Of a stretch of 64,000 nucleotides of DNA, positions 1 through 64,000 are shown in pieces. Positions within the stretch are counted from its first letter, which is position 1; each line of letters opens with the position of its first letter. Position numbers and translations under genes: made by a program. The DNA lies in assembly GCA_002372695.1 (NCBI GenBank), contig DFHS01000022.1:6284-70283 (forward strand). The letters run 5' to 3'. The DNA comes from Bacteroidales bacterium UBA3717 (GTDB lineage Bacteria; Bacteroidota; Bacteroidia; Bacteroidales; Paludibacteraceae). The notes below the pieces were generated by a model. That model had not been told where the DNA came from. It searched no databases and saw only the letters and a program-made list of their open reading frames with translations.

Positions 1-951
1 GAAGTGACCGGCGTCAGCTACGAGAAACTCAGTCCGAGAATCGCCGATACCGCCAAGCATATGTGGATCACGTATATCGGTCTGACCATCGCGGAAGGAG
101 TATTATTATGGCTCTTTGGTATGGGTAAGTTCGACGCCGTTTGTCACTCCATGGCGACCATCTCCACCGGTGGATTTGCTACCCATAACGACAGTGTCAT
201 TTCTTTCGGACCGGCTGTACAGTGGACAATATTGATTTTCATGTTGTTGTCCGGTATTAATTTTACCCAACTGATCTATCTCTTCCGCGGCAAGCCCCAA
301 CGCCTGCTGCATGACGAAGAAACACGATGGTACACGAGTGCCTGTCTGGTAGCAGGACTGGTCCTGGCTCTTGGATTGCTCGTGCATACAGGTGCTTGGG
401 AGAGTGTCCGTATCGGTTTTTTCACCTCCGTGGCGATGATTACGAGCACAGGATTTGTAGCGGATGATTACATGGTCTGGCCGCCGGTATTATGGATGCT
501 GGTATTCTTTATGATGTTTCCCGGCGGCGCAAGCGGCTCTACTGCCGGTGGAATGAAATGGGTACGACTGGCTATCTTCGCCAAATCAGCTCTAGCGGAG
601 ATCAAGCGGCGCATACATCCCAATGCCGTCATTCCGGTACGGTTCAACGGGCGCACGGTAAGCGAGCAGACCACTTTTAACATTATGGCCTTTGTATTCT
701 TCTATATCGTGATTATCATCCTTTCCTCGCTTTGGTTCTGCGGTTGTGGTATCGGTTTTGACGAAGCAATAGGCATCGCCGTCTCGATGATCGGTAACGT
801 AGGCGTCTCTATCGGACAATGGGGATCCAGCGGATGCTACGCCGCCTTGCCCGCCGCCGCCAAATGGGTAGCGACCTTCGTCATGCTCATCGGACGTCTG
901 GAGATATTTACGGTATTGTTATTGTTCAGTAGGGCTTTGTGGAAGAAGTGA
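1..951 (+). CDS. trkH: TrkH/KtrB-family K+ uptake permease, C-terminal ~315 aa (5' end outside the window)
   Basis: Frame is open from the window edge to the stop at 949-951. Polytopic protein with TrkH-type pore-loop blocks (ISTGGFATHN, PGGASGSTAGGMKW, ITSTGF). Confidence 0.85.
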   Translation, partial: EVTGVSYEKLSPRIADTAKHMWITYIGLTIAEGVLLWLFGMGKFDAVCHSMATISTGGFATHNDSVISFGPAVQWTILIFMLLSGINFTQLIYLFRGKPQRLLHDEETRWYTSACLVAGLVLALGLLVHTGAWESVRIGFFTSVAMITSTGFVADDYMVWPPVLWMLVFFMMFPGGASGSTAGGMKWVRLAIFAKSALAEIKRRIHPNAVIPVRFNGRTVSEQTTFNIMAFVFFYIVIIILSSLWFCGCGIGFDEAIGIAVSMIGNVGVSIGQWGSSGCYAALPAAAKWVATFVMLIGRLEIFTVLLLFSRALWKK

Positions 952-967
952 TTAGGGGATTTGTGGA

Positions 968-2278
968 ATGAGACCGTATAAAGTATTACTGTTCATAGTT
1001 TGTGTGATGGTATCTCTGGCGGCACTATGCGTAGTGTTGCCCGGACGTATTTCGTTCGGTGACAAGAACCTGCGATGGCCGCCCCTCGCGGAGGTCATAG
1101 GCAAAGAAGAGGTAGTCCCGGATAATCCGGAGGATCCAGAGAGTCCGGAGGTTCCGGAATCTCCGGAAATTCCGGATAGCCCGGACACCTTAAAGGTTGT
1201 TGAGGCGGAGGAGATTCAGCCTGTTGTGCCGAAGATCGTGGTCGACTCGACGACCGACAGCCGCATCTTCCTGCAGGCTTTCTATACCTCCTTGGCGGAC
1301 GCAGGAACGAAGAAGATCCGCGTCGTTCATTACGGAGACAGTCAGATTGAGGAAGACCGCATGACCCAGCAGATCCGCGAAACCTTACAAGCCGCTTACG
1401 GCGGTTCGGGGGCAGGGTTAGTACCCTTGGCGCAGACCATTCCTTCCCTCACCGTACGGCAGGAGCTATACCTCTCCGGTCGTTTCGTCAGCCCGCAGAA
1501 CGGTCCGAAGCGCTACCTGGTCTATGGTCCCAAACGTGACCAGCGCACCGACGGGCTCTACGGCCCGATGGGTCAGATGGCATACCTAAGCGACAGTCTC
1601 GTCAAAGGCAGCGAGTCCGTCAAAGCGATCTGCCACCCTTTGCAACCCAACGGACACTACGACCGTTTCCGGCTTTTCGCAGACACCTCCGTCCATTATA
1701 CCACTTCCCGCGATACGATGTTCCTTACCGGCCGCGGCGGCGTTTATGGCCTTTCCCAAGAGAGCAAGACCGGCATCATCGTCGATAATATCCCCATGCG
1801 CGGATGTATGGGAATCGTCTTTACAAAAATGGACAGCGCGCAGTTGAGCACGTTCTACCACTCCGAGAACGTGCGGCTGATTATCATGCAGTTCGGCGGC
1901 AATGCCATCCCCTCCAATAAGAACCCCGGCACGATACAAGCCATCGTCAAAGGTCTGCGGCAGCAGGTGCAATATCTGCGTCGGTGCGCACCCGAGGCCT
2001 CCATCCTCTTCATCGGACCGAGTGACATGCTGACCCAGATAGACGGCGAATGGACGACTTATCCGATGGTTCCGTACATGGACAAACTGCTGCGCAAGAT
2101 GGCGATGGAGGAGAATATCGCGTATTTCAGTCTCTACCGATGGATGGGCGGCAGCGGATCAATGAAGAAATGGCAGGAAGTGGGTCTGGCAGGTTCGGAC
2201 GGTGTGCACTTCACTCGTGCCGGTGCTCGCAAGGCAGGAAAAGCTGTAGCAGAATGGATGATGGAAGGAAATGAGTGA
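968..2278 (+). CDS. SGNH/GDSL-fold hydrolase-like protein, AlgX/AlgJ-like partner of the downstream MBOAT
   Basis: N-terminal membrane anchor, PE-rich linker, then a HYGDSQIEEDRM block (GDS nucleophile motif). Overlaps the next gene by 8 nt. Confidence 0.7.
   Translation: MRPYKVLLFIVCVMVSLAALCVVLPGRISFGDKNLRWPPLAEVIGKEEVVPDNPEDPESPEVPESPEIPDSPDTLKVVEAEEIQPVVPKIVVDSTTDSRIFLQAFYTSLADAGTKKIRVVHYGDSQIEEDRMTQQIRETLQAAYGGSGAGLVPLAQTIPSLTVRQELYLSGRFVSPQNGPKRYLVYGPKRDQRTDGLYGPMGQMAYLSDSLVKGSESVKAICHPLQPNGHYDRFRLFADTSVHYTTSRDTMFLTGRGGVYGLSQESKTGIIVDNIPMRGCMGIVFTKMDSAQLSTFYHSENVRLIIMQFGGNAIPSNKNPGTIQAIVKGLRQQVQYLRRCAPEASILFIGPSDMLTQIDGEWTTYPMVPYMDKLLRKMAMEENIAYFSLYRWMGGSGSMKKWQEVGLAGSDGVHFTRAGARKAGKAVAEWMMEGNE
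1117..1185. repeat. Tandem word array, 9-nt unit x8, TCCGGA core, in frame
   Basis: (C/T)CCGGA or TCCAGA recurs every 9 nt at 1117, 1126, 1135, 1144, 1153, 1162, 1171 and 1180. Encodes PDNPEDPESPEVPESPEIPDSPD. Confidence 0.9.
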
Positions 2279-4046
2279 TTTTTGGCAACACATATTAGGA
2301 TTTAACGCAGAGAGCCCGCTGCTCTTCACCCAGTTCTATTTCTGGGCGTTCTTCGCGTTGGTCTATGCGCTCTTTGCGCTGATCACGAGCGGCAAGCACG
2401 GAGGCAGTAAGTCAAGACTGCATCTAAGGAACGTGTATCTGCTTTTCGTGAGTTGGTTCTTTTACTACAAGACCAGCGGACTTTTCCTGCTCATACTGGC
2501 ATTTGTTACCCTGAGCGACTGGCTCATTGCGCAGCGGATAAGGGCGAAAATTGAAAGGAAATGGGCACCCAGACTGTGGCTCACGCTCTCGGTCGTCATC
2601 GACCTCTCCATCCTTTTCTATTTCAAGTACGCCTATTTCTTCACGAACGTCATCAACGACTGGTTTGGCGCGGACCTCCGAGTCTTTGACATCTTCGCGT
2701 ATATCGGCAACGGCTTCTCCGAGGCAGGGCGGTTTGACGTCGATACCATCATCCTGCCGGTGGGGATCTCCTTCTATACTTTCCAGGTCATCTCCTATAC
2801 CTGCGACGTCTTCCGGCGGAAGATTGAGCCGGTGAAGAACATCCTCGATTTTGGGTTCTACGTCTCTTTCTTCCCGCAACTTGTAGCGGGACCGATCGTG
2901 CGCGCAGAGGAGTTTATCCCGCAGTTATACAAGCCTTTCCGCCTGAGCCGCAGAGCCTTCGGTATCGCGGTCTTCTGGATTCTCAACGGTCTGGCAAAGA
3001 AGATCATCATGTCCGACTACCTGGCGGTGAACCTCATCGACCGTGTCTTCGACAACCCCTTGCTTTTTTCGGGTTTCGAAAACCTCTTCGCGCTCTTTGC
3101 GTACTCGCTGCAGGTCTATGCGGACTTCTCCGGCTATACGGATATCGCTATCGGCGTAGCCTTGCTCATGGGCTTTTACCTGCCGATGAACTTCAACAGC
3201 CCCTATAAGTCCAAGACGCCGCAAGAGTTCTGGCGGCGGTGGCACATGTCTCTCGGACGGTGGCTCAAGAGTTATCTATACATCCCCTTGGGCGGTAACC
3301 GCACAATTCTCGGTTTCAAAGCACCTAAACTATGGGCTGCAAACTTCAACTCGTTCATCACACAAGTCCTCGGCGGTCTCTGGCATGGCGCGAGTTGGAA
3401 CTTCGTCCTCTGGGGAGCCATCAACGGCGTCGGTATGATCATAGAGAAGATCTGGCGGGAGTGGAACTGGCATGTACGTTTTGCGGCGATTTCTGCGTTG
3501 ACGTTCGGGCTGGTGCTACTCGATTATTTCTATAGCCTCCCAGTCTGGCGCCTCTTCGCCGTCTGGGCTGCTATCATCTGGTTCGGTACCGCCATCCGGT
3601 ATGTTTATTTCCTCATCACAATGGATAAAATCATAAATCATAAATTGGAAATCATAAATAATAAAATCGCAAACGCCTGGGCGATCTTGCAGACTTTTGC
3701 TTTCATCACCTTTACGCGTCTCTTCTTCCGTTCGTCCAGCAATCTGGATCCTGCGACGGCAAATGAAGTAGCCTGGGCAACGGCAAAAAATATGGTGAAC
3801 CAAATCGGCGGCGCATGGTCCAATGCCATCATCCCGGATTTCCTCTGGGAGTACCGATGGGTAGTAGCGATGTTCGTTGCCGGCATGCTCATTCATTGGA
3901 TCCCGACGAACTTCAAACGCCGTTACCGCCTCTGGTTTAGCGCGATGCCTTTGTGGCTGATGGTCATCGTCGTCTGCCTTGCCATCGTCGTCATCTACCA
4001 GTTCGTCTCCGCCGAGATGCAACCCTTTATATATTTTCAATTTTAG
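2271..4046 (+). CDS. MBOAT-family membrane O-acyltransferase (AlgI/DltB-like)
   Basis: Polytopic protein with the MBOAT block FWRRWHMSLGRWLKSYLYIPLGG and the GGLWHGASWNF histidine region. Confidence 0.85.
   Translation: MSDFWQHILGFNAESPLLFTQFYFWAFFALVYALFALITSGKHGGSKSRLHLRNVYLLFVSWFFYYKTSGLFLLILAFVTLSDWLIAQRIRAKIERKWAPRLWLTLSVVIDLSILFYFKYAYFFTNVINDWFGADLRVFDIFAYIGNGFSEAGRFDVDTIILPVGISFYTFQVISYTCDVFRRKIEPVKNILDFGFYVSFFPQLVAGPIVRAEEFIPQLYKPFRLSRRAFGIAVFWILNGLAKKIIMSDYLAVNLIDRVFDNPLLFSGFENLFALFAYSLQVYADFSGYTDIAIGVALLMGFYLPMNFNSPYKSKTPQEFWRRWHMSLGRWLKSYLYIPLGGNRTILGFKAPKLWAANFNSFITQVLGGLWHGASWNFVLWGAINGVGMIIEKIWREWNWHVRFAAISALTFGLVLLDYFYSLPVWRLFAVWAAIIWFGTAIRYVYFLITMDKIINHKLEIINNKIANAWAILQTFAFITFTRLFFRSSSNLDPATANEVAWATAKNMVNQIGGAWSNAIIPDFLWEYRWVVAMFVAGMLIHWIPTNFKRRYRLWFSAMPLWLMVIVVCLAIVVIYQFVSAEMQPFIYFQF
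3624..3668. repeat. AT-rich word array (ATCATAAAT words) read in frame inside the MBOAT gene
   Basis: Sequence is ataaaatcataaatcataaattggaaatcataaataataaaatc, encoding DKIINHKLEIINNKI. It is sharply AT-richer than the flanking coding sequence. Confidence 0.8.
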
Positions 4047-4100
4047 ACCGCCCTGCGGGCTAAAAGAATAAAGACCGCTACGCTAAAAGACAAAAGACTA
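4046..4100. repeat. Intergenic word array (AGACCGC / GCTAAAAGA / AAAAGAC words)
   Basis: Lies between the MBOAT stop and the coaE ATG. Positions 4066-4084 (gaataaagaccgctacgct) are identical to 36888-36906. Confidence 0.8.
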
Positions 4101-4103
4101 AGT

Positions 4104-4796
4104 ATGATTATAGGGATAACAGGTGGAATAGGTAGTGGAAAAAGCACTATCGCACGAGCGCTCGCAGCCCGCGGGTTTGCCGTCTATGACTGTGACCGCG
4201 AAGCCAAACGTATCATTGCGGAGAACAAAGACGTGCAGCAACAGATCATCGCCCTCCTCGGTCCGGAAGCGTTTTCCATCCATCCATCATTGAGCGATGC
4301 GGAGCAATCCGTCATTTACAACACCTCTTATGTTGCCCAACGTGTTTTTGCAGAACCGGAGCTACTGGAGAAATTGAATCATATCGTCCACCCTGCCGTA
4401 AAAGAAAATATCCGTCAGCAGGCTTTGCCTGCGGTCTGTCAGCAAAGCGGTCTGTCAGCAAAGCGGTCTGTCAGCAAAGCGGTCTTATTCATCGAGTCCG
4501 CCATCTTATATGAAGCCGGTTTGGACTCCATCTGCGACAAGATTTTTGTCATCGAAGCCCCCGAAGACATCCGTATCGCGCGTACCATCGCACGCGATTA
4601 CCACGGCGACGCCTCCCCCGAGAATATAAATAAGGTACGCGCCCGCATCCGCGCACAACAATCATCATCCCCCCTCCGCGCACAACAATCATCATCCCCC
4701 CTCCATGGGGGGACCGAGAGGGGCTGCATTCTTATTAACGACGGCCGTAAAAGTATCGATGAACTGGTCGAAACAATCATCACACTCCTAAGCTAA
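4104..4796 (+). CDS. coaE: Dephospho-CoA kinase
   Basis: N-terminal P-loop IGITGGIGSGKST and CoaE-like layout. Carries two internal in-frame tandem duplications. Confidence 0.9.
   Translation: MIIGITGGIGSGKSTIARALAARGFAVYDCDREAKRIIAENKDVQQQIIALLGPEAFSIHPSLSDAEQSVIYNTSYVAQRVFAEPELLEKLNHIVHPAVKENIRQQALPAVCQQSGLSAKRSVSKAVLFIESAILYEAGLDSICDKIFVIEAPEDIRIARTIARDYHGDASPENINKVRARIRAQQSSSPLRAQQSSSPLHGGTERGCILINDGRKSIDELVETIITLLS
4433..4485. repeat. Perfect 16-nt tandem repeat x3.3 inside coaE
   Basis: ggtctgtcagcaaagc occurs at 4433, 4449 and 4465, with a partial copy at 4481. The 48 nt equal 16 codons. Confidence 0.95.
4648..4701. repeat. Perfect 27-nt tandem repeat x2 inside coaE
   Basis: tccgcgcacaacaatcatcatcccccc occurs twice and encodes RAQQSSSPL twice. 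Confidence 0.95.
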
Positions 4797-4823
4797 TATA
4801 AATACAGCCCAAAATAAGTATCT

Positions 4824-4867
4824 CACCATAGGATCACCATAGGATGACCATAGGATCACCATAGGAT
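4824..4867. repeat. Tandem word array, 11-nt unit x4 (CACCATAGGAT / GACCATAGGAT)
   Basis: Lies directly downstream of the coaE stop. Read from the sequence. Confidence 0.95.
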
Positions 4868-4944
4868 GAATCGCCCGTTTTGTCATTTTAGCTTCTTTTA
4901 CTATATATACGTAGTATATATACTTTTTGATTAGAAATTTTTCA

Positions 4945-4975
4945 TTTGCATATATCAATTTTTTTCGTACCTTTG
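4945..4975 (+). promoter_or_regulatory. Bacteroidota sigma-A-type promoter (-33 TTTG, -7 TACCTTTG)
   Basis: TTTG at 4945-4948 and TAnnTTTG at 4968-4975, 19 nt apart. No convincing CDS lies downstream before the terminator at 5104-5124. Confidence 0.55.
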
Positions 4976-4980
4976 CAGTC

Positions 4981-5124
4981 GAAAATTGTGCAAAAGCAAT
5001 AATAGATAAACTATATATTTATGACTACACCGACGGTTATCTCGTTATTGAGAACACTTTAAGCCGTCGAAATGTAGAAAAATTGACGGATTTTGTACAA
5101 AAGGAGTGCTTCGGCACTCTTTTT
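4981..5124 (+). ncRNA. Candidate ~145-nt small transcript of unknown family
   Basis: Bounded by the promoter at 4945-4975 and the hairpin plus T-run at 5104-5124. It contains only a 13-codon ORF. I recognise no known RNA family. Confidence 0.3.
5104..5124 (+). terminator. Intrinsic terminator
   Basis: gagtgc-ttcg-gcactc followed by ttttt. Confidence 0.6.
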
Positions 5125-5134
5125 GCGTTAATAG

Positions 5135-5166
5135 TTTGCGTATGTCAAAAAAAAGCAGTAAATTTG
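5135..5166 (+). promoter_or_regulatory. dapB promoter (-33 TTTG, -7 TAAATTTG)
   Basis: Sequence is tttgcgtatgtcaaaaaaaagcagtaaatttg with 20-nt spacing. The same architecture occurs at about 10 other loci in the window. Confidence 0.7.
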
Positions 5167-5222
5167 TAGCCGATTTTGTGCGCACGTGGTAAACGCGCAC
5201 GTATACATACAATAAATAAAGA

Positions 5223-5861
5223 ATGAAAATAGCAATTATCGGATACGGAAAAATGGGTCACATGATCGAGGAAGTGGCCCTGAGCAGAGGGCACGAGATT
5301 GTGGCTACTATTGACGCCGGCGATGCCTTCGACCTGGAGGGAGCGGATGTAGCGATTGAGTTCACTACACCTGCGACAGCGGAGGAGAATATCCGCAAGG
5401 CGTGGGCGCAAGGCGTACCTGTAGTCTCCGGTTCGACTGGTTGGAACGCCGCTGCGCTGATGGACGAAGACCGACGGACGCATGACAAACAAATGCTCAT
5501 CTGGAGCAGCAACTACTCCGTGGGAGTGAATATATTCTTTGAGGTGAACAAACTGCTAGCTGAGAAGATGGCATCCCAGCCGCAGTACACGCCTTCCATC
5601 ACCGAGACCCACCACATTCACAAACTCGACAAGCCGTCGGGTACCGCCAAAACTTTGGCGGAACAGATCCGAGATATCGAGATGTCGAAACATCGAAATA
5701 TCGAAGATCTTCCTATCGAATCCATCCGAGAAGGCGAAGTGCCGGGGACGCATGAGGTGAAATGGGACAGCGAGGAGGATACCATCATTATTACACACAT
5801 CGCCAAAGGCCGCAGAGGTTTTGCCCTCGGAGCGGTTCTGGCAGCAGAGAAATTAGTATGA
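5223..5861 (+). CDS. dapB: 4-hydroxy-tetrahydrodipicolinate reductase
   Basis: N-terminal Rossmann motif IAIIGYGKMG and the DapB signature ETHHIHKLDKPSGTA. ATGA overlap with lepB. Confidence 0.85.
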   Translation: MKIAIIGYGKMGHMIEEVALSRGHEIVATIDAGDAFDLEGADVAIEFTTPATAEENIRKAWAQGVPVVSGSTGWNAAALMDEDRRTHDKQMLIWSSNYSVGVNIFFEVNKLLAEKMASQPQYTPSITETHHIHKLDKPSGTAKTLAEQIRDIEMSKHRNIEDLPIESIREGEVPGTHEVKWDSEEDTIIITHIAKGRRGFALGAVLAAEKLV

Positions 5862-7186
5862 AAAGTTTTCAAGATAGAATCAACGAAGTGCCGCGCGGAG
5901 GATGGATTCGCGCAGGAATCTGGAGCGCGCTCTATATCGCGTTCGTCATCTGGGTCGCATGGGGCGACTGGAAGAGTCTGGGTTGGCTGCTCCTTCTGCC
6001 GCTGATCGTAGATGCCTTCACAACGAAGTATATCAACTACTCTTGGTGGCGCAAATACAAAGACACCAAGCCCGCCCTATACACCCTCTGCTCGTGGATA
6101 GACGCAATTGTGTTTGCCCTCGTGGCGGTGTATTTCATCAACTTGTATATCTTCCAAAACTACCAGATCCCCTCTTCGTCTCTGGAGAAGAGTCTGCGTG
6201 TCGGCGACTTCCTGTACGTCAGCAAGATGGCGTACGGAGCCCGCGTGCCGCAGACACCGCTATCTATGCCGCTCGTGCAACACACGATGCCGGAATGGCT
6301 AGGCGGAGGAAAGAGTTATTTCGACAACCCGCATTGGGACTACAAGCGCCTCGCAGGATGGACGAGTCCGAAGAAAGGCGATATCGTCGTCTTCAATTTC
6401 CCTGCCGGCGACACGGTGTGTCTCAAGATGCAGAACCCCGACTATTATACCCTCAAACACTACTACGGCGAGGCCTTGCTCAAACAGCGCAAAGACGTGT
6501 TTGGCGAGATTGTCACACGGCCTGTCGATAGGCGTGAGAACTACGTGAAGCGTTGTGTGGGCGAACCGGGAGACAGTCTGCGTATAATCGACAATGTCGT
6601 CTATACGAATGGCGAACGGGAGCCGGAGAGAGAGGGCTTGCAGCTGAATTATCTCGTGCAGACCGACGGGCATGTGTTCGGGGCCAAATATCTGGAGAAG
6701 ATCGGTATCAGCATAGCTGACCGCATCCAGATAGACGCCACCACCTGGCATTTCCCGCTGACAAAGGCGATGAAGGAGGAGTTGACCCAGAACCCGCATG
6801 TGGTCTCCGTGATGGTGGAGCCTTCGGACCGCGGCGGAGAGGTCTATCCGCTGGGACACAACACCTGGACACGCGACAACTACGGACCGATCTACATCCC
6901 GAAGAAAGGCGACCGAATCCTCATCACCGAGGAGAATTACTGGATCTATAAGCGCATTGCAGACGCGTACGAGTTTAAGCCCATAAAGATCGGCGAGGAG
7001 TACGAGTTTGAGATGGATTACTACTGGATGCAGGGCGACAACCGCCATAACTCCGCCGACAGCCGTTACTGGGGCTTCGTGCCGGAGGATCACATCGTCG
7101 GGCGGCCGGTATTCATCTGGCTCTCCATCGACAAAGACAAACACTCCATCCGCTGGGAGAGACTGGGAAGAGGAGCTAAACGATGA
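5858..7186 (+). CDS. lepB: Signal peptidase I
   Basis: Start chosen at the ATG overlapping the dapB stop (MKSFQDRINE). Has a TM segment, the Ser box IPSSSLEKSL, the Lys box YVKRCVG, and GDNRHNSADSRYWGFV. Confidence 0.9.
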   Translation: MKSFQDRINEVPRGGWIRAGIWSALYIAFVIWVAWGDWKSLGWLLLLPLIVDAFTTKYINYSWWRKYKDTKPALYTLCSWIDAIVFALVAVYFINLYIFQNYQIPSSSLEKSLRVGDFLYVSKMAYGARVPQTPLSMPLVQHTMPEWLGGGKSYFDNPHWDYKRLAGWTSPKKGDIVVFNFPAGDTVCLKMQNPDYYTLKHYYGEALLKQRKDVFGEIVTRPVDRRENYVKRCVGEPGDSLRIIDNVVYTNGEREPEREGLQLNYLVQTDGHVFGAKYLEKIGISIADRIQIDATTWHFPLTKAMKEELTQNPHVVSVMVEPSDRGGEVYPLGHNTWTRDNYGPIYIPKKGDRILITEENYWIYKRIADAYEFKPIKIGEEYEFEMDYYWMQGDNRHNSADSRYWGFVPEDHIVGRPVFIWLSIDKDKHSIRWERLGRGAKR

Positions 7187-7707
7187 TTTTACCTACCGCA
7201 TATTTGCCACCGAAGTCGTACATGGAAGCGCTGATGAGCGAACCCGCAACGATCGAGCAGATGGAGAGCTTTGAGAAACAGACGTTTCGCAACCGGGCGC
7301 TCATCCGCGACGCAAAAGGAGAGCTGGTACGACTGACCGTTCCGGTGGGCAAAGTGGAACACAAGCAGCTGACGCGGGATATTCAGATCAGTTACCAGAC
7401 CCGATGGCAACACCAACACTGGATCACCCTCGTCTCCGCATACCAACACACGCCGTACTTTACGTATTTCGCAGACTACCTCAGGCCGTTCTACGAGAAA
7501 GAGTACAAATGGCTGTTGGACCTGAATGACGAGATGAACGCGACGCTGGTCGCCCTTCTAAAGAAAGAGAGACCGTTATTAGACGAAAGTCAAAAGTCGA
7601 AAGTCGAAAGACGCACCGCCGATTGGAGCGGATTAATTTGGACAGATAAACATCCGTGGCAAACGGAGATAAGTATATTAGATACGTTGTTTGATGAAAG
7701 AGATTGA
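7183..7707 (+). CDS. WbqC-family protein
   Basis: N-terminus LPPKSYMEAL...FEKQTFRNRALI...LTVPV resembles the WbqC-like family. 4-nt overlap with lepB. Confidence 0.65.
   Translation: MILPTAYLPPKSYMEALMSEPATIEQMESFEKQTFRNRALIRDAKGELVRLTVPVGKVEHKQLTRDIQISYQTRWQHQHWITLVSAYQHTPYFTYFADYLRPFYEKEYKWLLDLNDEMNATLVALLKKERPLLDESQKSKVERRTADWSGLIWTDKHPWQTEISILDTLFDERD
7582..7609. repeat. Tandem word array, 7-nt unit x4 (GTCGAAA-like), in frame
   Basis: Sequence is gacgaaa gtcaaaa gtcgaaa gtcgaaa, encoding DESQKSKVERR. Confidence 0.85.
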
Positions 7708-8704
7708 TTGGAGTAAACTGGGATTTCATTACACGGAGCCGGACTATATAGTTCGCGCCGCGTATCATGATGGCGCATGGGAAGAACCCTACGCCACGAA
7801 GGACAAGTTCCTGCACTTGCATGTGTCGGCGACTTGTTTGCAGTATGGGCAGGAGGCCTTTGAGGGACTGAAAGCTTTTCGGGGAGTAGATGGGAAGATC
7901 CGTATCTTCCGCTGGCGGGAGAATGCCAAACGAATGGCACGAAGTGCAGAGGGGCTGTACATGCAACCCGTGCCGGAGGAGTTATTCGGCAAAGCCATCC
8001 GGCTGGCGTTGGAGAAGAACATGGATTTTCTGCCGCCTTACGGAACCGGCGCGACGCTTTATTTCCGACCGCTGCTGATCGGTACAACGCCGCGTCTGGG
8101 CGTGGGACCGGGAAGAGATTTTGAGTTCATCGTCATTCCTTCACCGATAGGTCCGTATTATCCGGGCAAGTTCCATTGCACGACGTTCATCGTGAACCGG
8201 CATGTGGACCGTGCGGCGCCTTATGGAACAGGAACCTTCAAGGTCGGCGGCAACTACGCTTCGTCCTTCCGGGCTACCGAACCGGCTCATGCGCAAGGCA
8301 TGGATTGCCTCTTCCTCGATGCCAAATACCATCGGTATATAGACGAGTGCTCGGCAGCGAACTTCATCGGTATCCGCTCAAACGAGTACCTGACACCGAG
8401 ATCCTCTGCGATTTTGCCGAGTATCACGAATGACAGTCTGATAACCTTGGCAAAGGACTTAGGAATGAAAGTGACGAGAAGGCATATACGGCTGGAGGAA
8501 TTGGCAGACATGAGCGAAGCCGCAGCTTGCGGAACGGCGTGTGTCATCAGCCCGATTGACAAAGTGATTGACCCGGAGAAGAACAAGATTTACCACCTGA
8601 GCGACGAACCGGGACCGGTACTCACAAAGCTCTACCACGCGCTCAGAGACATCCAATTCGGCCGAGCCGAAGATAAGCACGGATGGTGCGAAGTGATTGA
8701 CTAG
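7691..8704 (+). CDS. ilvE: Branched-chain amino acid aminotransferase (class IV)
   Basis: 337 aa with conserved blocks LQYGQEAFEGLKAFR and YFRPLLIGT, plus the C-terminal fold-type IV layout. Confidence 0.9.
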   Translation: MMKEIDWSKLGFHYTEPDYIVRAAYHDGAWEEPYATKDKFLHLHVSATCLQYGQEAFEGLKAFRGVDGKIRIFRWRENAKRMARSAEGLYMQPVPEELFGKAIRLALEKNMDFLPPYGTGATLYFRPLLIGTTPRLGVGPGRDFEFIVIPSPIGPYYPGKFHCTTFIVNRHVDRAAPYGTGTFKVGGNYASSFRATEPAHAQGMDCLFLDAKYHRYIDECSAANFIGIRSNEYLTPRSSAILPSITNDSLITLAKDLGMKVTRRHIRLEELADMSEAAACGTACVISPIDKVIDPEKNKIYHLSDEPGPVLTKLYHALRDIQFGRAEDKHGWCEVID

Positions 8705-8736
8705 GACCCTAGGATCCTAGGACCCTAGTAAACTAG
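8701..8736. repeat. Tandem word array, 8-nt unit x4.5, CTAG core
   Basis: CTAG occurs at 8701, 8709, 8717, 8725 and 8733. The first copy contains the ilvE stop codon. Confidence 0.95.
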
Positions 8737-8761
8737 AAAACAACAAAAAACCAAATAATTT

Positions 8762-10300
8762 ATGTTTAAGAATCAACCCAAAGGATTGTTCGCGTTGGCT
8801 TTAGCCAACACAGGCGAGCGTTTCGGCTACTACACGATGTTAGCCGTCTTTGCGCTTTTCTTGCGCGCTAATTTTGGTCTGTCGGCTTCAGCTGCAGGCG
8901 CAATCTATTCTACGTTCCTGGCGTTCGTATATTTCCTGCCGCTCATCGGCGGTATCGTAGCCGACAAAATCGGTTACGGCAAGTGCGTGACGATAGGTAT
9001 CATCATTATGTTCTTAGGCTATGTGCTTCTGGCGATCCCGATGGGAGGCGTGGAGTACGGTAGCACGGCGGTAGCGATGGCCGGCATGATTGGTGCATTG
9101 GTGCTCATCAGTTTCGGTACCGGTCTGTTCAAGGGCAACTTGCAGGTGATGGTCGGCAACCTCTACGACGACCCGGCTTATGCCGACCGCCGCGATGCTG
9201 CTTTCTCGCTCTTCTACATGGCGATCAACATCGGTGCGATGTTCGCTCCGACAGCCGCTGTGAAGATCATGGCATGGGCACAAGAGAGCCTCGGCACAAG
9301 CGTGAACGACAGTTATCACTTCGCTTTCGCGGTAGCTTGCGCATCGCTGATACTCAGTATTGCCATCTACTATGCTTGCCGTCCTTGGTTCAAGCACGTA
9401 GAGAACACCGCCAAGCAAGCCGCAGCAAGTGGTCAGAAAGTAGAGACGCTCTCGCCGGAGCAGACGAAAAAACGCATCGTGGCATTGTGCCTCGTGTTCG
9501 CCGTAGTACTCTTCTTCTGGATGGCTTTCCACCAGAACGGTCTGACGCTGACGTATTTCGCCAACGAGTTCGTGACGCCGGTAGTGACAGGTGTTCAGAC
9601 GATGGCTTTTGATATCTGGAACTTGGTTCTGGTAGCGATTCTTGTGTACGCGCTGTTTGGTCTTTTCGGCGAGGGCACGAAAAAAGCGAAGATGATCTGG
9701 TCGTGTGTCGGTGTCGCAGTACTGGGTGCGCTGGCATACAAGTACCTCCACCACCCCGCTGAGTTGGGTATCTCCGCGCCGATCTTCCAGCAGTTCAACC
9801 CCTTCTACGTAGTAGCCCTGACGCCGGTTAGTATGGCCATCTTCGGTGCGCTGGCTGCGAAAGGCAAAGAGCCTTCTGCGCCGCGTAAGATCGCGTACGG
9901 AATGTTGGTTGCCGCAGCGGCATATGCAGTAATGGCATTCTGCTCAATCGGTCTCCTGACCCCGGCAGAGCAGGAGTTGGCACGCGTCACAGGCGATGGT
10001 ACATTCGTGAATGCGAATGTGCTGATCTTGACCTATCTGGTACTCACTTTCGGCGAGCTGCTGCTCAGCCCGATGGGTATCTCGTTTGTCAGCAAAGTGG
10101 CACCTCCGCAGTACAAAGGAATGATGATGGGTGGCTGGTTCGTAGCTACCGCATTGGGTAACTTCCTCGTTTCTGTAGGTGGTTTCCTTTGGGGCAGTCT
10201 GCCGTTGTGGCTCGTATGGGGTGTATTCATCGGCGTTTGCCTCATTGCAGCTATCTTTATGTTCGCAATGATGGGTAAATTAGAAGACGCAACAAAGTAA
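8762..10300 (+). CDS. POT/PTR2-family di/tripeptide:H+ symporter (DtpT-like MFS)
   Basis: PTR2 signature GERFGYYTM near the N-terminus. About 14 TM segments. Confidence 0.85.
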   Translation: MFKNQPKGLFALALANTGERFGYYTMLAVFALFLRANFGLSASAAGAIYSTFLAFVYFLPLIGGIVADKIGYGKCVTIGIIIMFLGYVLLAIPMGGVEYGSTAVAMAGMIGALVLISFGTGLFKGNLQVMVGNLYDDPAYADRRDAAFSLFYMAINIGAMFAPTAAVKIMAWAQESLGTSVNDSYHFAFAVACASLILSIAIYYACRPWFKHVENTAKQAAASGQKVETLSPEQTKKRIVALCLVFAVVLFFWMAFHQNGLTLTYFANEFVTPVVTGVQTMAFDIWNLVLVAILVYALFGLFGEGTKKAKMIWSCVGVAVLGALAYKYLHHPAELGISAPIFQQFNPFYVVALTPVSMAIFGALAAKGKEPSAPRKIAYGMLVAAAAYAVMAFCSIGLLTPAEQELARVTGDGTFVNANVLILTYLVLTFGELLLSPMGISFVSKVAPPQYKGMMMGGWFVATALGNFLVSVGGFLWGSLPLWLVWGVFIGVCLIAAIFMFAMMGKLEDATK

Positions 10301-10334
10301 TTTACCATTTGTTCATTTACCATTTGAACATTTA
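10301..10334. repeat. Tandem word array, 15-nt unit x2 (TTACCATTTG, complement of GGTAAAT family)
   Basis: Sequence is tttaccatttgttca tttaccatttgaaca. It fills the whole gap between the stop at 10300 and the ATG at 10337. Confidence 0.9.
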
Positions 10335-10336
10335 TT

Positions 10337-10930
10337 ATGGAAGAAGTAATCAAATATTTTGAGTCCCTCGAAGCGCGGATTGCGGAATACGAAAAACGCA
10401 TCTCCGCGCTGGAAGAGGCTCAGCAGACCAACGAAGCCGTGATCGCTTCGATGGAGGCAGAGATAGAAGAGCTGAAAAGCCGGCCTCTGCCGGAACCGCA
10501 AGTAGTAGAGAAAGTGGTGGAGAAGATCGTGGAGAAACCCATCGAAATACCGGAATCACGTGATTCCGAAATATCGAAGGAGCCCGAACAAGCAAAAGTT
10601 GAGCCGGAACCCGTGGCAGAAGAGCCAGTTCCCGCTCCCGCTATAGCAGAGCCAGCTCCGGTAGTAGAGGAGCAAGCTTCTCCCAAAGCAGCGGTCTATG
10701 GCAAACCGGTGGACGACATCCGTCAGGCGATCTCGTTGGGCGATCGATTCTTGTACCAACGTGAGCTGTTCGGCCAGAACGCCGAATTGATGCAACGCAC
10801 CCTCACGGAGATCAACGAACTTCAGTCCTTCGATGAGGCGATGAGTTATATCAACTCTCGCTTCCAATGGGACACCGAGAGCAATAGTTATCAACAGTTT
10901 GTCGTGAGCCTGCATCGCAGGTTTGGTTAA
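10337..10930 (+). CDS. Hypothetical protein (coiled-coil N-terminus, PE-rich linker, conserved C-terminal domain)
   Basis: Good coding frame that abuts rsmI. No family recognised. Confidence 0.6.
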   Translation: MEEVIKYFESLEARIAEYEKRISALEEAQQTNEAVIASMEAEIEELKSRPLPEPQVVEKVVEKIVEKPIEIPESRDSEISKEPEQAKVEPEPVAEEPVPAPAIAEPAPVVEEQASPKAAVYGKPVDDIRQAISLGDRFLYQRELFGQNAELMQRTLTEINELQSFDEAMSYINSRFQWDTESNSYQQFVVSLHRRFG

Positions 10931-11596
10931 ATGCTGTATATCGTTCCCACACCGGTCGGCAATCTGCAGGACATGACGTTCCGTGCGATTGAGACGCTGA
11001 AATCGGTTGATCTGATTTTGGCGGAAGACACACGCACCAGCGGCGTGTTGCTGCAGCATTTTGATATTCACACGCCCTTAAAGTCGCATCATAAGTTCAA
11101 CGAACATGAGACCTCTGCGGACATCGTGGAGCGGCTAAAGGCGGGTGCGAATATCGCGCTCATCTCCGATGCCGGTACACCGGCTATCAGCGACCCGGGG
11201 TTCTTCTTGACGAGGGCTGCAGCAGAAGCAGGTATCGAAATCCAGACACTTCCCGGTGCAACGGCTTTTGTGCCGGCGTTGGTGGACAGTGGCCTGCCGA
11301 ACAACCATTTCTACTTTGAGGGCTTCCTGCCGCAGAAGAAAGGCCGGCAGACACGTTTGCAGTACTTGGCACAACTCGACCAGACCTTCATCATCTACGA
11401 GTCGCCCTTCCGGCTCGTGAAGACCCTGGAGCAACTATCCCAGGTATGCGGCGAAGAGCGCAAAGCCTCTGTCTCTCGTGAGATCAGCAAGGTCCACGAA
11501 GAGACCGTACGAGGCACCCTCACGGAACTGATAAAGCATTTTCAACAAACACCACCGAAAGGCGAGATAGTAATCTGCGTGGCAGGAAAGGAATAA
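10931..11596 (+). CDS. rsmI: 16S rRNA (cytidine1402-2'-O)-methyltransferase
   Basis: N-terminus MLYIVPTPVGNLQDMTFRAIETLKSVDLILAEDTR is typical of RsmI. Confidence 0.9.
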   Translation: MLYIVPTPVGNLQDMTFRAIETLKSVDLILAEDTRTSGVLLQHFDIHTPLKSHHKFNEHETSADIVERLKAGANIALISDAGTPAISDPGFFLTRAAAEAGIEIQTLPGATAFVPALVDSGLPNNHFYFEGFLPQKKGRQTRLQYLAQLDQTFIIYESPFRLVKTLEQLSQVCGEERKASVSREISKVHEETVRGTLTELIKHFQQTPPKGEIVICVAGKE

Positions 11597-11633
11597 ATCG
11601 TACATGGTAAATGACAAAATGGTAAATAAATCG
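11594..11633. repeat. Tandem word array, 15-nt unit x2 (ATGGTAAAT words)
   Basis: Sequence is taaatcgtacatggtaaatgacaaaatggtaaataaatcg. It creates two extra in-frame ATGs upstream of the likely start at 11634. Confidence 0.9.
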
Positions 11634-13079
11634 ATGAAATCCTTGGCGAAGGACACCGCCATCTATGGTCTGAGTTCGATAATAGGTAAGTTCCTGAACT
11701 ACCTGCTCGTACCGCTGTACACATACGTGCTGGCGCGGACGGACGACTACGGTATCGTCACGAACCTTTACGCTTGGACAGCGCTACTGCTTGTGCTCCT
11801 CACGTATGGCATGGAGACCGGCTTCTTCCGTTTCGCCAACCGCGAGGATTATGACCCGCGGACTGTCTATAAGACCTCGTTCATTACCCTTTTATGCACC
11901 AGCGCATTATTCACTATGCTGGTCATCATCTTCCATCAGCCCTTAGCGAATGTTCTGGGTTATCCCGACCATTCGGAGTTTGTGGAGATGATGTTCGCGA
12001 CGGTAGCTATCGATGCGTTTGCGTGTATCCCCTTTGCGTACTTGCGGTACCAAAAACGACCGATCGTTTTTGCGGCACTCAAGTTGCTGTTTGTGCTACT
12101 GAACATCGGTTTTAACATCCTTTTCTTAGTAGTCTTGGGCAAGAACGATGTGTTCTATGTCTTCCTTAGTAACATCTTAGCGACGACGATCCAGACGCTC
12201 TGCCTCTTGCCGTTCACAATGCCGAAAGGCGGACAGTTCAGCGCACCTGTACTCAAAGAGATGTTGCGCTACTCGCTGCCGTTGCTGGTACTCGGCGTGG
12301 CAGGCATCATGAACCAGACTCTCGACCGCATCCTCTTCCCTTATCTCTACACCGGCGCAGATGCACAAGCGCAACTCGGTATCTACGGCGCATGCTTCAA
12401 GGTGGCGATGGTGATGATGATGTTCACCCAGGCCTTCCGCTATGCGTACGAGCCTTTCGTCTTCGCGAAACATAAAGACCGGCAATCCGTTGAGGCGTAC
12501 GCCGACGCGATGAAGTACTACATCATTTTCTCGTATCTCATCCTGTTAGGTGTGATCTTTTATCTGGACATCTTCCGGTACATCGTCTCGAGTGCTTATT
12601 GGGAGGGGTTAAAGATCGTGCCGGTGGTGCTCTGGACGTATGTCTTCCAAGGCATCTACTTCAACCTCTCGTTCTGGTACAAACTGACGGACGAGACGAA
12701 ATGGGGTGCCTATTTCTCGCTCATCGGCCTGGTGATCACGCTGGTGCTTCAGATTGTCGGCGTGCCGATTATCGGTTATTGGGCATCTTGCGGCAGTAGC
12801 CTCGTCTGCTATTTCGTGATCATGCTCCTCTCCTATTTCATTGGCCAGAAGAAAGCTCCGATACCATACGACCTCAAGACGATTGGCGGTTATACAGCGC
12901 TGACGCTCGGGCTGTTAGGAGTTTATTATGCCTTCCGGCTGTATTATGTGCAAAACATGTGGGCGCTGATGGGTATCGGCACGATACTGATCGGCATCTA
13001 CTTATTTATATTAACCCGTAAAGATTTTCCTATTCAAAATGTTCTCAGGAATCGTAGAAACAATGGCTCAGGTCGTTAA
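11634..13079 (+). CDS. Polysaccharide biosynthesis / oligosaccharide flippase family protein (MOP superfamily, Wzx/MurJ-like)
   Basis: About 14 TM segments and an N-terminus SLAKDTAIYGLSSIIGKFLNYLLVPLYT. The start could also be 11604 or 11619, both inside the word array. Confidence 0.75.
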   Translation: MKSLAKDTAIYGLSSIIGKFLNYLLVPLYTYVLARTDDYGIVTNLYAWTALLLVLLTYGMETGFFRFANREDYDPRTVYKTSFITLLCTSALFTMLVIIFHQPLANVLGYPDHSEFVEMMFATVAIDAFACIPFAYLRYQKRPIVFAALKLLFVLLNIGFNILFLVVLGKNDVFYVFLSNILATTIQTLCLLPFTMPKGGQFSAPVLKEMLRYSLPLLVLGVAGIMNQTLDRILFPYLYTGADAQAQLGIYGACFKVAMVMMMFTQAFRYAYEPFVFAKHKDRQSVEAYADAMKYYIIFSYLILLGVIFYLDIFRYIVSSAYWEGLKIVPVVLWTYVFQGIYFNLSFWYKLTDETKWGAYFSLIGLVITLVLQIVGVPIIGYWASCGSSLVCYFVIMLLSYFIGQKKAPIPYDLKTIGGYTALTLGLLGVYYAFRLYYVQNMWALMGIGTILIGIYLFILTRKDFPIQNVLRNRRNNGSGR

Positions 13080-13695
13080 GATTGAGACCGAGCAAACCAA
13101 TAAACACTTCACGCTTCGCAACCCCTTCGGCGAGCCGCTGTCCATTGACCAGTCAATCGCGCATAACGGCGTGTGCCTCACGGTGGTGAAGACAAATGAC
13201 CAAATGGTAAATGGTGAAATGGTAAATGTATATACCGTCACAGCGATGCAGGAGTCCCTGCGTCTGACGAATCTCGACTTGCTCAAAGTCGGCGACTGGG
13301 TCAACGTAGAGCGTTCGATGCTCATGGGCGGTCGTCTCGATGGACACATCGTGCAGGGCCACGTGGATCAGAAAGCAGTCTGTATAGATGCGCATGAGAC
13401 CGACGGCAGCTGGTACTACCGCTTTGAGTACGAGACCTCCAAAGAGATGGTGGAGCGCGGGTATTTCTGCGTGGACAAAGGATCAGTGACCATCAACGGC
13501 GTCAGCCTGACGGCCTGCGAGCCCGACATCCAAGGCGACAAAGGATACGTGTCGGTTTGCATCATTCCCTATACCGAGGAGAATACGAACTTCAAGTACA
13601 TCGAGGCAGGCACGGTAGTCAACCTCGAGTTTGACATCCTCGGCAAATACATGGCACGCTATCTCTCGCAAATGAATCAATGGCAAAATAAATGA
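13039..13695 (+). CDS. ribE: Riboflavin synthase (alpha chain)
   Basis: MFSGIVE start and two lumazine-binding repeats (NGVCLTV, NGVSLTA). Carries an in-frame word array. Confidence 0.9.
   Translation: MFSGIVETMAQVVKIETEQTNKHFTLRNPFGEPLSIDQSIAHNGVCLTVVKTNDQMVNGEMVNVYTVTAMQESLRLTNLDLLKVGDWVNVERSMLMGGRLDGHIVQGHVDQKAVCIDAHETDGSWYYRFEYETSKEMVERGYFCVDKGSVTINGVSLTACEPDIQGDKGYVSVCIIPYTEENTNFKYIEAGTVVNLEFDILGKYMARYLSQMNQWQNK
13194..13231. repeat. Tandem word array, 15-nt unit x2 (AAATGGTAAATG), in frame inside ribE
   Basis: Sequence is aaatggtaaatggtg aaatggtaaatgtat, encoding DQMVNGEMVNV. Confidence 0.9.
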
Positions 13696-13696
13696 A

Positions 13697-13726
13697 AAAA
13701 TTGTAAATGATAAAATTGTAAATGAA
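13697..13726. repeat. Tandem word array, 15-nt unit x2 (AAAATTGTAAATGA)
   Basis: Fills the gap between the ribE stop (13695) and the next ATG (13730). Confidence 0.9.
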
Positions 13727-13729
13727 TTT

Positions 13730-14314
13730 ATGGACAAAATTAGTTATGCATTAGGCCTCTCAATGGGTCAAAACCTCATGGGCAGCGGCGTAGAGAAACT
13801 GAACTATCAGGACCTCGCAGCCGGTATCGAAGATGTACTGACCCATCAGCAACCCAAGATTAGTTATCAAGAGGCACAACAGGTATTGAACACGTTCTTC
13901 CAGGAGTTGGAGCAGAAAATTGCCGGCGCAGCGAAAGAGGCAGGTGAGAAGTTCCTCGCGGAGAACGCTAAACGCGAAGGCGTCAAAGTGACGGAATCCG
14001 GTCTGCAGTACGAGATCCTCGAGCCGTCGCTCGGTCAGAAACCGAAAGCTACCGACACCGTGCGCGTACATTATGAAGGTACGCTCATCGACGGAACGGT
14101 TTTCGACAGCTCGTACAAACGCGGCGAGTCGATCACTTTCCCGCTGAACGGCGTCATCAAAGGCTGGACAGAAGGACTCCAACTGATGTCCATCGGTTCG
14201 AAGTACAAATTCTTCATCCCCTATCAGCTGGCTTACGGCGAGCGCGGAGCGGGAGCATCCATTCCCCCGTACGCAGCCCTGATCTTCACGGTAGAACTCT
14301 TAGGAATTGAATAA
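13730..14314 (+). CDS. FKBP-type peptidyl-prolyl cis-trans isomerase
   Basis: C-terminal FKBP domain VHYEGTLIDGTVFDSSYKRGESITFPLNGVIKGWTEGLQLM. Confidence 0.9.
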   Translation: MDKISYALGLSMGQNLMGSGVEKLNYQDLAAGIEDVLTHQQPKISYQEAQQVLNTFFQELEQKIAGAAKEAGEKFLAENAKREGVKVTESGLQYEILEPSLGQKPKATDTVRVHYEGTLIDGTVFDSSYKRGESITFPLNGVIKGWTEGLQLMSIGSKYKFFIPYQLAYGERGAGASIPPYAALIFTVELLGIE

Positions 14315-14315
14315 A

Positions 14316-14355
14316 TCCGTAATCACGTAATTACGTAATCCCGAAATAACGAAAA
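14316..14355. repeat. Tandem word array, 8-nt unit x5 (ACGTAAT words, TACGTA core)
   Basis: Sequence is ccgtaat cacgtaat tacgtaat cccgaaat aacgaaaa. It starts 2 nt after the stop at 14314. Confidence 0.9.
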
Positions 14356-14366
14356 AAAATAAAACG

Positions 14367-15611
14367 ATGAGAAAAATCAGTATTTTAATGCTTGCCGTAT
14401 TGGCTATGATCTCCTGCGGCAACAGCTACAAGGCACAAGATGCCGTATTAGAGAACGAAGCTGACTCCGTGAACTATGCGCTGGGTCTGCTCAATGGTCT
14501 GCAGATCAAGAGCCGTTTCCTGGCTAACGACAGCAGCGATGCAGCCGTAGCAGAGTTTATCGACGCCCTCGAGGCTGCTTATCAGGGCAAAGAAGAGACC
14601 CTGAGCGAGATTGAGCAGACAGGTCGTCAGTTCGGTATGTCTGTGAAGATGTTTGAGAAGAACGGTCTGGCAGAGAATAAAGAATGGACGCTGAACGAGC
14701 GTATCTTCCTCCAGGCAGTAGTCAACGCCCTCTACGAGGACACTACCGTTATGCCCGAAGCCGCAGCAGAGAGTTTCCTCATGTCCTGCTACCAGAGCGG
14801 TCGAGCTATGGAGAGCGGTGAGGTTGTTTACTCCAAGTGCCCGAGCAAAGCAAAGACCATCGAACTGGCTTCTGCCATCGACTCGCTCAACTACGCCTTC
14901 GGTCTCATGAATGGTCAGCAGATCCGTATGTACGTCCTCTCCGAAGATACCGTGGGTAACGCAAAAGAGGAGTTCATTAAGAATGTCAACAAGGGCATGA
15001 AGGAAGATGTGCGCAACCCTCAGGTAGTAAATATGGCGAAAAATATCGGTAAGGCTATCCGCGAGCAAGAACCCGTGGGTCTGCTCGGTATCGATGGTCT
15101 GGAGACGAATTTCGAGCTCCTCAAGCAAGGTTTCATCAATGGTCTTTACAATTACACCGATCAGTTAGACGGCGCTGCTGCCAACGCATACGTAGAAGAG
15201 GTCATCAACCGTCTCAAATACGGTGAGACAAAAGCTGCAGGCGAGAAGTTCCTCCAGGAGAACGCACTGCGCGAAGAAGTCAAAGTGACCGAATCCGGTC
15301 TGCAGTACGAAGTACTCGTGCAAGGCAACGGTCCGAAACCGACCGCTGAGCAGACTGTCAAAGTACACTACGAGGGCACCCTCATTGACGGCACTGTCTT
15401 CGATAGTTCCTACCAGCGCGGCGAGCCGATTGAGTTCCCGCTCAATGGTGTTATCAAGGGTTGGACCGAAGGTCTGCAACTCATGCCGAAGGGTTCGAAA
15501 TACAAACTCTACATCCCGTATGAGTTAGGCTATGGTGAGCGTGGCGCAGGACAATCCATTCCTCCGTTTGCAGCGTTGATCTTCACAGTCGAACTACTGG
15601 ATATCAAGTAA
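14367..15611 (+). CDS. FKBP-type peptidyl-prolyl isomerase lipoprotein with duplicated N-terminal domain
   Basis: Signal/lipobox LAMISCG, two FKBP_N-like helical segments, and a C-terminal FKBP domain nearly identical in motif to the upstream gene. Confidence 0.85.
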   Translation: MRKISILMLAVLAMISCGNSYKAQDAVLENEADSVNYALGLLNGLQIKSRFLANDSSDAAVAEFIDALEAAYQGKEETLSEIEQTGRQFGMSVKMFEKNGLAENKEWTLNERIFLQAVVNALYEDTTVMPEAAAESFLMSCYQSGRAMESGEVVYSKCPSKAKTIELASAIDSLNYAFGLMNGQQIRMYVLSEDTVGNAKEEFIKNVNKGMKEDVRNPQVVNMAKNIGKAIREQEPVGLLGIDGLETNFELLKQGFINGLYNYTDQLDGAAANAYVEEVINRLKYGETKAAGEKFLQENALREEVKVTESGLQYEVLVQGNGPKPTAEQTVKVHYEGTLIDGTVFDSSYQRGEPIEFPLNGVIKGWTEGLQLMPKGSKYKLYIPYELGYGERGAGQSIPPFAALIFTVELLDIK

Positions 15612-17104
15612 TGGGAGTTATCGCCAAGCAATCGGTTCGTGGTACGATAGTGACCTATCTGGGCATCGCCGTTGGCGTTGTCACCACGTTCTTCGTGTTA
15701 ACCCGTTTCCTCACGACCGAGGAAATCGGGTTGGCACGAGTGCTTGTCGATGCCGCTTCCCTATTTATCGGTCTGGCGCAGTTAGGCACAAACGCCAGCA
15801 TCATCCGTTTCTACCCGTATTTTAAGGAAAAAGGCAGCAATGAGGACCACGGTTTCTTCTTCTGGGCGCTGGTCGTTCCGATGATTGGATTCATCCTCTT
15901 TGCCGGTATCTACTGGGCATGCAGTGTGCCGTTGGGCGCTTGGTTTGGCGATAAATCGCCACTCTTCGTGGAGTACTACTATTTCGTGCTACCGCTGGCG
16001 TTCTTCATGCTCTATCAAGCGATTTATGAGTGTACGTGCAACGTGTTGATGCACATCGTCGTGCCTCGCGCCGTTAGGGAGTTAGTGGTACGCGTCGGTC
16101 TGCTGGCGCTCTATTTGCTTTATGCCTTCCGCATCCTTTCACTCGATGGTTTTGTGATCGGTCTGTGCGCCAACTACGCGCTGGCTGCGCTCATTAACAT
16201 GGTGTATTTTTTCTCCCTTAAGCCGATTCGGCTCAAGCCCGATTGGGCGTACTTAAAGAGCAATCCGACACTCGTACGCCGCTATCTGATATATACCGGT
16301 TTCCTCTTGCTCTCTGCGGTCACTTCCGTTCTGGCTCCCACGCTCTCCTCGTTCTTCGTAACCGCCAAAATGGGTCTGGACACCACCGGCATCTTCGCTA
16401 TCGCTACCTACATGGCGGTCATGGTCAGTGTGCCGAATCGCTCTGTCTCCTCCATCGCCTCGCCTCAATTAGCGCGCGCCATCAAAGAGGAGAACCGCGA
16501 AGAGTGTTCGATTCTCACACGCCAGGTGACGAGGAACATGCTTCTCATCGGCGGATTTATTCTGCTGGTCATCTGGGTTAATATTGACCTTATTTTCCAT
16601 ATTTTACCTAATGGTACTACCTTTGCACAAGCCAAAAACGTAGTACTCATTCTGGGTGTCAGCCAATTGATTTTGGGGACATTCTCTATTTGTTTTTCTG
16701 CGCTGAACTACTCACGTTACTATGCGTTGAGTCTGATCTTCTCGCTGGTTCTGACCATCAGCGCGCTGCTGCTCAACAACTACCTGGTACCGCGCTATGG
16801 TATGGAAGGCGCAGCACTGAGCAATCTGCTCTCGTACGGTCTCTACTACATCTTGATTATCGCAGCTATTGTACCCTTGGGCGGATTCCATGTAGTGGAT
16901 CGCAAGTGGTGGTACATCGCCTTGCTGTTAACCGGACTCTTTGCCGTCAACGCCTTGTGGAGCATGTATGCACCTCTGCCGAATATATGGCTCGACAGCC
17001 TCCTCCGCAGCCTTGTACTCATCGGCGGCGGACTCTATATCGCTTATAAAGCCCAACTCTCTCCGGAGATAAACGACCAACTGAAGAAATGCGCTATTTT
17101 ATAA
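15611..17104 (+). CDS. Oligosaccharide flippase / polysaccharide biosynthesis family membrane protein
   Basis: About 14 TM segments with MOP-superfamily topology. ATG overlaps the preceding stop (TAATG). Confidence 0.7.
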   Translation: MGVIAKQSVRGTIVTYLGIAVGVVTTFFVLTRFLTTEEIGLARVLVDAASLFIGLAQLGTNASIIRFYPYFKEKGSNEDHGFFFWALVVPMIGFILFAGIYWACSVPLGAWFGDKSPLFVEYYYFVLPLAFFMLYQAIYECTCNVLMHIVVPRAVRELVVRVGLLALYLLYAFRILSLDGFVIGLCANYALAALINMVYFFSLKPIRLKPDWAYLKSNPTLVRRYLIYTGFLLLSAVTSVLAPTLSSFFVTAKMGLDTTGIFAIATYMAVMVSVPNRSVSSIASPQLARAIKEENREECSILTRQVTRNMLLIGGFILLVIWVNIDLIFHILPNGTTFAQAKNVVLILGVSQLILGTFSICFSALNYSRYYALSLIFSLVLTISALLLNNYLVPRYGMEGAALSNLLSYGLYYILIIAAIVPLGGFHVVDRKWWYIALLLTGLFAVNALWSMYAPLPNIWLDSLLRSLVLIGGGLYIAYKAQLSPEINDQLKKCAIL

Positions 17105-17835
17105 CTTTCTCATATAACGGCACAGATTTCCACGGTTCGCAGAGCCAGCCGAACGGAAACACCGTGCAGGCCGAGATGGAGGCTGCTTTTGCTACCATCT
17201 TGCGCCTACCGGTGCCTCTGACTTTTGCCGGACGCACCGATGCCGGTGTACATGCAGAGAAGATGGTAGCGCATTTTGATGTCGGGAAAGCGGTACCGGC
17301 TAACTTCGGAGCGCGGCTCAATAACCTCCTGCCGCTATCCATCGCCGTCAGCGATCTCCGCCCCGTGCGCGACGATGCCCATGCGCGGTTTGACGCCACG
17401 GCGCGTACGTACCGCTACCGCATCACCACACGCAAGGATCCTTTCCTTTATATCACCCACACGCGCGTGGCGCCGGGCTTGGATTTCGAGGCGATGAACC
17501 AAGCAGCAGCGCTGCTGCTCGGCAAACAGGACTTCGCTTCTTTCTGCCGCGTTCACACGGATGTGAAAACCACCATCTGCGATGTAAGCGAAGCGAAATG
17601 GGTACGCGAGTCCGAGACGGAGTATTCATTCGTCATCACCGCCGATCGGTTCCTGCGTAATATGGTTCGTGCGGTGGTGGGCACACTCTTTGAAGTGGGA
17701 CGCGGACACATGCCTCCCGAAGCGATGACGGACGTCATTAACGCGCATCACCGCTCTTCTGCCGGTCATTCGGCTCCCGCGGAAGGATTGTCATTAGTAG
17801 AAATCATTTATCCACAAAATATTTATCAGCCATGA
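17089..17835 (+). CDS. truA: tRNA pseudouridine(38-40) synthase
   Basis: MRYFITFSYNGTDFHGSQ start and the catalytic block AGRTDAGVHA. Confidence 0.9.
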   Translation: MRYFITFSYNGTDFHGSQSQPNGNTVQAEMEAAFATILRLPVPLTFAGRTDAGVHAEKMVAHFDVGKAVPANFGARLNNLLPLSIAVSDLRPVRDDAHARFDATARTYRYRITTRKDPFLYITHTRVAPGLDFEAMNQAAALLLGKQDFASFCRVHTDVKTTICDVSEAKWVRESETEYSFVITADRFLRNMVRAVVGTLFEVGRGHMPPEAMTDVINAHHRSSAGHSAPAEGLSLVEIIYPQNIYQP

Positions 17836-19379
17836 GAAAAATCACTCTATTGCTGCTTGCCGCAGCTGTTTTAGGCGCTTGTACATCAGCGTCAAAGTAT
17901 CAAACGACCAAGCAAAAGGACATTGACGCCCTAACCAAATCGGCTTCCTTTGAGATGCCGGAAGTGACCGTACCTTCGTTCCCGAACCGCACGTTTAACA
18001 TCCTCGACTACGGAGCTGACAACACCGGCGTCGCTTTGGCTACCGAGGCCATTCAGAAAGCTATCGACGAGTGTACAGCAGCCGACGGCGGAACGGTTAT
18101 CATCCCCGAAGGTATCTATACCACCGGACCAATCACCCTCAAGTCCAACGTCCGTCTCTTCACAGAGAAGAACTCTTTTGTAGTATTCTCCCACGACCTC
18201 GATCTCTATGAGATCTACGACGAGTGGTTCGAAGGTATCCCTACCAAGCGTTGCACAAGCCCGCTGAACGCTCGCGACGCAGAGAACATCGCCATCACAG
18301 GCTTTGGCACCTTCAACGGCAACGGCGATTGGTGGCGTCCGCTCAAGAAATCCAAGATGGCTCCTTCGCAATGGAAGAAACACCTCAAGGAGAAAGGCGG
18401 CGTAGTGACCGAGAACGATATCTGGTACCCGGATAGTGCATCGATCCTGGCGCAGAGCTATTGCCTCGACCAGAACGTGCCCGTCATCGAAGATGACAGC
18501 CTCTGGCAAGTAGTAAAATCTTTCCTCCGCCCGGTAATGCTCCATTTCGTGGGCTGCAAGAATATCCTCCTCGAGGGCGTGACCTTCGAGAACAGCCCGG
18601 CGTGGAACCTCCACCCTATGTGCTGCGAGAACCTCATCCTGCGCGACCTCAATGTCCGCAACCCCTGGTATAGCCAGAACGGCGACGGCGTAGATATCGA
18701 ATCCTGCAAAAATGTAGTGATTGCACGCTGCTCTTTCGACGTGGGTGACGATGCTATCTGCATGAAGTCCGGCAAGGACAAACCCGGCCGTGACCGCGGC
18801 ATCCCGACGGAGAATGTGGTAGTCGATGACTGCGTCGTTTATCATGGTCACGGCGGTTTCGTATGCGGCTCGGAGATGTCCGGCGGAATCAAGAATGTCG
18901 AGGTGCGCAACAACCTCTATATCGGTACCGATGTCGGTCTGCGTTTCAAATCCACTCGCGGACGCGGCGGTGTCGTAGAGAATATCTACATCAACGGCGT
19001 CAACATGGTCAATATCCCGAACGAAGGACTCCTTTTTGACCTCTTCTACGGCGGTAAAGGCGCCGGTGAAGAAACCGAAGAAGAACTCGCTGCGCGTATG
19101 AACGCAGCGGCTCCGGCTGTAAGCGAAGAAACCCCGGCTTTCAAGAATATCGTCATCGAGAATGTCAAGGGTGCGAATATCAAACGCGCCATCTATTTCA
19201 ACGGTCTGCCCGAGCAGAAGATTGAGAATGTCACCCTGCGGAACATCACCATTTCCGCTACCGAAGGTGCGCTCTTCCGCCAGACCAACGGTCTTGTCAT
19301 CGACAATGTCAATATCCAGGCTCAGAAAGGCGAAGCCTTCACCCTCGCTCCGACCGTAGAGAATGTCAAGATCAATTAA
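17832..19379 (+). CDS. Glycoside hydrolase family 28 (polygalacturonase-like) lipoprotein
   Basis: Lipobox LGACTS and the GH28 catalytic blocks NGDGVDIES, GDDAICMKSG, YHGHGG and RFKSTRGRGG. Confidence 0.85.
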   Translation: MRKITLLLLAAAVLGACTSASKYQTTKQKDIDALTKSASFEMPEVTVPSFPNRTFNILDYGADNTGVALATEAIQKAIDECTAADGGTVIIPEGIYTTGPITLKSNVRLFTEKNSFVVFSHDLDLYEIYDEWFEGIPTKRCTSPLNARDAENIAITGFGTFNGNGDWWRPLKKSKMAPSQWKKHLKEKGGVVTENDIWYPDSASILAQSYCLDQNVPVIEDDSLWQVVKSFLRPVMLHFVGCKNILLEGVTFENSPAWNLHPMCCENLILRDLNVRNPWYSQNGDGVDIESCKNVVIARCSFDVGDDAICMKSGKDKPGRDRGIPTENVVVDDCVVYHGHGGFVCGSEMSGGIKNVEVRNNLYIGTDVGLRFKSTRGRGGVVENIYINGVNMVNIPNEGLLFDLFYGGKGAGEETEEELAARMNAAAPAVSEETPAFKNIVIENVKGANIKRAIYFNGLPEQKIENVTLRNITISATEGALFRQTNGLVIDNVNIQAQKGEAFTLAPTVENVKIN

Positions 19380-19386
19380 AACTCCT

Positions 19387-19426
19387 TCGAAATGTCGATA
19401 AATCGAAATATCGGAATATCGCTCTA
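19387..19426. repeat. Tandem word array, 8-nt unit x5 (TCGAAATA words) spanning a start codon
   Basis: Sequence is tcgaaatg tcgataaa tcgaaata tcggaata tcgctcta. It encodes the N-terminus MSINRNIGISL of the next CDS. Confidence 0.9.
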
Positions 19427-20534
19427 TACGCTGTCAGCCGCTTTTGCGGCGGTCTTACTACCTTCCTGCTCCCCGCGGGTAGCCACTTCGTTTTGGAAAA
19501 TCGGTACTCCGGAGGATAGTATTCTTCCGGGGTACACGGTGATCCATGCCGAAGGCAAGACGCGCCACTGCTACCCGATTGAAGCATGGAGCGACGGTCC
19601 GCTGATTGACACTTACCATCAGCTCCACCACCACGGCGTGGCGGTGGAGTCCGAACTCATGGCGTACCGCATCTATTTCGATAAGAAACAGACCATCGAC
19701 CCCTATTGCAAACGTACGCCGCAACTCGAGCTTGCGCAGAGTTACTGGTATCCCAACGACTCTCTGCTCGCTGCCGGTTATGGCGATGACATCCTCCGCG
19801 TAAGCGGAACGGTCGGTGTCGGTTCCGTCAAATACTGGAACGGCAAGAAGATGGTACATTTCGAGAATGTAGCGGAGCGCTCCCAGCGTATCGTCCGCCA
19901 ATCCCGCAACTCCGCCACTATCGAGGTCGCCGTCAAAGATTGGAAACCGTCAGACCTTCAAACGAACGGACAAAGTCCGTCAAACCTCCAAACAGTCGAA
20001 GCCAAACACGGCTTCGACCTCACCGTCCAATACACCATGCGCGCCGGCCATCGTGATATGCGTTGCGACGTCTATTGTTCTTCCCCCATAGAAGGTCTCT
20101 GTACAGGCGTACAGACCATCCCGGCAAAAGGAGGCTGGCCTACAGACACCATAGTTTTACCCGATGGTACCGTTGGACTTGGAAATAATTCTCAATTGTC
20201 AATTATCAATTGTCAATTACCAAATGGCGTCCTTTTGGCGTCATTTGGTCGTGATTGGCCTGTAAACGACTCCGCCAAGTATGCCAAAGAGACCGTCGGT
20301 CTCGCCGTCTTTATTCCCAAAGAATATGCCGGTTCCCTCGTCCACGATAAGCAAAACAACCTCTGCCTTCTCAATCTTACAGGCAAAGCCGGTCGTACAG
20401 CGAAGCGGTCAGAAATGGCGACCTGTCATTTCTACCTCACCTGCTGCGGAGCGACCAAAGAAAACCACCCCGTAGCAACAACAGCCGAGGACTGGTTCGC
20501 CTATCTCCGCAAATGGGCGAAGAACCTGAGATAA
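19392..20534 (+). CDS. DUF4861-like lipoprotein (pectin-utilisation-associated family)
   Basis: Lipobox LLPSCS. Size and blocks (YRIYFDKKQTIDPYCK) resemble DUF4861. Adjacent to the GH28 gene. Confidence 0.6.
   Translation: MSINRNIGISLYTLSAAFAAVLLPSCSPRVATSFWKIGTPEDSILPGYTVIHAEGKTRHCYPIEAWSDGPLIDTYHQLHHHGVAVESELMAYRIYFDKKQTIDPYCKRTPQLELAQSYWYPNDSLLAAGYGDDILRVSGTVGVGSVKYWNGKKMVHFENVAERSQRIVRQSRNSATIEVAVKDWKPSDLQTNGQSPSNLQTVEAKHGFDLTVQYTMRAGHRDMRCDVYCSSPIEGLCTGVQTIPAKGGWPTDTIVLPDGTVGLGNNSQLSIINCQLPNGVLLASFGRDWPVNDSAKYAKETVGLAVFIPKEYAGSLVHDKQNNLCLLNLTGKAGRTAKRSEMATCHFYLTCCGATKENHPVATTAEDWFAYLRKWAKNLR
19947..19993. repeat. 30-nt direct repeat x1.6, in frame
   Basis: ccgtcagaccttcaaac at 19947 and ccgtcaaacctccaaac at 19977. 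Encodes PSDLQTNGQS PSNLQT. Confidence 0.85.
20186..20222. repeat. CAATTGT array (7-nt unit x4), in frame, copy 1 of 3
   Basis: Sequence is aataattctcaattgtcaattatcaattgtcaattac, encoding NNSQLSIINCQLP. Confidence 0.95.
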
Positions 20535-20553
20535 TTCGTTTCCTCTAAACAAA

Positions 20554-20584
20554 GTAAACGACAACTGATGAAGTTGTCGTTTAC
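20554..20584. terminator. Bidirectional intrinsic terminator
   Basis: 12-bp stem gtaaacgacaac / gttgtcgtttac with T-rich tracts on both sides. Confidence 0.75.
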
Positions 20585-20666
20585 TTGTATTTTAGCGGTC
20601 ATTTCCGTTAGCATTTCGTTACCATTACGGATGTCACTGTACCGTTTCGGTTCTCCTTCTTTCCGT

Positions 20667-20804
20667 TTAGAACGCCGGTGCACGACGTTCAGGAGCCGGA
20701 GCTGGATTAGGAGCTCCACTATAATCAAAGTTCTTCATGATTCTATTTTGGGGAGATAGAATCATCACTTCAGATATCGGCAATATATATTCTTTCTTTT
20801 TCAT
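20667..20804 (-). CDS. Candidate small ORF (45 aa), unknown function
   Basis: Below the ORF-track length cutoff. Encodes MKKKEYILPISEVMILSPQNRIMKNFDYSGAPNPAPAPERRAPAF. Has its own -7 box 17 nt upstream and is followed by the terminator at 20554-20584. Confidence 0.3.
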   Translation of the reverse strand: MKKKEYILPISEVMILSPQNRIMKNFDYSGAPNPAPAPERRAPAF

Positions 20805-20820
20805 CGTTCGAAATCGGCTG

Positions 20821-20852
20821 CAAAGTTACAACTTTTTTTTGATATACGCAAG
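20821..20852 (-). promoter_or_regulatory. Promoter (-7 TAACTTTG on the minus strand)
   Basis: Minus-strand reading is cttgcgtatatcaaaaaaaagttgtaactttg. It lies just downstream of the giant gene's stop. Confidence 0.5.
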
Positions 20853-20854
20853 AA

Positions 20855-23800
20855 TTATTTCACTTTTTTACCATTTATATCATATAAAGCGCCATCCGGC
20901 ATTACGATATAAATCGTATTATCGATAAGCACCTTGCGTACTTCGTTTTGACGATCGCCATCTACGCCTACTATGCCCGTTGCTATCTCGCTTACATAGA
21001 GTTTCAGAGCATAGCCCTCAGTCATTCCTTGAGTTAAATCAAGGGTGTATGGATTATATCTCAAGTTCCAGATAGCTTGGCCGTTATAGGTTAGATACAA
21101 TTCCGCTCCATCCGGCACGTTCTCTGTATTCAAGGTATATTCACCGGCTTGCGGCGCATACAAGCTTAGAGGATAGGTAGCGGTATTATTTCGCATAGCT
21201 TCCTCACGAACGCACAGCTTCTTGCCGCAGGCATTCACCCACATCTGGGCTTTCTTCGTTGTGGTACCCATCTTCACCAGATCACGACCGATTACATAAT
21301 CCTCCGTTGCATCTTCGCTCGCACGAATGAATAGATTATCACAAGCTTCATCATTCTCCGTAGAAAGTACTATTCCAATCGGGTTTTGCTTTTCGGCTTG
21401 GTTGCGAGCCGGTGCATAATAGGCTGCACGTGTACCATCTGCGGCTGTCAGGGAGAGTGTTCCACTTTCGGTCTGGATAAAGAACGGACGTCCGACAACA
21501 AATGTCGCAGAGTTGGTATAGACCGCGGAATATGCTCCTGAATTATTGTCATAAACCTGCACAAAATCTACGGGACATGCTGCATGGGCATAACGTAAAG
21601 TCGGGTTTCCTACGGCATTCCAGTTTGCATCACCCGGATCGTTTGCAGGATAAGCATTCAGATCCATTGTTGCGGCGGATACCATAGCTCCGGTTGCCGT
21701 CTTATGGAATCGATATATGCGCGATTGACCATCAATACCCAAGAAGTAGAACACGCCCGGAGTCATAATGCCGGAGAATTCTCTCCATCCGGAAAGTCCG
21801 CTCGCGCGACGCTGACTATTGTACGTAGCGATCGCATAATCCCAATCACGCACAATACCACTTTCGATGGTACCATCCGGACGGATACGTTCTACACCGG
21901 TGTTAGCATCTACAGGGAACGGAACGGTGAATCCATACCACTGATTTTCGTCCAAAACAGCGTTGTCCGAAATCTTAATATCTATGTACGCCTCGCCTTG
22001 AATATCTAAGTTCTCCGGATTTTCCACTTGGCCACTCTGACCTTGCGATGCTTCGATAGAGAAGTCATTGACCTTGAATGTACTATTGAGGGTTAACTCA
22101 CCACCTTCTTTAACTACCATGTTACCATAGTTACCCGTGGAAGTCTCTTGATATCCATCCACGGTCAGATGGCCTGTTGCAGCAATAGTTACCTCAGTTC
22201 CTTCCTCTATCTTCATGGAGCCAACATGTACCACACTGTCAATTACTACATTCTCAGCGATAGTCACGCTCACATTAGAAATAGGAGGCACAAAGCCGTT
22301 AGACCAGTTAGAGGGATTATTCCAATCGTTGTCTCCGGCATTGTTCACAAACACGCGTTCGATTTGCAGAATCGTCATCGGCACTTTGCACGATACGCGA
22401 TTGTAGCATGCCTCATTGGCAGGAATGAACGCCGCGTCATATTCTTGAGTTCCGATAGTTACCGCTTGGAAATCCTCGGTTGTCCATTCAAAATGGCCGA
22501 TTACTTTACGCTCGCCGGAACGAGCCACACCATCCAGCAACGCAGACTCATGCAACCATTGTTGCTCATAGATGGAGTTCGCCGTAGGAAGCGTATCTAT
22601 CACCGGAGTTGCTTTCTCAAACGTAATCGTGCGGCTGATAGACGCTGCATTATAGATTTCATCACTACTGCTGCTAACCGTTACAACCACCGTTCCCGGT
22701 TGTTTGATAACCAGCTCCCCATCCACAATGTCCGCATAATCAGGATTGTTAGAAGAATATGTTAATTCTCTATCTAATGCCTCACTGCTAAATGCATCGG
22801 TGATCGTTGCGTTCAGCGGCACTACCGCGCTACAAAGCAGCGTCTGGTCGTCCGCGAAATCCCAAGTGATTACCTGATTACGCTTGTTGGCCGTTACCAC
22901 TACTGGGAATGTCAGGTCATCATACCAAGCTCCGTTACTCGGAGTGAAGCGTACATTATAGTCTTGCGTTCCGTTACTTAATACCTGCGTATCATCTACC
23001 CACGCATAACTACCGCTCACCGCTTCGCTCTTATCGTTCAGCATCACAGCTTCTGATGCGTTCAGACTGGAAGCACTCAAGGTACACGGCAATGTAACCG
23101 TGCTTGCAATTGGCTTTACGGAAACAGACGGAGTTACTTTGCTAATATGCATTGTAACAGGCTCCAAAGCGACTGAATTATACAATCCACTTCCCTCTTG
23201 AGATGCCGTTACATGAATCTCTCCGGAAGTCTTGATTGTCAACTCTCCGTTCTCGCTCACCTCGGCTATTTCTTCATCACCCTCTGCCAACGAATAAGTA
23301 ACCGCAAGTCCGGACGAAGCCGTTGCATTAAATGTCACTACGTCAGTAGTCTTCAACTCCGTCTCAGGACTCCAACTAATCGTCTGATCGCTCTTCGACA
23401 CTTTAGCATGCACATGGATGGTTGCCATCAGACCATGCTCGTCTGTAACAATAATCTCATCGCTCTCGTCTATCGGCTCTTTCGCATAATAGATAATCGT
23501 GATAGTCGTTCTGCCGTTCTCGCCACAGCCCTGACCGATCTCCGTCGGAGTAATGCGGAAGTTCGGATTGGTATGATTGACATACAGCATATCGAATATA
23601 TTCGAGTAGTTCACCACTACCGATTTGATATAAGTCTGCCCCAGATGCGTCTCCTCTGCCGGGAAAGAAACATCAGTGCTGGTCTTGCCTTGCACGTCAT
23701 CCAACTCCAGATATTTGGCTTTGGTGACATAGGCGCTTCGGAAAGTATGGTAACATGTGGCGCCGAACTCCGTATAGAATTTCACTTTCGTTGTGTTACG

Positions 23801-26800
23801 ATTGAGGGTAATAGGTCCAAACGACTTCTCCTCATCTACTTTCAAGTTACTGGACCATAATTTATGCCACTGTCCATTATAATACTCCGCAAAATGCATC
23901 GGACCGGACTGCGGGAATCCTAATATCCGCTCACCTAATGCCGAGAACGTGATTTGATTCGGCTCTCCGCTCAAACTGAGTTCCTTGGTCTCTACCGTAT
24001 TCAAAGCATAGCTTGCATTACTCAGCACATAAGGCGTACAACCGATAGAACGAACACGCACTTTCACTTTGCGGGTCACGGATGCAGGTTCATAAACTCC
24101 GGCTTCTCCTGCTACAGAAGCGGTCAAATTTGCTGTTCCCTCTCCTACCACGTGCAGTTTCCCCCCTACTATAGTTACTACGCTTGTGTTATCGCTCGAA
24201 TAGGTCACTGGACGGGCATCAATAGCTACTCTCTCGTCATTGATATACTCATATGCACTTGCCGTCAGATCAAAGTCCACATCGCTGGTCGTCAAACGGG
24301 TAAAGGTCTGATCCCAGTTGATACGCTGTACTTTGAGGTCGGTCACTTTGATGGTATAGTCGCCCGAAATAGGATTCCACATGTCATCCCCGTCATTCGC
24401 AACGCGCAATGTAACGGTACCCGGTTTAATAGTCTTCAATACCGTTCCGTCCATTTCTACCACTCCTTCTTCCGTGGTCGAAACAATGCTGTAGTTGAGC
24501 GCCAGCGGGGCAATTGCCGGGTTAGGAATGATCTCGCCTACAGAGATAGGAGTCAATTCATCCTGCCAGATCAGTGTCTGGTCTTTCTTGTTGGTCTTTC
24601 CCTTTACCTTAAACGATGTTGTATAACCGTTCTCACTGGTCAGCGTTATAGTAGCCTCGTCATATTCGCCTGTGGTCACTTTCTTGTGGTGATAGCGGAT
24701 GACGATAGAGGACGATTCATCATAGTTATCAATCTCACTGTCTATCGTTTCAGTAATCACATCAAACACACCCGGGTTGCTGCTGGTCACTGTAGTTGTC
24801 GGTACGCTATACCAACCGATAGGAATTGCACGGTCCGTTGCCGGATTACCCACTTCAAAGCTACTACCGAAATCATAATCCTCCACCTCAATACCTCTAC
24901 GCTCGGTTACAGTAATATTCTTGAAATAACCCGCATAGTTTCCACTCCAGAAAAACTTCAGATATCTCGTAGAAGGATCCAAGTTCCTATTCGTTAGCGT
25001 TCCTGACTCTGACACAGACATAATTGCTTCACCCCAGTTCGAGCCATCCGAAGACTCATAGATTTTCCAATCTTTACCGGTAGAACCTCCTGAACAGGAA
25101 TAAGCACAAGACAACTGATAAGGTACACCTTCAAAGGGACCAACTACCATGTATTTGTCGTCATAGTTTGCGGCATTAGAGATATTAGCAGTATTATCTC
25201 CCACCATTATTCCGCCATTCCACGATTGAATACCACTTGAACTTCCTTTCAGCGCATTATACAAGGTCTCATCCATTGTAAATGTCACATGTTTATTGGC
25301 CTTTTTTGCCGTAATGGTAAATTCCTTCGAACTTGCCAGATACGTATCATTTCCGCTTTGACTCACGCGGAATTTAGCACTCTGACCGTTATTGTCATAC
25401 ACCCTAATGGAGTTTCCGAACACACGCGCCGTGCGATCTACGCCACTGATGCGTGTAATAGTAATTGGGCAGTTCACATCCGTATTAGCCGAAGTGATCT
25501 CCGGATCAATGGTCGTGTTCCATGCCGTCGCAGGCACACCGGAAATAGTGATATTCGGATCTTTCTTATTAACCGTCACTATTATACTTTTGCTTCCTTC
25601 CGCCCACTTGGTAGTCTTCGCCTGAGCAAAGGTAATCGTATCCGTTCCGGCTCCCTTGGCTTTGATAACACCATCCTCATATACAGCCACTGCTTCATTC
25701 GTAGAGGTGATACTCATCGGCACTTCATTATTCGTCGTTGCCAATGCCGGATCATAACTATCGCCTACCTCCATCGTCTTTTCGCTCACATTGGTAGTGA
25801 TAGTAGTGGTGTTCAGCGACACATTAACCGTCACCGTTCTACTACCTGCCTGGTAGTCATCCGTTGCTTTCTGAGACAAGACCACATCTGCTTTACCTGC
25901 GCCAAGAGCTTTAATGCGATGAGCTTCTGTATCATAAACAGCCACTCCGGAATTGGTTGAAGTGTAAGTAATCGTTTCTTCCGTATTTTTGGAGGTAACA
26001 TAACCGGAAGACTCTCCGACCTTCAAATTGATAGTTTTTCCATCGGCAGGAATAATTACGCCATCAAAATAAAGCTCGATGGTCTCTTTCTCCTTGACAG
26101 TAAAGGTTTTTCTGCTGGTTACCTCATTATAGTCGGCATCGCCTGCAAGCGTAGCAATAATATCTACATCGCCTAATCCGTTCGCAGTGATGGTGTTTCC
26201 CGAGACGCTAATCTTGGAAGGATCCGCACTGCTGTACGTGATTGCTCTTCCGCTCGGATCACCGTACGCATAGCCCGTAATGTCACGCGATTTATTAATC
26301 TGTATATTGGGATCCACTTTCGTCTCATCCCATACAATCGTCTGACTTTTCTTGATTGTAAAAATCTTAGAAAGCGATGCAGCTTTATATTTATAGTTGG
26401 CTGCTTGGTTAGCCGTAATAGTAACTGTCTGTCCTGCGCCAGCCTGATTAAAGGTGAATTTACCATCCGCTAAAGTAACATAAGACCCTTTGCCAGTCTC
26501 TATAGAATACGTAATAGCAGGACAGCCAGACTCATTATTAGTAGCTGTAGCATTTGCATCTACTTTATCTCCCCAATTCTTTTTGTTTGACGTATTTGGA
26601 TCCCATGTAATAGCATTTTCATTCAGCACACCTGTTCCGCTTAATGACACCGTTGCCGTACTGGTTCCATCAGTAATCGTAATCGTTCCCGAATAAGTTT
26701 CTGCTGCCTTCGGACGGAAATAGACATTGAAGCCATATTTAGTAATATCTCCTAATGTACTTCCACTGGCTGTCGCATCAGAAGAACCATTGCCGCTCGC

Positions 26801-27631
26801 ACAAGCGTTCGCTCCTACATTATAGGATTTATCATCCTTACTGGAACTAATCGATCCGGTCGTATTATCAGCCGTCCCCAAACGAAAAACATCAGCGTCT
26901 CCACTGGTAAGAGTAATGGTAATACCCTTTGTATCCGTCAAGAACGAACGGAAATTGATTTCAATTGCCTCTGACGTAGCCTCAACATATGTATCCGGAA
27001 TCGTCGGAGTTATTGAAGTCGCTCCTACACTATTATTGGCAAGGCGGATATGCTTAGCCATTGGGATTCGAATATCATCGACGTAGATTCCACTACTGTT
27101 TGAACCATGATACCCCACTTTAACTGTCGTGATATCCACTCCAACACTCGTACTTGCGGTTGCATACGACGTATGCTCATTCTTCGTTGCATTACTTGAC
27201 GCAATTTTAGAATCATTAACATACAAATCCACTCCAGGCCATCTAGAAGCCTTTTTCCATTCAATATATATTGTTCCAGATGTAGGAGGGTATACGGATT
27301 CATTAATTTCATTTGTAAATATTCCATTATTAGTTTTTTCATTCCCGTCAAACAACGACCACCATTTATTATCATGGTACGATTGCGCCCAAACCTCGCT
27401 ATTCCAGCCGCCAACGAAAAGCAGCAGCACAGCCAAAATAGCCACGCGGAACGGTCGAATCGTTAGTGATAAGTTGGAGATACGTTGGTAATTCGTTGGA
27501 TATTCAGCCTCCGTCACCCTACCCACAGAACGACGAGTAGTGCCGAAAATTGGCTTGACAAACTTGACAAAGTTGGCAAAAATTTGCTTTGCACTTTTTG
27601 CACTATTTGCACTTTCAGACATATTTTTCAT
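20855..27631 (-). CDS. Giant (2258 aa) cell-surface protein with many Ig-like (Big_2-type) repeats and a T9SS C-terminal sorting tail
   Basis: Repeated about 80-90-aa modules (ITYSSADPSKISVSGNTITANGLGDVDIIATL and ITYTSTNSGVAVYD...IKALGAGKADVVL types). C-terminus is VRKVLIDNTIYIVMPDGALYDINGKKVK. The hydrophobic signal core comes only after about 60 aa. Confidence 0.85.
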   Translation of the reverse strand: MKNMSESANSAKSAKQIFANFVKFVKPIFGTTRRSVGRVTEAEYPTNYQRISNLSLTIRPFRVAILAVLLLFVGGWNSEVWAQSYHDNKWWSLFDGNEKTNNGIFTNEINESVYPPTSGTIYIEWKKASRWPGVDLYVNDSKIASSNATKNEHTSYATASTSVGVDITTVKVGYHGSNSSGIYVDDIRIPMAKHIRLANNSVGATSITPTIPDTYVEATSEAIEINFRSFLTDTKGITITLTSGDADVFRLGTADNTTGSISSSKDDKSYNVGANACASGNGSSDATASGSTLGDITKYGFNVYFRPKAAETYSGTITITDGTSTATVSLSGTGVLNENAITWDPNTSNKKNWGDKVDANATATNNESGCPAITYSIETGKGSYVTLADGKFTFNQAGAGQTVTITANQAANYKYKAASLSKIFTIKKSQTIVWDETKVDPNIQINKSRDITGYAYGDPSGRAITYSSADPSKISVSGNTITANGLGDVDIIATLAGDADYNEVTSRKTFTVKEKETIELYFDGVIIPADGKTINLKVGESSGYVTSKNTEETITYTSTNSGVAVYDTEAHRIKALGAGKADVVLSQKATDDYQAGSRTVTVNVSLNTTTITTNVSEKTMEVGDSYDPALATTNNEVPMSITSTNEAVAVYEDGVIKAKGAGTDTITFAQAKTTKWAEGSKSIIVTVNKKDPNITISGVPATAWNTTIDPEITSANTDVNCPITITRISGVDRTARVFGNSIRVYDNNGQSAKFRVSQSGNDTYLASSKEFTITAKKANKHVTFTMDETLYNALKGSSSGIQSWNGGIMVGDNTANISNAANYDDKYMVVGPFEGVPYQLSCAYSCSGGSTGKDWKIYESSDGSNWGEAIMSVSESGTLTNRNLDPSTRYLKFFWSGNYAGYFKNITVTERRGIEVEDYDFGSSFEVGNPATDRAIPIGWYSVPTTTVTSSNPGVFDVITETIDSEIDNYDESSSIVIRYHHKKVTTGEYDEATITLTSENGYTTSFKVKGKTNKKDQTLIWQDELTPISVGEIIPNPAIAPLALNYSIVSTTEEGVVEMDGTVLKTIKPGTVTLRVANDGDDMWNPISGDYTIKVTDLKVQRINWDQTFTRLTTSDVDFDLTASAYEYINDERVAIDARPVTYSSDNTSVVTIVGGKLHVVGEGTANLTASVAGEAGVYEPASVTRKVKVRVRSIGCTPYVLSNASYALNTVETKELSLSGEPNQITFSALGERILGFPQSGPMHFAEYYNGQWHKLWSSNLKVDEEKSFGPITLNRNTTKVKFYTEFGATCYHTFRSAYVTKAKYLELDDVQGKTSTDVSFPAEETHLGQTYIKSVVVNYSNIFDMLYVNHTNPNFRITPTEIGQGCGENGRTTITIIYYAKEPIDESDEIIVTDEHGLMATIHVHAKVSKSDQTISWSPETELKTTDVVTFNATASSGLAVTYSLAEGDEEIAEVSENGELTIKTSGEIHVTASQEGSGLYNSVALEPVTMHISKVTPSVSVKPIASTVTLPCTLSASSLNASEAVMLNDKSEAVSGSYAWVDDTQVLSNGTQDYNVRFTPSNGAWYDDLTFPVVVTANKRNQVITWDFADDQTLLCSAVVPLNATITDAFSSEALDRELTYSSNNPDYADIVDGELVIKQPGTVVVTVSSSSDEIYNAASISRTITFEKATPVIDTLPTANSIYEQQWLHESALLDGVARSGERKVIGHFEWTTEDFQAVTIGTQEYDAAFIPANEACYNRVSCKVPMTILQIERVFVNNAGDNDWNNPSNWSNGFVPPISNVSVTIAENVVIDSVVHVGSMKIEEGTEVTIAATGHLTVDGYQETSTGNYGNMVVKEGGELTLNSTFKVNDFSIEASQGQSGQVENPENLDIQGEAYIDIKISDNAVLDENQWYGFTVPFPVDANTGVERIRPDGTIESGIVRDWDYAIATYNSQRRASGLSGWREFSGIMTPGVFYFLGIDGQSRIYRFHKTATGAMVSAATMDLNAYPANDPGDANWNAVGNPTLRYAHAACPVDFVQVYDNNSGAYSAVYTNSATFVVGRPFFIQTESGTLSLTAADGTRAAYYAPARNQAEKQNPIGIVLSTENDEACDNLFIRASEDATEDYVIGRDLVKMGTTTKKAQMWVNACGKKLCVREEAMRNNTATYPLSLYAPQAGEYTLNTENVPDGAELYLTYNGQAIWNLRYNPYTLDLTQGMTEGYALKLYVSEIATGIVGVDGDRQNEVRKVLIDNTIYIVMPDGALYDINGKKVK
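27554..27616. repeat. Tandem word arrays, 9-nt unit x7, in frame in the first 26 codons of the giant gene
   Basis: Plus-strand reading is cttgacaaa cttgacaaa gttggcaaa aatttgctt tgcactttt tgcactatt tgcactttc. Encodes SESANSAKSAKQIFANFVKFVK. Confidence 0.9.
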
Positions 27632-27665
27632 ACCTTAAATACCTTTCTGTTTGTTATTTTTGCGT

Positions 27666-27694
27666 GTCGCTTTGTCGCTTTGTCGCTTTGCTTT
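27666..27694. repeat. Tandem word array, 8-nt unit x3.5 (GTCGCTTT) in the giant-gene 5' leader
   Basis: gtcgcttt occurs at 27666, 27674 and 27682. Confidence 0.95.
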
Positions 27695-27702
27695 AAAAAT
27701 TT

Positions 27703-27732
27703 GACGTGACACTTTGACACTTTGACACTTTT
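27703..27732. repeat. Tandem word array, 8-nt unit x3.5 (GACACTTT) in the giant-gene 5' leader
   Basis: gacacttt occurs at 27708, 27716 and 27724. Confidence 0.95.
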
Positions 27733-27747
27733 GCTAACTCAATTTTG

Positions 27748-27755
27748 CAAATTTA
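27748..27755 (-). promoter_or_regulatory. -7 box TAAATTTG, probable promoter of the giant surface-protein gene
   Basis: Plus-strand caaattta. I see no clean -33 TTTG at the standard spacing. Confidence 0.5.
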
Positions 27756-27923
27756 CTATTTTTAAGTTTTTATGCGCCGTTTCAAAACAAACAACGCGAA
27801 AATCGAGTGCAAAATTAATATTTTGTTTTCGAATACGCAAATTTTAACCCCTTTTTCGCGCGCGAATAATAATAAGGTGTAGTCGTTTCTTAACAAAATA
27901 TAACTTTTATCACTCCAAAACAT

Positions 27924-27953
27924 AAAAAAAAGAGAAGGCAAAATCACCTTCTC
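27924..27953 (-). terminator. Intrinsic terminator of the S24/PqqD operon
   Basis: Minus-strand reading is gagaagg-tgattttg-ccttctc followed by tttttttt. Confidence 0.8.
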
Positions 27954-28020
27954 AAAATGTTGTAATTGGGAGTTTTTCGGGAGATGGTCCCGTGTTGGTC
28001 CTGTTCAAATAGAACATTTC

Positions 28021-28320
28021 TTAACCTTCAATCACTCCTGCTTCTTTCCAAGAAGCAATAGTCGCTTCCACATCCGTCATCGCCTGTTCCGGAGAGACCT
28101 CATACTCCGCGCAGAGCGCTTTGCAAAGCGCCGACGCGTCAAAAGCCCCATGCGAACGAGTCTGCTCTTCCGCCTTCTCCCAGAGAAATCCCGCCGTCTC
28201 ATTCAGCGTGATCATCTTATTGAAATTAATGAGCGCCATCGACTCACCCACCAAAATATACTCGTTACCTAATTTGCGCAACTTAAATCCTTCAATTGTC
28301 TTCATAAAGCTATTTACCAT
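28021..28320 (-). CDS. PqqD-family (RRE-type peptide-chaperone-like) small protein
   Basis: 99 aa. The LNETAGFLWEKAEE helix plus the C-terminal EVSPEQAMTDVEATIASWKEAGVI are typical of the PqqD family. The start may instead be 28305 (MKTIEG), because the first 5 codons lie in a word array. Confidence 0.7.
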   Translation of the reverse strand: MVNSFMKTIEGFKLRKLGNEYILVGESMALINFNKMITLNETAGFLWEKAEEQTRSHGAFDASALCKALCAEYEVSPEQAMTDVEATIASWKEAGVIEG

Positions 28321-28366
28321 TTAATTATTTACGATGTACCATTTATTGGGTCATTTATACATTTTT
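28311..28366. repeat. Word array (ATTTACC / ATTTAT words, about 13-15-nt spacing) bridging the S24 stop and the PqqD start
   Basis: Sequence is tatttaccatttaattatttacgatgtaccatttattgggtcatttatacattt. Positions 28337-28355 match 60254-60273 at 18 of 19 positions. Confidence 0.85.
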
Positions 28367-28812
28367 AGCACTGTATGCCGATAGACCTTTAGCAAGAACG
28401 GTCTCCATCTCCGAACAGCGTACCAAAATCGCCCTCTCATCAGCGGTTTGCGACAGCCGGAAGGTCCTTCGATACGGATCACTTGTCCGATAACATCCGC
28501 AAAAACGCATCGCTCTTCGCCCGATATATTTCCGTCGCCTTGCAGCACATAAACCGCTTCACCTTGCGTCCCCTTCTCTATCCGCACAAGCCGATGCAGG
28601 ACATACGTCTGTGTTCCGACCTGTGTTTGGACACTTGCCAAAAGAACATCTCCTTTCCGTGGCGAAGCAGTCACCGCTGCAAGAATCACACTATCCCGAT
28701 CTCCTTCTATGAACGGCCGCATACTCACGCCGGATGGCGTAAACCGCACTTCTTTCCCCTCTTTCAGCAACCGTGCTAACTCCGGAATCAATATGTCATT
28801 CGCTATCCTCAT
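28351..28812 (-). CDS. S24/S26-fold serine peptidase-like protein, soluble, with Ser...His-Arg...GDGN motif order
   Basis: Blocks PSGVSMRPFI, GDVLLA, YVLHRLVRI and VLQGDGN. Start chosen at the ATG overlapping the upstream stop (TAATG). No TM segment. Confidence 0.7.
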   Translation of the reverse strand: MRIANDILIPELARLLKEGKEVRFTPSGVSMRPFIEGDRDSVILAAVTASPRKGDVLLASVQTQVGTQTYVLHRLVRIEKGTQGEAVYVLQGDGNISGEERCVFADVIGQVIRIEGPSGCRKPLMRGRFWYAVRRWRPFLLKVYRHTVLKMYK

Positions 28813-29351
28813 TACGGCACGTACCGAAAACAGTTGCAAATCTCGTAATAATATATTATGTTCGTAATAAAAATATCGCGACTTCCTTTATTTCGAATCT
28901 TAAGCTGATAATTTCCACGGGGAATAGTAGCCGTCACCGAGCCGGAACTATATGTCACTCCGTCCGTCAACGGACCTTCCCATTCCGATCCGTCCGGAGA
29001 AATATATACCTCTATGTCAGACGTATTGGAAGTACCGGAATCTATTATATCATAGCCAATAGAGACTTCAAACAACCCCTCTATGGCAGGCGCAACAATT
29101 ACATCATCTCCATAATAATATAATTTGATACCAACCTGATCGTTTACCACATCAAATACCGCCTTCCCTCCGCAAGTATAGGTAATCGAGTCCGTCGTGC
29201 TAAGGGCATACTTATTAGCGGATTTAAACTCAATCGTACGCGGTTCCGTATTCATCGACTGAAAATTATGCGTAATATTCTCACCAAGTATAACCGAGAA
29301 TGGCATGCCTGCAAATAGTAGTGCTCCTAAGTACCTTAAAATGCGTTTCAT
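28812..29351 (-). CDS. Small secreted beta-rich protein of unknown function
   Basis: Start chosen at MKRILRYLGALLFAGMPFSVILG (signal peptide), 25 nt downstream of a -7 box. The ISPDGSEWEG block resembles YESSDGSNWGE in the giant protein. Confidence 0.6.
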   Translation of the reverse strand: MKRILRYLGALLFAGMPFSVILGENITHNFQSMNTEPRTIEFKSANKYALSTTDSITYTCGGKAVFDVVNDQVGIKLYYYGDDVIVAPAIEGLFEVSIGYDIIDSGTSNTSDIEVYISPDGSEWEGPLTDGVTYSSGSVTATIPRGNYQLKIRNKGSRDIFITNIIYYYEICNCFRYVP

Positions 29352-29375
29352 TATTGTTCTGTCAAAAATCGGGTA

Positions 29376-29407
29376 CAAAGGTACAACAAAAAAACGATAT
29401 ATGCAAA
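29376..29407 (-). promoter_or_regulatory. Promoter of the secreted protein/S24/PqqD operon (-7 TACCTTTG, -33 TTTG)
   Basis: Plus-strand caaaggta at 29376-29383 and caaa at 29404-29407, 20 nt apart. Confidence 0.65.
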
Positions 29408-29471
29408 CGCAAAGCGTGAAAAAAATCATTCTGCGGCAATTTTTACACATTTTCTCAATTGGGATCAGCAT

Positions 29472-29515
29472 AAAAGTCTTACAAAAGTCTTACAAAAGTC
29501 TTATTTGGGTCTTAC
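29472..29515. repeat. Tandem word array, 11-nt unit x4 (AAAAGTCTTAC)
   Basis: Lies in the divergent promoter region. The same AGTCTTA word family recurs at 43093-43141. Confidence 0.95.
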
Positions 29516-29596
29516 CGGATTTTGGCAAGAATTCCGCGCAGTTGATGTGGAAAAATTGACGGAATTTGTAAAAAATGCTAAAAATATTAAAATAAG

Positions 29597-29628
29597 TTTG
29601 CGTATGTGCGTAAAATGTAGTACCTTTG
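29597..29628 (+). promoter_or_regulatory. Promoter (-33 TTTG, -7 TACCTTTG) of the 555-aa T9SS protein gene
   Basis: Sequence is tttgcgtatgtgcgtaaaatgtagtacctttg with 20-nt spacing. Confidence 0.7.
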
Positions 29629-29706
29629 CCGTCGATTTGTAAAGTAAACATAGCAAATGCTATTATAAAACCCAAAATTTTCGTTTAACTAAAAACACAA
29701 AACACA

Positions 29707-31374
29707 ATGAAAAAAATTTTCACTTTAGCCGCTGCCGTACTGGCAAGCGTTAGCTTGATGGCAGCCGCTCCTGATTTCGAGTCCTTCAACTGGGGAGAAA
29801 ATGATTTCGCAACCGTATTTGCGGATCATGACGGCCTTGTTATTTCCTCTGATGCTTCTGCTTGGAAAGGCAACTTCAGCGGAACGCAGTACGTAACATT
29901 AGGTGGAGGTACCGACATGAGTGCAGATTCACCGACACCGTATTTTGGAGTTTCGGCCGAAGCTGGCATTGATTCTATCGAGATTTATTGGGCTCCGAAT
30001 GGAGGCGATGCTTCAAACGTCGCTTGGGCAGCATGGGAAGATGCAAGCAACTTTTTAGCTCAAGATATTGATTTCAAAGGTGAAGGAGCAGAATACACCG
30101 GCTCGAAATCTATCGAAGGCGCAACATGGCAGATGTTTGACTTCTCGGCAACAGACGAGCACGCTATTATGTTCGCTCGCCAAATTAAAAAGGCCAAAAT
30201 GGGAGGACAAGTCGAAAGCAACTACGGTAAAAACAAAACTATTAATATCCTTGGTATCCGCGTTTGGTTGCATGAGACCAAGACCATCGTTTCTACCGAA
30301 GAGACCCTGACCGGCGTTGCAGTGAATGGCGTAGAAATGGAAGCAAGCGAATTTGCAAATCTCTTGTTACATCATAATGCAGGTTTCCCGAATGAAGAGT
30401 TTGCAGAAGCTCCGACTTTCGTATTCACCAAACACATTGTTATTACGTACGAGGACTCAAGCACCAAAGAGTCCGATGCGAACATCGAGGTTGTAGGTAG
30501 CGAAGATGCTCAGGGCGATTGGGTTGCTTCTGCTACCATCGGTGGTGTTCCGTACTCTGTATATGCTCCGAAAGCTGTAGCTGTAACCATTACTTACATG
30601 GACGGCGAGACTGTTTTAGGCACCGAGATTATTGCCGAAGGAGAACAGGCTACCGAATACGCACAGTACGAGTCCAGACCTGCTACTACATTCCTTGGCT
30701 GGTTCAGCGATGCAGAGTGCACTACTCCTGTTAATCTCGCTACTGAAGCGTTCTTCGCAAACGCAACTGTTTACGCCAAGTTCGAGAAGGCTTACGCTAC
30801 TTCGCTGAACATCGAGCAATACGTATTGGATAACGGCAGGCACAATGCAGACAATGATCACATCGGCGAGGCTTTTGCAGCCGCTTTGGACGCAGCTCAC
30901 TATGCATACAGCAATATTAACGCCCTCGACTCATTGAACGACGATCCTTCCAAGACCAACCGCAACTATGCATTCCTTGGTCTGAAGATCAAGAAACAAG
31001 GCGGCTATATCGCTTGCAACTTGCAGGCCGGTCAGACCATCCGCGTTAAATTTGGTAATGTTGCTGCAGCAGTTAAGGCTTATGCTAATGACCAGGTACT
31101 GACGCTGACCCCGACTGACAAGGCGCTGGATGTATTGGAGTTCCCTGCTACAGAAGAGACATTCGTTAAACTGGAGACCACTACCGATGGAACCGTAGTT
31201 ATCAAGCAAATCATGATTGACGAGGCTATTCAGGAAGTTACTCTTCCGGAGCCTGTTCCCACCGGCATCAACAACGCTGAGGAGGCTGTGAAAACTGTTA
31301 AGGTCATCCGCAACGGTCAGCTCTTCATCGAGAAGAACGGCGTTCTCTTCAACGCACAGGGCGCACGCTTGTAA
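29707..31374 (+). CDS. Secreted protein with a Listeria-Bacteroides-type repeat and a T9SS C-terminal sorting tail
   Basis: Signal peptide MKKIFTLAAAVLASVSLMAAAP. The FLGWFSDAECTTPVN block matches the Flg_new-type repeat. C-terminus is VKVIRNGQLFIEKNGVLFNAQGARL. Confidence 0.75.
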   Translation: MKKIFTLAAAVLASVSLMAAAPDFESFNWGENDFATVFADHDGLVISSDASAWKGNFSGTQYVTLGGGTDMSADSPTPYFGVSAEAGIDSIEIYWAPNGGDASNVAWAAWEDASNFLAQDIDFKGEGAEYTGSKSIEGATWQMFDFSATDEHAIMFARQIKKAKMGGQVESNYGKNKTINILGIRVWLHETKTIVSTEETLTGVAVNGVEMEASEFANLLLHHNAGFPNEEFAEAPTFVFTKHIVITYEDSSTKESDANIEVVGSEDAQGDWVASATIGGVPYSVYAPKAVAVTITYMDGETVLGTEIIAEGEQATEYAQYESRPATTFLGWFSDAECTTPVNLATEAFFANATVYAKFEKAYATSLNIEQYVLDNGRHNADNDHIGEAFAAALDAAHYAYSNINALDSLNDDPSKTNRNYAFLGLKIKKQGGYIACNLQAGQTIRVKFGNVAAAVKAYANDQVLTLTPTDKALDVLEFPATEETFVKLETTTDGTVVIKQIMIDEAIQEVTLPEPVPTGINNAEEAVKTVKVIRNGQLFIEKNGVLFNAQGARL

Positions 31375-31486
31375 TAATACTTGCACGACTGCGGGCATAG
31401 CCCTTGTAAAGTGCAACGTATTATACTACGCTTTCCCCATAGCAAACAGCCAAGGCTTGGTTTACTCTGGGGCCCCGATAAGCAAA

Positions 31487-31517
31487 GGCTCCGCAGCAAT
31501 GCGGAGTCTTTCTTTTG
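31487..31517 (+). terminator. Intrinsic terminator
   Basis: ctccgca-gcaa-tgcggag followed by tctttctttt. Confidence 0.75.
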
Positions 31518-31567
31518 TAGGTTAGAGATAGCAAAAATACTTTTTTTATAAAAAAAGCAATGAAAAA

Positions 31568-31599
31568 TTTGGTCAATTCAAAAATTTGTAGTATCTTTG
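31568..31599 (+). promoter_or_regulatory. Promoter of the rpsF-rpsR-rplI operon (-7 TATCTTTG)
   Basis: TTTG at 31568-31571 and TAnnTTTG at 31592-31599. Confidence 0.65.
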
Positions 31600-31637
31600 C
31601 ACGCTTTTTCGCGTCATGCGCGTAAAAGCATAAAGGA

Positions 31638-31673
31638 ATCTAGAACATCTAGAGCATCTAGAAAATCTAGTAA
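31638..31673. repeat. Tandem word array, 9-nt unit x4, TCTAG core
   Basis: Sequence is atctagaac atctagagc atctagaaa atctagtaa, in the rpsF 5' leader. Confidence 0.95.
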
Positions 31674-31707
31674 TATTATTAACTAATTAAAATTAACATT
31701 TACTACA

Positions 31708-32049
31708 ATGGTAAATCATTATGAAGCTGCCTTCGTATTGACACCCGTTTTGTCTGAGCCGCAGACAAAGGAGGCGGTAGAAAAATTCGAGAATCTTCTC
31801 ACGCAGAATGGCGGTACCATCCTGAACCGTGAGGAGTGGGGCTTGCGCCAACTCGCTTACCCTATCCAAGGTAAAAATTCGGGCTTCTATTTCATCCTTC
31901 AGTTTGATGCAGAGCCCGCTGTAATCGCTACCCTCGAGACCGAGTTCCGTCGTGACGAGCGTGTAATCCGCTTCCTGACAACGCGTCTTGACAAGTACGC
32001 ATTTGAGTACGCTGAGAAGCGTCGTAACAACTTTAAAAAGGAGGCTTAA
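31708..32049 (+). CDS. rpsF: 30S ribosomal protein S6
   Basis: [10 protein letters not shown] start and the S6 fold blocks. Operon with S18 and L9. Confidence 0.9.
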
Positions 32050-32051
32050 TC

Positions 32052-32318
32052 ATGGCACAGAATGACGAAATCCGCTATCTGACTCCGCAAGGTTCGGATC
32101 AGAAGAAGAAAAAGTACTGCCGCTTCAAGAAATCCGGCATCAAGTACATCGACTACAAAGATCCTGAGTTCCTCAAGAAGTTCCTCAACGAGCAAGGTAA
32201 GATTCTTCCTCGCCGCATCACCGGTACTTCGCTCAAGTATCAGCGTAAAGTTGCCCAGGCCGTTAAGAAAGCACGCCACTTGGCTCTGCTGCCTTACGTA
32301 ACCGACATGATGAAATGA
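32052..32318 (+). CDS. rpsR: 30S ribosomal protein S18
   Basis: Blocks [18 protein letters not shown] and [26 protein letters not shown]. Confidence 0.95.
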
Positions 32319-32350
32319 TTGTTTAACCGACTTAATTGAAAGGAAAAATT

Positions 32351-32794
32351 ATGGAAGTAATTCTGATTCAAGACCTTGCAAACCTCGGTTTCAAGAACGA
32401 CATCGTAAAAGTACGTGACGGCTACGGACGTAACTACCTGCTGCCGCAGAAGATTGCTATCATCGCTAATGAGAGCAACAAGAAACAGCTGGCAGAGAAC
32501 CTCAAACAACAGGCTCACAAAGCTGCGAAAATCCTGGCTGACGCTCAGGCTCTCGAGGCTAAACTCGCTGAGACCGTAATCGAGGTTAAAGTAAAAGCAA
32601 ATGAGGACGGTAAGATCTTCGGTACCGTTACCACCCAGAACATCTCTGACGCTCTCAAAGCACAGGAGATCCTGATCGACAAGAAAGTGATCACCATCGC
32701 TGAACCGATCAAGGAACTTGGTGAGTACAGTGCACAAGCTCGCCTCCACCGCGAGGTAAAAGCAGAGATCAAGCTGAACGTAGTAGCTGAGTAA
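32351..32794 (+). CDS. rplI: 50S ribosomal protein L9
   Basis: Start at MEVILIQDLANLGFKNDIVKVRDGYGRNYL (canonical L9 N-terminus). Confidence 0.95.
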   Translation: MEVILIQDLANLGFKNDIVKVRDGYGRNYLLPQKIAIIANESNKKQLAENLKQQAHKAAKILADAQALEAKLAETVIEVKVKANEDGKIFGTVTTQNISDALKAQEILIDKKVITIAEPIKELGEYSAQARLHREVKAEIKLNVVAE

Positions 32795-32824
32795 TGTTAA
32801 ACATTTAAAGAAAGGAAAAAAGCA

Positions 32825-33079
32825 ATGAAAGCTGGAATTCATCCTGATAACTACCGCGTAGTAGTTTTCAAAGATATGTCTGACGGTACTCAGTTCTTCA
32901 GCCGCTCTACTGCAGCTACGAAGGACACAATCGAAATCGACGGCGTTCAGTATCCGCTGATCAAGCTCGAGATCTCGAACACGAGTCACCCGTTCTACAC
33001 CGGTAAGTCCAAACTCGTGGACACCGCAGGTCGTGTGGACAAATTTATGTCTCGCTACGGCAACCGCAACCGCAAGTAA
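32825..33079 (+). CDS. rpmE: 50S ribosomal protein L31, type B
   Basis: [10 protein letters not shown] start and an HPFYTGK block. No CxxC zinc motif, as in type B. Confidence 0.9.
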
Positions 33080-33092
33080 TCCTTGCGATTTT

Positions 33093-33128
33093 CAAGGGGC
33101 GAGCACATGCTTGCCCCTTGTTGTTTTT
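33093..33128 (+). terminator. Intrinsic terminator
   Basis: caaggggc-gagcacatgctt-gccccttg followed by ttgttttt. Confidence 0.8.
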
Positions 33129-33132
33129 AACG

Positions 33133-33172
33133 ACTAGTCCACTAGTCGACTAGTATACTAGTAAACTAGAAA
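33133..33172. repeat. Tandem word array, 8-nt unit x5, ACTAG(T) core
   Basis: Sequence is actagtcc actagtcg actagtat actagtaa actagaaa. Confidence 0.95.
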
Positions 33173-33183
33173 TATTCATCACT

Positions 33184-33972
33184 ATGAATAACACATCCCT
33201 CTGGCGCGCCCTCGGCCGCAATTTCATAATCTCCATCCTCCTTTTCGGATCCCTTTTTGGACTCCTCTGGCTCGTAGAATGGTTCCTTAATTCTCAATTG
33301 TCAATTGTCAATTGTCAATTATTAAAATGGCATGATCCCGCCTGGGTAGTCGGCATTCCTGCCTCTATCATCGGCGTTGCATATATCTTGACTGTTCGTG
33401 ACCCGCAGAACTACACCGGATTCTTTGCTGGCATCGTCATGTCGATCCTCTTAGGCATCCAGTTTCTGCTGCAAAACCAATACGACAGCGCGTTTCTCTT
33501 TTTCTTCGTCTTTATCCCGTTCCAACTCATGTCCATCTATAAATGGAGCCGCTCCAAAGATGACGGAGGCGCCTCGTTCGAACCGAAATTCCTTGACACC
33601 CCGCGACTTTTCCTGTCCGTCGCGCTGCTGATATTCATTACCGCAGGAGATGTTATTATCAACATATACGCCATTCATGGCGCACTCGCTTTGGACGGAT
33701 GGAAAGAAGCTGTCATCCTTTTGCTCAACGGCTTTCTCATCTCCTCTTCGTTCCTCGCCAACTACTGGCTCATCTATCGCAAGACGGACTCGTGGATCTA
33801 TTGGTTCATCTACAGCATCGCCGGCATCGGACTCTTCATCCTCCTCGGCAATATATTCTCCATCGTCCTGTTCACGTTCTTCCTGGTGATTAACTCTATG
33901 GCAGGCATCGCTTGGCTCAAAGCCACCAAGCCGGAGAATATGGGCTGGCTAGCAACGTTTAACAAACAATAA
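33184..33972 (+). CDS. pnuC: Nicotinamide riboside transporter PnuC-like membrane protein
   Basis: 7-8 TM segments with a two-half PnuC-like pattern, including WLIYRKTDSWIYWFIYS. Carries an in-frame CAATTGT array. Confidence 0.6.
   Translation: MNNTSLWRALGRNFIISILLFGSLFGLLWLVEWFLNSQLSIVNCQLLKWHDPAWVVGIPASIIGVAYILTVRDPQNYTGFFAGIVMSILLGIQFLLQNQYDSAFLFFFVFIPFQLMSIYKWSRSKDDGGASFEPKFLDTPRLFLSVALLIFITAGDVIINIYAIHGALALDGWKEAVILLLNGFLISSSFLANYWLIYRKTDSWIYWFIYSIAGIGLFILLGNIFSIVLFTFFLVINSMAGIAWLKATKPENMGWLATFNKQ
33288..33325. repeat. CAATTGT array (7-nt unit x4), in frame, copy 2 of 3
   Basis: Sequence is ttaattctcaattgtcaattgtcaattgtcaattatta, encoding LNSQLSIVNCQLLK. Confidence 0.95.
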
Positions 33973-33973
33973 A

Positions 33974-34005
33974 TCGACATATCGAAATATCGAAATATCG
34001 AAATA
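33974..34005. repeat. Tandem word array, 8-nt unit x4 (TCGAAATA)
   Basis: Sequence is tcgacata tcgaaata tcgaaata tcgaaata. It ends 1 nt before the ATG at 34007. Same word family as 19387-19426. Confidence 0.95.
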
Positions 34006-34006
34006 T

Positions 34007-34939
34007 ATGATCAAACGAAAACAAGACACCGTATTAAAAGTCGCGGAACCTGCGCAGCTCATGGATTTCCTTATCGCTAAGATGGGCGGCATGGCGAAAT
34101 CGTCGGTCAAACAACTCTTAGGCCAGCGGCGTGTCAAAGTCGGCAATGCCGTACAGACGCGGCATGATTTCCCGCTCCATCCGGGCGATGTCGTAACCGT
34201 CTCTTCCGGCCGCGGCAACAGCCAACTCACGCACCCCAAACTGCGCATCGTCTATGAGGACGACGACTTGATTGTGGTGAACAAGCAACCGGGACTCTTG
34301 ACCGTAGCGGCTACGCCCGGCAGCTCCGAGACGACGGCGTTCTCCATCTTGCGCGCGTACGTAAAAAAACAGAACGCGCGCGCGGGCATATATGTCGTGC
34401 ATCGCCTCGACCGGGAGACTTCCGGTCTGTTGGTCTTTGCCCGCTCGGAGGAGCTTCAGCACTACATGCGCGAGTACTGGCGGGATTTGGTAACCGACCG
34501 GACATATATCGCCCTCGCAGAAGGCATCCTCGAGCCACGCGAAGGAAAAATAACGACCTGGCTGACCGAAGACAAACGCAATGCGGTAGTTTATTCCTCC
34601 CCTGTGGACGACGGCGGCGATATCGCTATCACGAACTATAAGGTACTCAAAACCTCTAAACGCGACGAAGTCGCAAATAATTCTCAATTGTCAACTGTCA
34701 ATTATCAATTAGTGGAGCTCCATTTGGAGACCGGACGAACAAACCAGATCCGCGTGCATCTGGCGTCCAAAGGATGCCCGGTAGTGGGCGACCGCAAGTA
34801 TGGTCACGGCAACGAATCCAGCCCTATTGACCGCCTCTGTCTGCATGCAAAAGTGCTGGAGTTCATCCATCCTGTGACGGAGAAAAAGGTGCGTTTCGAG
34901 AGCCCCGTTCCCAAAGAGTTTAATAGAGTATTATTATGA
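34007..34939 (+). CDS. RluA-family pseudouridine synthase with N-terminal S4-like domain
   Basis: Catalytic block HRLDRETSGLLVFAR and C-terminal GRTNQIRVHLA. Confidence 0.85.
   Translation: MIKRKQDTVLKVAEPAQLMDFLIAKMGGMAKSSVKQLLGQRRVKVGNAVQTRHDFPLHPGDVVTVSSGRGNSQLTHPKLRIVYEDDDLIVVNKQPGLLTVAATPGSSETTAFSILRAYVKKQNARAGIYVVHRLDRETSGLLVFARSEELQHYMREYWRDLVTDRTYIALAEGILEPREGKITTWLTEDKRNAVVYSSPVDDGGDIAITNYKVLKTSKRDEVANNSQLSTVNYQLVELHLETGRTNQIRVHLASKGCPVVGDRKYGHGNESSPIDRLCLHAKVLEFIHPVTEKKVRFESPVPKEFNRVLL
34676..34712. repeat. CAATTGT array (7-nt unit x4), in frame, copy 3 of 3
   Basis: Sequence is aataattctcaattgtcaactgtcaattatcaattag, encoding NNSQLSTVNYQL. Confidence 0.95.
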
Positions 34940-36261
34940 GCAAAATCATTTCCTTTGTACTTTGTACTTTGTCCCTTTGTACATTAACCGCGGCTCCGCG
35001 GCGAGTTCACACTATCGGCGACAGTACGATGAGCGATTACAAACCCGCCGCCACACCCAAACGCGGCTGGGGAATGTATCTGCAAGCCTTCTTCAACCCC
35101 GACTCCATCGAGGTCAACAACCGCGGCAAATCCGGTGCTTCGACACGTACATTCTACGAGACGGATAACCTCTGGCCGTCCGTCAAGAGACAGATGCTGC
35201 CCGGCGATTACCTCATCATCCAGTTTGCCCATAACGACGAGAAATGCAAGGGCGAAGATGTCTATGTCCAGAACGCCAAACTGCGTGCGGAAGGCAAAGA
35301 CACACTGACCGACATGCGCGGCACGGAACCGAACACGACATACAAGGCATACCTGCGCAAATTCATTAACGAAGCGCGCGAAATGGGCGTCACACCGATC
35401 CTCATGAGCCCTATTTGCCGCGCGTATTTCAAGGACGGCAAGATCAATGCCGAAGGTCGCCATGACCTGAGCAAAGACGGTATCGACAAGAATTACGTCC
35501 GTTGTATGCGGGAAGTGGCAGAAGAAATGAACGTACCTTTCCTCGACATGACGCAGAAGAGCTGCGAGATGTACGAAGCTACCGGACAGGAGAGGTGCAT
35601 GAAAGAGTATTTCAACTGCGGCGACAAGACCCATACAGGCCAGGCAGGAGGCTTCCTGAATGCCCATCTGGCATACCTGTTGATCAAGAACTGCCCGCAG
35701 CTGAGCGAGCTGCATCACCTGGTAGCATTGCCGCCGCTCGAGGTTAGCGTCTCGTACATCCGCGCGATCGAAGAGAAAGGTCGTCTGGAAGCCTTCAAAG
35801 CAGATGGTACGCCGTTTGCAACGACCCTGAAGAATGCCAAGACGAAAAATATGAAACTCGCTAAAGCCGGTTACGCTCCTTCGGACGGACTCTGGCCTGC
35901 AGGAGAGATTGACGAAGTGGCAAACCGTTACATCGAATATACCATCACCGCCGAGAAGAAAAAAGGCATCGTCATTGAGTCCATCATCCTGCCGGTTAAG
36001 GCGAAAGGCGGACCGGGCATGAATATCCATATCAACTATGGTTTCGGCGACGAATTCCGCAATGTAACAACGATTTACGAGAACACCGCTCTGCCGAAAA
36101 ACAAGCCCGTTCTGGTCTCTTTGAACTACCCTATTCTCATTCCTGCCGGCGAGACTTTGCACCTCCGCATCCTGCCTTGGTACGACTCTAACGGAAGACC
36201 GCAAGGCAAGAAATACCTCTCCCTCGGCGAACTCAAAATCGACGGCAAGAAGTTGAAATAA
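34936..36261 (+). CDS. SGNH hydrolase, rhamnogalacturonan acetylesterase-like (CE12-type), with extra C-terminal domain
   Basis: Blocks HTIGDSTMSDY, GWGMYL, NRGKSGASTRTF and QFAHNDE. About 190 aa of additional beta-rich C-terminus. Confidence 0.75.
   Translation: MSKIISFVLCTLSLCTLTAAPRRVHTIGDSTMSDYKPAATPKRGWGMYLQAFFNPDSIEVNNRGKSGASTRTFYETDNLWPSVKRQMLPGDYLIIQFAHNDEKCKGEDVYVQNAKLRAEGKDTLTDMRGTEPNTTYKAYLRKFINEAREMGVTPILMSPICRAYFKDGKINAEGRHDLSKDGIDKNYVRCMREVAEEMNVPFLDMTQKSCEMYEATGQERCMKEYFNCGDKTHTGQAGGFLNAHLAYLLIKNCPQLSELHHLVALPPLEVSVSYIRAIEEKGRLEAFKADGTPFATTLKNAKTKNMKLAKAGYAPSDGLWPAGEIDEVANRYIEYTITAEKKKGIVIESIILPVKAKGGPGMNIHINYGFGDEFRNVTTIYENTALPKNKPVLVSLNYPILIPAGETLHLRILPWYDSNGRPQGKKYLSLGELKIDGKKLK
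34951..34984. repeat. Tandem word array, 7-nt unit x4.5 (TTTGTAC), forming the signal-peptide core
   Basis: Sequence is tcctttgtactttgtactttgtccctttgtacat, encoding [11 protein letters not shown]. Its reverse-complement word GTACAAAG recurs at 55205-55235. Confidence 0.9.
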
Positions 36262-36281
36262 AATTATTTTTCCGAAAATAC

Positions 36282-36312
36282 TTGCATATATGCAAAATTT
36301 TTACTACCTTTG
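36282..36312 (+). promoter_or_regulatory. Promoter (-7 TACCTTTG)
   Basis: Sequence is cttgcatatatgcaaaatttttactacctttg. It lies inside the 5' part of track ORF 36290, which argues for the start at 36341. Confidence 0.6.
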
Positions 36313-36340
36313 CAGCGAAAAAGCAAAGGTAGTTTTTATT

Positions 36341-36871
36341 ATGAGTACAGCTTTAGTTATCATACTCGCCGTAGCAGTGGTCATCTTTGGTTTTTGGATT
36401 ATCCAATATTCCAATTTCCGCAACGAGGAAAAGAAACGTCAGTGGGAGCTGAAACGCGAATCCCAGAAGACCATCTCTCCTATTCGTCTCAGGGCATACG
36501 AGCGCCTGACGCTCTTGTTGGAGCGCACAAAACCGGAGCACATGATCATGGAGCTTCGCCAGAACCAGCCGGACGCATTCACCACCTGGACCATCGGACA
36601 GGTTCAGCAATACTTGCTGCAGACCATCCGAGCGGAGTTTGACCACAACCAGAGCCAGCAGGTCTATGTCTCCGACGAAGTGTGGGATATGATCATCAAC
36701 GCCCGTGACCAGATGGCGGCATTCGTCATCGCTATCGCCGGCCAACTGCCGCCGAACGCTACTGTACAGATCTATATCCAGACACTGATGACCGCCTACT
36801 CCTCCAACGGCACGACGCCGACCGACAAGGCCTTGGAGTACCTTAAAAACGAAGCGAAAGAGCTTATGTAA
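36341..36871 (+). CDS. Hypothetical membrane-anchored protein
   Basis: Start at MSTALVIILAVAVVIFGFWII (single N-terminal TM). No family recognised. Confidence 0.6.
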   Translation: MSTALVIILAVAVVIFGFWIIQYSNFRNEEKKRQWELKRESQKTISPIRLRAYERLTLLLERTKPEHMIMELRQNQPDAFTTWTIGQVQQYLLQTIRAEFDHNQSQQVYVSDEVWDMIINARDQMAAFVIAIAGQLPPNATVQIYIQTLMTAYSSNGTTPTDKALEYLKNEAKELM

Positions 36872-37551
36872 TGAAAAAAGGAATAAAGAATAAAGACCGC
36901 TACGCTGAAAGAGCAAAGACTTTTTGGTATCGACTAATGCTGATTAGTCTTTATTCCTTATTCCTTATTCCTTGTTCCTTCGGGCAGGCGAACGACAGCA
37001 TCTATAACGCTACGCAGATCAAACTCGACATCGCTTCGCCGGTAGTCATCGCTGGCACGCATCAATGGCAGATGCAGCACTACGAGATAGCGGCGAACGT
37101 ACAGTTGGCGCGACGCTTCTTCCCCACCCTCGAACTCGGCTATTCCGGAGGAAAAACCCATCGGGGAGACAGCATCCAGTACAACGCCCACGGAGGTTTC
37201 TTCCGCGTGGGATGCGACATCAACCCGCTCAAGAAAAAGAAAGACTCGCCGCATGCCCTCTTGGTCGGACTCCGTCTCGGAACGGCTGTGCAAACAAAAG
37301 GCTATACCGATTGTTGGGGAGAAATCGTCGCGGGATGCCAAGTGGAGATAGCCAAGCTCCCTCCCTATAAGGAAGGCCGGAAGGAGAGACCCGCCTTTTA
37401 TATGGGATGGATGGGGCGATTCAAGGTCCTCTTCACACGAGACAAAGAGGGTCTGACCGCCGATCAGATGAAACCGATCTACATCCCCGGATTCGGCAAT
37501 AGAGACAATATCGGATGGGGATTGAACTACTATTTGGGATGGAGATTCTGA
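36871..37551 (+). CDS. Hypothetical secreted / outer-membrane-like protein
   Basis: Signal-like LMLISLYSLFLIPCSFGQA followed by beta-rich sequence ending in an aromatic residue (GWRF). Codons 3-37 are a palindromic repeat element. Confidence 0.55.
   Translation: MKKGIKNKDRYAERAKTFWYRLMLISLYSLFLIPCSFGQANDSIYNATQIKLDIASPVVIAGTHQWQMQHYEIAANVQLARRFFPTLELGYSGGKTHRGDSIQYNAHGGFFRVGCDINPLKKKKDSPHALLVGLRLGTAVQTKGYTDCWGEIVAGCQVEIAKLPPYKEGRKERPAFYMGWMGRFKVLFTRDKEGLTADQMKPIYIPGFGNRDNIGWGLNYYLGWRF
36878..36980. repeat. ~100-bp imperfect palindromic element built from GGAATAAAG / CTTTATTCC words, in frame
   Basis: Left arm aaggaataaagaataaagac (36878-36897), central hairpin gactaat-gctg-attagtc (36932-36949), right arm gtctttattccttattccttattccttgttcctt (36947-36980). 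The 19 nt at 36888-36906 are identical to 4066-4084. Confidence 0.85.
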
Positions 37552-37552
37552 T

Positions 37553-37618
37553 TCACGAAACACGGTCGAATTACGGTCTTCGAACGACAGTCGAACGACG
37601 GTCAACCGACGGTCAAGG
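37553..37618. repeat. Word array (ACGGTC / CGAACGAC words, about 11-nt spacing)
   Basis: Sequence is cacgaaacacggtcgaattacggtcttcgaacgacagtcgaacgacggtcaaccgacggtcaagg. It starts 2 nt after the stop at 37551. Confidence 0.85.
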
Positions 37619-37661
37619 CTAATGTAAGTACAATGTTAGGCACAAAAAAAATACCACTATA

Positions 37662-39671
37662 ATGAACCAAACACAGTTAATGAATCGCGCAGCGGATAAC
37701 ATTCGTATCCTGGCTGCCGCAGCAGTAGAAAAAGCAAAGAGTGGTCACCCGGGCGGTGCTATGGGTGGCGCAGACTTCATCAACGTTCTCTTTAGCGAGT
37801 TCTTGGAATACGACCCGGACAATGCCGGTTGGGAAGCGCGTGACCGTTTCTTCCTCGACCCGGGGCACATGGCGCCGATGCTTTACGGGCAGCTCTGTCT
37901 GGCAGGCAAGTTCACGCTCGAAGACCTCAAGAACCTCCGTCAATGGGGTTCGGTCACACCCGGACACCCCGAGCGTGAGATAGAGCGAATGATAGAGAAT
38001 ACATCCGGTCCGCTTGGTCAGGGACACACCTTCGCTGTCGGAGCAGCCATCGCGGCGAAATGGTTCAACCAGCGCTACGGCGAGATTCATAACCCGACCA
38101 TTTATGCGTTCATCTCAGATGGCGGCGTGCAGGAAGAGATCTCGCAGGGCGCAGGTCGTCTCGCAGGACACCTCGGACTCGACAACCTCGTTATGTTCTA
38201 TGACTCCAATGCTATCCAGCTCTCCACGGGTTGCAGCGAAGTGACCTCCGAAGATGTAGCCGCCAAATACAAGGCTTGGGGATGGTACGTACAGGAGATT
38301 CCGGGTAACGACCCGGACGCTATCCGCGAAGCGCTCATCAAAGCCAAAGCCCACAAAGGCGAACCGTCGCTCATCATCGGTCATACGACCATGGGCAAGG
38401 GTTGCGTGACGGCAGAAGGTGCTAATTGGGAAGGCAAATGTTCCACCCACGGTGCGCCGCTTTCCAAAGCCGGAGCATCCTTTGAGAAGACTATCGAGCA
38501 TCTCGGCGGCAATCCCGAAGACCCGTTCCAGATCTTCCCGGAAGTAAAGAAACTGTACGACGACCGCGCAGCCGAGTTGCGCGAGTTGTGCAACAAGAAA
38601 TACGAGGCTTACTACGAGTGGAAACAAGCAAACCCGCTGGCAGCGAACGAATACGAGACCTTCATGTCCGGCGAGACGCCATGCATCGACTGGTCTCTGA
38701 TTGAGCAAAAACCCGGAGCAGCTACCCGTAACGCTTCCGCGACCGTCCTCAGCCATCTGGCAGAGAACGTGGGGAATATGATTGTTTCGTCCGCAGACCT
38801 CTCGAACTCCGATAAGACCGACGGTTTCCTCAAGAAGACCCACGCCTTCAAGAAAGGCGATTTCTCCGGTCAGTTCCTCCAGGCAGGTGTCTCCGAACTC
38901 ACCATGGCATGTGTGATGATCGGTATGGCGCTTCACGGCGGTATTATCCCTGCGTGCGGTACGTTCTTTGTCTTCTCCGACTACATGAAACCCGCCGTGC
39001 GTATGGCTGCACTTATGGAGCTGCCGGTGAAATTCATCTGGAGCCACGACGCGTTCCGTGTCGGCGAAGATGGTCCGACGCACGAACCGGTTGAGCAAGA
39101 AGCACAGATCCGTCTCATGGAGAAACTGCATAACCACAGCGGCAAACCGAGTATGCTTGTTCTCCGTCCGGCGGATGCCGAGGAGACTACCCTCGCTTGG
39201 CGTTTGGCCATGGAGAACAACGACACGCCAACTGCCCTCATTCTCAGCCGTCAGGACATAGCTCCGGTTCCCAACGTCAACCTCGAAGGCTTCCGCAAAG
39301 GAGCATATATTGTTTCGAAAGACGAGAACCCGCAAGTCGTTCTTCTCGCTTCGGGAAGCGAAGTAAGTACGTTATTAAGTGGGGCCGAACTCCTCCGTAA
39401 AGAAGGTATCCGCCTCCAGATTGTCAGCGTTCCGAGTGAAGGTCTCTTCCGTGAGCAACCGCAGGAATACCAAGACTCCGTTCTTCCGAAAGGCATCAAA
39501 CGTTTCGGTATGACCGCCGGCTTGCCTTGCACATTGGAATCCCTCGTGGGCGAAAACGGCGCTATCTGGGGTCTCAACTCCTTCGGCTTCTCCGCTCCGT
39601 ACAAAGTCCTCGACGAGAAACTCGGCTTCACCGCCCAGAACGTCTACGACCAAGTCAAGAAGCTGCTGTAA
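37662..39671 (+). CDS. tkt: Transketolase
   Basis: 669 aa with the blocks SGHPGGAMGGADF, ISDGGVQEEISQGA and GEDGPTHEPVEQ. Confidence 0.95.
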   Translation: MNQTQLMNRAADNIRILAAAAVEKAKSGHPGGAMGGADFINVLFSEFLEYDPDNAGWEARDRFFLDPGHMAPMLYGQLCLAGKFTLEDLKNLRQWGSVTPGHPEREIERMIENTSGPLGQGHTFAVGAAIAAKWFNQRYGEIHNPTIYAFISDGGVQEEISQGAGRLAGHLGLDNLVMFYDSNAIQLSTGCSEVTSEDVAAKYKAWGWYVQEIPGNDPDAIREALIKAKAHKGEPSLIIGHTTMGKGCVTAEGANWEGKCSTHGAPLSKAGASFEKTIEHLGGNPEDPFQIFPEVKKLYDDRAAELRELCNKKYEAYYEWKQANPLAANEYETFMSGETPCIDWSLIEQKPGAATRNASATVLSHLAENVGNMIVSSADLSNSDKTDGFLKKTHAFKKGDFSGQFLQAGVSELTMACVMIGMALHGGIIPACGTFFVFSDYMKPAVRMAALMELPVKFIWSHDAFRVGEDGPTHEPVEQEAQIRLMEKLHNHSGKPSMLVLRPADAEETTLAWRLAMENNDTPTALILSRQDIAPVPNVNLEGFRKGAYIVSKDENPQVVLLASGSEVSTLLSGAELLRKEGIRLQIVSVPSEGLFREQPQEYQDSVLPKGIKRFGMTAGLPCTLESLVGENGAIWGLNSFGFSAPYKVLDEKLGFTAQNVYDQVKKLL

Positions 39672-39757
39672 TGGGAATGAGTCGGTGACAAATTGTCACC
39701 AACCGTATAAGTACCGAACAATTACCCGTACAAGTTCCGGGTAAATAGATTACAAAG

Positions 39758-39790
39758 GCAAGTGGCAGAAATGTCACTTGCTTTTGTTTT
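39758..39790 (+). terminator. Intrinsic terminator (third of three hairpins after tkt)
   Basis: gcaagtg-gcagaaatgt-cacttgc followed by ttttgtttt. Homologous to 42804-42836. Confidence 0.7.
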
Positions 39791-39871
39791 GTACAGGCGA
39801 ATCTTAATAATCGAAGAGAGAGAACAAAAAAGAGAGAATTGCATCCTATTTGGCAAAAAAGTCCCCGAACC

Positions 39872-39903
39872 CTTGCATATGTCAAAAAAAAGCAGTACCT
39901 TTG
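39872..39903 (+). promoter_or_regulatory. Promoter (-7 TACCTTTG)
   Basis: Sequence is cttgcatatgtcaaaaaaaagcagtacctttg. It lies inside track ORF 39762, which argues for the start at 39924. Confidence 0.65.
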
Positions 39904-39923
39904 CAGCCGAAAGTTGCAAAGAC

Positions 39924-40712
39924 ATGAACGAGAAACGGTTAATTGACATATTTGATAGTATCCGCGATGGCGGTTTCTCGGCTCATACACTCCAACTGAT
40001 AGACAACTATACCAACGATATACTTTATGGAAGAGCAAACATTCATCGATTTAATCTACAAGAGCATGCAGGACTCTGCACAGCAGGTGCGCCGCTCATT
40101 GGGGCGTACACCGTCTGTTGCTACGCGCGAGCAAGCTTTGAACCAAGTCGCTTTTCTTCTGAAGGCCAAACAAGCAGACCAAGTAACTGGGAAATAGATG
40201 CCAAGCAAGAGGAAGTGCTGCAACAATGGGCGGAAGCCCAAAAGTTGTGGATTCCTGAATCCGAACAATGGATAATATCTACATTCGGGCCTAAGATAGC
40301 GCAAGGCGCAGAGGCAAAAGTCTATTACAAAGAAGGGGATATTTCTGTAGTAAAAGAGCGCACCTCTATTTACGCTACGCTCGGCAAAGCTCTCGAAGCG
40401 ATTGTGCTGCACAACACCTTGTTCCCGGAAACGCCAATGAGTGTAATTGGTTTCACGCGCGACACAGATGGTCTATTTCGCATCATTCTAACGCAACCTT
40501 ATGTAAACTGCAAGCGACTTGCAACCAAAGGAGAGATTGATAATATGGTTGCCGCAAAAGGCTTTCGGGATAACAAGGAAGGCGAAGGTGTGAATTATAT
40601 CGGAGATCGTCTGTATTTGGAAGACATGCACCCTGCAAATGTCTTTATTGATGCTCTGACTGATCAACCGATTTGTATTGATTGCATCGTTAAATTTATT
40701 AAGAAAGAATAA
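39924..40712 (+). CDS. Small atypical protein-kinase-fold protein (resembles the polyvalent-protein kinase domain family)
   Basis: Motif order is IAQGAEAKVYY (Gly-rich loop), VVKE (Lys), LEDMHPANVFI (catalytic-loop-like) and ICIDC (metal-binding Asp). Confidence 0.5.
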   Translation: MNEKRLIDIFDSIRDGGFSAHTLQLIDNYTNDILYGRANIHRFNLQEHAGLCTAGAPLIGAYTVCCYARASFEPSRFSSEGQTSRPSNWEIDAKQEEVLQQWAEAQKLWIPESEQWIISTFGPKIAQGAEAKVYYKEGDISVVKERTSIYATLGKALEAIVLHNTLFPETPMSVIGFTRDTDGLFRIILTQPYVNCKRLATKGEIDNMVAAKGFRDNKEGEGVNYIGDRLYLEDMHPANVFIDALTDQPICIDCIVKFIKKE

Positions 40713-40854
40713 ATCGTCCCTCTCCGAGCGGTGCTTCTGTGGACTTCGGGAAAGGAGAAAGACAAATATAGAAACAAATTAAATCAGCCTATGGCATAAA
40801 ACAACAGACAAACAACATACATAATAATAAAGCATTCAGCTAAGAACTTGGGTA

Positions 40855-40972
40855 CTTGAAATCTCGACAGTTTCAAACCTATTAGACCAAGAACAAGGCT
40901 TTTAATGCTCACGCAATGCGTGAGTCTTGTTCGGTAGATAGATGGTCTAATAAGGTAGTCGAGAACCTCAAG
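40855..40972 (+). ncRNA. Candidate structured element A (nested about 118-nt hairpin), paralogue of 48825-48936
   Basis: Outer stem cttgaaatctcgac / gtcgagaacctcaag, middle stem attagaccaagaacaag / cttgttcg...tggtctaat, inner stem ctcacgc-aat-gcgtgag. Followed by agcctcacgctttt. Confidence 0.35.
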
Positions 40973-41039
40973 CACCCAGATTGAAACTAACAAGCCTCAC
41001 GCTTTTCGTATGCAAACAACTTAACAAATCATCAATATT

Positions 41040-41588
41040 ATGGAACAAGAATTCTTCCGAGAAACCGCTGACCGCTACAGCGTACGGTTTCGCCACCTTG
41101 CCGAAATCGGCATTGTAAAAGAGATGTCCTTTGACATCAACAGTAATGATTTTGACGACAAGTACCGCGACCATGACATCCGGGACGCGAATCCGTTCAA
41201 ACAGATGTTTGCGCAGCTTGCTGAAGTGGATGAGTTACCCTGTCTGTATAGATGGGAAATCACCTCGCCATATAATGCTGATGCTATCAAAGAGGCTGTT
41301 GCCAAACTTCCCAAGTACACGCCGCGTATTCTCAAAAAAGCGAAGACCACAAACAACACGCTGTATGTTGGTAAAGTGCAATCACACATAGTGGGTCGTG
41401 TCATTCAGCATTTAGGCTATCATCTTAACCAAGCCTCACACGGTCTGCAACTCAACGACTGGGCAAAACCAATGAATCTGACATTCAAACTGCATATTAT
41501 TGTTCTGCCCCACGATGTAATTCCTGTAGAGGAAATCTTTGAGACAGAGCTCGCCCATAAATACGAACCATTAATCGGAATACACTAA
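41040..41588 (+). CDS. Hypothetical protein
   Basis: 182-aa ORF with good coding look. The weak GIY...YVG...R...H...E pattern is not convincing. Confidence 0.5.
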   Translation: MEQEFFRETADRYSVRFRHLAEIGIVKEMSFDINSNDFDDKYRDHDIRDANPFKQMFAQLAEVDELPCLYRWEITSPYNADAIKEAVAKLPKYTPRILKKAKTTNNTLYVGKVQSHIVGRVIQHLGYHLNQASHGLQLNDWAKPMNLTFKLHIIVLPHDVIPVEEIFETELAHKYEPLIGIH

Positions 41589-41608
41589 CCCTTTAATAAC
41601 AAATCAAT

Positions 41609-42769
41609 ATGAAAACAAAATTAACTTTTGCGTGCCTTCTTTTCAGCGCAACGCTCATGGCACAGGTAAGTAACTTACCAACAGTCTTTAACTTAAACGA
41701 AAGAATAGAGGAATATGGTTATGGAGTAGTTCCAAAATCGCTTTCCTACGATGGAAATAATCGCGTATATATCCGTTTAGAAGATAATCTTGTCGGTATA
41801 TACAGCAATACTTTCTCGCCTATTAAACAATTTGTAATTACTCCGACTTATAGAAGTGATGTTGCTGAAACACAAGAGATTGCCAGTGAGTATGCTACAT
41901 TTCAATATTCTGGGGATAAGAACCCAAGTTTTCGGGATGTTCCATTAACATGGAGTGAGGAAGATGTAAAGAACTTCTTAGATACAGTTTCTTCATATCC
42001 ATACGATGGTAGCAGCATTACAATTCTATCTTATAGGTCACATCCTGAAGGAGGAACAATGTATGTTCCTGACATGGACAATAATAATTACTATGAGTTT
42101 GAGAAATTTGGCAAAGAGTATCCTACAAGCTATTATTTACGTCGGGAAAACATTATATACGAATGCTATAATGTTTATTATCAGATTTCTTATACTTATA
42201 CCGACAATTGGATAGAGGGAGAAGAAGAAAGGTCTATCGTACTTTCTGGCATGAACTATGTAAATTATGACAATGATGTGTCACGCGGGGATAGCTATTC
42301 TGGTGATGGTTTATGTCTCACACAAACACTTTTTAATGAGGATGCCAACTATGAGTATCTACATTTTCCTATTTCTTCATATACAGCGCGAGAACCATAC
42401 GGACCAATGTGTGAGAATTGTCCAAATTACAGAGAAAAATACGGGACATATACAAGTTTTAATGTAATGTCTGAAGATGGAACGATTCTACAAACCGTAT
42501 CGTTCCCGAATGGCTTCAAAATGGTCAGTTCTGTAAATGTAGAAATTATTAAGCTTTCAAATGAACATTACATCATCTGCACAGGCGAAATGGGAGAAAA
42601 TGCAGCTATGCTTGTCTATAAAATTAACCGCACAAATACTGGAACTTCAGTTCAACAAGTTTCGGAACCCCAAAAAATCAGCGGAGCATACAAATTTCTC
42701 CACAATGGTCATGTCTATATCAAAAATAATGATAAGACCTATACCGTTACCGGCCAAGAGGTAAAGTAA
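41609..42769 (+). CDS. Secreted protein with T9SS-like C-terminal tail (paralogue of 49032..49760)
   Basis: Signal peptide MKTKLTFACLLFSATLMAQ. C-terminus is FLHNGHVYIKNNDKTYTVTGQEVK. AT-rich. Confidence 0.65.
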   Translation: MKTKLTFACLLFSATLMAQVSNLPTVFNLNERIEEYGYGVVPKSLSYDGNNRVYIRLEDNLVGIYSNTFSPIKQFVITPTYRSDVAETQEIASEYATFQYSGDKNPSFRDVPLTWSEEDVKNFLDTVSSYPYDGSSITILSYRSHPEGGTMYVPDMDNNNYYEFEKFGKEYPTSYYLRRENIIYECYNVYYQISYTYTDNWIEGEEERSIVLSGMNYVNYDNDVSRGDSYSGDGLCLTQTLFNEDANYEYLHFPISSYTAREPYGPMCENCPNYREKYGTYTSFNVMSEDGTILQTVSFPNGFKMVSSVNVEIIKLSNEHYIICTGEMGENAAMLVYKINRTNTGTSVQQVSEPQKISGAYKFLHNGHVYIKNNDKTYTVTGQEVK

Positions 42770-42803
42770 AGGTATAGTAAGGGTATTGCAACCTTATACG
42801 AGA

Positions 42804-42836
42804 GCAAGTGGCTGAAAGGTCACTTGTTTTCGTTTA
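42804..42836 (+). terminator. Intrinsic terminator, homologous to the tkt terminator
   Basis: caagtg-gctgaaaggt-cacttg followed by ttttcgttt. Confidence 0.65.
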
Positions 42837-43092
42837 TATAATTCTTAATAACAGAACTTTCTTATGCTATTTTAATAGTGGCGTGAGAGTGGCTGATCGA
42901 CTGCTATTATATTAAGTGGCGTTCTATTCCTTATTCTTAACAATCGTATTCCTTTCAACTACGTTCTAACATCGTTCCAAATAGCAGACCTTGCGCTGAC
43001 CTTGCGCAGAGGTTAGAGAGATGTTGGAACAATGTCCAAATCTTAAAAATAGTACATTTTTCGGGATGAAAATGGGCGATTATGAACAGGTT

Positions 43093-43141
43093 TAAAGTCT
43101 TACTTAACTCTTATTTAAGTCTTATTTTAGTCTTACTTGAC
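43093..43141. repeat. Word array (AGTCTTA words, 11-12-nt spacing)
   Basis: Sequence is aaagtcttacttaactcttatttaagtcttattttagtcttacttg. Confidence 0.85.
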
Positions 43142-43183
43142 TCCGACATGTCCAAAATCTTAATAATCGGCAATTAGAACAAA

Positions 43184-43210
43184 CACGGGCAGCACAAAGT
43201 GTCGCCCGTG
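43184..43210 (-). terminator. Probable terminator of the ATPase gene
   Basis: cacgggc / gcccgtg stem, followed on the minus strand by tttgttc. Confidence 0.5.
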
Positions 43211-43214
43211 CTTT

Positions 43215-44387
43215 CTATTCAAACAGTTTCTCTATATGGTCATACCTCAGAAGCCATATATCGCCGGCGGTATTCTCGAAATCGCCGCCATAGACTACGG
43301 CGCGGCGTTTGATGGGTGTACTTGTCCAGTCCGGCAAACGTTGTAACGACTTTGTAAAGTCCGGATGATAAGTCATAGATGATTTGACCTCAATTGCTGT
43401 CAGCCTGCCTTCCTCTTTGACCAATATATCCACCTCCTGACCGTTACTATCCCTGTAGAAAAAGACATTGCCCTCTTTACCTTGGTTGAAACGATGCTTG
43501 AGACACTCCATAACCATCATATTCTCAAAGATAGCTCCTCGCATCTTGTCCAGTTCCAACTGTCTGGGTGTCTCTATATCCAACAGATAACAAGCCAACC
43601 CCGGATCATTGAAATACAATTTGGGACTTTTCACAACCCGTTTGGTGATATTCTCGTAATACGGCGGAAGAAGCGTCACTAAATATGAAGCCTGCAGAAC
43701 AGAGAGCCAATGACTGATGGTCTTACTATCCACACCCACTTCCATTCCCACTTCCGAGGCATTGAAAACGGAACCGATTCGCGCCGCACAGAGTTTCATA
43801 AACTTTAGAAATTGCATCTGGTCTTTGATACGCAGCAAGTCGCGCACATCTTTCTCCAGATATGTTTTCACGTATGACGGATAAAAGAGCTTGGCAATAT
43901 TCTTTTTTGCACAAATAGCAGGATAAAAGCCCTCATAAAGCAGTTGGTTTGTGCTTTTATCTTTTATCTGCTCCTTGGTTTCTTCCATCGACATTGGCAT
44001 TAACTCATACACACCGGCACGACCGGGAAGGGACTCCGTAAGCCCTTGCAGCAATTCCAAGTTACTACTTCCTGTCAGCACAAACCGCCTCTCCGGCTCG
44101 GTATCTACGATACCTTGAATGTAATCCAATAAAGCCGGCACTTTTTGCACCTCGTCAATGAACATGCCTTCTTTGTGTTGATTCAGAAAGGCGACCGGGT
44201 CTTGTTCGGCGAAAGCGCGCACATGCAAATCCTTCATACTATACTGCGGCAAATCGGGAAACAAATGTTTCAGCATGGTTGATTTTCCGGACTGACGAGG
44301 ACCTGTAACAGAGATAACAGAGAAGTACTGTGCAGCCTCCAGAATAACGCTCTCCAGACGGCGTGGAATGTAGAATTGTTGTGCCAT
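43215..44387 (-). CDS. AAA-family ATPase with C-terminal DUF4143-type domain
   Basis: P-loop VTGPRQSGKST, Walker B MFIDEVQ, and the typical about 390-aa AAA_14 plus DUF4143 architecture. Confidence 0.8.
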   Translation of the reverse strand: MAQQFYIPRRLESVILEAAQYFSVISVTGPRQSGKSTMLKHLFPDLPQYSMKDLHVRAFAEQDPVAFLNQHKEGMFIDEVQKVPALLDYIQGIVDTEPERRFVLTGSSNLELLQGLTESLPGRAGVYELMPMSMEETKEQIKDKSTNQLLYEGFYPAICAKKNIAKLFYPSYVKTYLEKDVRDLLRIKDQMQFLKFMKLCAARIGSVFNASEVGMEVGVDSKTISHWLSVLQASYLVTLLPPYYENITKRVVKSPKLYFNDPGLACYLLDIETPRQLELDKMRGAIFENMMVMECLKHRFNQGKEGNVFFYRDSNGQEVDILVKEEGRLTAIEVKSSMTYHPDFTKSLQRLPDWTSTPIKRRAVVYGGDFENTAGDIWLLRYDHIEKLFE

Positions 44388-44564
44388 AACGATACTTGGT
44401 TTTTATGCAATTTCGGAATTGCGGTGCAAAATTACATAATATTTTTGACTTGAGCAAGTTTTGCGAACATTTTCTTGCATTTTTCTTCATTTTCTTTGAA
44501 AAGTAGAAGTTTTTCATTCTATTCAGCAAAAAAGCTTGTCCAGAAACGCTTTTTTGCCTATTTA

Positions 44565-44596
44565 CTTGTGTATGTCAAAAAAAAGTAGTAAATTTG
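44565..44596 (+). promoter_or_regulatory. leuS promoter (-7 TAAATTTG)
   Basis: Sequence is cttgtgtatgtcaaaaaaaagtagtaaatttg. Confidence 0.7.
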
Positions 44597-44617
44597 CACG
44601 CAAATTTGTTTTTAAGT

Positions 44618-47479
44618 ATGGAATATAATTTTTCAGAGATTGAGAAAAAGTGGCAAAAGGCGTGGGAGGAGAACGGCGTTTACACCGTTTCCAATGAATC
44701 CGACAAGCCGCACTACTATGTGTTGGATATGTTCCCTTATCCTTCGGGAGCGGGTCTGCATGTCGGTCACCCGTTAGGCTACATCGCCAGCGATATTTAC
44801 AGCCGTTACAAACGGTTGAAAGGCTTTAACGTGTTGCACCCGATGGGTTTTGACTCCTATGGCCTGCCGGCAGAGCAGTACGCTATTCAGACAGGCCAAC
44901 ACCCGGAGAAGACGACGTTCGAGAATATCGACCGCTACATTTCGCAGCTCAAGAAAATCGGTTTCTGCTACGACTGGAACCGCGAGGTGCGCACGTGCGA
45001 TCCTAAGTTCTACAAGTGGACCCAATGGGCGTTTGTGCAGATGTTCAACAGCTATTTCGACCCGAAGACGCAGAAAGCGCAACCGATTAGCAAACTCATC
45101 GCTGAGTTCGAAGCCAATGACCCGAAATGGGCGACCATGAGTGAGCGCGAGAAACAAGAGCGGTTGATGAACTACCGCATCGCGTATCTCGCGGACACCA
45201 AAGTGAACTGGTGTCCGAAACTCGGAACCGTGCTCGCCAATGATGAGGTGAGCGAAGGTCTCTCTGTTCGCGGCGGTTATCCTGTTGAGCAACGTGTGAT
45301 GCGGCAGTGGTGTCTGCGCGTGAGCGCTTATGCCGGACGCTTACTCGAAGGCCTCGATCGCATCGACTGGACCGAATCGCTCAAGGAGACCCAGCGCAAC
45401 TGGATCGGCCGCTCTGAGGGAGCAGAGATGCAGTTTACCGTGAAAGGGCAGGATGCGCCGTTTACCATCTTCACGACCCGTGCGGATACCGTGTTCGGTG
45501 TGACGTTTATGGTTCTTGCACCGGAAAGCGAATATGTGCAAAGGGTCGTAACGCCGGAGCAGAAAGCGGAAGTGGATGCCTATCTGGCACGCTGCAAGAA
45601 CCGCACGGAGCGTGAGCGTATCGCGGACAGAAAAGTGACGGGTGTCTTCACAGGCTCGTATGCCATCAATCCGCTCACGCAAGGCGAGATACCTATTTAT
45701 ATCTCCGACTACGTGCTGGCGGGCTACGGCACCGGTGCTATCATGGCAGTGCCGGCACACGACAGCCGCGACTACGCTTTCGCCAAACATTTCAACCTGC
45801 CGATTATTCCGCTGATTGAGGGCGCAGACGTTTCCGAAGAATCGTTCGACGCCAAAGAGGGCAAGATGATCAACTCCGGTTTCCTCAACGGCATGGAAGT
45901 TAAGGACGCGATCCAGGCGATGAAGGAATATATCACGAATACCGGCATCGGTCGTGTAAAAGTCAATTATCGTCTCCGCGACGCGATCTTCTCGCGCCAG
46001 CGTTATTGGGGCGAACCCTTCCCTGTGTATTACAAGGACGGTATGCCTTATACGCTGCCCGAAGAGTGCCTGCCGCTTGAACTGCCGGAAGTGTCGGACT
46101 TCAAGCCCACCGAGACCGGTGAACCGCCGCTGGGCAACGCCGCAGTCTGGGCGTGGGACGAAGCGAACCGCAAGGTAGTAGATAAGTCGCTGATTGACAA
46201 CAAGACCGTCTTCCCGTTGGAGCTCTGTACGATGCCGGGCTTTGCCGGTTCGTCCGCGTATTATCTCCGTTATATGGATCCGCATAACGATGAAGCTCTT
46301 GTGGGCAAACAGGCGAACGACTACTGGCGTCAGGTGGATCTCTATCTGGGTGGTAGCGAGCACGCTACGGGACACTTGATTTATTCTCGTTTCTGGAATA
46401 AGTTCCTCTATGATTTGGGCTATGTTTGCGAGGACGAGCCGTTCAAGAAACTCATCAACCAAGGTATGATTCAGGGCCGTTCGAACTTCGCCTATCGCTA
46501 TATTGGCGAGGGTGCGACGGGCAACCTCTATATCAGTTACAACCTCATCGAGAACCCCGAATACAAGGACAAAGTGCAACCGATTCACGTGAACGTGAAT
46601 ATCGTCAACAACGACGTGCTGGACATCAACGCTTTCCGCGCATGGATGCCGGAGTTCAAGAACGCCGAGTTCGTCTTTGCGGATGGTACTTCGTCCGAGC
46701 TAACGGGCTACACCGCCGGTGCAAAGCAGTATATCTGCGGCTGGGCGGTTGAGAAGATGAGTAAGTCCATGTTCAACGTGGTCAATCCCGATGACGTGAT
46801 TGCCAAGTTCGGCGCCGACACGCTGCGTCTGTATGAGATGTTCCTCGGTCCGCTGGAGATGTCCAAACCTTGGGACACCAACGGTATCGACGGCGTGCAC
46901 CGTTTCCTCAAGCGTCTCTGGAACATGTACGAGAATATCACCGACGAGGAACCGACCAAAGAGGAACTGCGCAGCCTGCACAAACTGATTAAGAAGATCA
47001 CGTGGGACATCGAGAACTTCTCGTTCAACACCTCTATTCCGGCGTTCATGATTGCGCAGAACGAACTCTCCGCACTCAAATGCAACAAGCGCGCCATCTT
47101 GGAGCCGATTGCGGTTCTGTTAGCGCCGTACGCTCCGCATATCGCAGAAGAAATGTGGCATCGATGCCAAGCAATCGGCAAGAAAGTTTCCTCAGAAAAT
47201 TTCATTGACCTTCAAGCTAGTTTAGATGAGGTTCGTTCCTTTGTGGTCAATGCCGAATGGCCGGAGTGCAATGAGGCGTACTTGGTTGAGGACACGCAGA
47301 AATACCCTGTTCAGTTCAACGGCAAGGTGCGTTTCACGCTCGAGTGCCCGAAAGACACCCCGAAAGAGGAAGTGGAGAAACTTGTCCTCGCGCACGAAGA
47401 CACCGCCAAATACCTTGCCGGCAACACCCCGAAGAAGATCATCGTCGTCCCCGGCAGGATTGTCAACATTGTGATGTAA
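44618..47479 (+). CDS. leuS: Leucine--tRNA ligase
   Basis: Start at [17 protein letters not shown] motif is HVGHPLGY and KMSKS motif is KMSKSMFN. Confidence 0.95.
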
Positions 47480-47482
47480 AAA

Positions 47483-48688
47483 ATGGCAAAGAAGGCGGAC
47501 ATAGAAAACCCGTACATTCCGGAGTTTGAAAAGTATCTTCGAACTCCGGAGCCATCTGTGCGCGAGCGTGCGGATTATTGGCGTACGGCTATCGGTCTGC
47601 AGGCCGTTGATCAACTGACCGTTTCTGATTTTCTCAAGCAAACAGCCCAAGAGCATATAGAGGGGCAGATTAGTGCTGACGAGGCGGAACAAAGGATTAA
47701 AGCATACTACCAAGCGAAAGAAATCCGTTTGCCCGATGATGACGAGAAAGAGGAAGCGGATAAAGTAGCAATGAATATCACTAAGTTACTTAGTGAGCAA
47801 TCGTTTACGTTCAGCGTAGCAGGTTTTGCGTCCATCCATCGGCAGATATTCAAAGGTGTCTTCAAGCACGCAGGACTGTTCCGAGACTACGACATTACCA
47901 AAAAAGAATGGGTATTGGACGGTGACACGGTGCTGTATGCCAGTTGTACACAGTTGCAAGCAACGCTGGAGTATGATTTGGAGCAAGAGAAGCAGTTTGA
48001 CTACTCCAACCTTGCTCTGCCCGATGCTATTCGTCATATTGCTGCTTTCGTAGCGAATATCTGGCAAATACACCCTTTCCGTGAGGGCAACACACGTACT
48101 ACCGCGGTTTTCACTATCAAATACTTGCGTTCCATTGGATTTCAGAATATAGATAATACGCTCTTTGAACAACACTCATGGTTTTTCAGAAACGCGCTCG
48201 TGCGCGCCAATTATAAGAACGCGCGACTTGGTGTCAATAACTCACCGCAATACTTGGAGCGTTTCTTCCGCAACTTGCTGCTGGGCGAACAAATGCCGCT
48301 GCATAACAGAGATTTGCATATATCAAACAAGGACGTTCAAAACGCGGAGACCGAACAAGTTCAGGATAAGTACAGGACAAGTACAGGACAAGCACAGGAC
48401 AAGTTCGGGACAAGCGACTTAATCAGCACTGGAAATCAAATATATACAGACGACGAAAACACTATTCGTTTGGTTCTGGCTATGGGGGTTGAGAAACTAT
48501 CTATTAAGGAAATAATGACGGCTATAGGGCTTAAAGGTAGAGATAATTTCTTGAATTTATATCTTAATCCTGCCATAGAAAACGGCTTTGTGCGTCTGCT
48601 TTATCCCGACAGTCCTCGCCACCCTCGCCAGAAATACCTGCTGACGGTAAAAGGAATGATGCTGTTAAATCAGTTATCGAACAAATAA
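47483..48688 (+). CDS. Fic/DOC-family protein with degenerate Fic motif and C-terminal wHTH-like domain
   Basis: HPFREGNTRTTA replaces the canonical HxFx(D/E)GNGRxxR. The ATG is 4 nt after the leuS stop. Confidence 0.8.
   Translation: MAKKADIENPYIPEFEKYLRTPEPSVRERADYWRTAIGLQAVDQLTVSDFLKQTAQEHIEGQISADEAEQRIKAYYQAKEIRLPDDDEKEEADKVAMNITKLLSEQSFTFSVAGFASIHRQIFKGVFKHAGLFRDYDITKKEWVLDGDTVLYASCTQLQATLEYDLEQEKQFDYSNLALPDAIRHIAAFVANIWQIHPFREGNTRTTAVFTIKYLRSIGFQNIDNTLFEQHSWFFRNALVRANYKNARLGVNNSPQYLERFFRNLLLGEQMPLHNRDLHISNKDVQNAETEQVQDKYRTSTGQAQDKFGTSDLISTGNQIYTDDENTIRLVLAMGVEKLSIKEIMTAIGLKGRDNFLNLYLNPAIENGFVRLLYPDSPRHPRQKYLLTVKGMMLLNQLSNK
48352..48416. repeat. Tandem word array, 11-nt unit x6 (CAGGACAAGTA), in frame inside fic
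   Basis: Units are caggataagta, caggacaagta, caggacaagca, caggacaagtt and cgggacaagcg. Encodes VQDKYRTSTGQAQDKFGTS. Confidence 0.9.
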
Positions 48689-48824
48689 CCTCAAATATGA
48701 GATTACTAAACAACAGATAAAAACCAATATAATATCTCGTCCCTCTCCAGACGTTAAACAGGAGAAACGCGCAAAGTGTTGCGCGATAACATATTGATTA
48801 AAAGAAGCGTTTGCTTTACTCTTT

Positions 48825-48936
48825 GCTTGAAAAACTAGGAATCTTTCGAAACGGGAGTTTTGCAAATAGGCTTCGCGCATCAGCGTGAAGTTACTATGTG
48901 CATACTTGTTTCACGGTTTTCCTAGTACCCTCAAGC
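48825..48936 (+). ncRNA. Candidate structured element B (nested about 112-nt hairpin), paralogue of 40855-40972
   Basis: Outer stem gcttgaaaaactaggaa / ttcctagtaccctcaagc and inner stem cttcgcg-catcag-cgtgaag. Followed by agcctcacgctttt. Confidence 0.35.
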
Positions 48937-49031
48937 AGAGTGTGTGGCATAGCAGCCTCACGCTTTTGTTTGTATATTATTTAACCGCTTTGTCCGTGGC
49001 TGTTGCAGAGCAAGAAAAACAATTTATTATT

Positions 49032-49760
49032 ATGAAAAAATCTATCTTTATTCTCGCAGCGTTGCTTACTACAACATTTGCTAACGCACAGATTACATTA
49101 GAGAGGTCGCTTCCGGTTGAGGATGCTACAGCAGATATTCCACCCTATCTGCCGTGCTCATTTATCAATTATATCCAAAAAGTAAATAAGACATATTCAG
49201 AACTTTATGTTCCATCAGAACTTCCTTGTCCATTTTATTTCAAAATAACCGCTAATGAAAATGATAGGATTCAAAACATCACATTTATTAACCCTAATGA
49301 TTTCAGCATTTATAAAACACTTGATTTATCTGGGTATAATCTTGGGAGACTTTTCTACGAATCGATATTTGCAATATCATATAATGTGTTCGCGGTAGAT
49401 AAAATCGCATTAATCATAAAAGAAGAATCTACATATGATTTTCTCATCATTGACGAAGATGGTGTTGTTCTTCAAAGAATACACAATTATGTATCGAATG
49501 GGCAAAAGATGGGAGTACTCGTTATTGAGAAGATGAATGATCAATGGAAACTTATTGTTCCGACTAAAGACAATAACGGCGATAGAGCAACCGTAGATAT
49601 TTATTCTTTCCCAGGAGATGGCTCTGTGCCGCAGGCTGCGCAAGCAGTAAGCACTCCTTCTTCTCCGAAGCGTTCGGCGCGTAAGATTGCGCGTGACGGT
49701 CAAGTGCTTGTTCAAACCGACAATAACACTTATACCCTCACCGGCGCAGAGGTAAAGTAA
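49032..49760 (+). CDS. Secreted protein with T9SS-like C-terminal tail (paralogue of 41609..42769)
   Basis: Start at MKKSIFILAALLTTTFANAQ. C-terminus is IARDGQVLVQTDNNTYTLTGAEVK. AT-rich. Confidence 0.65.
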   Translation: MKKSIFILAALLTTTFANAQITLERSLPVEDATADIPPYLPCSFINYIQKVNKTYSELYVPSELPCPFYFKITANENDRIQNITFINPNDFSIYKTLDLSGYNLGRLFYESIFAISYNVFAVDKIALIIKEESTYDFLIIDEDGVVLQRIHNYVSNGQKMGVLVIEKMNDQWKLIVPTKDNNGDRATVDIYSFPGDGSVPQAAQAVSTPSSPKRSARKIARDGQVLVQTDNNTYTLTGAEVK

Positions 49761-49825
49761 GGGCATAGCAAAGGTATAGCAACCCTATACAATCAACACG
49801 TCTTCTTGCGTTTAGCTGCCGCATT

Positions 49826-49858
49826 CGAGACAGATACGAGAAACATACGAGACGATAA
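49826..49858. repeat. Tandem word array, 11-nt unit x3 (CGAGACAGATA)
   Basis: Sequence is cgagacagata cgagaaacata cgagacgataa. Confidence 0.9.
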
Positions 49859-49880
49859 ATGGGGCGAATTCGCCCCATTT
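49857..49880. terminator. Bidirectional terminator (perfect 24-nt palindrome)
   Basis: aaatggggcgaattcgccccattt, between convergent genes. Confidence 0.75.
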
Positions 49881-49910
49881 ATCATTCGGAATTTTAACAA
49901 TCGTACATCC

Positions 49911-51398
49911 TTACTCTGCGAGATTGACGGCGTAGTAGCGGATGCGGCCTTGCGGCGTGCAGCCGGTGATGAAGAGGACGCGGTCGTGCTCGGAGGCGGA
50001 GTTGGCACGACGGACGATGTCGTCAAGGTCTTCCTCAGTGCGCACGGAGCGGTTGTTGACCTTCAGGATGATGAAGTCCGCAGGCACACCGGCACTCTTC
50101 AGCTTGCCTGCTTTGAGCGACTTGATCTGCAAGCCGTAGTTGATCCCCAGGCGCTCTTTCTGCGCATCGGTCAGTTCGGAGAACGTAGCACCCAAGACAG
50201 ACGCTTTGTCCTCGGCTGAGATGACTCCTGTGCCGCCTTCGCGGTTGGTGAGCGTCGCCCGAACGGTCATGGTCTTGCCGTCGCGGAGCAGCATCACGTT
50301 CACTACATCACCCGGACGGTGACGCCCGATATGTTCCTGCAGGTCGGTGCCGGTCTTGACAGCCGCATCGTCAACACGCGTGATTACATCGCCGCTCTTG
50401 ATGCCTGCTTTCTCTGCCGCGCCGTCCGGCACTACACGTTCCACGTATGCCCCTTGGAGAGTTGTCAAGTTTTTCTCTTTCTTCAGTTCGGAAGTGATCT
50501 CACGCATCTGCACGCCGAGGATAGCGCGTTGTACAACGCCGTACTGGCGGATGTCGCTCACTACTTTCTGTACGATACTGGTCGGCACAGCAAAACTATA
50601 GCCCGAATACGAACCTGTCTGCGAAGCGATGGCAGTGTTGATGCCCACCAACTCACCGCGCGTGTTAACCAGCGCACCGCCGGAGTTGCCGGGGTTGACT
50701 GCCGCGTCGGTCTGGATGAACGACTCAATCTTCATCTCGGCGTTGAGGATATTGATGTTACGCGCCTTGGCGGACACGATACCCGCTGTGACCGTCGAAG
50801 TGAGGTTGAACGGATTGCCGACTGCAAGCACCCATTCGCCGACACGCAGGTCATCGGAGTTACCCATCAGGATGACAGGCAGCCCTGTCTCTTCGATTTT
50901 CAGGAGTGCAATATCCGTGTTCGGGTCCGTGCCCACCAGCGTAGCCGTGTACTCGCGTTTGTCGTTGAGGATCACCTGAATCTGGTCCGCACGGTCGATG
51001 ACATGGTTGTTGGTGACGATGTAACCGTCTTCGGAAATGATGACACCCGAACCGGACGCCTGCTGCGCCGGCATCTCGCGTTGCTGTCCCGGACGGCCGA
51101 AGAAGAACTCAAAGAGGTCCATCTGCTGCGAGGAGACCTGGTTGCGGTAGGTCGTCTTGACGTGGACTACGGCATTGACGGACAGTTCCGCCGCATTGGT
51201 AAAATCCGTCTCGCCTGCCTGCGGCAACGAAGCAAAACGGCTGTACGCAGCAGGGACTCCGAGGGAATCATTTGAGGATTTGAAAATTTGAAGATTTGAA
51301 GATTGCAGATTGCCGTATTTCAGCACGGCGAGTGTTGTTCCGGCGCTGACTGCTGCAACGAGCAGCACGATGCCCAAAAATCTAAATATCTTTTTCAT
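49911..51398 (-). CDS. htrA: Do/HtrA-family periplasmic serine endoprotease with two PDZ domains
   Basis: Catalytic triad blocks TNNHVIDRAD, DIALLKI and GNSGGALV. Has an N-terminal anchor. Confidence 0.9.
   Translation of the reverse strand: MKKIFRFLGIVLLVAAVSAGTTLAVLKYGNLQSSNLQIFKSSNDSLGVPAAYSRFASLPQAGETDFTNAAELSVNAVVHVKTTYRNQVSSQQMDLFEFFFGRPGQQREMPAQQASGSGVIISEDGYIVTNNHVIDRADQIQVILNDKREYTATLVGTDPNTDIALLKIEETGLPVILMGNSDDLRVGEWVLAVGNPFNLTSTVTAGIVSAKARNINILNAEMKIESFIQTDAAVNPGNSGGALVNTRGELVGINTAIASQTGSYSGYSFAVPTSIVQKVVSDIRQYGVVQRAILGVQMREITSELKKEKNLTTLQGAYVERVVPDGAAEKAGIKSGDVITRVDDAAVKTGTDLQEHIGRHRPGDVVNVMLLRDGKTMTVRATLTNREGGTGVISAEDKASVLGATFSELTDAQKERLGINYGLQIKSLKAGKLKSAGVPADFIILKVNNRSVRTEEDLDDIVRRANSASEHDRVLFITGCTPQGRIRYYAVNLAE
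51270..51315. repeat. Tandem word array, 8-nt unit x about 6 (ATTTGAAG), in frame after the htrA signal anchor
   Basis: Plus-strand reading is atttgagg atttgaaa atttgaag atttgaag attgcag attgccg. Encodes NLQSSNLQIFKSSND. Confidence 0.9.
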
Positions 51399-51682
51399 AG
51401 TTCCGTAAATTTAAATGTGCAGAAAGAGTATTACAAACTTCGTGCCAAAAAAGTCATTGACCTCACACGTTCGCACGGGTCGCGGTGTGGTCGCGGGATT
51501 GAATGCTTGCACCCACAAAAAAGCAGTATTATCCGGCAAACTACAAAATAAAATGAATTTTATTTCTTTTTTTACTACGTTCGAACGATTATTTTGAAAA
51601 AAATCTTGCACATTTGGATTTTTTGTAGTAATTTTGCATGCAAAATTGTAACGCGCTATTTGAAAGAATGAAAAAGGGAAAC

Positions 51683-51708
51683 AAAAAAGAGAGTCGAAAC
51701 TCTCTTCT
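51683..51708 (-). terminator. Intrinsic terminator after tRNA-Lys
   Basis: Minus-strand reading is agagagt-ttcg-actctct followed by tttttt. Confidence 0.8.
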
Positions 51709-51710
51709 TG

Positions 51711-51783
51711 TGAACCAGCTGGGGCTCGAACCCAGGACCCCATCCTTAAAAGGGATGTGCTCTACCTGCTGAGCTACTGATTC
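51711..51783 (-). tRNA. tRNA-Lys (anticodon UUU)
   Basis: Hand-folded 73-nt cloverleaf: acceptor GAATCAG/CTGGTTC, D arm GCTC-AGCAGGTA-GAGC, anticodon arm CATCC-CTTTTAA-GGATG, T arm CTGGG-TTCGAGC-CCCAG, discriminator A. Confidence 0.9.
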
Positions 51784-51924
51784 TCCTCGCGCGAACTACG
51801 GCTTAATACGATTCGCAATGAAATTGCTCATATGAATTTTCGCCGTGTTCTCGCTCTCCCCAAAAATTAGAAATTTTCGGGGACCCCAGAGGGTTTCTGA
51901 AAACCTAATTTTTGAAAGCGGGTG

Positions 51925-51956
51925 CAAAGGTACTACATTTTTTTGACATGACCAAA
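51925..51956 (-). promoter_or_regulatory. tRNA-Lys promoter (-7 TACCTTTG), near-identical to the tRNA-Gln promoter
   Basis: The minus-strand sequence tcatgtcaaaaaaatgtagtacctttgcacccgcttt is identical over 37 nt to 55730-55766. Confidence 0.7.
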
Positions 51957-52012
51957 TTTTTTTGAACTTTTTTAACAAAAAATAGTATTTTAGGGCATTT
52001 TTGCCCACATTT

Positions 52013-53416
52013 ATGGAAATAAAACTGACATATAACCGAAGAAAGACCTGTTCTGTACAGGTTGGAAACATTTTTCTGGGTTCCGACTACCCTGTCCGCA
52101 TCCAGACGATGGCGAACACGGACACGAACGATATTGACGCCTCGGTCGATCAGGCGAGAAGGTGTATAGAAGCCGGAGCGGAACTGCTGCGTTTCACCAC
52201 GCAAGGTCTGCGTGAAGTAGAATCGCTGCGTGAGATCCATGCGCAGGTTCTGACGGCGGTTCCGCTGGTCGCCGATGTGCATTTTCAGGCAGATGTGGCG
52301 GACGCGGCTGCACAAGTGGTAGAAGCCGTGCGCATCAACCCGGGCAACTACATCGACCCTGCCCGCAAATTCAAGCATATCGACTACACCGAGGAGGAAT
52401 ACCGCGCGGAGTTGAAACGGCTGGAGGATCGTTTCGTGCAACTGTTGGACATCTGCCGCGAGCATGAGACGGCGATCCGTCTGGGTGTCAACCATGGCTC
52501 CCTGAGCGACCGTATCATGAGCCGTTATGGCGACACGCCGGCAGGAATGGTAGAATCCGTTATGGAGTTCCTGCGTGTAGCGGTAAGGCATGATTTTCAC
52601 GAGATCGTTATCTCCATCAAAGCCTCCAATACCCGTGTCATGGTCGATACCGTACGCTTGCTCGTCAAGACCATGAATAAAGAGCACATGGCCTTCCCAC
52701 TCCACCTCGGCGTGACCGAGGCCGGCGAAGGCGAAGACGGACGTATCAAATCCGCGGTGGGCATCGGTGCGCTGCTGGCAGACGGAATAGGCGACACGAT
52801 ACGTGTGAGCCTCAGCGAAGCGCCGGAGAACGAGATACCCGTAGCGCAAGACTTGGTGGCGTATTTCGCGGACGAAGAGTCCACCCGTTATGACGGTACG
52901 ATTACTGCCGAAGTGCTGGACAATATCGGCGGCGAAGCAGAGGTGCGTTACAGCTCTGTCGAAGGGGACTGGAACCTGTTCTGCTTGCAAGCCGCAGCCG
53001 AATGCGGACGTTTGCTGTGGGAGTTCAAGGCTACCATACTGACGCTCGTCAATCCGAATTTCTCGGAGACGAAACTCAATTTCCTGAGCAAAGATATCCT
53101 GCAAGCCGCGCGCGTGCGTATATATAAAACGGAGTATATCTCCTGCCCGGGTTGCGGACGAACCCTCTTCGACCTCCAGAAAACCGTTGCGGAAGTGAAG
53201 AAAGCAACCGCGCAGTATGAAGGCCTCAAGATTGCCGTCATGGGCTGTATCGTCAACGGCCCCGGCGAGATGGCTGACGCCGATTACGGCTATGTGGGAG
53301 CAGGAAGAGAGCGCATCTCCCTCTTTCGAGGCAAAGAGTGTGTCCTCAAGAATATCCCGCAGGAAGAAGCCGTCGAGCAACTCCTCGCCCTCATCGAGGC
53401 AGATAAAAAAAAATAA
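52013..53416 (+). CDS. ispG: 4-hydroxy-3-methylbut-2-enyl diphosphate synthase (flavodoxin)
   Basis: TIM-barrel N-domain (VRIQTMANTDT), Fe-S Cys blocks YISCPGCGRT and GCIVNGPGE, with an inserted middle segment. Confidence 0.9.
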   Translation: MEIKLTYNRRKTCSVQVGNIFLGSDYPVRIQTMANTDTNDIDASVDQARRCIEAGAELLRFTTQGLREVESLREIHAQVLTAVPLVADVHFQADVADAAAQVVEAVRINPGNYIDPARKFKHIDYTEEEYRAELKRLEDRFVQLLDICREHETAIRLGVNHGSLSDRIMSRYGDTPAGMVESVMEFLRVAVRHDFHEIVISIKASNTRVMVDTVRLLVKTMNKEHMAFPLHLGVTEAGEGEDGRIKSAVGIGALLADGIGDTIRVSLSEAPENEIPVAQDLVAYFADEESTRYDGTITAEVLDNIGGEAEVRYSSVEGDWNLFCLQAAAECGRLLWEFKATILTLVNPNFSETKLNFLSKDILQAARVRIYKTEYISCPGCGRTLFDLQKTVAEVKKATAQYEGLKIAVMGCIVNGPGEMADADYGYVGAGRERISLFRGKECVLKNIPQEEAVEQLLALIEADKKK

Positions 53417-53438
53417 CAACTAAAAAAATATAACCATT

Positions 53439-55091
53439 ATGCAAAAATCCCCATTACAAATTGCGCGCCAGAGCTATCAGCCGAAGATGCCGGTAGCATT
53501 GCAGGGCGCAGTACGCCTCGTAGAAGGCGAGAAGACGCATTCCGTAGCGGATCAAGAGGAGATTCAGAAACTCTTCCCGAACACGTACGGTATGCCGGTT
53601 ATCACGATGGAGCCCACGACGGGCGAGAACAAATGTGCGGAACCGTTTAATGTCGGCGTGATCCTCTCCGGCGGTCAAGCCCCCGGCGGTCACAATGTCA
53701 TCAGCGGTCTGTACGACGGCCTCAAAGCCCTCAATCCGAACAACAAACTGTACGGATTCCTCGGCGGTCCTTCGGGTCTGATCGACGGCAAATACCAGGA
53801 GTTGACGGGCGCTATCGTCGATGAGTACCGCAACACCGGCGGATTCGATATTATCGGTTCCGGTCGTACCAAACTGGAGGAGACATGGCAGTTCGATAAC
53901 GGTATCGAGATCTGCAAACAGCTCGGTATCAAGGCTATCGTCATCATCGGTGGCGACGACTCGAACACCAACGCTTGCGTCCTCGCAGAGTACTATCTGC
54001 AGAAGAAATGCGGCATCCAGGTCATCGGCTGCCCGAAGACCATAGACGGCGACCTCAAGAACGAGATGATCGAGACTTCTTTCGGTTTCGATACCGCTTG
54101 CAAGGTCTATTCCGAGCTCATCGGTAACATCCAGCGCGATGCTAACTCTGCGAAGAAATACTGGCACTTCATCCGCCTCATGGGCCGTTCGGCAAGCCAT
54201 ATCGCCCTCGAGTGCGCGCTGCAGAGCCAGCCGAATATCTGCCTCATCTCTGAGGAAGTAGAGGCGAAGAACATGACCCTCAATGACATCGTTGAGGACA
54301 TCGTCAAAGTGATTGTCGCTCGCGCTAACGCAGGTCTGAACTTCGGTACCGTCCTCATTCCGGAAGGTCTGATTGAGTTCATCCCGGCTATGCGTATCCT
54401 GATTCAGGAGCTGAACGACATGCTCGCTAACAACGAGGAGTTCACCGGCCTGGACGGCGACGATGCGAAACGCGAGTACGTCAAATCCAAACTCACTCCG
54501 GCTTCCTGCGAACTCTTCCGTTCGCTGCCGAAGGGTATCGCTAAGCAGCTCACGCTCGACCGCGACCCGCACGGAAACGTCATGGTTTCGCAGATCGAGA
54601 CCGAGAAACTGCTCATCGAGATGGTTCAGAAACGTCTGGCTGTCCTCAAGGCAAACGGCGAGTACAAAGGTAAGTTCTCCGCCCTCAACCACTTCTTCGG
54701 TTACGAAGGCCGTTGCGCTATCCCGTCGAACTTCGATGCCGACTACTGCTACTCTATCGGCGTGACGGCTACGCACCTCATCGCAGCCGGCAAGACCGGC
54801 TACATGTCGCTCGTGCGCAACCTCACCAAGCCGACTGCAGAGTGGATTGCAGGTGGTGTACCTATCACGATGATGATGAATATGGAGAAGCGTAACGGTA
54901 AGATGAAACCCGTTATCCAGAAAGCCCTCGTGGACCTCAACGGCAAGCCGTTCCAGTATCTGGAGGCACACCGCGCAGCTTGGGCTGATCCTATCACCAG
55001 CTATATCTACCCGGGTCCGATTCAGTATTACGGCCCGACCGAAGTATGCGATCAACCGACACACACTTTATTGCTCGAGCGCGGCAAGTAA
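53439..55091 (+). CDS. pfp: Diphosphate--fructose-6-phosphate 1-phosphotransferase (PPi-dependent PFK)
   Basis: 550 aa with the blocks [17 protein letters not shown] and [11 protein letters not shown]. Confidence 0.9.
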
Positions 55092-55687
55092 TCGCTGCTC
55101 TTTGCATCACTCTTTCCCTATCCGCCCAAGATTTTTCGGCGGATAGGGACTTGTTTGCTGCGTACCAAAAGGAGGATATGTCCGTTTGGAAGGAGCAAAT
55201 TGATGTACAAAGGGACAATGTACAAAGTACAAAGGATTTACTCTACGAGTACGGGTATTGCGGATATATCGTAGCGGAGGCGAAGAAAGAGGGCAAAGAG
55301 TCCCTGATGCCGGCGGCTAAATCTTATGTGGCGCAGTTCCGCAAACATGTGGAGGCGCAAAAAGGCCATTTGCCCATAGGGCATTACGAGATGTATATGT
55401 CTGCCGTCTTGGTCTATGAACTGAGGCTGCACGAGTCCATGCGACCGATCAAGGCGATGAGTCTGGCGAAAGAGGCGACAAAACTCGCGCCCAACGATCC
55501 GTTGGTACTCTCGTACTACGGCACGAGCCTCTTTTATGCGCCCAAACCTTTTGGCAGCAAGGAGGAAGCTTTGGTGTGGTTTGAGAAGGCAGATAAGTTT
55601 TTCAAAGGCCCTCAATGGGAGTACTGTTGGGTACGTGAAGCGACCGAAATGTACATCCAACAATGCCAAGAGAAGCTAAAAAAGTAG
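55046..55687 (+). CDS. Hypothetical helical protein with signal peptide; start uncertain
   Basis: The only in-frame ATG before the signal-like [13 protein letters not shown] is at 55046, 46 nt inside pfp. Confidence 0.5.
55205..55235. repeat. Tandem word array, 7-nt unit x4 (GTACAAA), in frame
   Basis: Sequence is gtacaaagggacaatgtacaaagtacaaagg, encoding [11 protein letters not shown]. It is the reverse-complement word of 34951-34984. Confidence 0.9.
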
Positions 55688-55724
55688 CAAAAGTGCATTT
55701 TTTTGTAAAAAACTTGCAAAAATA

Positions 55725-55756
55725 TTTGCTCATGTCAAAAAAATGTAGTACCTTTG
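55725..55756 (+). promoter_or_regulatory. tRNA-Gln promoter (-33 TTTG, -7 TACCTTTG)
   Basis: Sequence is tttgctcatgtcaaaaaaatgtagtacctttg. Confidence 0.7.
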
Positions 55757-55812
55757 CACCCGCTTTTGAAAAACGAAGTTAATCGTGCCCTTGTGGCTAA
55801 GAAAAAGCGCAT

Positions 55813-55883
55813 TGCTCAATGGTGTAATGGTAGCACTACAGATTCTGGTTCTGTCTGTCTGGGTTCGAGTCCTGGTTGAGCAA
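55813..55883 (+). tRNA. tRNA-Gln (anticodon CUG)
   Basis: Hand-folded 71-nt cloverleaf: acceptor TGCTCAA/TTGAGCA, D arm GTGT-AATGGTA-GCAC, anticodon arm ACAGA-TTCTGGT-TCTGT, T arm CTGGG-TTCGAGT-CCTGG (two G-U pairs). Confidence 0.85.
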
Positions 55884-55889
55884 CATAGA

Positions 55890-55915
55890 AGAGACCTTAT
55901 GGGTCTCTTTCTTGT
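55890..55915 (+). terminator. Intrinsic terminator after tRNA-Gln
   Basis: agagacc-ttatg-ggtctct followed by ttcttgttc. Confidence 0.7.
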
Positions 55916-55964
55916 TCTCATACCGACTCGCACACAGTTTCTCCGCCGCTTCGCTCTGTCGATC

Positions 55965-56513
55965 CTAAGCAACAATTACTTTGGCGGGATTGCCGGCAAC
56001 GACCACATCGTCAGGGATGTCATGCGTGACGACCGAACCGGCTCCAACGATCACACGGTTACCGATGGTGACACCCGGACAAACGATTACTCCGCCGCCC
56101 AACCAGCAGTCATCGCCGATACGAATCGGTTTGCCCGTCTCTATCGTCCGGCGGCGCTCAAGGTAATCATGCGGATGGTCGGGCGTCAGCAGTTGGCAGT
56201 TGGGGCCGATGAGCGTGTGGGCACCGATGGTGATACCTCCGCCGTCCAGGAACACGCCGTTGAAATTGACCATCGAACCCTCGCCGATGGAGATACGGTT
56301 GCCGTGGTCGCAATGGAAAGGCGGACAAATAATCACCGAAGGATGCGCATCCGGGATGAGGGCTTTTATACAACGGTGCAACTCATCCATATCCCATGCG
56401 CCGCATTGATTGAGATCCCGCATGGCATAATACGCCCGCAGGATGTTCGCTTGAACCTCCTTGTCCGTGTAGTCATACGGCAAGTTATGAAGCATTTTTT
56501 CGTATTCGGTCAT
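55965..56513 (-). CDS. Maltose/galactoside O-acetyltransferase-like (left-handed beta-helix, Maa/LacA family)
   Basis: N-terminal Mac domain (YEKMLHNLPYDYTD) and hexapeptide repeats (IGDDCWLGGGVIVCPGVTIGNRVIVGAGSVV). Confidence 0.85.
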   Translation of the reverse strand: MTEYEKMLHNLPYDYTDKEVQANILRAYYAMRDLNQCGAWDMDELHRCIKALIPDAHPSVIICPPFHCDHGNRISIGEGSMVNFNGVFLDGGGITIGAHTLIGPNCQLLTPDHPHDYLERRRTIETGKPIRIGDDCWLGGGVIVCPGVTIGNRVIVGAGSVVTHDIPDDVVVAGNPAKVIVA

Positions 56514-56565
56514 TTTGTATGCGGCTTATATTACGCCTTGTTGAATTTGGATTTGGGTTGCTGTA

Positions 56566-57909
56566 TCAGTTGTTTTTTATGACTTGTACGGACGGGACAT
56601 TCAGGCGGATGGAAAGCCACTGCTCCATACGCGCAAGGTCTTCGTGGGTTAGTGTCTCTTTCTTATGGTTTGCCGCCTGTTTCTCGGAGATGACCAGCAG
56701 TACGGTCGAGTCTGCTCTTGCAAGGGTTATACGGTCTATGGACGACCACTGTGCGCGCAGTTCGTTACTGATCTGCTCCGTAGGCAGAACAAGCGCTTCA
56801 TAGGCATCCAGTTGTTGCCGGAGTGCGCGAATCGAATCGTCGCGCTGACGCAGTTGCTGCTCGGTGGACGCTAACCAGTCGCGCATGACCTCTGTCTCGT
56901 TCAAACGGTGAACTTCGATGGTGGCATCTTCCTGAAAGAGAATCTGCGCATGCGAAATCCCGTGTTTCTCTGCGTTCGTATAGAGCTGTGCGCGAGACTC
57001 AGGGCTTAGCGCTTCGCCTGCCAGCCGCAGCGTGAGCGTATAAGGTTTGACGGACATGTCCGTGCTGTAGTCATAGATATAAGTGCCTCCGACGGCTTGG
57101 TTCTCCTTCACAAAATGCCGTGCTTCGGTGGTGAAGCGGTTCTCGCGGACGATACTATACGCCGTGAAGAAACTGGGCACCAGCACAACGAGAATCAACA
57201 AACCATAAGAGATGATTCTCCGGCGCGAGGTTCCGTCTTTCTCTTCCACCACAGGGAAACGCAAGTACTTGACAGCCAAAAAAGTAGCCAAGGCGATGAA
57301 GATACAGTTGATAAAGAACAGATAGAGCGCTCCTGCTGCGTATTGCCAGTTGAGGCTGGCGATACCGTAACCGACCGTACAGAGCGGCGGCATGAGTGCG
57401 GTAGCGATAGCCACGCCGGAAAGAACCGTTCCCTTTTCTTTGCGCGAGAGTTCCAGGATGCCGGCAATTCCTCCGAAGAAAGCGATGAGCACATCATAGA
57501 CAGAGGGGTTGGTGCGCGCTAACAGTTCCGTGGGATTGTCCGTCTCCAGAGGTGTTACCATAAAATAGAGCGTTGATGCCAAAAGGCTGATGGCGAACAT
57601 GATTCCGAGGTTCTTGAGCGACTGCAAGAGCAGATCCGTGTCGTTGGTTCCCAAGCCCATGCCGAAACCAATGATCGGACTCATCAGCGGCGAGATAAGC
57701 ATGGCGCCGATGATCACAGGAATGGAGTTGACATTCAGTCCGACCGAAGCAATGACAATCGCCACAAAGAGGATGTAGATGTTCGGTCCGCGGAAAGGGA
57801 TATTACTGCGGATATTCGCGCTGGCGGCCTGCACATCCGTATAGTCAGTCAGGCTGAGCCGTTCGCGAATGAAACGTTTTGCCCGTTCTTTGAATTCTGA
57901 ATAGGTCAT
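56566..57909 (-). CDS. DUF389-domain membrane protein (TIGR00341-like)
   Basis: Blocks VIGAMLISPLMSPIIG and IATALMPPLCTVGYG. Confidence 0.75.
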   Translation of the reverse strand: MTYSEFKERAKRFIRERLSLTDYTDVQAASANIRSNIPFRGPNIYILFVAIVIASVGLNVNSIPVIIGAMLISPLMSPIIGFGMGLGTNDTDLLLQSLKNLGIMFAISLLASTLYFMVTPLETDNPTELLARTNPSVYDVLIAFFGGIAGILELSRKEKGTVLSGVAIATALMPPLCTVGYGIASLNWQYAAGALYLFFINCIFIALATFLAVKYLRFPVVEEKDGTSRRRIISYGLLILVVLVPSFFTAYSIVRENRFTTEARHFVKENQAVGGTYIYDYSTDMSVKPYTLTLRLAGEALSPESRAQLYTNAEKHGISHAQILFQEDATIEVHRLNETEVMRDWLASTEQQLRQRDDSIRALRQQLDAYEALVLPTEQISNELRAQWSSIDRITLARADSTVLLVISEKQAANHKKETLTHEDLARMEQWLSIRLNVPSVQVIKNN

Positions 57910-57934
57910 ATATCAAAAGGTTTTAGTATGTCGT

Positions 57935-58450
57935 TTATTTGGTTAGGGTGTTTAGCGTCTCGACGGAGAGTTCGCTCATGCCTTCGATGGCATCGCTCAC
58001 GTTGAGCAGCAGTTTGGGGTTGCTCACATCCCAATGGAAGGTGCCGGAGTCGCTGTACCGCGCCGTCTCCGATTGCAGCACATAGACATAGCCGAAAGTC
58101 CTGCCGTTTTGAGTAAGACGGTCGATACAGAGGACACGCTTCGCATTGCGGTTAATGACGATGTTGCGCCAGATGACGTTGGTCGGCTGTGTATTGTGGG
58201 CTGGCGCAAAAGTAGTCTGGTAGATCATGCTTGCTCCTTCGCTATCCACCTCGTAGTCCGGCTGCAGGCTGATATAGGCATCGCTGCGGAAGGAATAGGT
58301 GTTGTCATGACCGCTCACCGCCTTCAGTTCGTTTACCTTGAACGGGATGTCTTTCTGCACGTCTTTTGCGAACTCCTCACTTGTGGTTGTCCGTTGCACC
58401 GCACATGAGCAGAGGGTAAAGGCTAATATGTAATAGATAGCTCTTTTCAT
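57935..58450 (-). CDS. Hypothetical lipoprotein
   Basis: Start chosen at MKRAIYYILAFTLCSCA (lipobox). The upstream ATG at 58525 is also possible. Confidence 0.55.
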   Translation of the reverse strand: MKRAIYYILAFTLCSCAVQRTTTSEEFAKDVQKDIPFKVNELKAVSGHDNTYSFRSDAYISLQPDYEVDSEGASMIYQTTFAPAHNTQPTNVIWRNIVINRNAKRVLCIDRLTQNGRTFGYVYVLQSETARYSDSGTFHWDVSNPKLLLNVSDAIEGMSELSVETLNTLTK

Positions 58451-58622
58451 TCTGCCTCTTTTAACTAGGTCTAGTAATAATGTACGTTCAATTAGTTTCA
58501 TTTCCAAAACTTTAATTATTTTCATTTTTTAGAAAACCGCTGCAAAGTTTTTTTTGTTAATTATGCAAGAGTTTCTACGCTTTTTCTATAATTTTATGCT
58601 CAAAATAGCACGCTTTTCCCTA

Positions 58623-58760
58623 TCATTTCATGCTACTACCTAACTGCCGGAAGAAATCTACGGCAGAGCGGACGACTTCGTTGCGGCGGGTAGTGATGGT
58701 ATGGTTCAGTCCGGGAATGGCATCTGCGTCATTATTTTTGATTAGAAGGAATGATTTTGG
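58623..58760 (-). pseudogene. 3' remnant of an alpha/beta-hydrolase-type gene (45 codons, no start)
   Basis: Open frame PKSFLLIKNNDADAIPGLNHTITTRRNEVVRSAVDFFRQLGSSMK, bounded upstream by a stop that overlaps the end of the acetyltransferase gene. It resembles the His-loop and C-terminal helix of esterases. Confidence 0.4.
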
Positions 58761-59333
58761 TTATTCTATCATCTTAATCACTTTCGCCGGAACGCCAGCA
58801 ACGATGGCATTGGCAGGGACATCTTTGGTAACCACGGCTCCTGCGGCAACGATGGCATTGTCACCGATAGTCACGCCTTGCAGCACAGTTACATTCGCTC
58901 CGAGCCACACTTTTTTGCCGATATGTATCGGTTTGGCAGTCATGCCCGCCCGTTGAGCCGGGTCGGGGATGTGATTGAGCGTGCATAGCGTGGCGTTATG
59001 ACCGATGAGGGCATCGTCGTCGATGAAGATACCGCCTTGGTCTTGGAACTTACAGCCCATGTTGATGAACACCCGTTCGCCGACATGCGTGTTCTTGCCG
59101 CAGTCGGTATAGAAAGGCGGAAACATGCCGAAACTATCCGGCATGTCTATCGCCCATAACTCGCTCAACAGCCGTCTCAGTTCCTCGGGCGTGTGGTACG
59201 AGCCGTTGATTTCGGCGGTGATACGCAGGGCTTCCTGAGAATACTTATGGAACTCCATATGCAACTCCGAGCCGCCGATAATCGGCTCGTCCGTTGCCAT
59301 CCGTTCACGAAATTGGTCTATTGTCATTCTCAT
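58761..59333 (-). CDS. Second Maa/LacA-family sugar O-acetyltransferase
   Basis: Mac-like N-domain and hexapeptide repeats ([31 protein letters not shown]). Confidence 0.85.
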
Positions 59334-59338
59334 TTCTT

Positions 59339-59830
59339 TTACCCTAAGTCAGCAAAAATAATCCAGTTTGGAGAATGGTAGGTCAACACACCTATGGTCA
59401 ATATGCTGCACAATATGAGCACAATCCATAGTCTCCAGTGATTCTGCACGAACGGCGCTGTCCGCCATCGTTTGGCAATGTGGATGGCGCCAAGCATACA
59501 AGCGATATAAATGGCGATATCAAGCAGCATCAATTCATGCCGCACAAATACCCAATAAGAAAAAAATGCCATGACTATAAGCGGCATCACTGCCAGTCCT
59601 CCTAATACAGGTGCACCTATTTCACGAATGTCGCGGCGACTAATAGTAAGATACAAACTCAGCAACAGCATTGGGTAAAAAAACATTTTCATGTGGGCCA
59701 TCACACTCTCTGCTACGGGAAAGAAATAGCCCATAAAATGGTTGAAGAACGGCACGTGATGCACAAAATGCATGCTTGTACCAAAGACTATCAGCAATAT
59801 AGCTGCTATGATTGTTTCTTTGCGGGTCAT
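59339..59830 (-). CDS. Hypothetical integral membrane protein (about 5 TM)
   Basis: Hydrophobic 163-aa ORF tightly packed between neighbouring genes. Confidence 0.6.
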
Positions 59831-59839
59831 GATTCTCTT

Positions 59840-60223
59840 TTATGATTTAAAGCATTCAGTTTTAAATAATATCGGTTTATTTGGGGCGATATCGAAATTC
59901 TCAAGCGCCCAGCCGATGAGGGCGGAGACGTGCGGCATGAGGGACTGACCGCGGGCGGTGAGGCTGTACTCAACTCTCGGCGGCACTTCGGGATAAACCT
60001 GCCGACTGATAAGCCCTATCTGTTCAAGCCGTTTGAGCGTCTGCGAGAGCATTTTCTGGGAACAATCGGACATATCACGGTGTAATTCATTAAAACGCAG
60101 CGTGCCGTGTTCGTTCAGATGGTACAACACAAGCAGCGACCATTTGTCGCCGAATTTGTCAATCACGTTCCGAATCGGACAGTTCAGGTATTGAGGATCC
60201 ACCTCCTTATATATTTTACGCAT
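59840..60223 (-). CDS. HxlR-family winged-helix transcriptional regulator
   Basis: CPIRNVIDKFGDKWSLLVLYHL...RFNEL...SQKMLSQTLKRLEQIGLISRQVYPEVPPRVEYSLT. Confidence 0.9.
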   Translation of the reverse strand: MRKIYKEVDPQYLNCPIRNVIDKFGDKWSLLVLYHLNEHGTLRFNELHRDMSDCSQKMLSQTLKRLEQIGLISRQVYPEVPPRVEYSLTARGQSLMPHVSALIGWALENFDIAPNKPILFKTECFKS

Positions 60224-60227
60224 AAAG

Positions 60228-60272
60228 ACATTTACAATTTAGTCATTTACAATTTACCATTTATTGGATCAT
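60228..60272. repeat. Tandem word array, 15-nt unit x2 plus tail (CATTTACAATTTA)
   Basis: Sequence is catttacaatttagt catttacaatttacc atttattggatcatt, directly upstream of the HxlR-family ATG. Confidence 0.9.
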
Positions 60273-60296
60273 TGGGACATTTTGCCAAATGCACTG

Positions 60297-60304
60297 CAAA
60301 ATTA
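60297..60304 (-). promoter_or_regulatory. -7 box TAATTTTG, probable promoter of the HxlR-family operon
   Basis: Plus-strand caaaatta. Confidence 0.45.
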
Positions 60305-60456
60305 CAAAAATTTCTTTGAGTAACCAAATATTTTTCGGAAATTCGCTCTAAAAAAGTTACTTTGTCATCATTTTTTGCTTTTTGGGGGTTAGCAATTAGA
60401 GAAAATAAAGGGGCTTTCTTTTTCGCGGAGCCCGAGATTGAGATTCTAAAAATAAT

Positions 60457-60486
60457 TATAGAGACGCTCGTAATAGCGTCTCTATA
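60457..60486 (-). terminator. Intrinsic terminator (12-bp stem)
   Basis: tatagagacgct-cgtaat-agcgtctctata. On the minus strand it is followed by attattttt. Confidence 0.75.
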
Positions 60487-60523
60487 ATTGCTATTGGACA
60501 TTTATGATTTGGATGAAATCAGA

Positions 60524-61201
60524 TTACAAAAGTACGATTGATGCTATCAAAATTTCAAGATCGTCTTTATATCCTCCTTCTGCAACTTGAGATATATAGA
60601 TAAACAATTTATCCTTGCGATAAGCGATAAATACCTCACCGTCTATCTCTGGTAAATCGTGTATTTGAGCATGGTATTTTACAAGTTTACCGTATAAGTT
60701 CCCTCTTTTTTCATTATCTCCTACAGAGGTAAATGCAATTTTCGTATAGTTTTCCCTAAGTGATGATTTAATATCTAACATTGCGGTTTCATACCTTGTA
60801 TCTTTATCATCAGCACTCAACAACTTAAAATCAGGATTTGTAGAACATGACATTTGTACCATAGTTAAGTTGTTACCTTTTGCCTGACATAACACACGGC
60901 GCGAAGTACCATTCTCTGTCTCGCTAATTTCAAAATAATCAGGATACGAAAAATAACAACCGAATTTGCATGTATATTCTAACCACTCTACATCCCGTGC
61001 TTCTTTATCTGCTTTCATATCAATCATCCGATTGTATAAGAAGTCAGGATTTTTCTCTATCTGTTGAGTTATTATTTCTAGATTCTTTTTTTGCAAGTAC
61101 TTGGTATAAATTCTAACACCAATAAAAATACAAGCAAAAATGCCTACTACAATCCATGTGACATAATTGTAGTTTTTCTTTTCAATCTTTTGTTCTTCCA
61201 T
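60524..61201 (-). CDS. Hypothetical single-pass membrane protein
   Basis: N-terminal TM WIVVGIFACIFIGV plus an about 180-aa soluble domain. AT-rich. No family recognised. Confidence 0.6.
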   Translation of the reverse strand: MEEQKIEKKNYNYVTWIVVGIFACIFIGVRIYTKYLQKKNLEIITQQIEKNPDFLYNRMIDMKADKEARDVEWLEYTCKFGCYFSYPDYFEISETENGTSRRVLCQAKGNNLTMVQMSCSTNPDFKLLSADDKDTRYETAMLDIKSSLRENYTKIAFTSVGDNEKRGNLYGKLVKYHAQIHDLPEIDGEVFIAYRKDKLFIYISQVAEGGYKDDLEILIASIVLL

Positions 61202-61230
61202 ACATATAATGTTTTAAATTTTTATATATC

Positions 61231-61484
61231 GACACAAAAAGTGCAAGTCTCTTATCGTGTCGCCAAGGCAGCCCTGCAAGGAACCTTCACTCATCTAAGA
61301 AACTCACACTATTAGCGTGAGCATCTATTATTGATGAGTAAAAGTAACCCAATATAGGCTACAATGCTCTGATTATTTCAGGGTCTTATTCCGTAAAGTT
61401 TTGCAGGGCTTTCGGCTGACACGAAATAATAATGCTTTATAAATATGTTATTTTACTAACTCCGACGCTTCGGAGTGAAATTTG
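61231..61484 (-). ncRNA. Candidate structured 5' leader (about 275 nt) of the 60524..61201 gene
   Basis: Lies downstream of the promoter at 61488-61519. It has a long-range helix (61401-61422 with 61257-61279) enclosing three hairpins, and an alternative GACAC/GUGUC pairing (61257-61261 with 61231-61235). Confidence 0.35.
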
Positions 61485-61487
61485 CTG

Positions 61488-61519
61488 CAAAGGTACTACT
61501 TTTTTCTCAAATATGCAAA
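61488..61519 (-). promoter_or_regulatory. Promoter (-33 TTTG, -7 TACCTTTG)
   Basis: Minus-strand reading is tttgcatatttgagaaaaaagtagtacctttg with 20-nt spacing. Confidence 0.65.
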
Positions 61520-61542
61520 TATAATATTATTTTTTTATAAGA

Positions 61543-62832
61543 TTATAAGAAATCAAGAATCAGGTCAGCATATGATTCTACCGCTTTTCTGAATCCGCAT
61601 ATAAACAACATGCATTTATGGTTCTCACTATAAATAGGGTCGTTATAAGTTCTGAATTCTGCACCTTTAATCTTAAAGTTTTCGATTCTAAGATTCATAA
61701 ATGGTTTAATGAAATGCAGCAAATGATCTTTCTTATCTTGCGTATATCGATAAAATGCCTGAATATTGTTGACATAAGGAGGAAAATAATCAATAATTAC
61801 TAATCTATGATTGTCACCATACATTAACAATCTTCTTTGCAGTAATTGATTGACATATAAATCACTAAATGAATATCCAATAATTAAAATCCCTCGATTT
61901 TCTATTAGTTTGTTTACCAGGTTAGGATGATATATACTACTTGGCAAGAAAGTCATCTTATCTAATTTGCGTAGACCTATTAGTATAGGTGAGTTTATAT
62001 AAAACTCTTTGGCTTGTGTTTGTTCGTCTTGTTGTCTTCCTATATGTTTTATCGCATCCTTAACGCTTTTCATCTTAAAGAAATCTCTGTTACTATGAGT
62101 ATTTCCGCATTCTTCTGGACATTCAGCGTAGTATATACACCCGTGAAGGTGTTGTACTGTAGATAAATTATTTGGATTGTTCAATAATTTCTTAGGTAGA
62201 AAAGCACTAACTTTATCTTCGCTTTCCTCTATCAACTCGAACCCATCCTCATAATCTCCGATACATTGTTCGATGGTCGTATCATAGTTAAATGTGAAGA
62301 TGTCATATTTTATATTATCTCTACCTTTCCAAAATTTTCGATACCAAATTTCAGAATCCGTGTGTTCTCGGAAATGGCTATCATAGCGTTCTATTATACT
62401 TATTATTTCTTTTAGACTTTCAAAAACTGCACGCTCAAATTCAACATGCTTATAACTTTCTAATTCTTTTCGTACTATAAGCAAAGTAGATAAAGGAGGA
62501 ACTCCTGTAGGATCAAAGTATTCTATTCCATTGCTCGTTAAAGATAACATTGATTCTAATAGAAAGTATAATTCCTCAAAATTAAGATTATACTTATCAG
62601 ATAGATATTGCTTTTTCAATGGATACTTATCATATACTGATAATTTACGTCTTAATGCAAGATTATAAACAACATTAATAACGTCACATTGCTCTTTATC
62701 ATACCCTTTAAAAGTCAGTTCTTTTATGGCTTTTGTGATATTTTCTGTAGACGGGATAAATGCATTAGGGTAATGAAAGTCAAAATCCAATACAGCACCT
62801 GCTCCTACTATGGTTGTAATTCGTTTTTGCAT
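61543..62832 (-). CDS. SIR2-like (SIR2_2/AbiH-clan, DHS-like NAD-binding fold) protein
   Basis: ATG at 62832 (MQKRITT). Blocks IVGAGAVLDF, FTFNYDTTIEQ, VQHLHGC and ILIIGYSFSDLYVNQLL. AT-rich. Confidence 0.7.
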   Translation of the reverse strand: MQKRITTIVGAGAVLDFDFHYPNAFIPSTENITKAIKELTFKGYDKEQCDVINVVYNLALRRKLSVYDKYPLKKQYLSDKYNLNFEELYFLLESMLSLTSNGIEYFDPTGVPPLSTLLIVRKELESYKHVEFERAVFESLKEIISIIERYDSHFREHTDSEIWYRKFWKGRDNIKYDIFTFNYDTTIEQCIGDYEDGFELIEESEDKVSAFLPKKLLNNPNNLSTVQHLHGCIYYAECPEECGNTHSNRDFFKMKSVKDAIKHIGRQQDEQTQAKEFYINSPILIGLRKLDKMTFLPSSIYHPNLVNKLIENRGILIIGYSFSDLYVNQLLQRRLLMYGDNHRLVIIDYFPPYVNNIQAFYRYTQDKKDHLLHFIKPFMNLRIENFKIKGAEFRTYNDPIYSENHKCMLFICGFRKAVESYADLILDFL

Positions 62833-62859
62833 AACACGAAGGTATATTAATCGATGCGA

Positions 62860-62892
62860 ATTACTACTCAATTACTACCTTTTTACTACTCT
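62860..62892. repeat. Tandem word array, 11-nt unit x3 (ATTACTACTCA)
   Basis: Sequence is attactactca attactacctt tttactactct, 28 nt upstream of the SIR2-like ATG. Confidence 0.9.
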
Positions 62893-62898
62893 TTTGCA

Positions 62899-63027
62899 TT
62901 TTCTTTGCAAATAAAAACTCGCTTAAAATCAGGCATTTACAACAAATGCGGATTTTCTTTGCAAATAAAAACTCGCTTAAAATCAGGCATTTACAACAAA
63001 TGCGGATTTTCTTTGCAAATAAAAACT
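62899..63027. repeat. 54-bp tandem repeat x2.4
   Basis: ttttctttgcaaataaaaactcgcttaaaatcaggcatttacaacaaatgcgga occurs at 62899 and 62953, with 21 nt of a third copy at 63007. The copies are identical. Confidence 0.95.
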
Positions 63028-63029
63028 TT

Positions 63030-63721
63030 TCAATCTTCATTTATCTTTGTCAGCACCTTTTCCGGATTTAGCAGTTCCATTACCAAATGATGTACCTTTG
63101 TACAGGGTTTGTGAGTGGCGTAGTTGGTGTCATGGTAGAAAGCTTCCAAACGCTCTGCGTGACGGATAGCCATATCTAAGTTACCATATTGACATAAGAT
63201 AGCAAAAGTGGCTCTGTCATTCTTGGCATAGGAATACTCGGGTTCATATTTGCGGATTTCTCGGTTGAGTGCTTCTATGTACTGCGCACGAGTAATAGGA
63301 GTATCCAAGTACTGAAAGTGTAGGTAGTACCACAACTCAAACGATTCATTCGACCAAGCAGCATTGATGTCGTTGGAGCGAGCAAGATCTATTGCTTCGT
63401 TGAAGTCTATGAAATCGTCTTTGTCAAATACCGTCCATACACGGTCGTATTCAATAGGACTTTTGTCTCTTTCTTCCATTGCTGTACGAACCAAGCGGCA
63501 CGTGCTCTCACCCATTCCGAGGACATCGACCGACAACACTCTTGAATTACGTCCGCCGACTAAGGCTTTGAAATAATTAGGCCGGTTTGCTCTCCTTCAC
63601 AGACAATAAGATAGTTGAGGTGAACCCTGCGAGTAGCCACCTTGCGTTTCTTATCGTGTTTCTCTTTGCGCGTGCGTTCACGCAGTTCACGAATCGCACG
63701 GCTTGACATTGCCTTTGCCAT
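63030..63721 (-). pseudogene. RloB-like (Toprim-type) gene interrupted by a 1-nt frameshift
   Basis: The N-terminal frame from the ATG at 63721 gives ...HLNYLIVCEGEQT and stops at 63560-63562. The C-terminal frame (open from 63596) continues PNYFKAL...VWTVFDKDDF...AAWSNESFELWYYLHF. The shift lies at about 63582. Confidence 0.75.
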
Positions 63722-63725
63722 AAGA

Positions 63726-64000
63726 TTACCAGTTATAGTTTACGTAAGGAATAGCGCCGTAACGACCTTTGATGTAGTCCTTCTCAAAGCTACGGTCGTT
63801 GCGTACCTTGACACCATCTGCGTCCTTGAACTCTACCAACGAATAGAGATCCGATGCCTCTTGTTTGTCTTTCTCAACAAACCAAATCTCGTCACGGCGC
63901 AAACACTTTGCGCTTAATAAGTTTGAATCGTGCGTGGCGAAAATAAGTTGGCCATGTCCGGTGTTGAGTTTTGAGTCATTAAACATCTTTATGATATATG
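63726..64000 (-). CDS. AAA/ABC-type ATPase (AAA_21-like), C-terminal fragment; gene continues beyond the window
   Basis: C-terminus QLIFATHDSNLL...RRDEIWFVEKDKQEASDLYSLVEFK...GRYGAIP. The stop is 4 nt before the rloB-like ATG. Confidence 0.7.
   Translation of the reverse strand, partial: YIIKMFNDSKLNTGHGQLIFATHDSNLLSAKCLRRDEIWFVEKDKQEASDLYSLVEFKDADGVKVRNDRSFEKDYIKGRYGAIPYVNYNW

Follow-up and report, generated by a model that had tools for sequence, protein, structure and literature searches.

Short heptamer-dominated tandem arrays at gene junctions and in coding loops of rumen Paludibacteraceae

The window, a 64,000-nt stretch of a metagenome contig from an uncultured rumen Paludibacteraceae species, carries short tandem arrays at gene junctions and within genes (Table 1). 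These probably represent the known heptamer-dominated class of short tandem repeats described as STRR, long SSRs and TAACTGA repeats, a link missing from the first-pass annotation of this DNA, and within this class the arrays of rumen Paludibacteraceae constitute a new, unusually dynamic lineage. It seems rather likely that they form a fast-turnover population of dispersed mini-insertions of about 30-35 nt, which is filtered by selection.

Arrays in the window

TRF detected 62 merged arrays at a score of at least 30 in the whole window, compared with 4-13 in 20 block-wise dinucleotide shuffles, and 39 strong arrays (score of at least 40) compared with 0-4 (about 1.4) in the shuffles; the short tandem arrays noticed in the first-pass annotation are thus real. 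All word families listed there are present at their positions, those at 11594 and 28311 being sub-threshold for TRF and visible in the sequence. Arrays take up 3.1% of the window and 17% of its intergenic bases. The same words do recur at distant loci, as had been claimed: 21 arrays of 7/8-mers include 7 identical-word pairs against 0.12 expected, a number reached in none of 1000 shuffles, and six window arrays have an ATTTACC-ATTTnnTC architecture in common.

Junction zones make up 12.6% of the window, yet hold 23 of the 39 strong arrays (59%; binomial p about 1e-11), and an array is present at 18 of the 47 co-directional junctions. The proposed non-random placement therefore stands, but the statement that most arrays lie within 0-5 nt of a start or stop codon was too strong, since only 10 of the 39 strong arrays are located at most 10 nt from one. 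No arrays were found in tkt, leuS, ispG and pfp of the window, as noted before, and the earlier exclusion of CRISPR, REP and MITE elements is supported. Arrays read through in frame were borne out for ribE, coaE, wbqC and rluA, while some other cases are ORF-calling artefacts: the apparently in-frame arrays at the 5' ends of 11604 and 28320, and probably those of 19392 and 36871, are ORF extensions from ATG-containing words. Two further arrays, at 1118 (period 9/18 nt) and 10500 (12 nt), belong to a different class, being coding repeats in phase with the codons (of the Pro-Glu/Asp and the VVEK type, respectively).

Table 1. Arrays and related elements in the window (positions in nt; unit copy numbers follow x)
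Position	Strand	Array	Context
3628-3665	+	AAATCAT x5.4	inside MBOAT ORF; 4 different words at site in relatives
4066-4099	+	34-nt GACCGCT-core dispersed element, includes GAATAAAG	just upstream of coaE ATG; near-identical copy at 36882
4431-4485	+	GCGGTCTGTCAGCAAA x3.4, perfect	in frame in coaE; 3 units = 48 nt = 16 aa
4648-4704	+	27-nt perfect local duplication	coaE, RAQQSSSPL x2; single copy in relatives
4823-4867	+	TCACCATAGGA x4.1	intergenic, 3' of coaE; within hot spot 4804-4882
5670-5705	+	CGAAATAT x4.5	in-frame insert, hypervariable dapB loop
7584-7610	+	CGAAAGT x3.9	in frame in wbqC; copy of about 30-nt AGTCGAA element
8700-8736	+	CTAG-core octamer array	fills stop-to-start junction; hot spot 8685-8766
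10300-10334	+	ATTTACC/ATTTnnTC 15-nt higher-order array	entire spacer between TAA and ATG
11594-11617	+	ATGGTAAATGACAAAATGGTAAAT leader array	gives ORF 11604 a false N-terminal extension
13202-13228	+	AAATGGT x3.7	24-nt (8-aa) in-frame insertion, ribE
13689-13726	+	TAAATGA/AAAATTG 15-nt array	ribE-to-FKBP junction
14314-14351	+	AATCACGT-type octamer array	directly 3' of stop codon; missing in L003, L005
19387-19421	+	TCGAAATA x4.4	start of DUF4861 gene
20187-20246	+	AATTGTC x4.6 and 11-nt pair	in frame in DUF4861
20600-20626	.	CATTTCCGTTAC x2.3	between convergent genes
27554-27731	-	four 8-9-nt arrays in succession	at and upstream of 5' end, 2258-aa gene
28311-28350	-	ATTTACC/ATTTAATT array	upstream of PqqD-like gene; below TRF threshold
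29472-29503	.	AAAAGTCTTAC x2.9, perfect	between divergent genes
31638-31670	+	ATCTAGAAC x3.7	upstream of rpsF
33131-33169	+	ACTAGT-core octamer array	upstream of pnuC
33289-33320	+	AATTGTC x4.6	inside pnuC ORF
33973-34006	+	ATCGAAAT x4.2	entire spacer, pnuC stop to rluA ATG
34679-34710	+	AATTGTC x4.6	in frame, hypervariable RluA loop (aa 216-232)
34953-34982	+	CTTTGTA x4.1, sense strand T-rich	putative signal peptide, GDSL esterase
36869-36915	+	TAAAGAA repeats and second 34-nt GACCGCT-core element, with GAATAAAG at 36878	5' end of DUF6048 gene
36951-36980	+	TTATTCC x4.3, sense strand T-rich	hydrophobic N-terminus of DUF6048
37580-37614	+	TCGAACGACGG x3.2	upstream of tkt
42759-42786	+	AGGTATAGTAA x2.5	spans stop codon; related word at 49746
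43098-43143	-	TCTTACTTAAC x4.2	downstream of AAA_14/DUF4143 gene
44468-44496	-	CATTTTCTT x3	divergent spacer before leuS
48355-48415	+	ACAAGTACAGG x5.5	read through in Fic gene, between two domains
49746-49782 and 49822-49852	.	two 11-nt arrays	between convergent genes
51270-51304	-	ATTTGAAG x4.4	within N-terminal part of htrA
55205-55234	+	GTACAAA x4.1	inside ORF 55046; GTACAAA family fills junction 10300 in L045
60230-60263	-	ATTTACA/ATTTAGTC array	7 nt upstream of HxlR gene start; family also in distant L102
62861-62895	-	TTACTACTCTTT x3.1	start of SIR2_2 gene

Occurrence and turnover among relatives

Eighty related species contain 834 arrays in 1.52 Mb, 359 of which have a period of 7, followed by periods 8, 15, 11 and 14; the length of heptamer arrays has its mode at 30-35 nt and falls sharply at 36 nt. 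The density of 7/8-mer arrays is 2.9 per 10 kb for these Paludibacteraceae and 0.13 for other gut Bacteroidales, which were retrieved by a query of the same type and in which arrays are thus about 20 times rarer; this agrees with the lineage-specific system postulated previously. The mapped arrays comprise 132 distinct 7/8-mer words, and the lower TRF threshold yields 137 heptamer families; the same word families are kept in relatives whose pfp identity is only 79%. Every dataset is a short-read metagenome assembly, which could raise the suspicion of an assembly or binning artefact. The probability of this is negligible, because an identical 6.3-kb stretch was obtained independently in Logan SRR5322702 and ENA ERZ12302851, the same arrays are found in RUG, UBA, RGIG and JGI assemblies, reads are longer than the arrays, and reading frames are kept; the concern voiced in the first-pass annotation, that the arrays might be produced by assembly, can thus be put aside.

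The in-depth comparison covered one 20-kb region. Of 73 mapped positions, about 30 are recurrent and together take in 699 arrays. These hot spots include loops of ribE, dapB, coaE, wbqC and rluA; site 8685-8766 alone holds 39 arrays with 26 words and site 7575-7598 holds 25 arrays with 14 words, and orthologous-site pairs from different genomes have a word in common in only 10.6% of cases. When genomes with at least 85% identical HSPs are compared with each other, half of the gaps of at least 5 nt fall in arrays. The closest pairs (93-96% identical) differ by steps of 7, 8, 14 and 21 nt and by gains or losses of whole arrays of 31-38 nt, whose word is not in the empty site, the polarity of gain and loss being based on parsimony only. 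Mobility and slippage had been offered as alternative generators of the arrays, and there is evidence of both: unit-step indels, by which close relatives differ in copy number, point to slippage, and whole-array presence or absence together with identical imperfect arrays at different loci points to dispersal. The same hot spots are also occupied in relatives by hairpin elements of about 33 nt (CCCTCxCC...GGxGAGGG).

In ribE, dapB, coaE, wbqC and rluA, the array-encoded residues are lineage-specific in-frame insertions; for ribE, coaE and rluA, an orthologue comparison had been suggested previously, and the effect on proteins is indeed similar to that of Rickettsia palindromic elements (RPE). 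Copy gain or loss of 7, 8 or 11-nt units shifts the reading frame, and four arrays precede a giant surface-protein-like gene (27554-27731), as might be expected for phase-variation (contingency) loci at which slippage switches genes on and off. Such a role is very improbable, however, as the host genes are mostly housekeeping (ribE, dapB, coaE, rluA, ribosomal-protein operons), internal arrays are imperfect and have net lengths that are multiples of 3, junction arrays leave reading frames unaffected, and MacGregor reported no functional enrichment for related repeats (PMC4679880).

Dispersal between loci

Different sites of one genome have a word in common in 6.4% of pairs, compared with 2.4 +/- 0.4% after permutation (z about 11). 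The 30-nt element AGTCGAAAGTCGAAAGTCAAAAGTCGAAAG occurs at no fewer than 9 sites and is exactly 30 nt long in 17 of 31 copies, and an exact 34-nt imperfect array is located at two junctions in L050, which has a near-copy at a further locus, and in L028 at a junction of a third kind. If local slippage alone were responsible, arrays would grow in place from chance duplications and their recurrence would reflect shared stop and start codons. Unit-step indels are common, many popular words contain TAA, TGA or ATG, and the 27-nt coaE duplication clearly arose locally, given that relatives carry this segment only once; the polymerase-footprint idea of Mrazek, as cited in PMC4679880 and PMC4692102, would in addition account for the heptamer bias. 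Yet this explanation is improbable and, as a complete one, already largely refuted by the exact imperfect 34-nt arrays at non-orthologous junctions, the constant length of the 30-nt element, the extent of word sharing within genomes, the appearance of entire arrays whose word is not in the empty site, and a length mode of 30-35 nt instead of a decay from two copies.

For the dispersed mini-insertions that we favor, we propose the following course of events. A new site would gain an entire array as a block, and its word would usually be in use elsewhere in the same genome already, which suggests that arrays are copied or converted between loci and not grown from local sequence. Our best guess for this copying step is ectopic templated repair or gene conversion between arrays, and gene conversion between pre-existing arrays could yield identical copies without transposition; no donor-to-target event was caught directly, and neither target-site duplications nor defined termini nor a candidate enzyme were found for the arrays. 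A resident array might then gain or lose single units via replication slippage, diverge, and build higher-order units of 14-16 nt, while purifying selection would clear all insertions outside permissive places. The latter would be of two kinds: stop/start junctions and leaders, provided that the sense strand remains A-rich and C-poor, and surface loops or signal peptides of proteins, provided that the net length is divisible by 3 and the peptide fits its context. Over the time of species divergence, arrays would be lost or replaced again. The consequences would be spacers of about 35 nt uncoupling overlapping genes, false ORF starts, and hypervariable loops of 8-15 aa in housekeeping enzymes. 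Gains and losses of blocks, slippage in unit steps, identical imperfect arrays at more than one locus, hot spots, strand bias and the restriction to this lineage are all observed, whereas a selfish or near-neutral, and not functional, nature of the arrays is inferred.

Strand bias, constraint and relation to known repeats

The sense strand of the arrays is A-rich and C-poor (orientation counts of 29:0 for AAAGTCG, 17:0 for GAGAATT and 39:7 for AAAAATT), the AT skew of the arrays in the window goes with gene strand, and those with a T-rich sense strand are located in signal-peptide-like segments. Array composition barely differs from that of non-array spacers, and these features together fit a filter by selection. 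Most A/T-rich arrays are not more structured than shuffles; arrays with a CTAG core do form structures (z -2 to -3). Mismatches cluster at particular unit positions (4.64 vs 4.23 invariant columns, p 3e-6), which together with the word families kept at 79% pfp identity hints at sequence constraint and hence at function. Arrays could accordingly be functional RNA elements, namely A/U-rich unstructured translation-initiation leaders or intercistronic spacers under selection, a reading suggested in the first-pass annotation and in line with the A-rich, C-poor sense strand and its strong orientation bias, the lack of structure in most A/T-rich arrays, the somewhat conserved unit cores, the persistence of word families across deep divergence, and the fact that an array often fills the whole stop-to-ATG gap. 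Initiation in Bacteroidia proceeds without Shine-Dalgarno sequences, and both mRNA structure and the nucleotides upstream serve to tune it, according to PMC6847099; heptamer repeats near start codons alter reporter expression in Nostoc (bioRxiv 10.1101/2022.06.06.494920), and MacGregor put forward a functional-RNA role for TAACTGA repeats (PMC4679880). We nevertheless consider this reading unlikely. At junction 10300, a TAATG overlap of 0 nt suffices for the gene pair in 9 species, while about 30 others have at least 8 unrelated array types exactly between TAA and ATG, so that no particular array is needed; the multitude of words argues against a specific binder; the same elements are also found in coding loops and 3' of stop codons; and the rarity of shared words at orthologous sites, the near-identity in composition to ordinary spacers and the structure of CTAG-core arrays likewise speak against it. 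A translation-leader role is thus not required to explain the arrays, and their strand bias could stem from a transcription-linked mechanism instead of selection.

The heptamer-repeat class is known from other phyla, including cyanobacteria, its mechanism of spread not being established (PMC4679880, PMC4692102). Long SSRs have units of 5-11 nt, most commonly heptamers (Mrazek, Guo and Shah 2007), and resemble the window arrays, as described in PMC4679880 and PMC4692102, in their dominant period of 7, sporadic lineage-specific abundance, mostly non-coding location, and length differences between close strains ascribed to slippage. Paludibacteraceae differ in having at least 130 words with an own repertoire per genome, a copy-number ceiling of about 5, identical imperfect arrays at several loci and frequent in-frame insertions in housekeeping genes, and such repeats had not been reported from this phylum and habitat (rumen Paludibacteraceae). 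TAACTGA direct repeats occur in Beggiatoaceae, cyanobacteria and five Bacteroidetes including Paludibacter propionicigenes (MacGregor 2015, PMC4679880); they likewise comprise 2-6 copies, lie mostly in intergenic regions a few nucleotides upstream of start codons and forward relative to the gene, with occasional copies in ORFs, and show 7-nt-step indels between strains, and how they spread is not established (PMC4679880). None of the mapped arrays is built from TAACTGA. Paludibacteraceae use many different words rather than a single one, and their arrays are as frequent at stop codons and in coding loops as they are upstream of starts. STRR-type heptamers, found in heterocystous cyanobacteria (GGGGA(C/T)T in Nostoc) and, as GGGAATC, in Xanthomonas, similarly form dispersed arrays of about 26 nt and longer from few words, are about 90% intergenic near a neighbouring ORF, and vary in length and sequence between close species, but their words are G-rich, G-quadruplex-capable and without strand preference, and their genomic locations are conserved (PMC4692102). 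Paludibacteraceae words, in contrast, are A/T-rich and strand-biased, and their turnover is extreme. The small dispersed repeats (SDR) of Nostoc punctiforme were described by Elhai et al. in 2008, as cited in PMC3116915. They are reportedly 21-27 nt long, nested with heptamer repeats, present or missing at orthologous sites, and devoid of transposase, TIRs and TSDs; on this description, the Paludibacteraceae arrays are similar in these respects, with a size below 40 nt, whereas SDR are reportedly not internally periodic. RPE are palindromic, about 100-150 nt long and encode a defined peptide family; like the arrays as we read them, they are selfish repeats tolerated in frame in conserved proteins, although the Paludibacteraceae insertions are direct repeats of 24-60 nt from many families. 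REP/REPIN elements, which RAYT transposases mobilise, are also about 30-35 nt long, extragenic, abundant and organized in within-genome families (PMC3116915), whereas the Paludibacteraceae arrays are direct repeats, mostly without hairpin potential, and not inverted doublets.

Short tandem arrays in the window and their placement

TRF returned 74 rows on the window, which merge into 62 arrays at a score of at least 30 and 39 at a score of at least 40 (strong arrays), compared with 4-13 and 0-4 arrays, respectively, in 20 dinucleotide-preserving shuffles made in 2-kb blocks so that local composition was kept (mean of about 1.4 for the strong class). The arrays described in the first-pass annotation are thus real, and all word families and positions listed there were recovered; the sequences at 1118 and 10500, which it had taken for short-word arrays, are instead coding repeats in codon phase (periods 9/18 and 12 nt). 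In all, 3.1% of the window and 17% of its intergenic bases fall within arrays. Among 21 arrays with 7- or 8-nt units there are seven pairs with identical words (scored allowing rotation and either strand), where 0.12 are expected, and none of 1000 composition-preserving shuffles reached seven. The arrays are not an assembly artefact because independent assemblies agree: the window corresponds to ENA metagenome contig ERZ12302851 NODE_588, and an independent assembly of SRR5322702 contains an identical 6.3-kb piece. A perfect 54-nt tandem repeat of 2.4 copies between two minus-strand genes (62898-63027) belongs to a class distinct from the short-word arrays.

Placement is non-random, as had been proposed: 23 of the 39 strong arrays lie in the junction zone, defined as intergenic DNA plus the first 45 and the last 6 nt of each ORF, which makes up 12.6% of the window (binomial p ~1e-11; gene models combined ORFs and Pfam hits with the gene calls of the source contig, and their starts are approximate). 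Arrays occupy 18 of 47 co-directional junctions. The close proximity to start and stop codons described earlier was overstated, with only 10 of 39 strong arrays within 10 nt of either, while the absence of arrays from tkt, leuS, ispG and pfp was confirmed. Similarly, the reported in-frame read-through has two components. In ribE, coaE, wbqC and the RluA-family gene, alignments reveal real insertions, but at 11604 and 28320 ATG-containing words (ATGGTAAAT) produce false N-terminal ORF extensions, and relatives use a downstream ATG. Such words are a systematic annotation hazard for MAGs of this clade, in which arrays give rise to false start codons, inflated ORFs and alignment noise.

Positions of features in the window and in related loci (L-numbers denote loci of relatives)
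Feature	Position	Strand	Detail
Hot spot	8685-8766		39 arrays, 26 words
Hot spot	7575-7598		25 arrays, 14 words; inside wbqC
Hot spot	in dapB		18 arrays, 13 words
Block gain/loss	L042:5337		
Block gain/loss	10302		
Block gain/loss	14318		
Block gain/loss	L004:13553		
GACCGCTnCGCT-core repeat	4066-4099		
GACCGCTnCGCT-core repeat	4431-4485		
GACCGCTnCGCT-core repeat	20399-20410		
GACCGCTnCGCT-core repeat	36882-36915		
tRNA gene	51711-51783	-	Rfam match
tRNA gene	55813-55883	+	Rfam match

Spread among relatives and turnover at orthologous sites

A scan of species-representative genomes with the protein encoded at 11604-13079 retrieved 80 loci from rumen MAGs labelled as uncultured Bacteroidales or Paludibacteraceae, at 78-100% amino-acid identity and with up to 10 kb of flanking DNA on either side. 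Arrays are present in all 80 loci, with the density of strong arrays ranging from 0.5 to 13.5 per 10 kb; the total is 834 in 1.52 Mb. The commonest period is 7 (359 arrays); period 8 accounts for 81, period 11 for 58, and periods 14, 15 and 16, which largely represent 7+7, 7+8 or 8+8 higher-order units, together for 158. In a second scan, in which pfp served as query to obtain a divergence series, TRF rows with a 7- or 8-nt period numbered about 1.0-1.3 per 10 kb in contigs with at least 76% pfp identity; other Bacteroidales (818 kb, mainly of human gut origin; 70-73% pfp identity) had 0.13 per 10 kb. A contig at 79% pfp identity and 39% GC bears ATTTACAATTTATTCATTTACAATTTACAATT, which belongs to the same family as the array at window position 60230. 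The density along the pfp series and the presence of ATTTACAATTTATTCATTTACAATTTACAATT in the 79% contig indicate that the feature is old and found throughout the family, with a density about 20-fold lower in the outgroup.

The length of heptamer arrays has its mode at 30-35 nt and falls steeply at 36 nt (34, 18 and 4 arrays of 34, 35 and 36 nt, respectively), which amounts to a ceiling of about five copies. A constant total length whatever the period is true only in part, as a peak at 30-39 nt is also seen for periods 8, 14, 15 and 16 but is lacking for periods 9-12, and the five-copy ceiling fits better. Mismatches are somewhat clustered by position within the unit (4.64 invariant columns vs. 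4.23 expected after removal of duplicate units; p 3e-6); the effect is significant but small and partly due to coding 9-mers, and we do not regard it as strong evidence for a binding site made of a core and a variable spacer. Palindromic or restriction-site cores (CTAG, TCGA, AATT, GTAC) are not an organising principle either: 63 of 132 words contain a 4-nt palindrome, compared with 58.7 +/- 4.9 in shuffled words. Closure of all three reading frames is not a general property, since 114 of 379 arrays close none and 155 close all three. Most A/T-rich arrays show no folding beyond that of shuffled sequence. Of eight junction segments with arrays, six behave in this way, with z between -0.9 and +0.6 in five segments and -1.7 for the ATCTAGA array, one of three with a CTAG core; the other two CTAG-core arrays fold, at z of -2 to -3. 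An Rfam search of the window revealed no RNA family matching any array; its sole matches were two tRNAs.

For the analysis of orthologous sites, which compared one region of about 20 kb in depth, 699 arrays of relatives were mapped to window coordinates; clustering by 250-nt flanks was dropped, as it chained neighbouring junctions. About 30 sites recur across species, each with many different words, and only 10.6% of genome pairs have a word in common at an orthologous site. At the junction at 10300, stop and start codon overlap as TAATG in nine species and are arranged as TAATATG in four, and about 30 other species carry 11-66 nt placed exactly between TAA and ATG. These inserts belong to at least eight unrelated families, including TGAGAAT, TTACCATTTG, GTTGAAT, GATTAATGAATAAT, GTACGAAGGACAAA and CGTTGGTCGTTAGTC. 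The arrays break translational coupling. A putative role of arrays as translation leaders agrees with their composition and with the Shine-Dalgarno-independent start of translation in Bacteroidia (PMC6847099), but it need not be invoked, since at this junction a bare TAATG overlap can take the place of an array, and one array that of another, unrelated one. The composition of non-array spacer DNA is similar (A content 0.35, vs. 0.40 in the array part); the arrays thus follow, and do not set, what is tolerated in leaders.

Junction arrays are A-rich on the sense strand (A 0.44, T 0.31, G 0.16, C 0.09), and individual words are strongly oriented, with ratios of 29:0 for AAAGTCG (at nine sites), 17:0 for GAGAATT and 39:7 for AAAAATT. 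In the window, the AT skew of arrays tracks the gene strand for genes on both strands (Mann-Whitney p = 0.025), which argues for a link to transcription or translation rather than to replication. Stop codon avoidance does not cause the bias of AAAGTCG, since this word contains no stop in either orientation; the bias would be accounted for by the hydrophilic peptides it encodes (K, E, S, R). Where the sense strand of an array is T-rich, the array lies in a signal-peptide-like N-terminus (34953, 36951).

Arrays also create hypervariable loops in essential enzymes. An 8-aa insertion in ribE, with TNDQMVNGEMVNV replacing IEG--DL, is present in at least nine species (9 of 40 aligned loci), and a loop of dapB accommodates from none to more than 30 additional residues representing about ten different peptides. 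Protein alignments further place two insertion sites in coaE and one in wbqC, and RluA orthologues with 90-96% identity elsewhere vary solely in the loop 216-232, whose length ranges from 3 to 24 residues. These alignments show that the array-encoded residues are lineage-specific insertions and not ancestral sequence, in agreement with the earlier proposal. Phase variation, in which the arrays would serve as contingency loci, does not fit because the host genes are mostly housekeeping genes; moreover, the arrays are imperfect, and internal ones keep the frame. A regulatory or phase-variable function would merit a test at a single place, 27554-27731, where four different 8-9-nt arrays lie in a row at and upstream of the start of a gene encoding 2258 aa.

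Hairpin elements of about 33 nt (CCCTCxCC...GGxGAGGG), which look like REP elements, share the hot spots of the arrays and also occur in frame; examples are found in relatives at the dapB site (L006, L007), at site 8366 (L006) and at L010:8639-8671. Alongside these elements, CATCCCCCCTCCATGGGGGGAC was noted inside coaE (4690-4712). The C-terminus of WbqC (7600-7707 and relatives) exists in two alternative forms in different species, with conserved flanks, ...RGEELNRFFGDGKSILD... and ...SGQIWTDKHPWQTEISILD..., one of which may be a frame-shifted version of the other.

Slippage, block gain or loss, and copying or conversion between loci

The first-pass annotation had left open whether the arrays were generated by mobility or by slippage, and traces of both were found. 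In the most closely related genome pairs, at 93-96% identity, array lengths differ by steps of exactly 7, 8, 14 or 21 nt, which points to slippage. Across all pairs, 33 of 102 gaps in period-7 arrays are multiples of 7, this low share arising because non-homologous arrays align badly, and the closest pairs were inspected by eye. Variation between genomes stems in large part from arrays, a source so far overlooked: half of the gaps of at least 5 nt (271 of 554 across all pairs, in HSPs at least 85% identical) fall in arrays. In other cases one genome of a pair has an entire array of 31-38 nt that the other lacks, and the word of the array does not occur at the empty site (Table; polarity of gain and loss was assigned by parsimony alone). 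A 27-nt perfect duplication in coaE represents a clear local duplication.

Individual words are dispersed over many sites (AAAGTCG and AAAAATT at least seven each, AATTCTC six), and sites at least 300 nt apart within one genome share their word in 6.4% of pairs, compared with 2.4 +/- 0.4% when words were shuffled among genomes within each site. The array families behave like discrete elements. AGTCGAAAGTCGAAAGTCAAAAGTCGAAAG occurs at at least nine sites, 17 of its 31 copies being exactly 30 nt long and all containing the GTCAAAA variant unit, and AATTAAAAATTAAAAATTnnnAATTAAAAATT, 31-34 nt in length, occurs at at least 13 sites. The imperfect 34-mer TAAATCGTACATCGTAAATTTGTAAATCGTAAAT is found exactly at two junctions of one relative's locus (L050), nearly exactly at a third site there and exactly at a different junction of another (L028); in the window, six arrays have the 15-nt architecture ATTTACC-ATTTnnTC and three AATTCTC-AATTGTC. 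Judged from these sequences, whole arrays must have been copied or converted between loci, since independent slippage could not have arranged variant units in one and the same order at separate loci. Gene conversion among existing arrays could account for identical arrays, though not for how a site came to be seeded in the first place.

GAATAAAG, reported as a word family of its own, is indeed present at 4066 and 36878 but belongs to a dispersed 34-nt element whose core is GACCGCT. A repeat family whose core is GACCGCTnCGCT and whose units measure 16 or 23 nt has nine hits in the window vs. 1.1 expected; two 34-nt copies are alike at 31 of 34 bases, and the family is widespread at the hot spots of relatives. 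In IMG/VR, 32 viral contigs (L163-L194) match a 29-nt AGTCGAA-repeat pattern; they carry no information on mobilisation, as the three inspected (L165, L176, L181) each contain one perfect array of 5-12 AGTCGAA units and not the imperfect element.

Comparison with known repeats and possible origin

Heptanucleotide units are the commonest among long SSRs of prokaryotes, for which polymerase slippage has been proposed (Mrazek and colleagues 2007, summarised in PMC4679880 and PMC4692102). Dispersed heptamer arrays include the STRR of cyanobacteria, GGGGA(C/T)T in Nostoc and GGGAATC in Xanthomonas (PMC4692102). TAACTGA repeats just 5' of start codons are known from Beggiatoaceae, cyanobacteria and five Bacteroidetes including Paludibacter propionicigenes, and the source paper states that "no mechanism is evident" (PMC4679880). 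In our literature search no paper tying Paludibacteraceae to tandem repeats was found. Very small mobile repeats (SDR) were reportedly described in Nostoc by Elhai et al. in 2008 (cited in PMC3116915).

The present arrays fit the heptamer-repeat class on period, size, placement and unit-step variation. As in the long SSR or STRR-like class, they consist of head-to-tail units of 5-11 nt beyond chance length, period 7 is the commonest (359 of 834), copy number changes by whole units (7, 8, 14, 21 nt at 93-96% identity), and abundance is restricted to a lineage (2.9 arrays with 7- or 8-nt units per 10 kb in the 80 relatives vs. 0.13 in other Bacteroidales). In contrast to that class, they comprise a large number of words in genome-specific repertoires, imperfect arrays are demonstrably copied, turnover at hot spots is extreme, and in-frame residence in essential genes is routine. 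No TAACTGA-family array was found among the mapped arrays. TAACTGA repeats are forward-oriented and directly precede start codons; the present arrays show a strong sense-strand bias but abut stop codons or lie within ORFs as frequently as they precede starts.

The previous assignment to none of CRISPR, REP/BIME and MITE holds: the 7-16-nt units are contiguous and lack spacers (CRISPRs have 25-40-nt repeats and unique spacers of similar length), six of eight segments fold no better than shuffled sequence and only two CTAG-core arrays do, in contrast to the stable hairpins, often in inverted doublets, of REP, BIME or REPIN sequences, and the arrays are 25-60 nt long with direct repeats as ends and no duplication visible in filled versus empty sites, unlike MITEs, which measure 50-500 nt and have TIRs and target-site duplications. 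The suggested likeness to Rickettsia palindromic elements applies to in-frame insertion and not to their palindromy or their length of about 100-150 nt.

The best-supported reading is that a high-flux, lineage-specific process writes periodic blocks of about 30-35 nt into the chromosome, that these are afterwards remodelled by slippage, and that selection leaves them only at junctions and in permissive loops. We consider it speculative, and rather doubtful, that the arrays represent an unrecognised kind of mobile DNA, namely periodic mini-elements of about 30-35 nt lacking hairpins, TIRs and TSDs, which would be written by a dedicated trans-acting machinery, be the dominant source of indel and protein-loop variation in the whole family, and perhaps share their process of origin with the heptamers of cyanobacteria, Xanthomonas and Beggiatoaceae. 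Candidates for such a machinery are templated telomerase- or retron-like reiterative synthesis at breaks or stalled forks and a single-strand-specific enzyme coupled to transcription; no transposase or reverse transcriptase gene was seen among the gene models and Pfam hits of the window. Heptamer arrays have been noticed for decades in cyanobacteria, Xanthomonas and Beggiatoaceae, with neither an accepted origin nor an accepted function. The clade studied here comprises hundreds of sequenced species with graded divergence and array densities of 0.5-13.5 per 10 kb, which makes the question of origin testable by phylogenetic profiling and population genomics, and the arrays could be used as strain markers in rumen metagenomics.

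In two relatives (L084, L088) tkt, leuS, a tRNA gene, ispG and pfp are contiguous, and the segments 39700-44500 (Kinase-PolyVal, AAA_14/DUF4143; GC about 0.40) and 47500-51700 (Fic, an unknown gene, HtrA) look like inserted islands because they are missing from that position in the relatives. The region 60000-64000, with a GC content of 0.34-0.38 and a SIR2_2/AbiH-like gene at 61543-62871, is probably a defence island. Finally, the ORF at 55785-56582, or its GTG start, may be spurious, since the plus-strand tRNA gene overlaps its start and it has no Pfam match.
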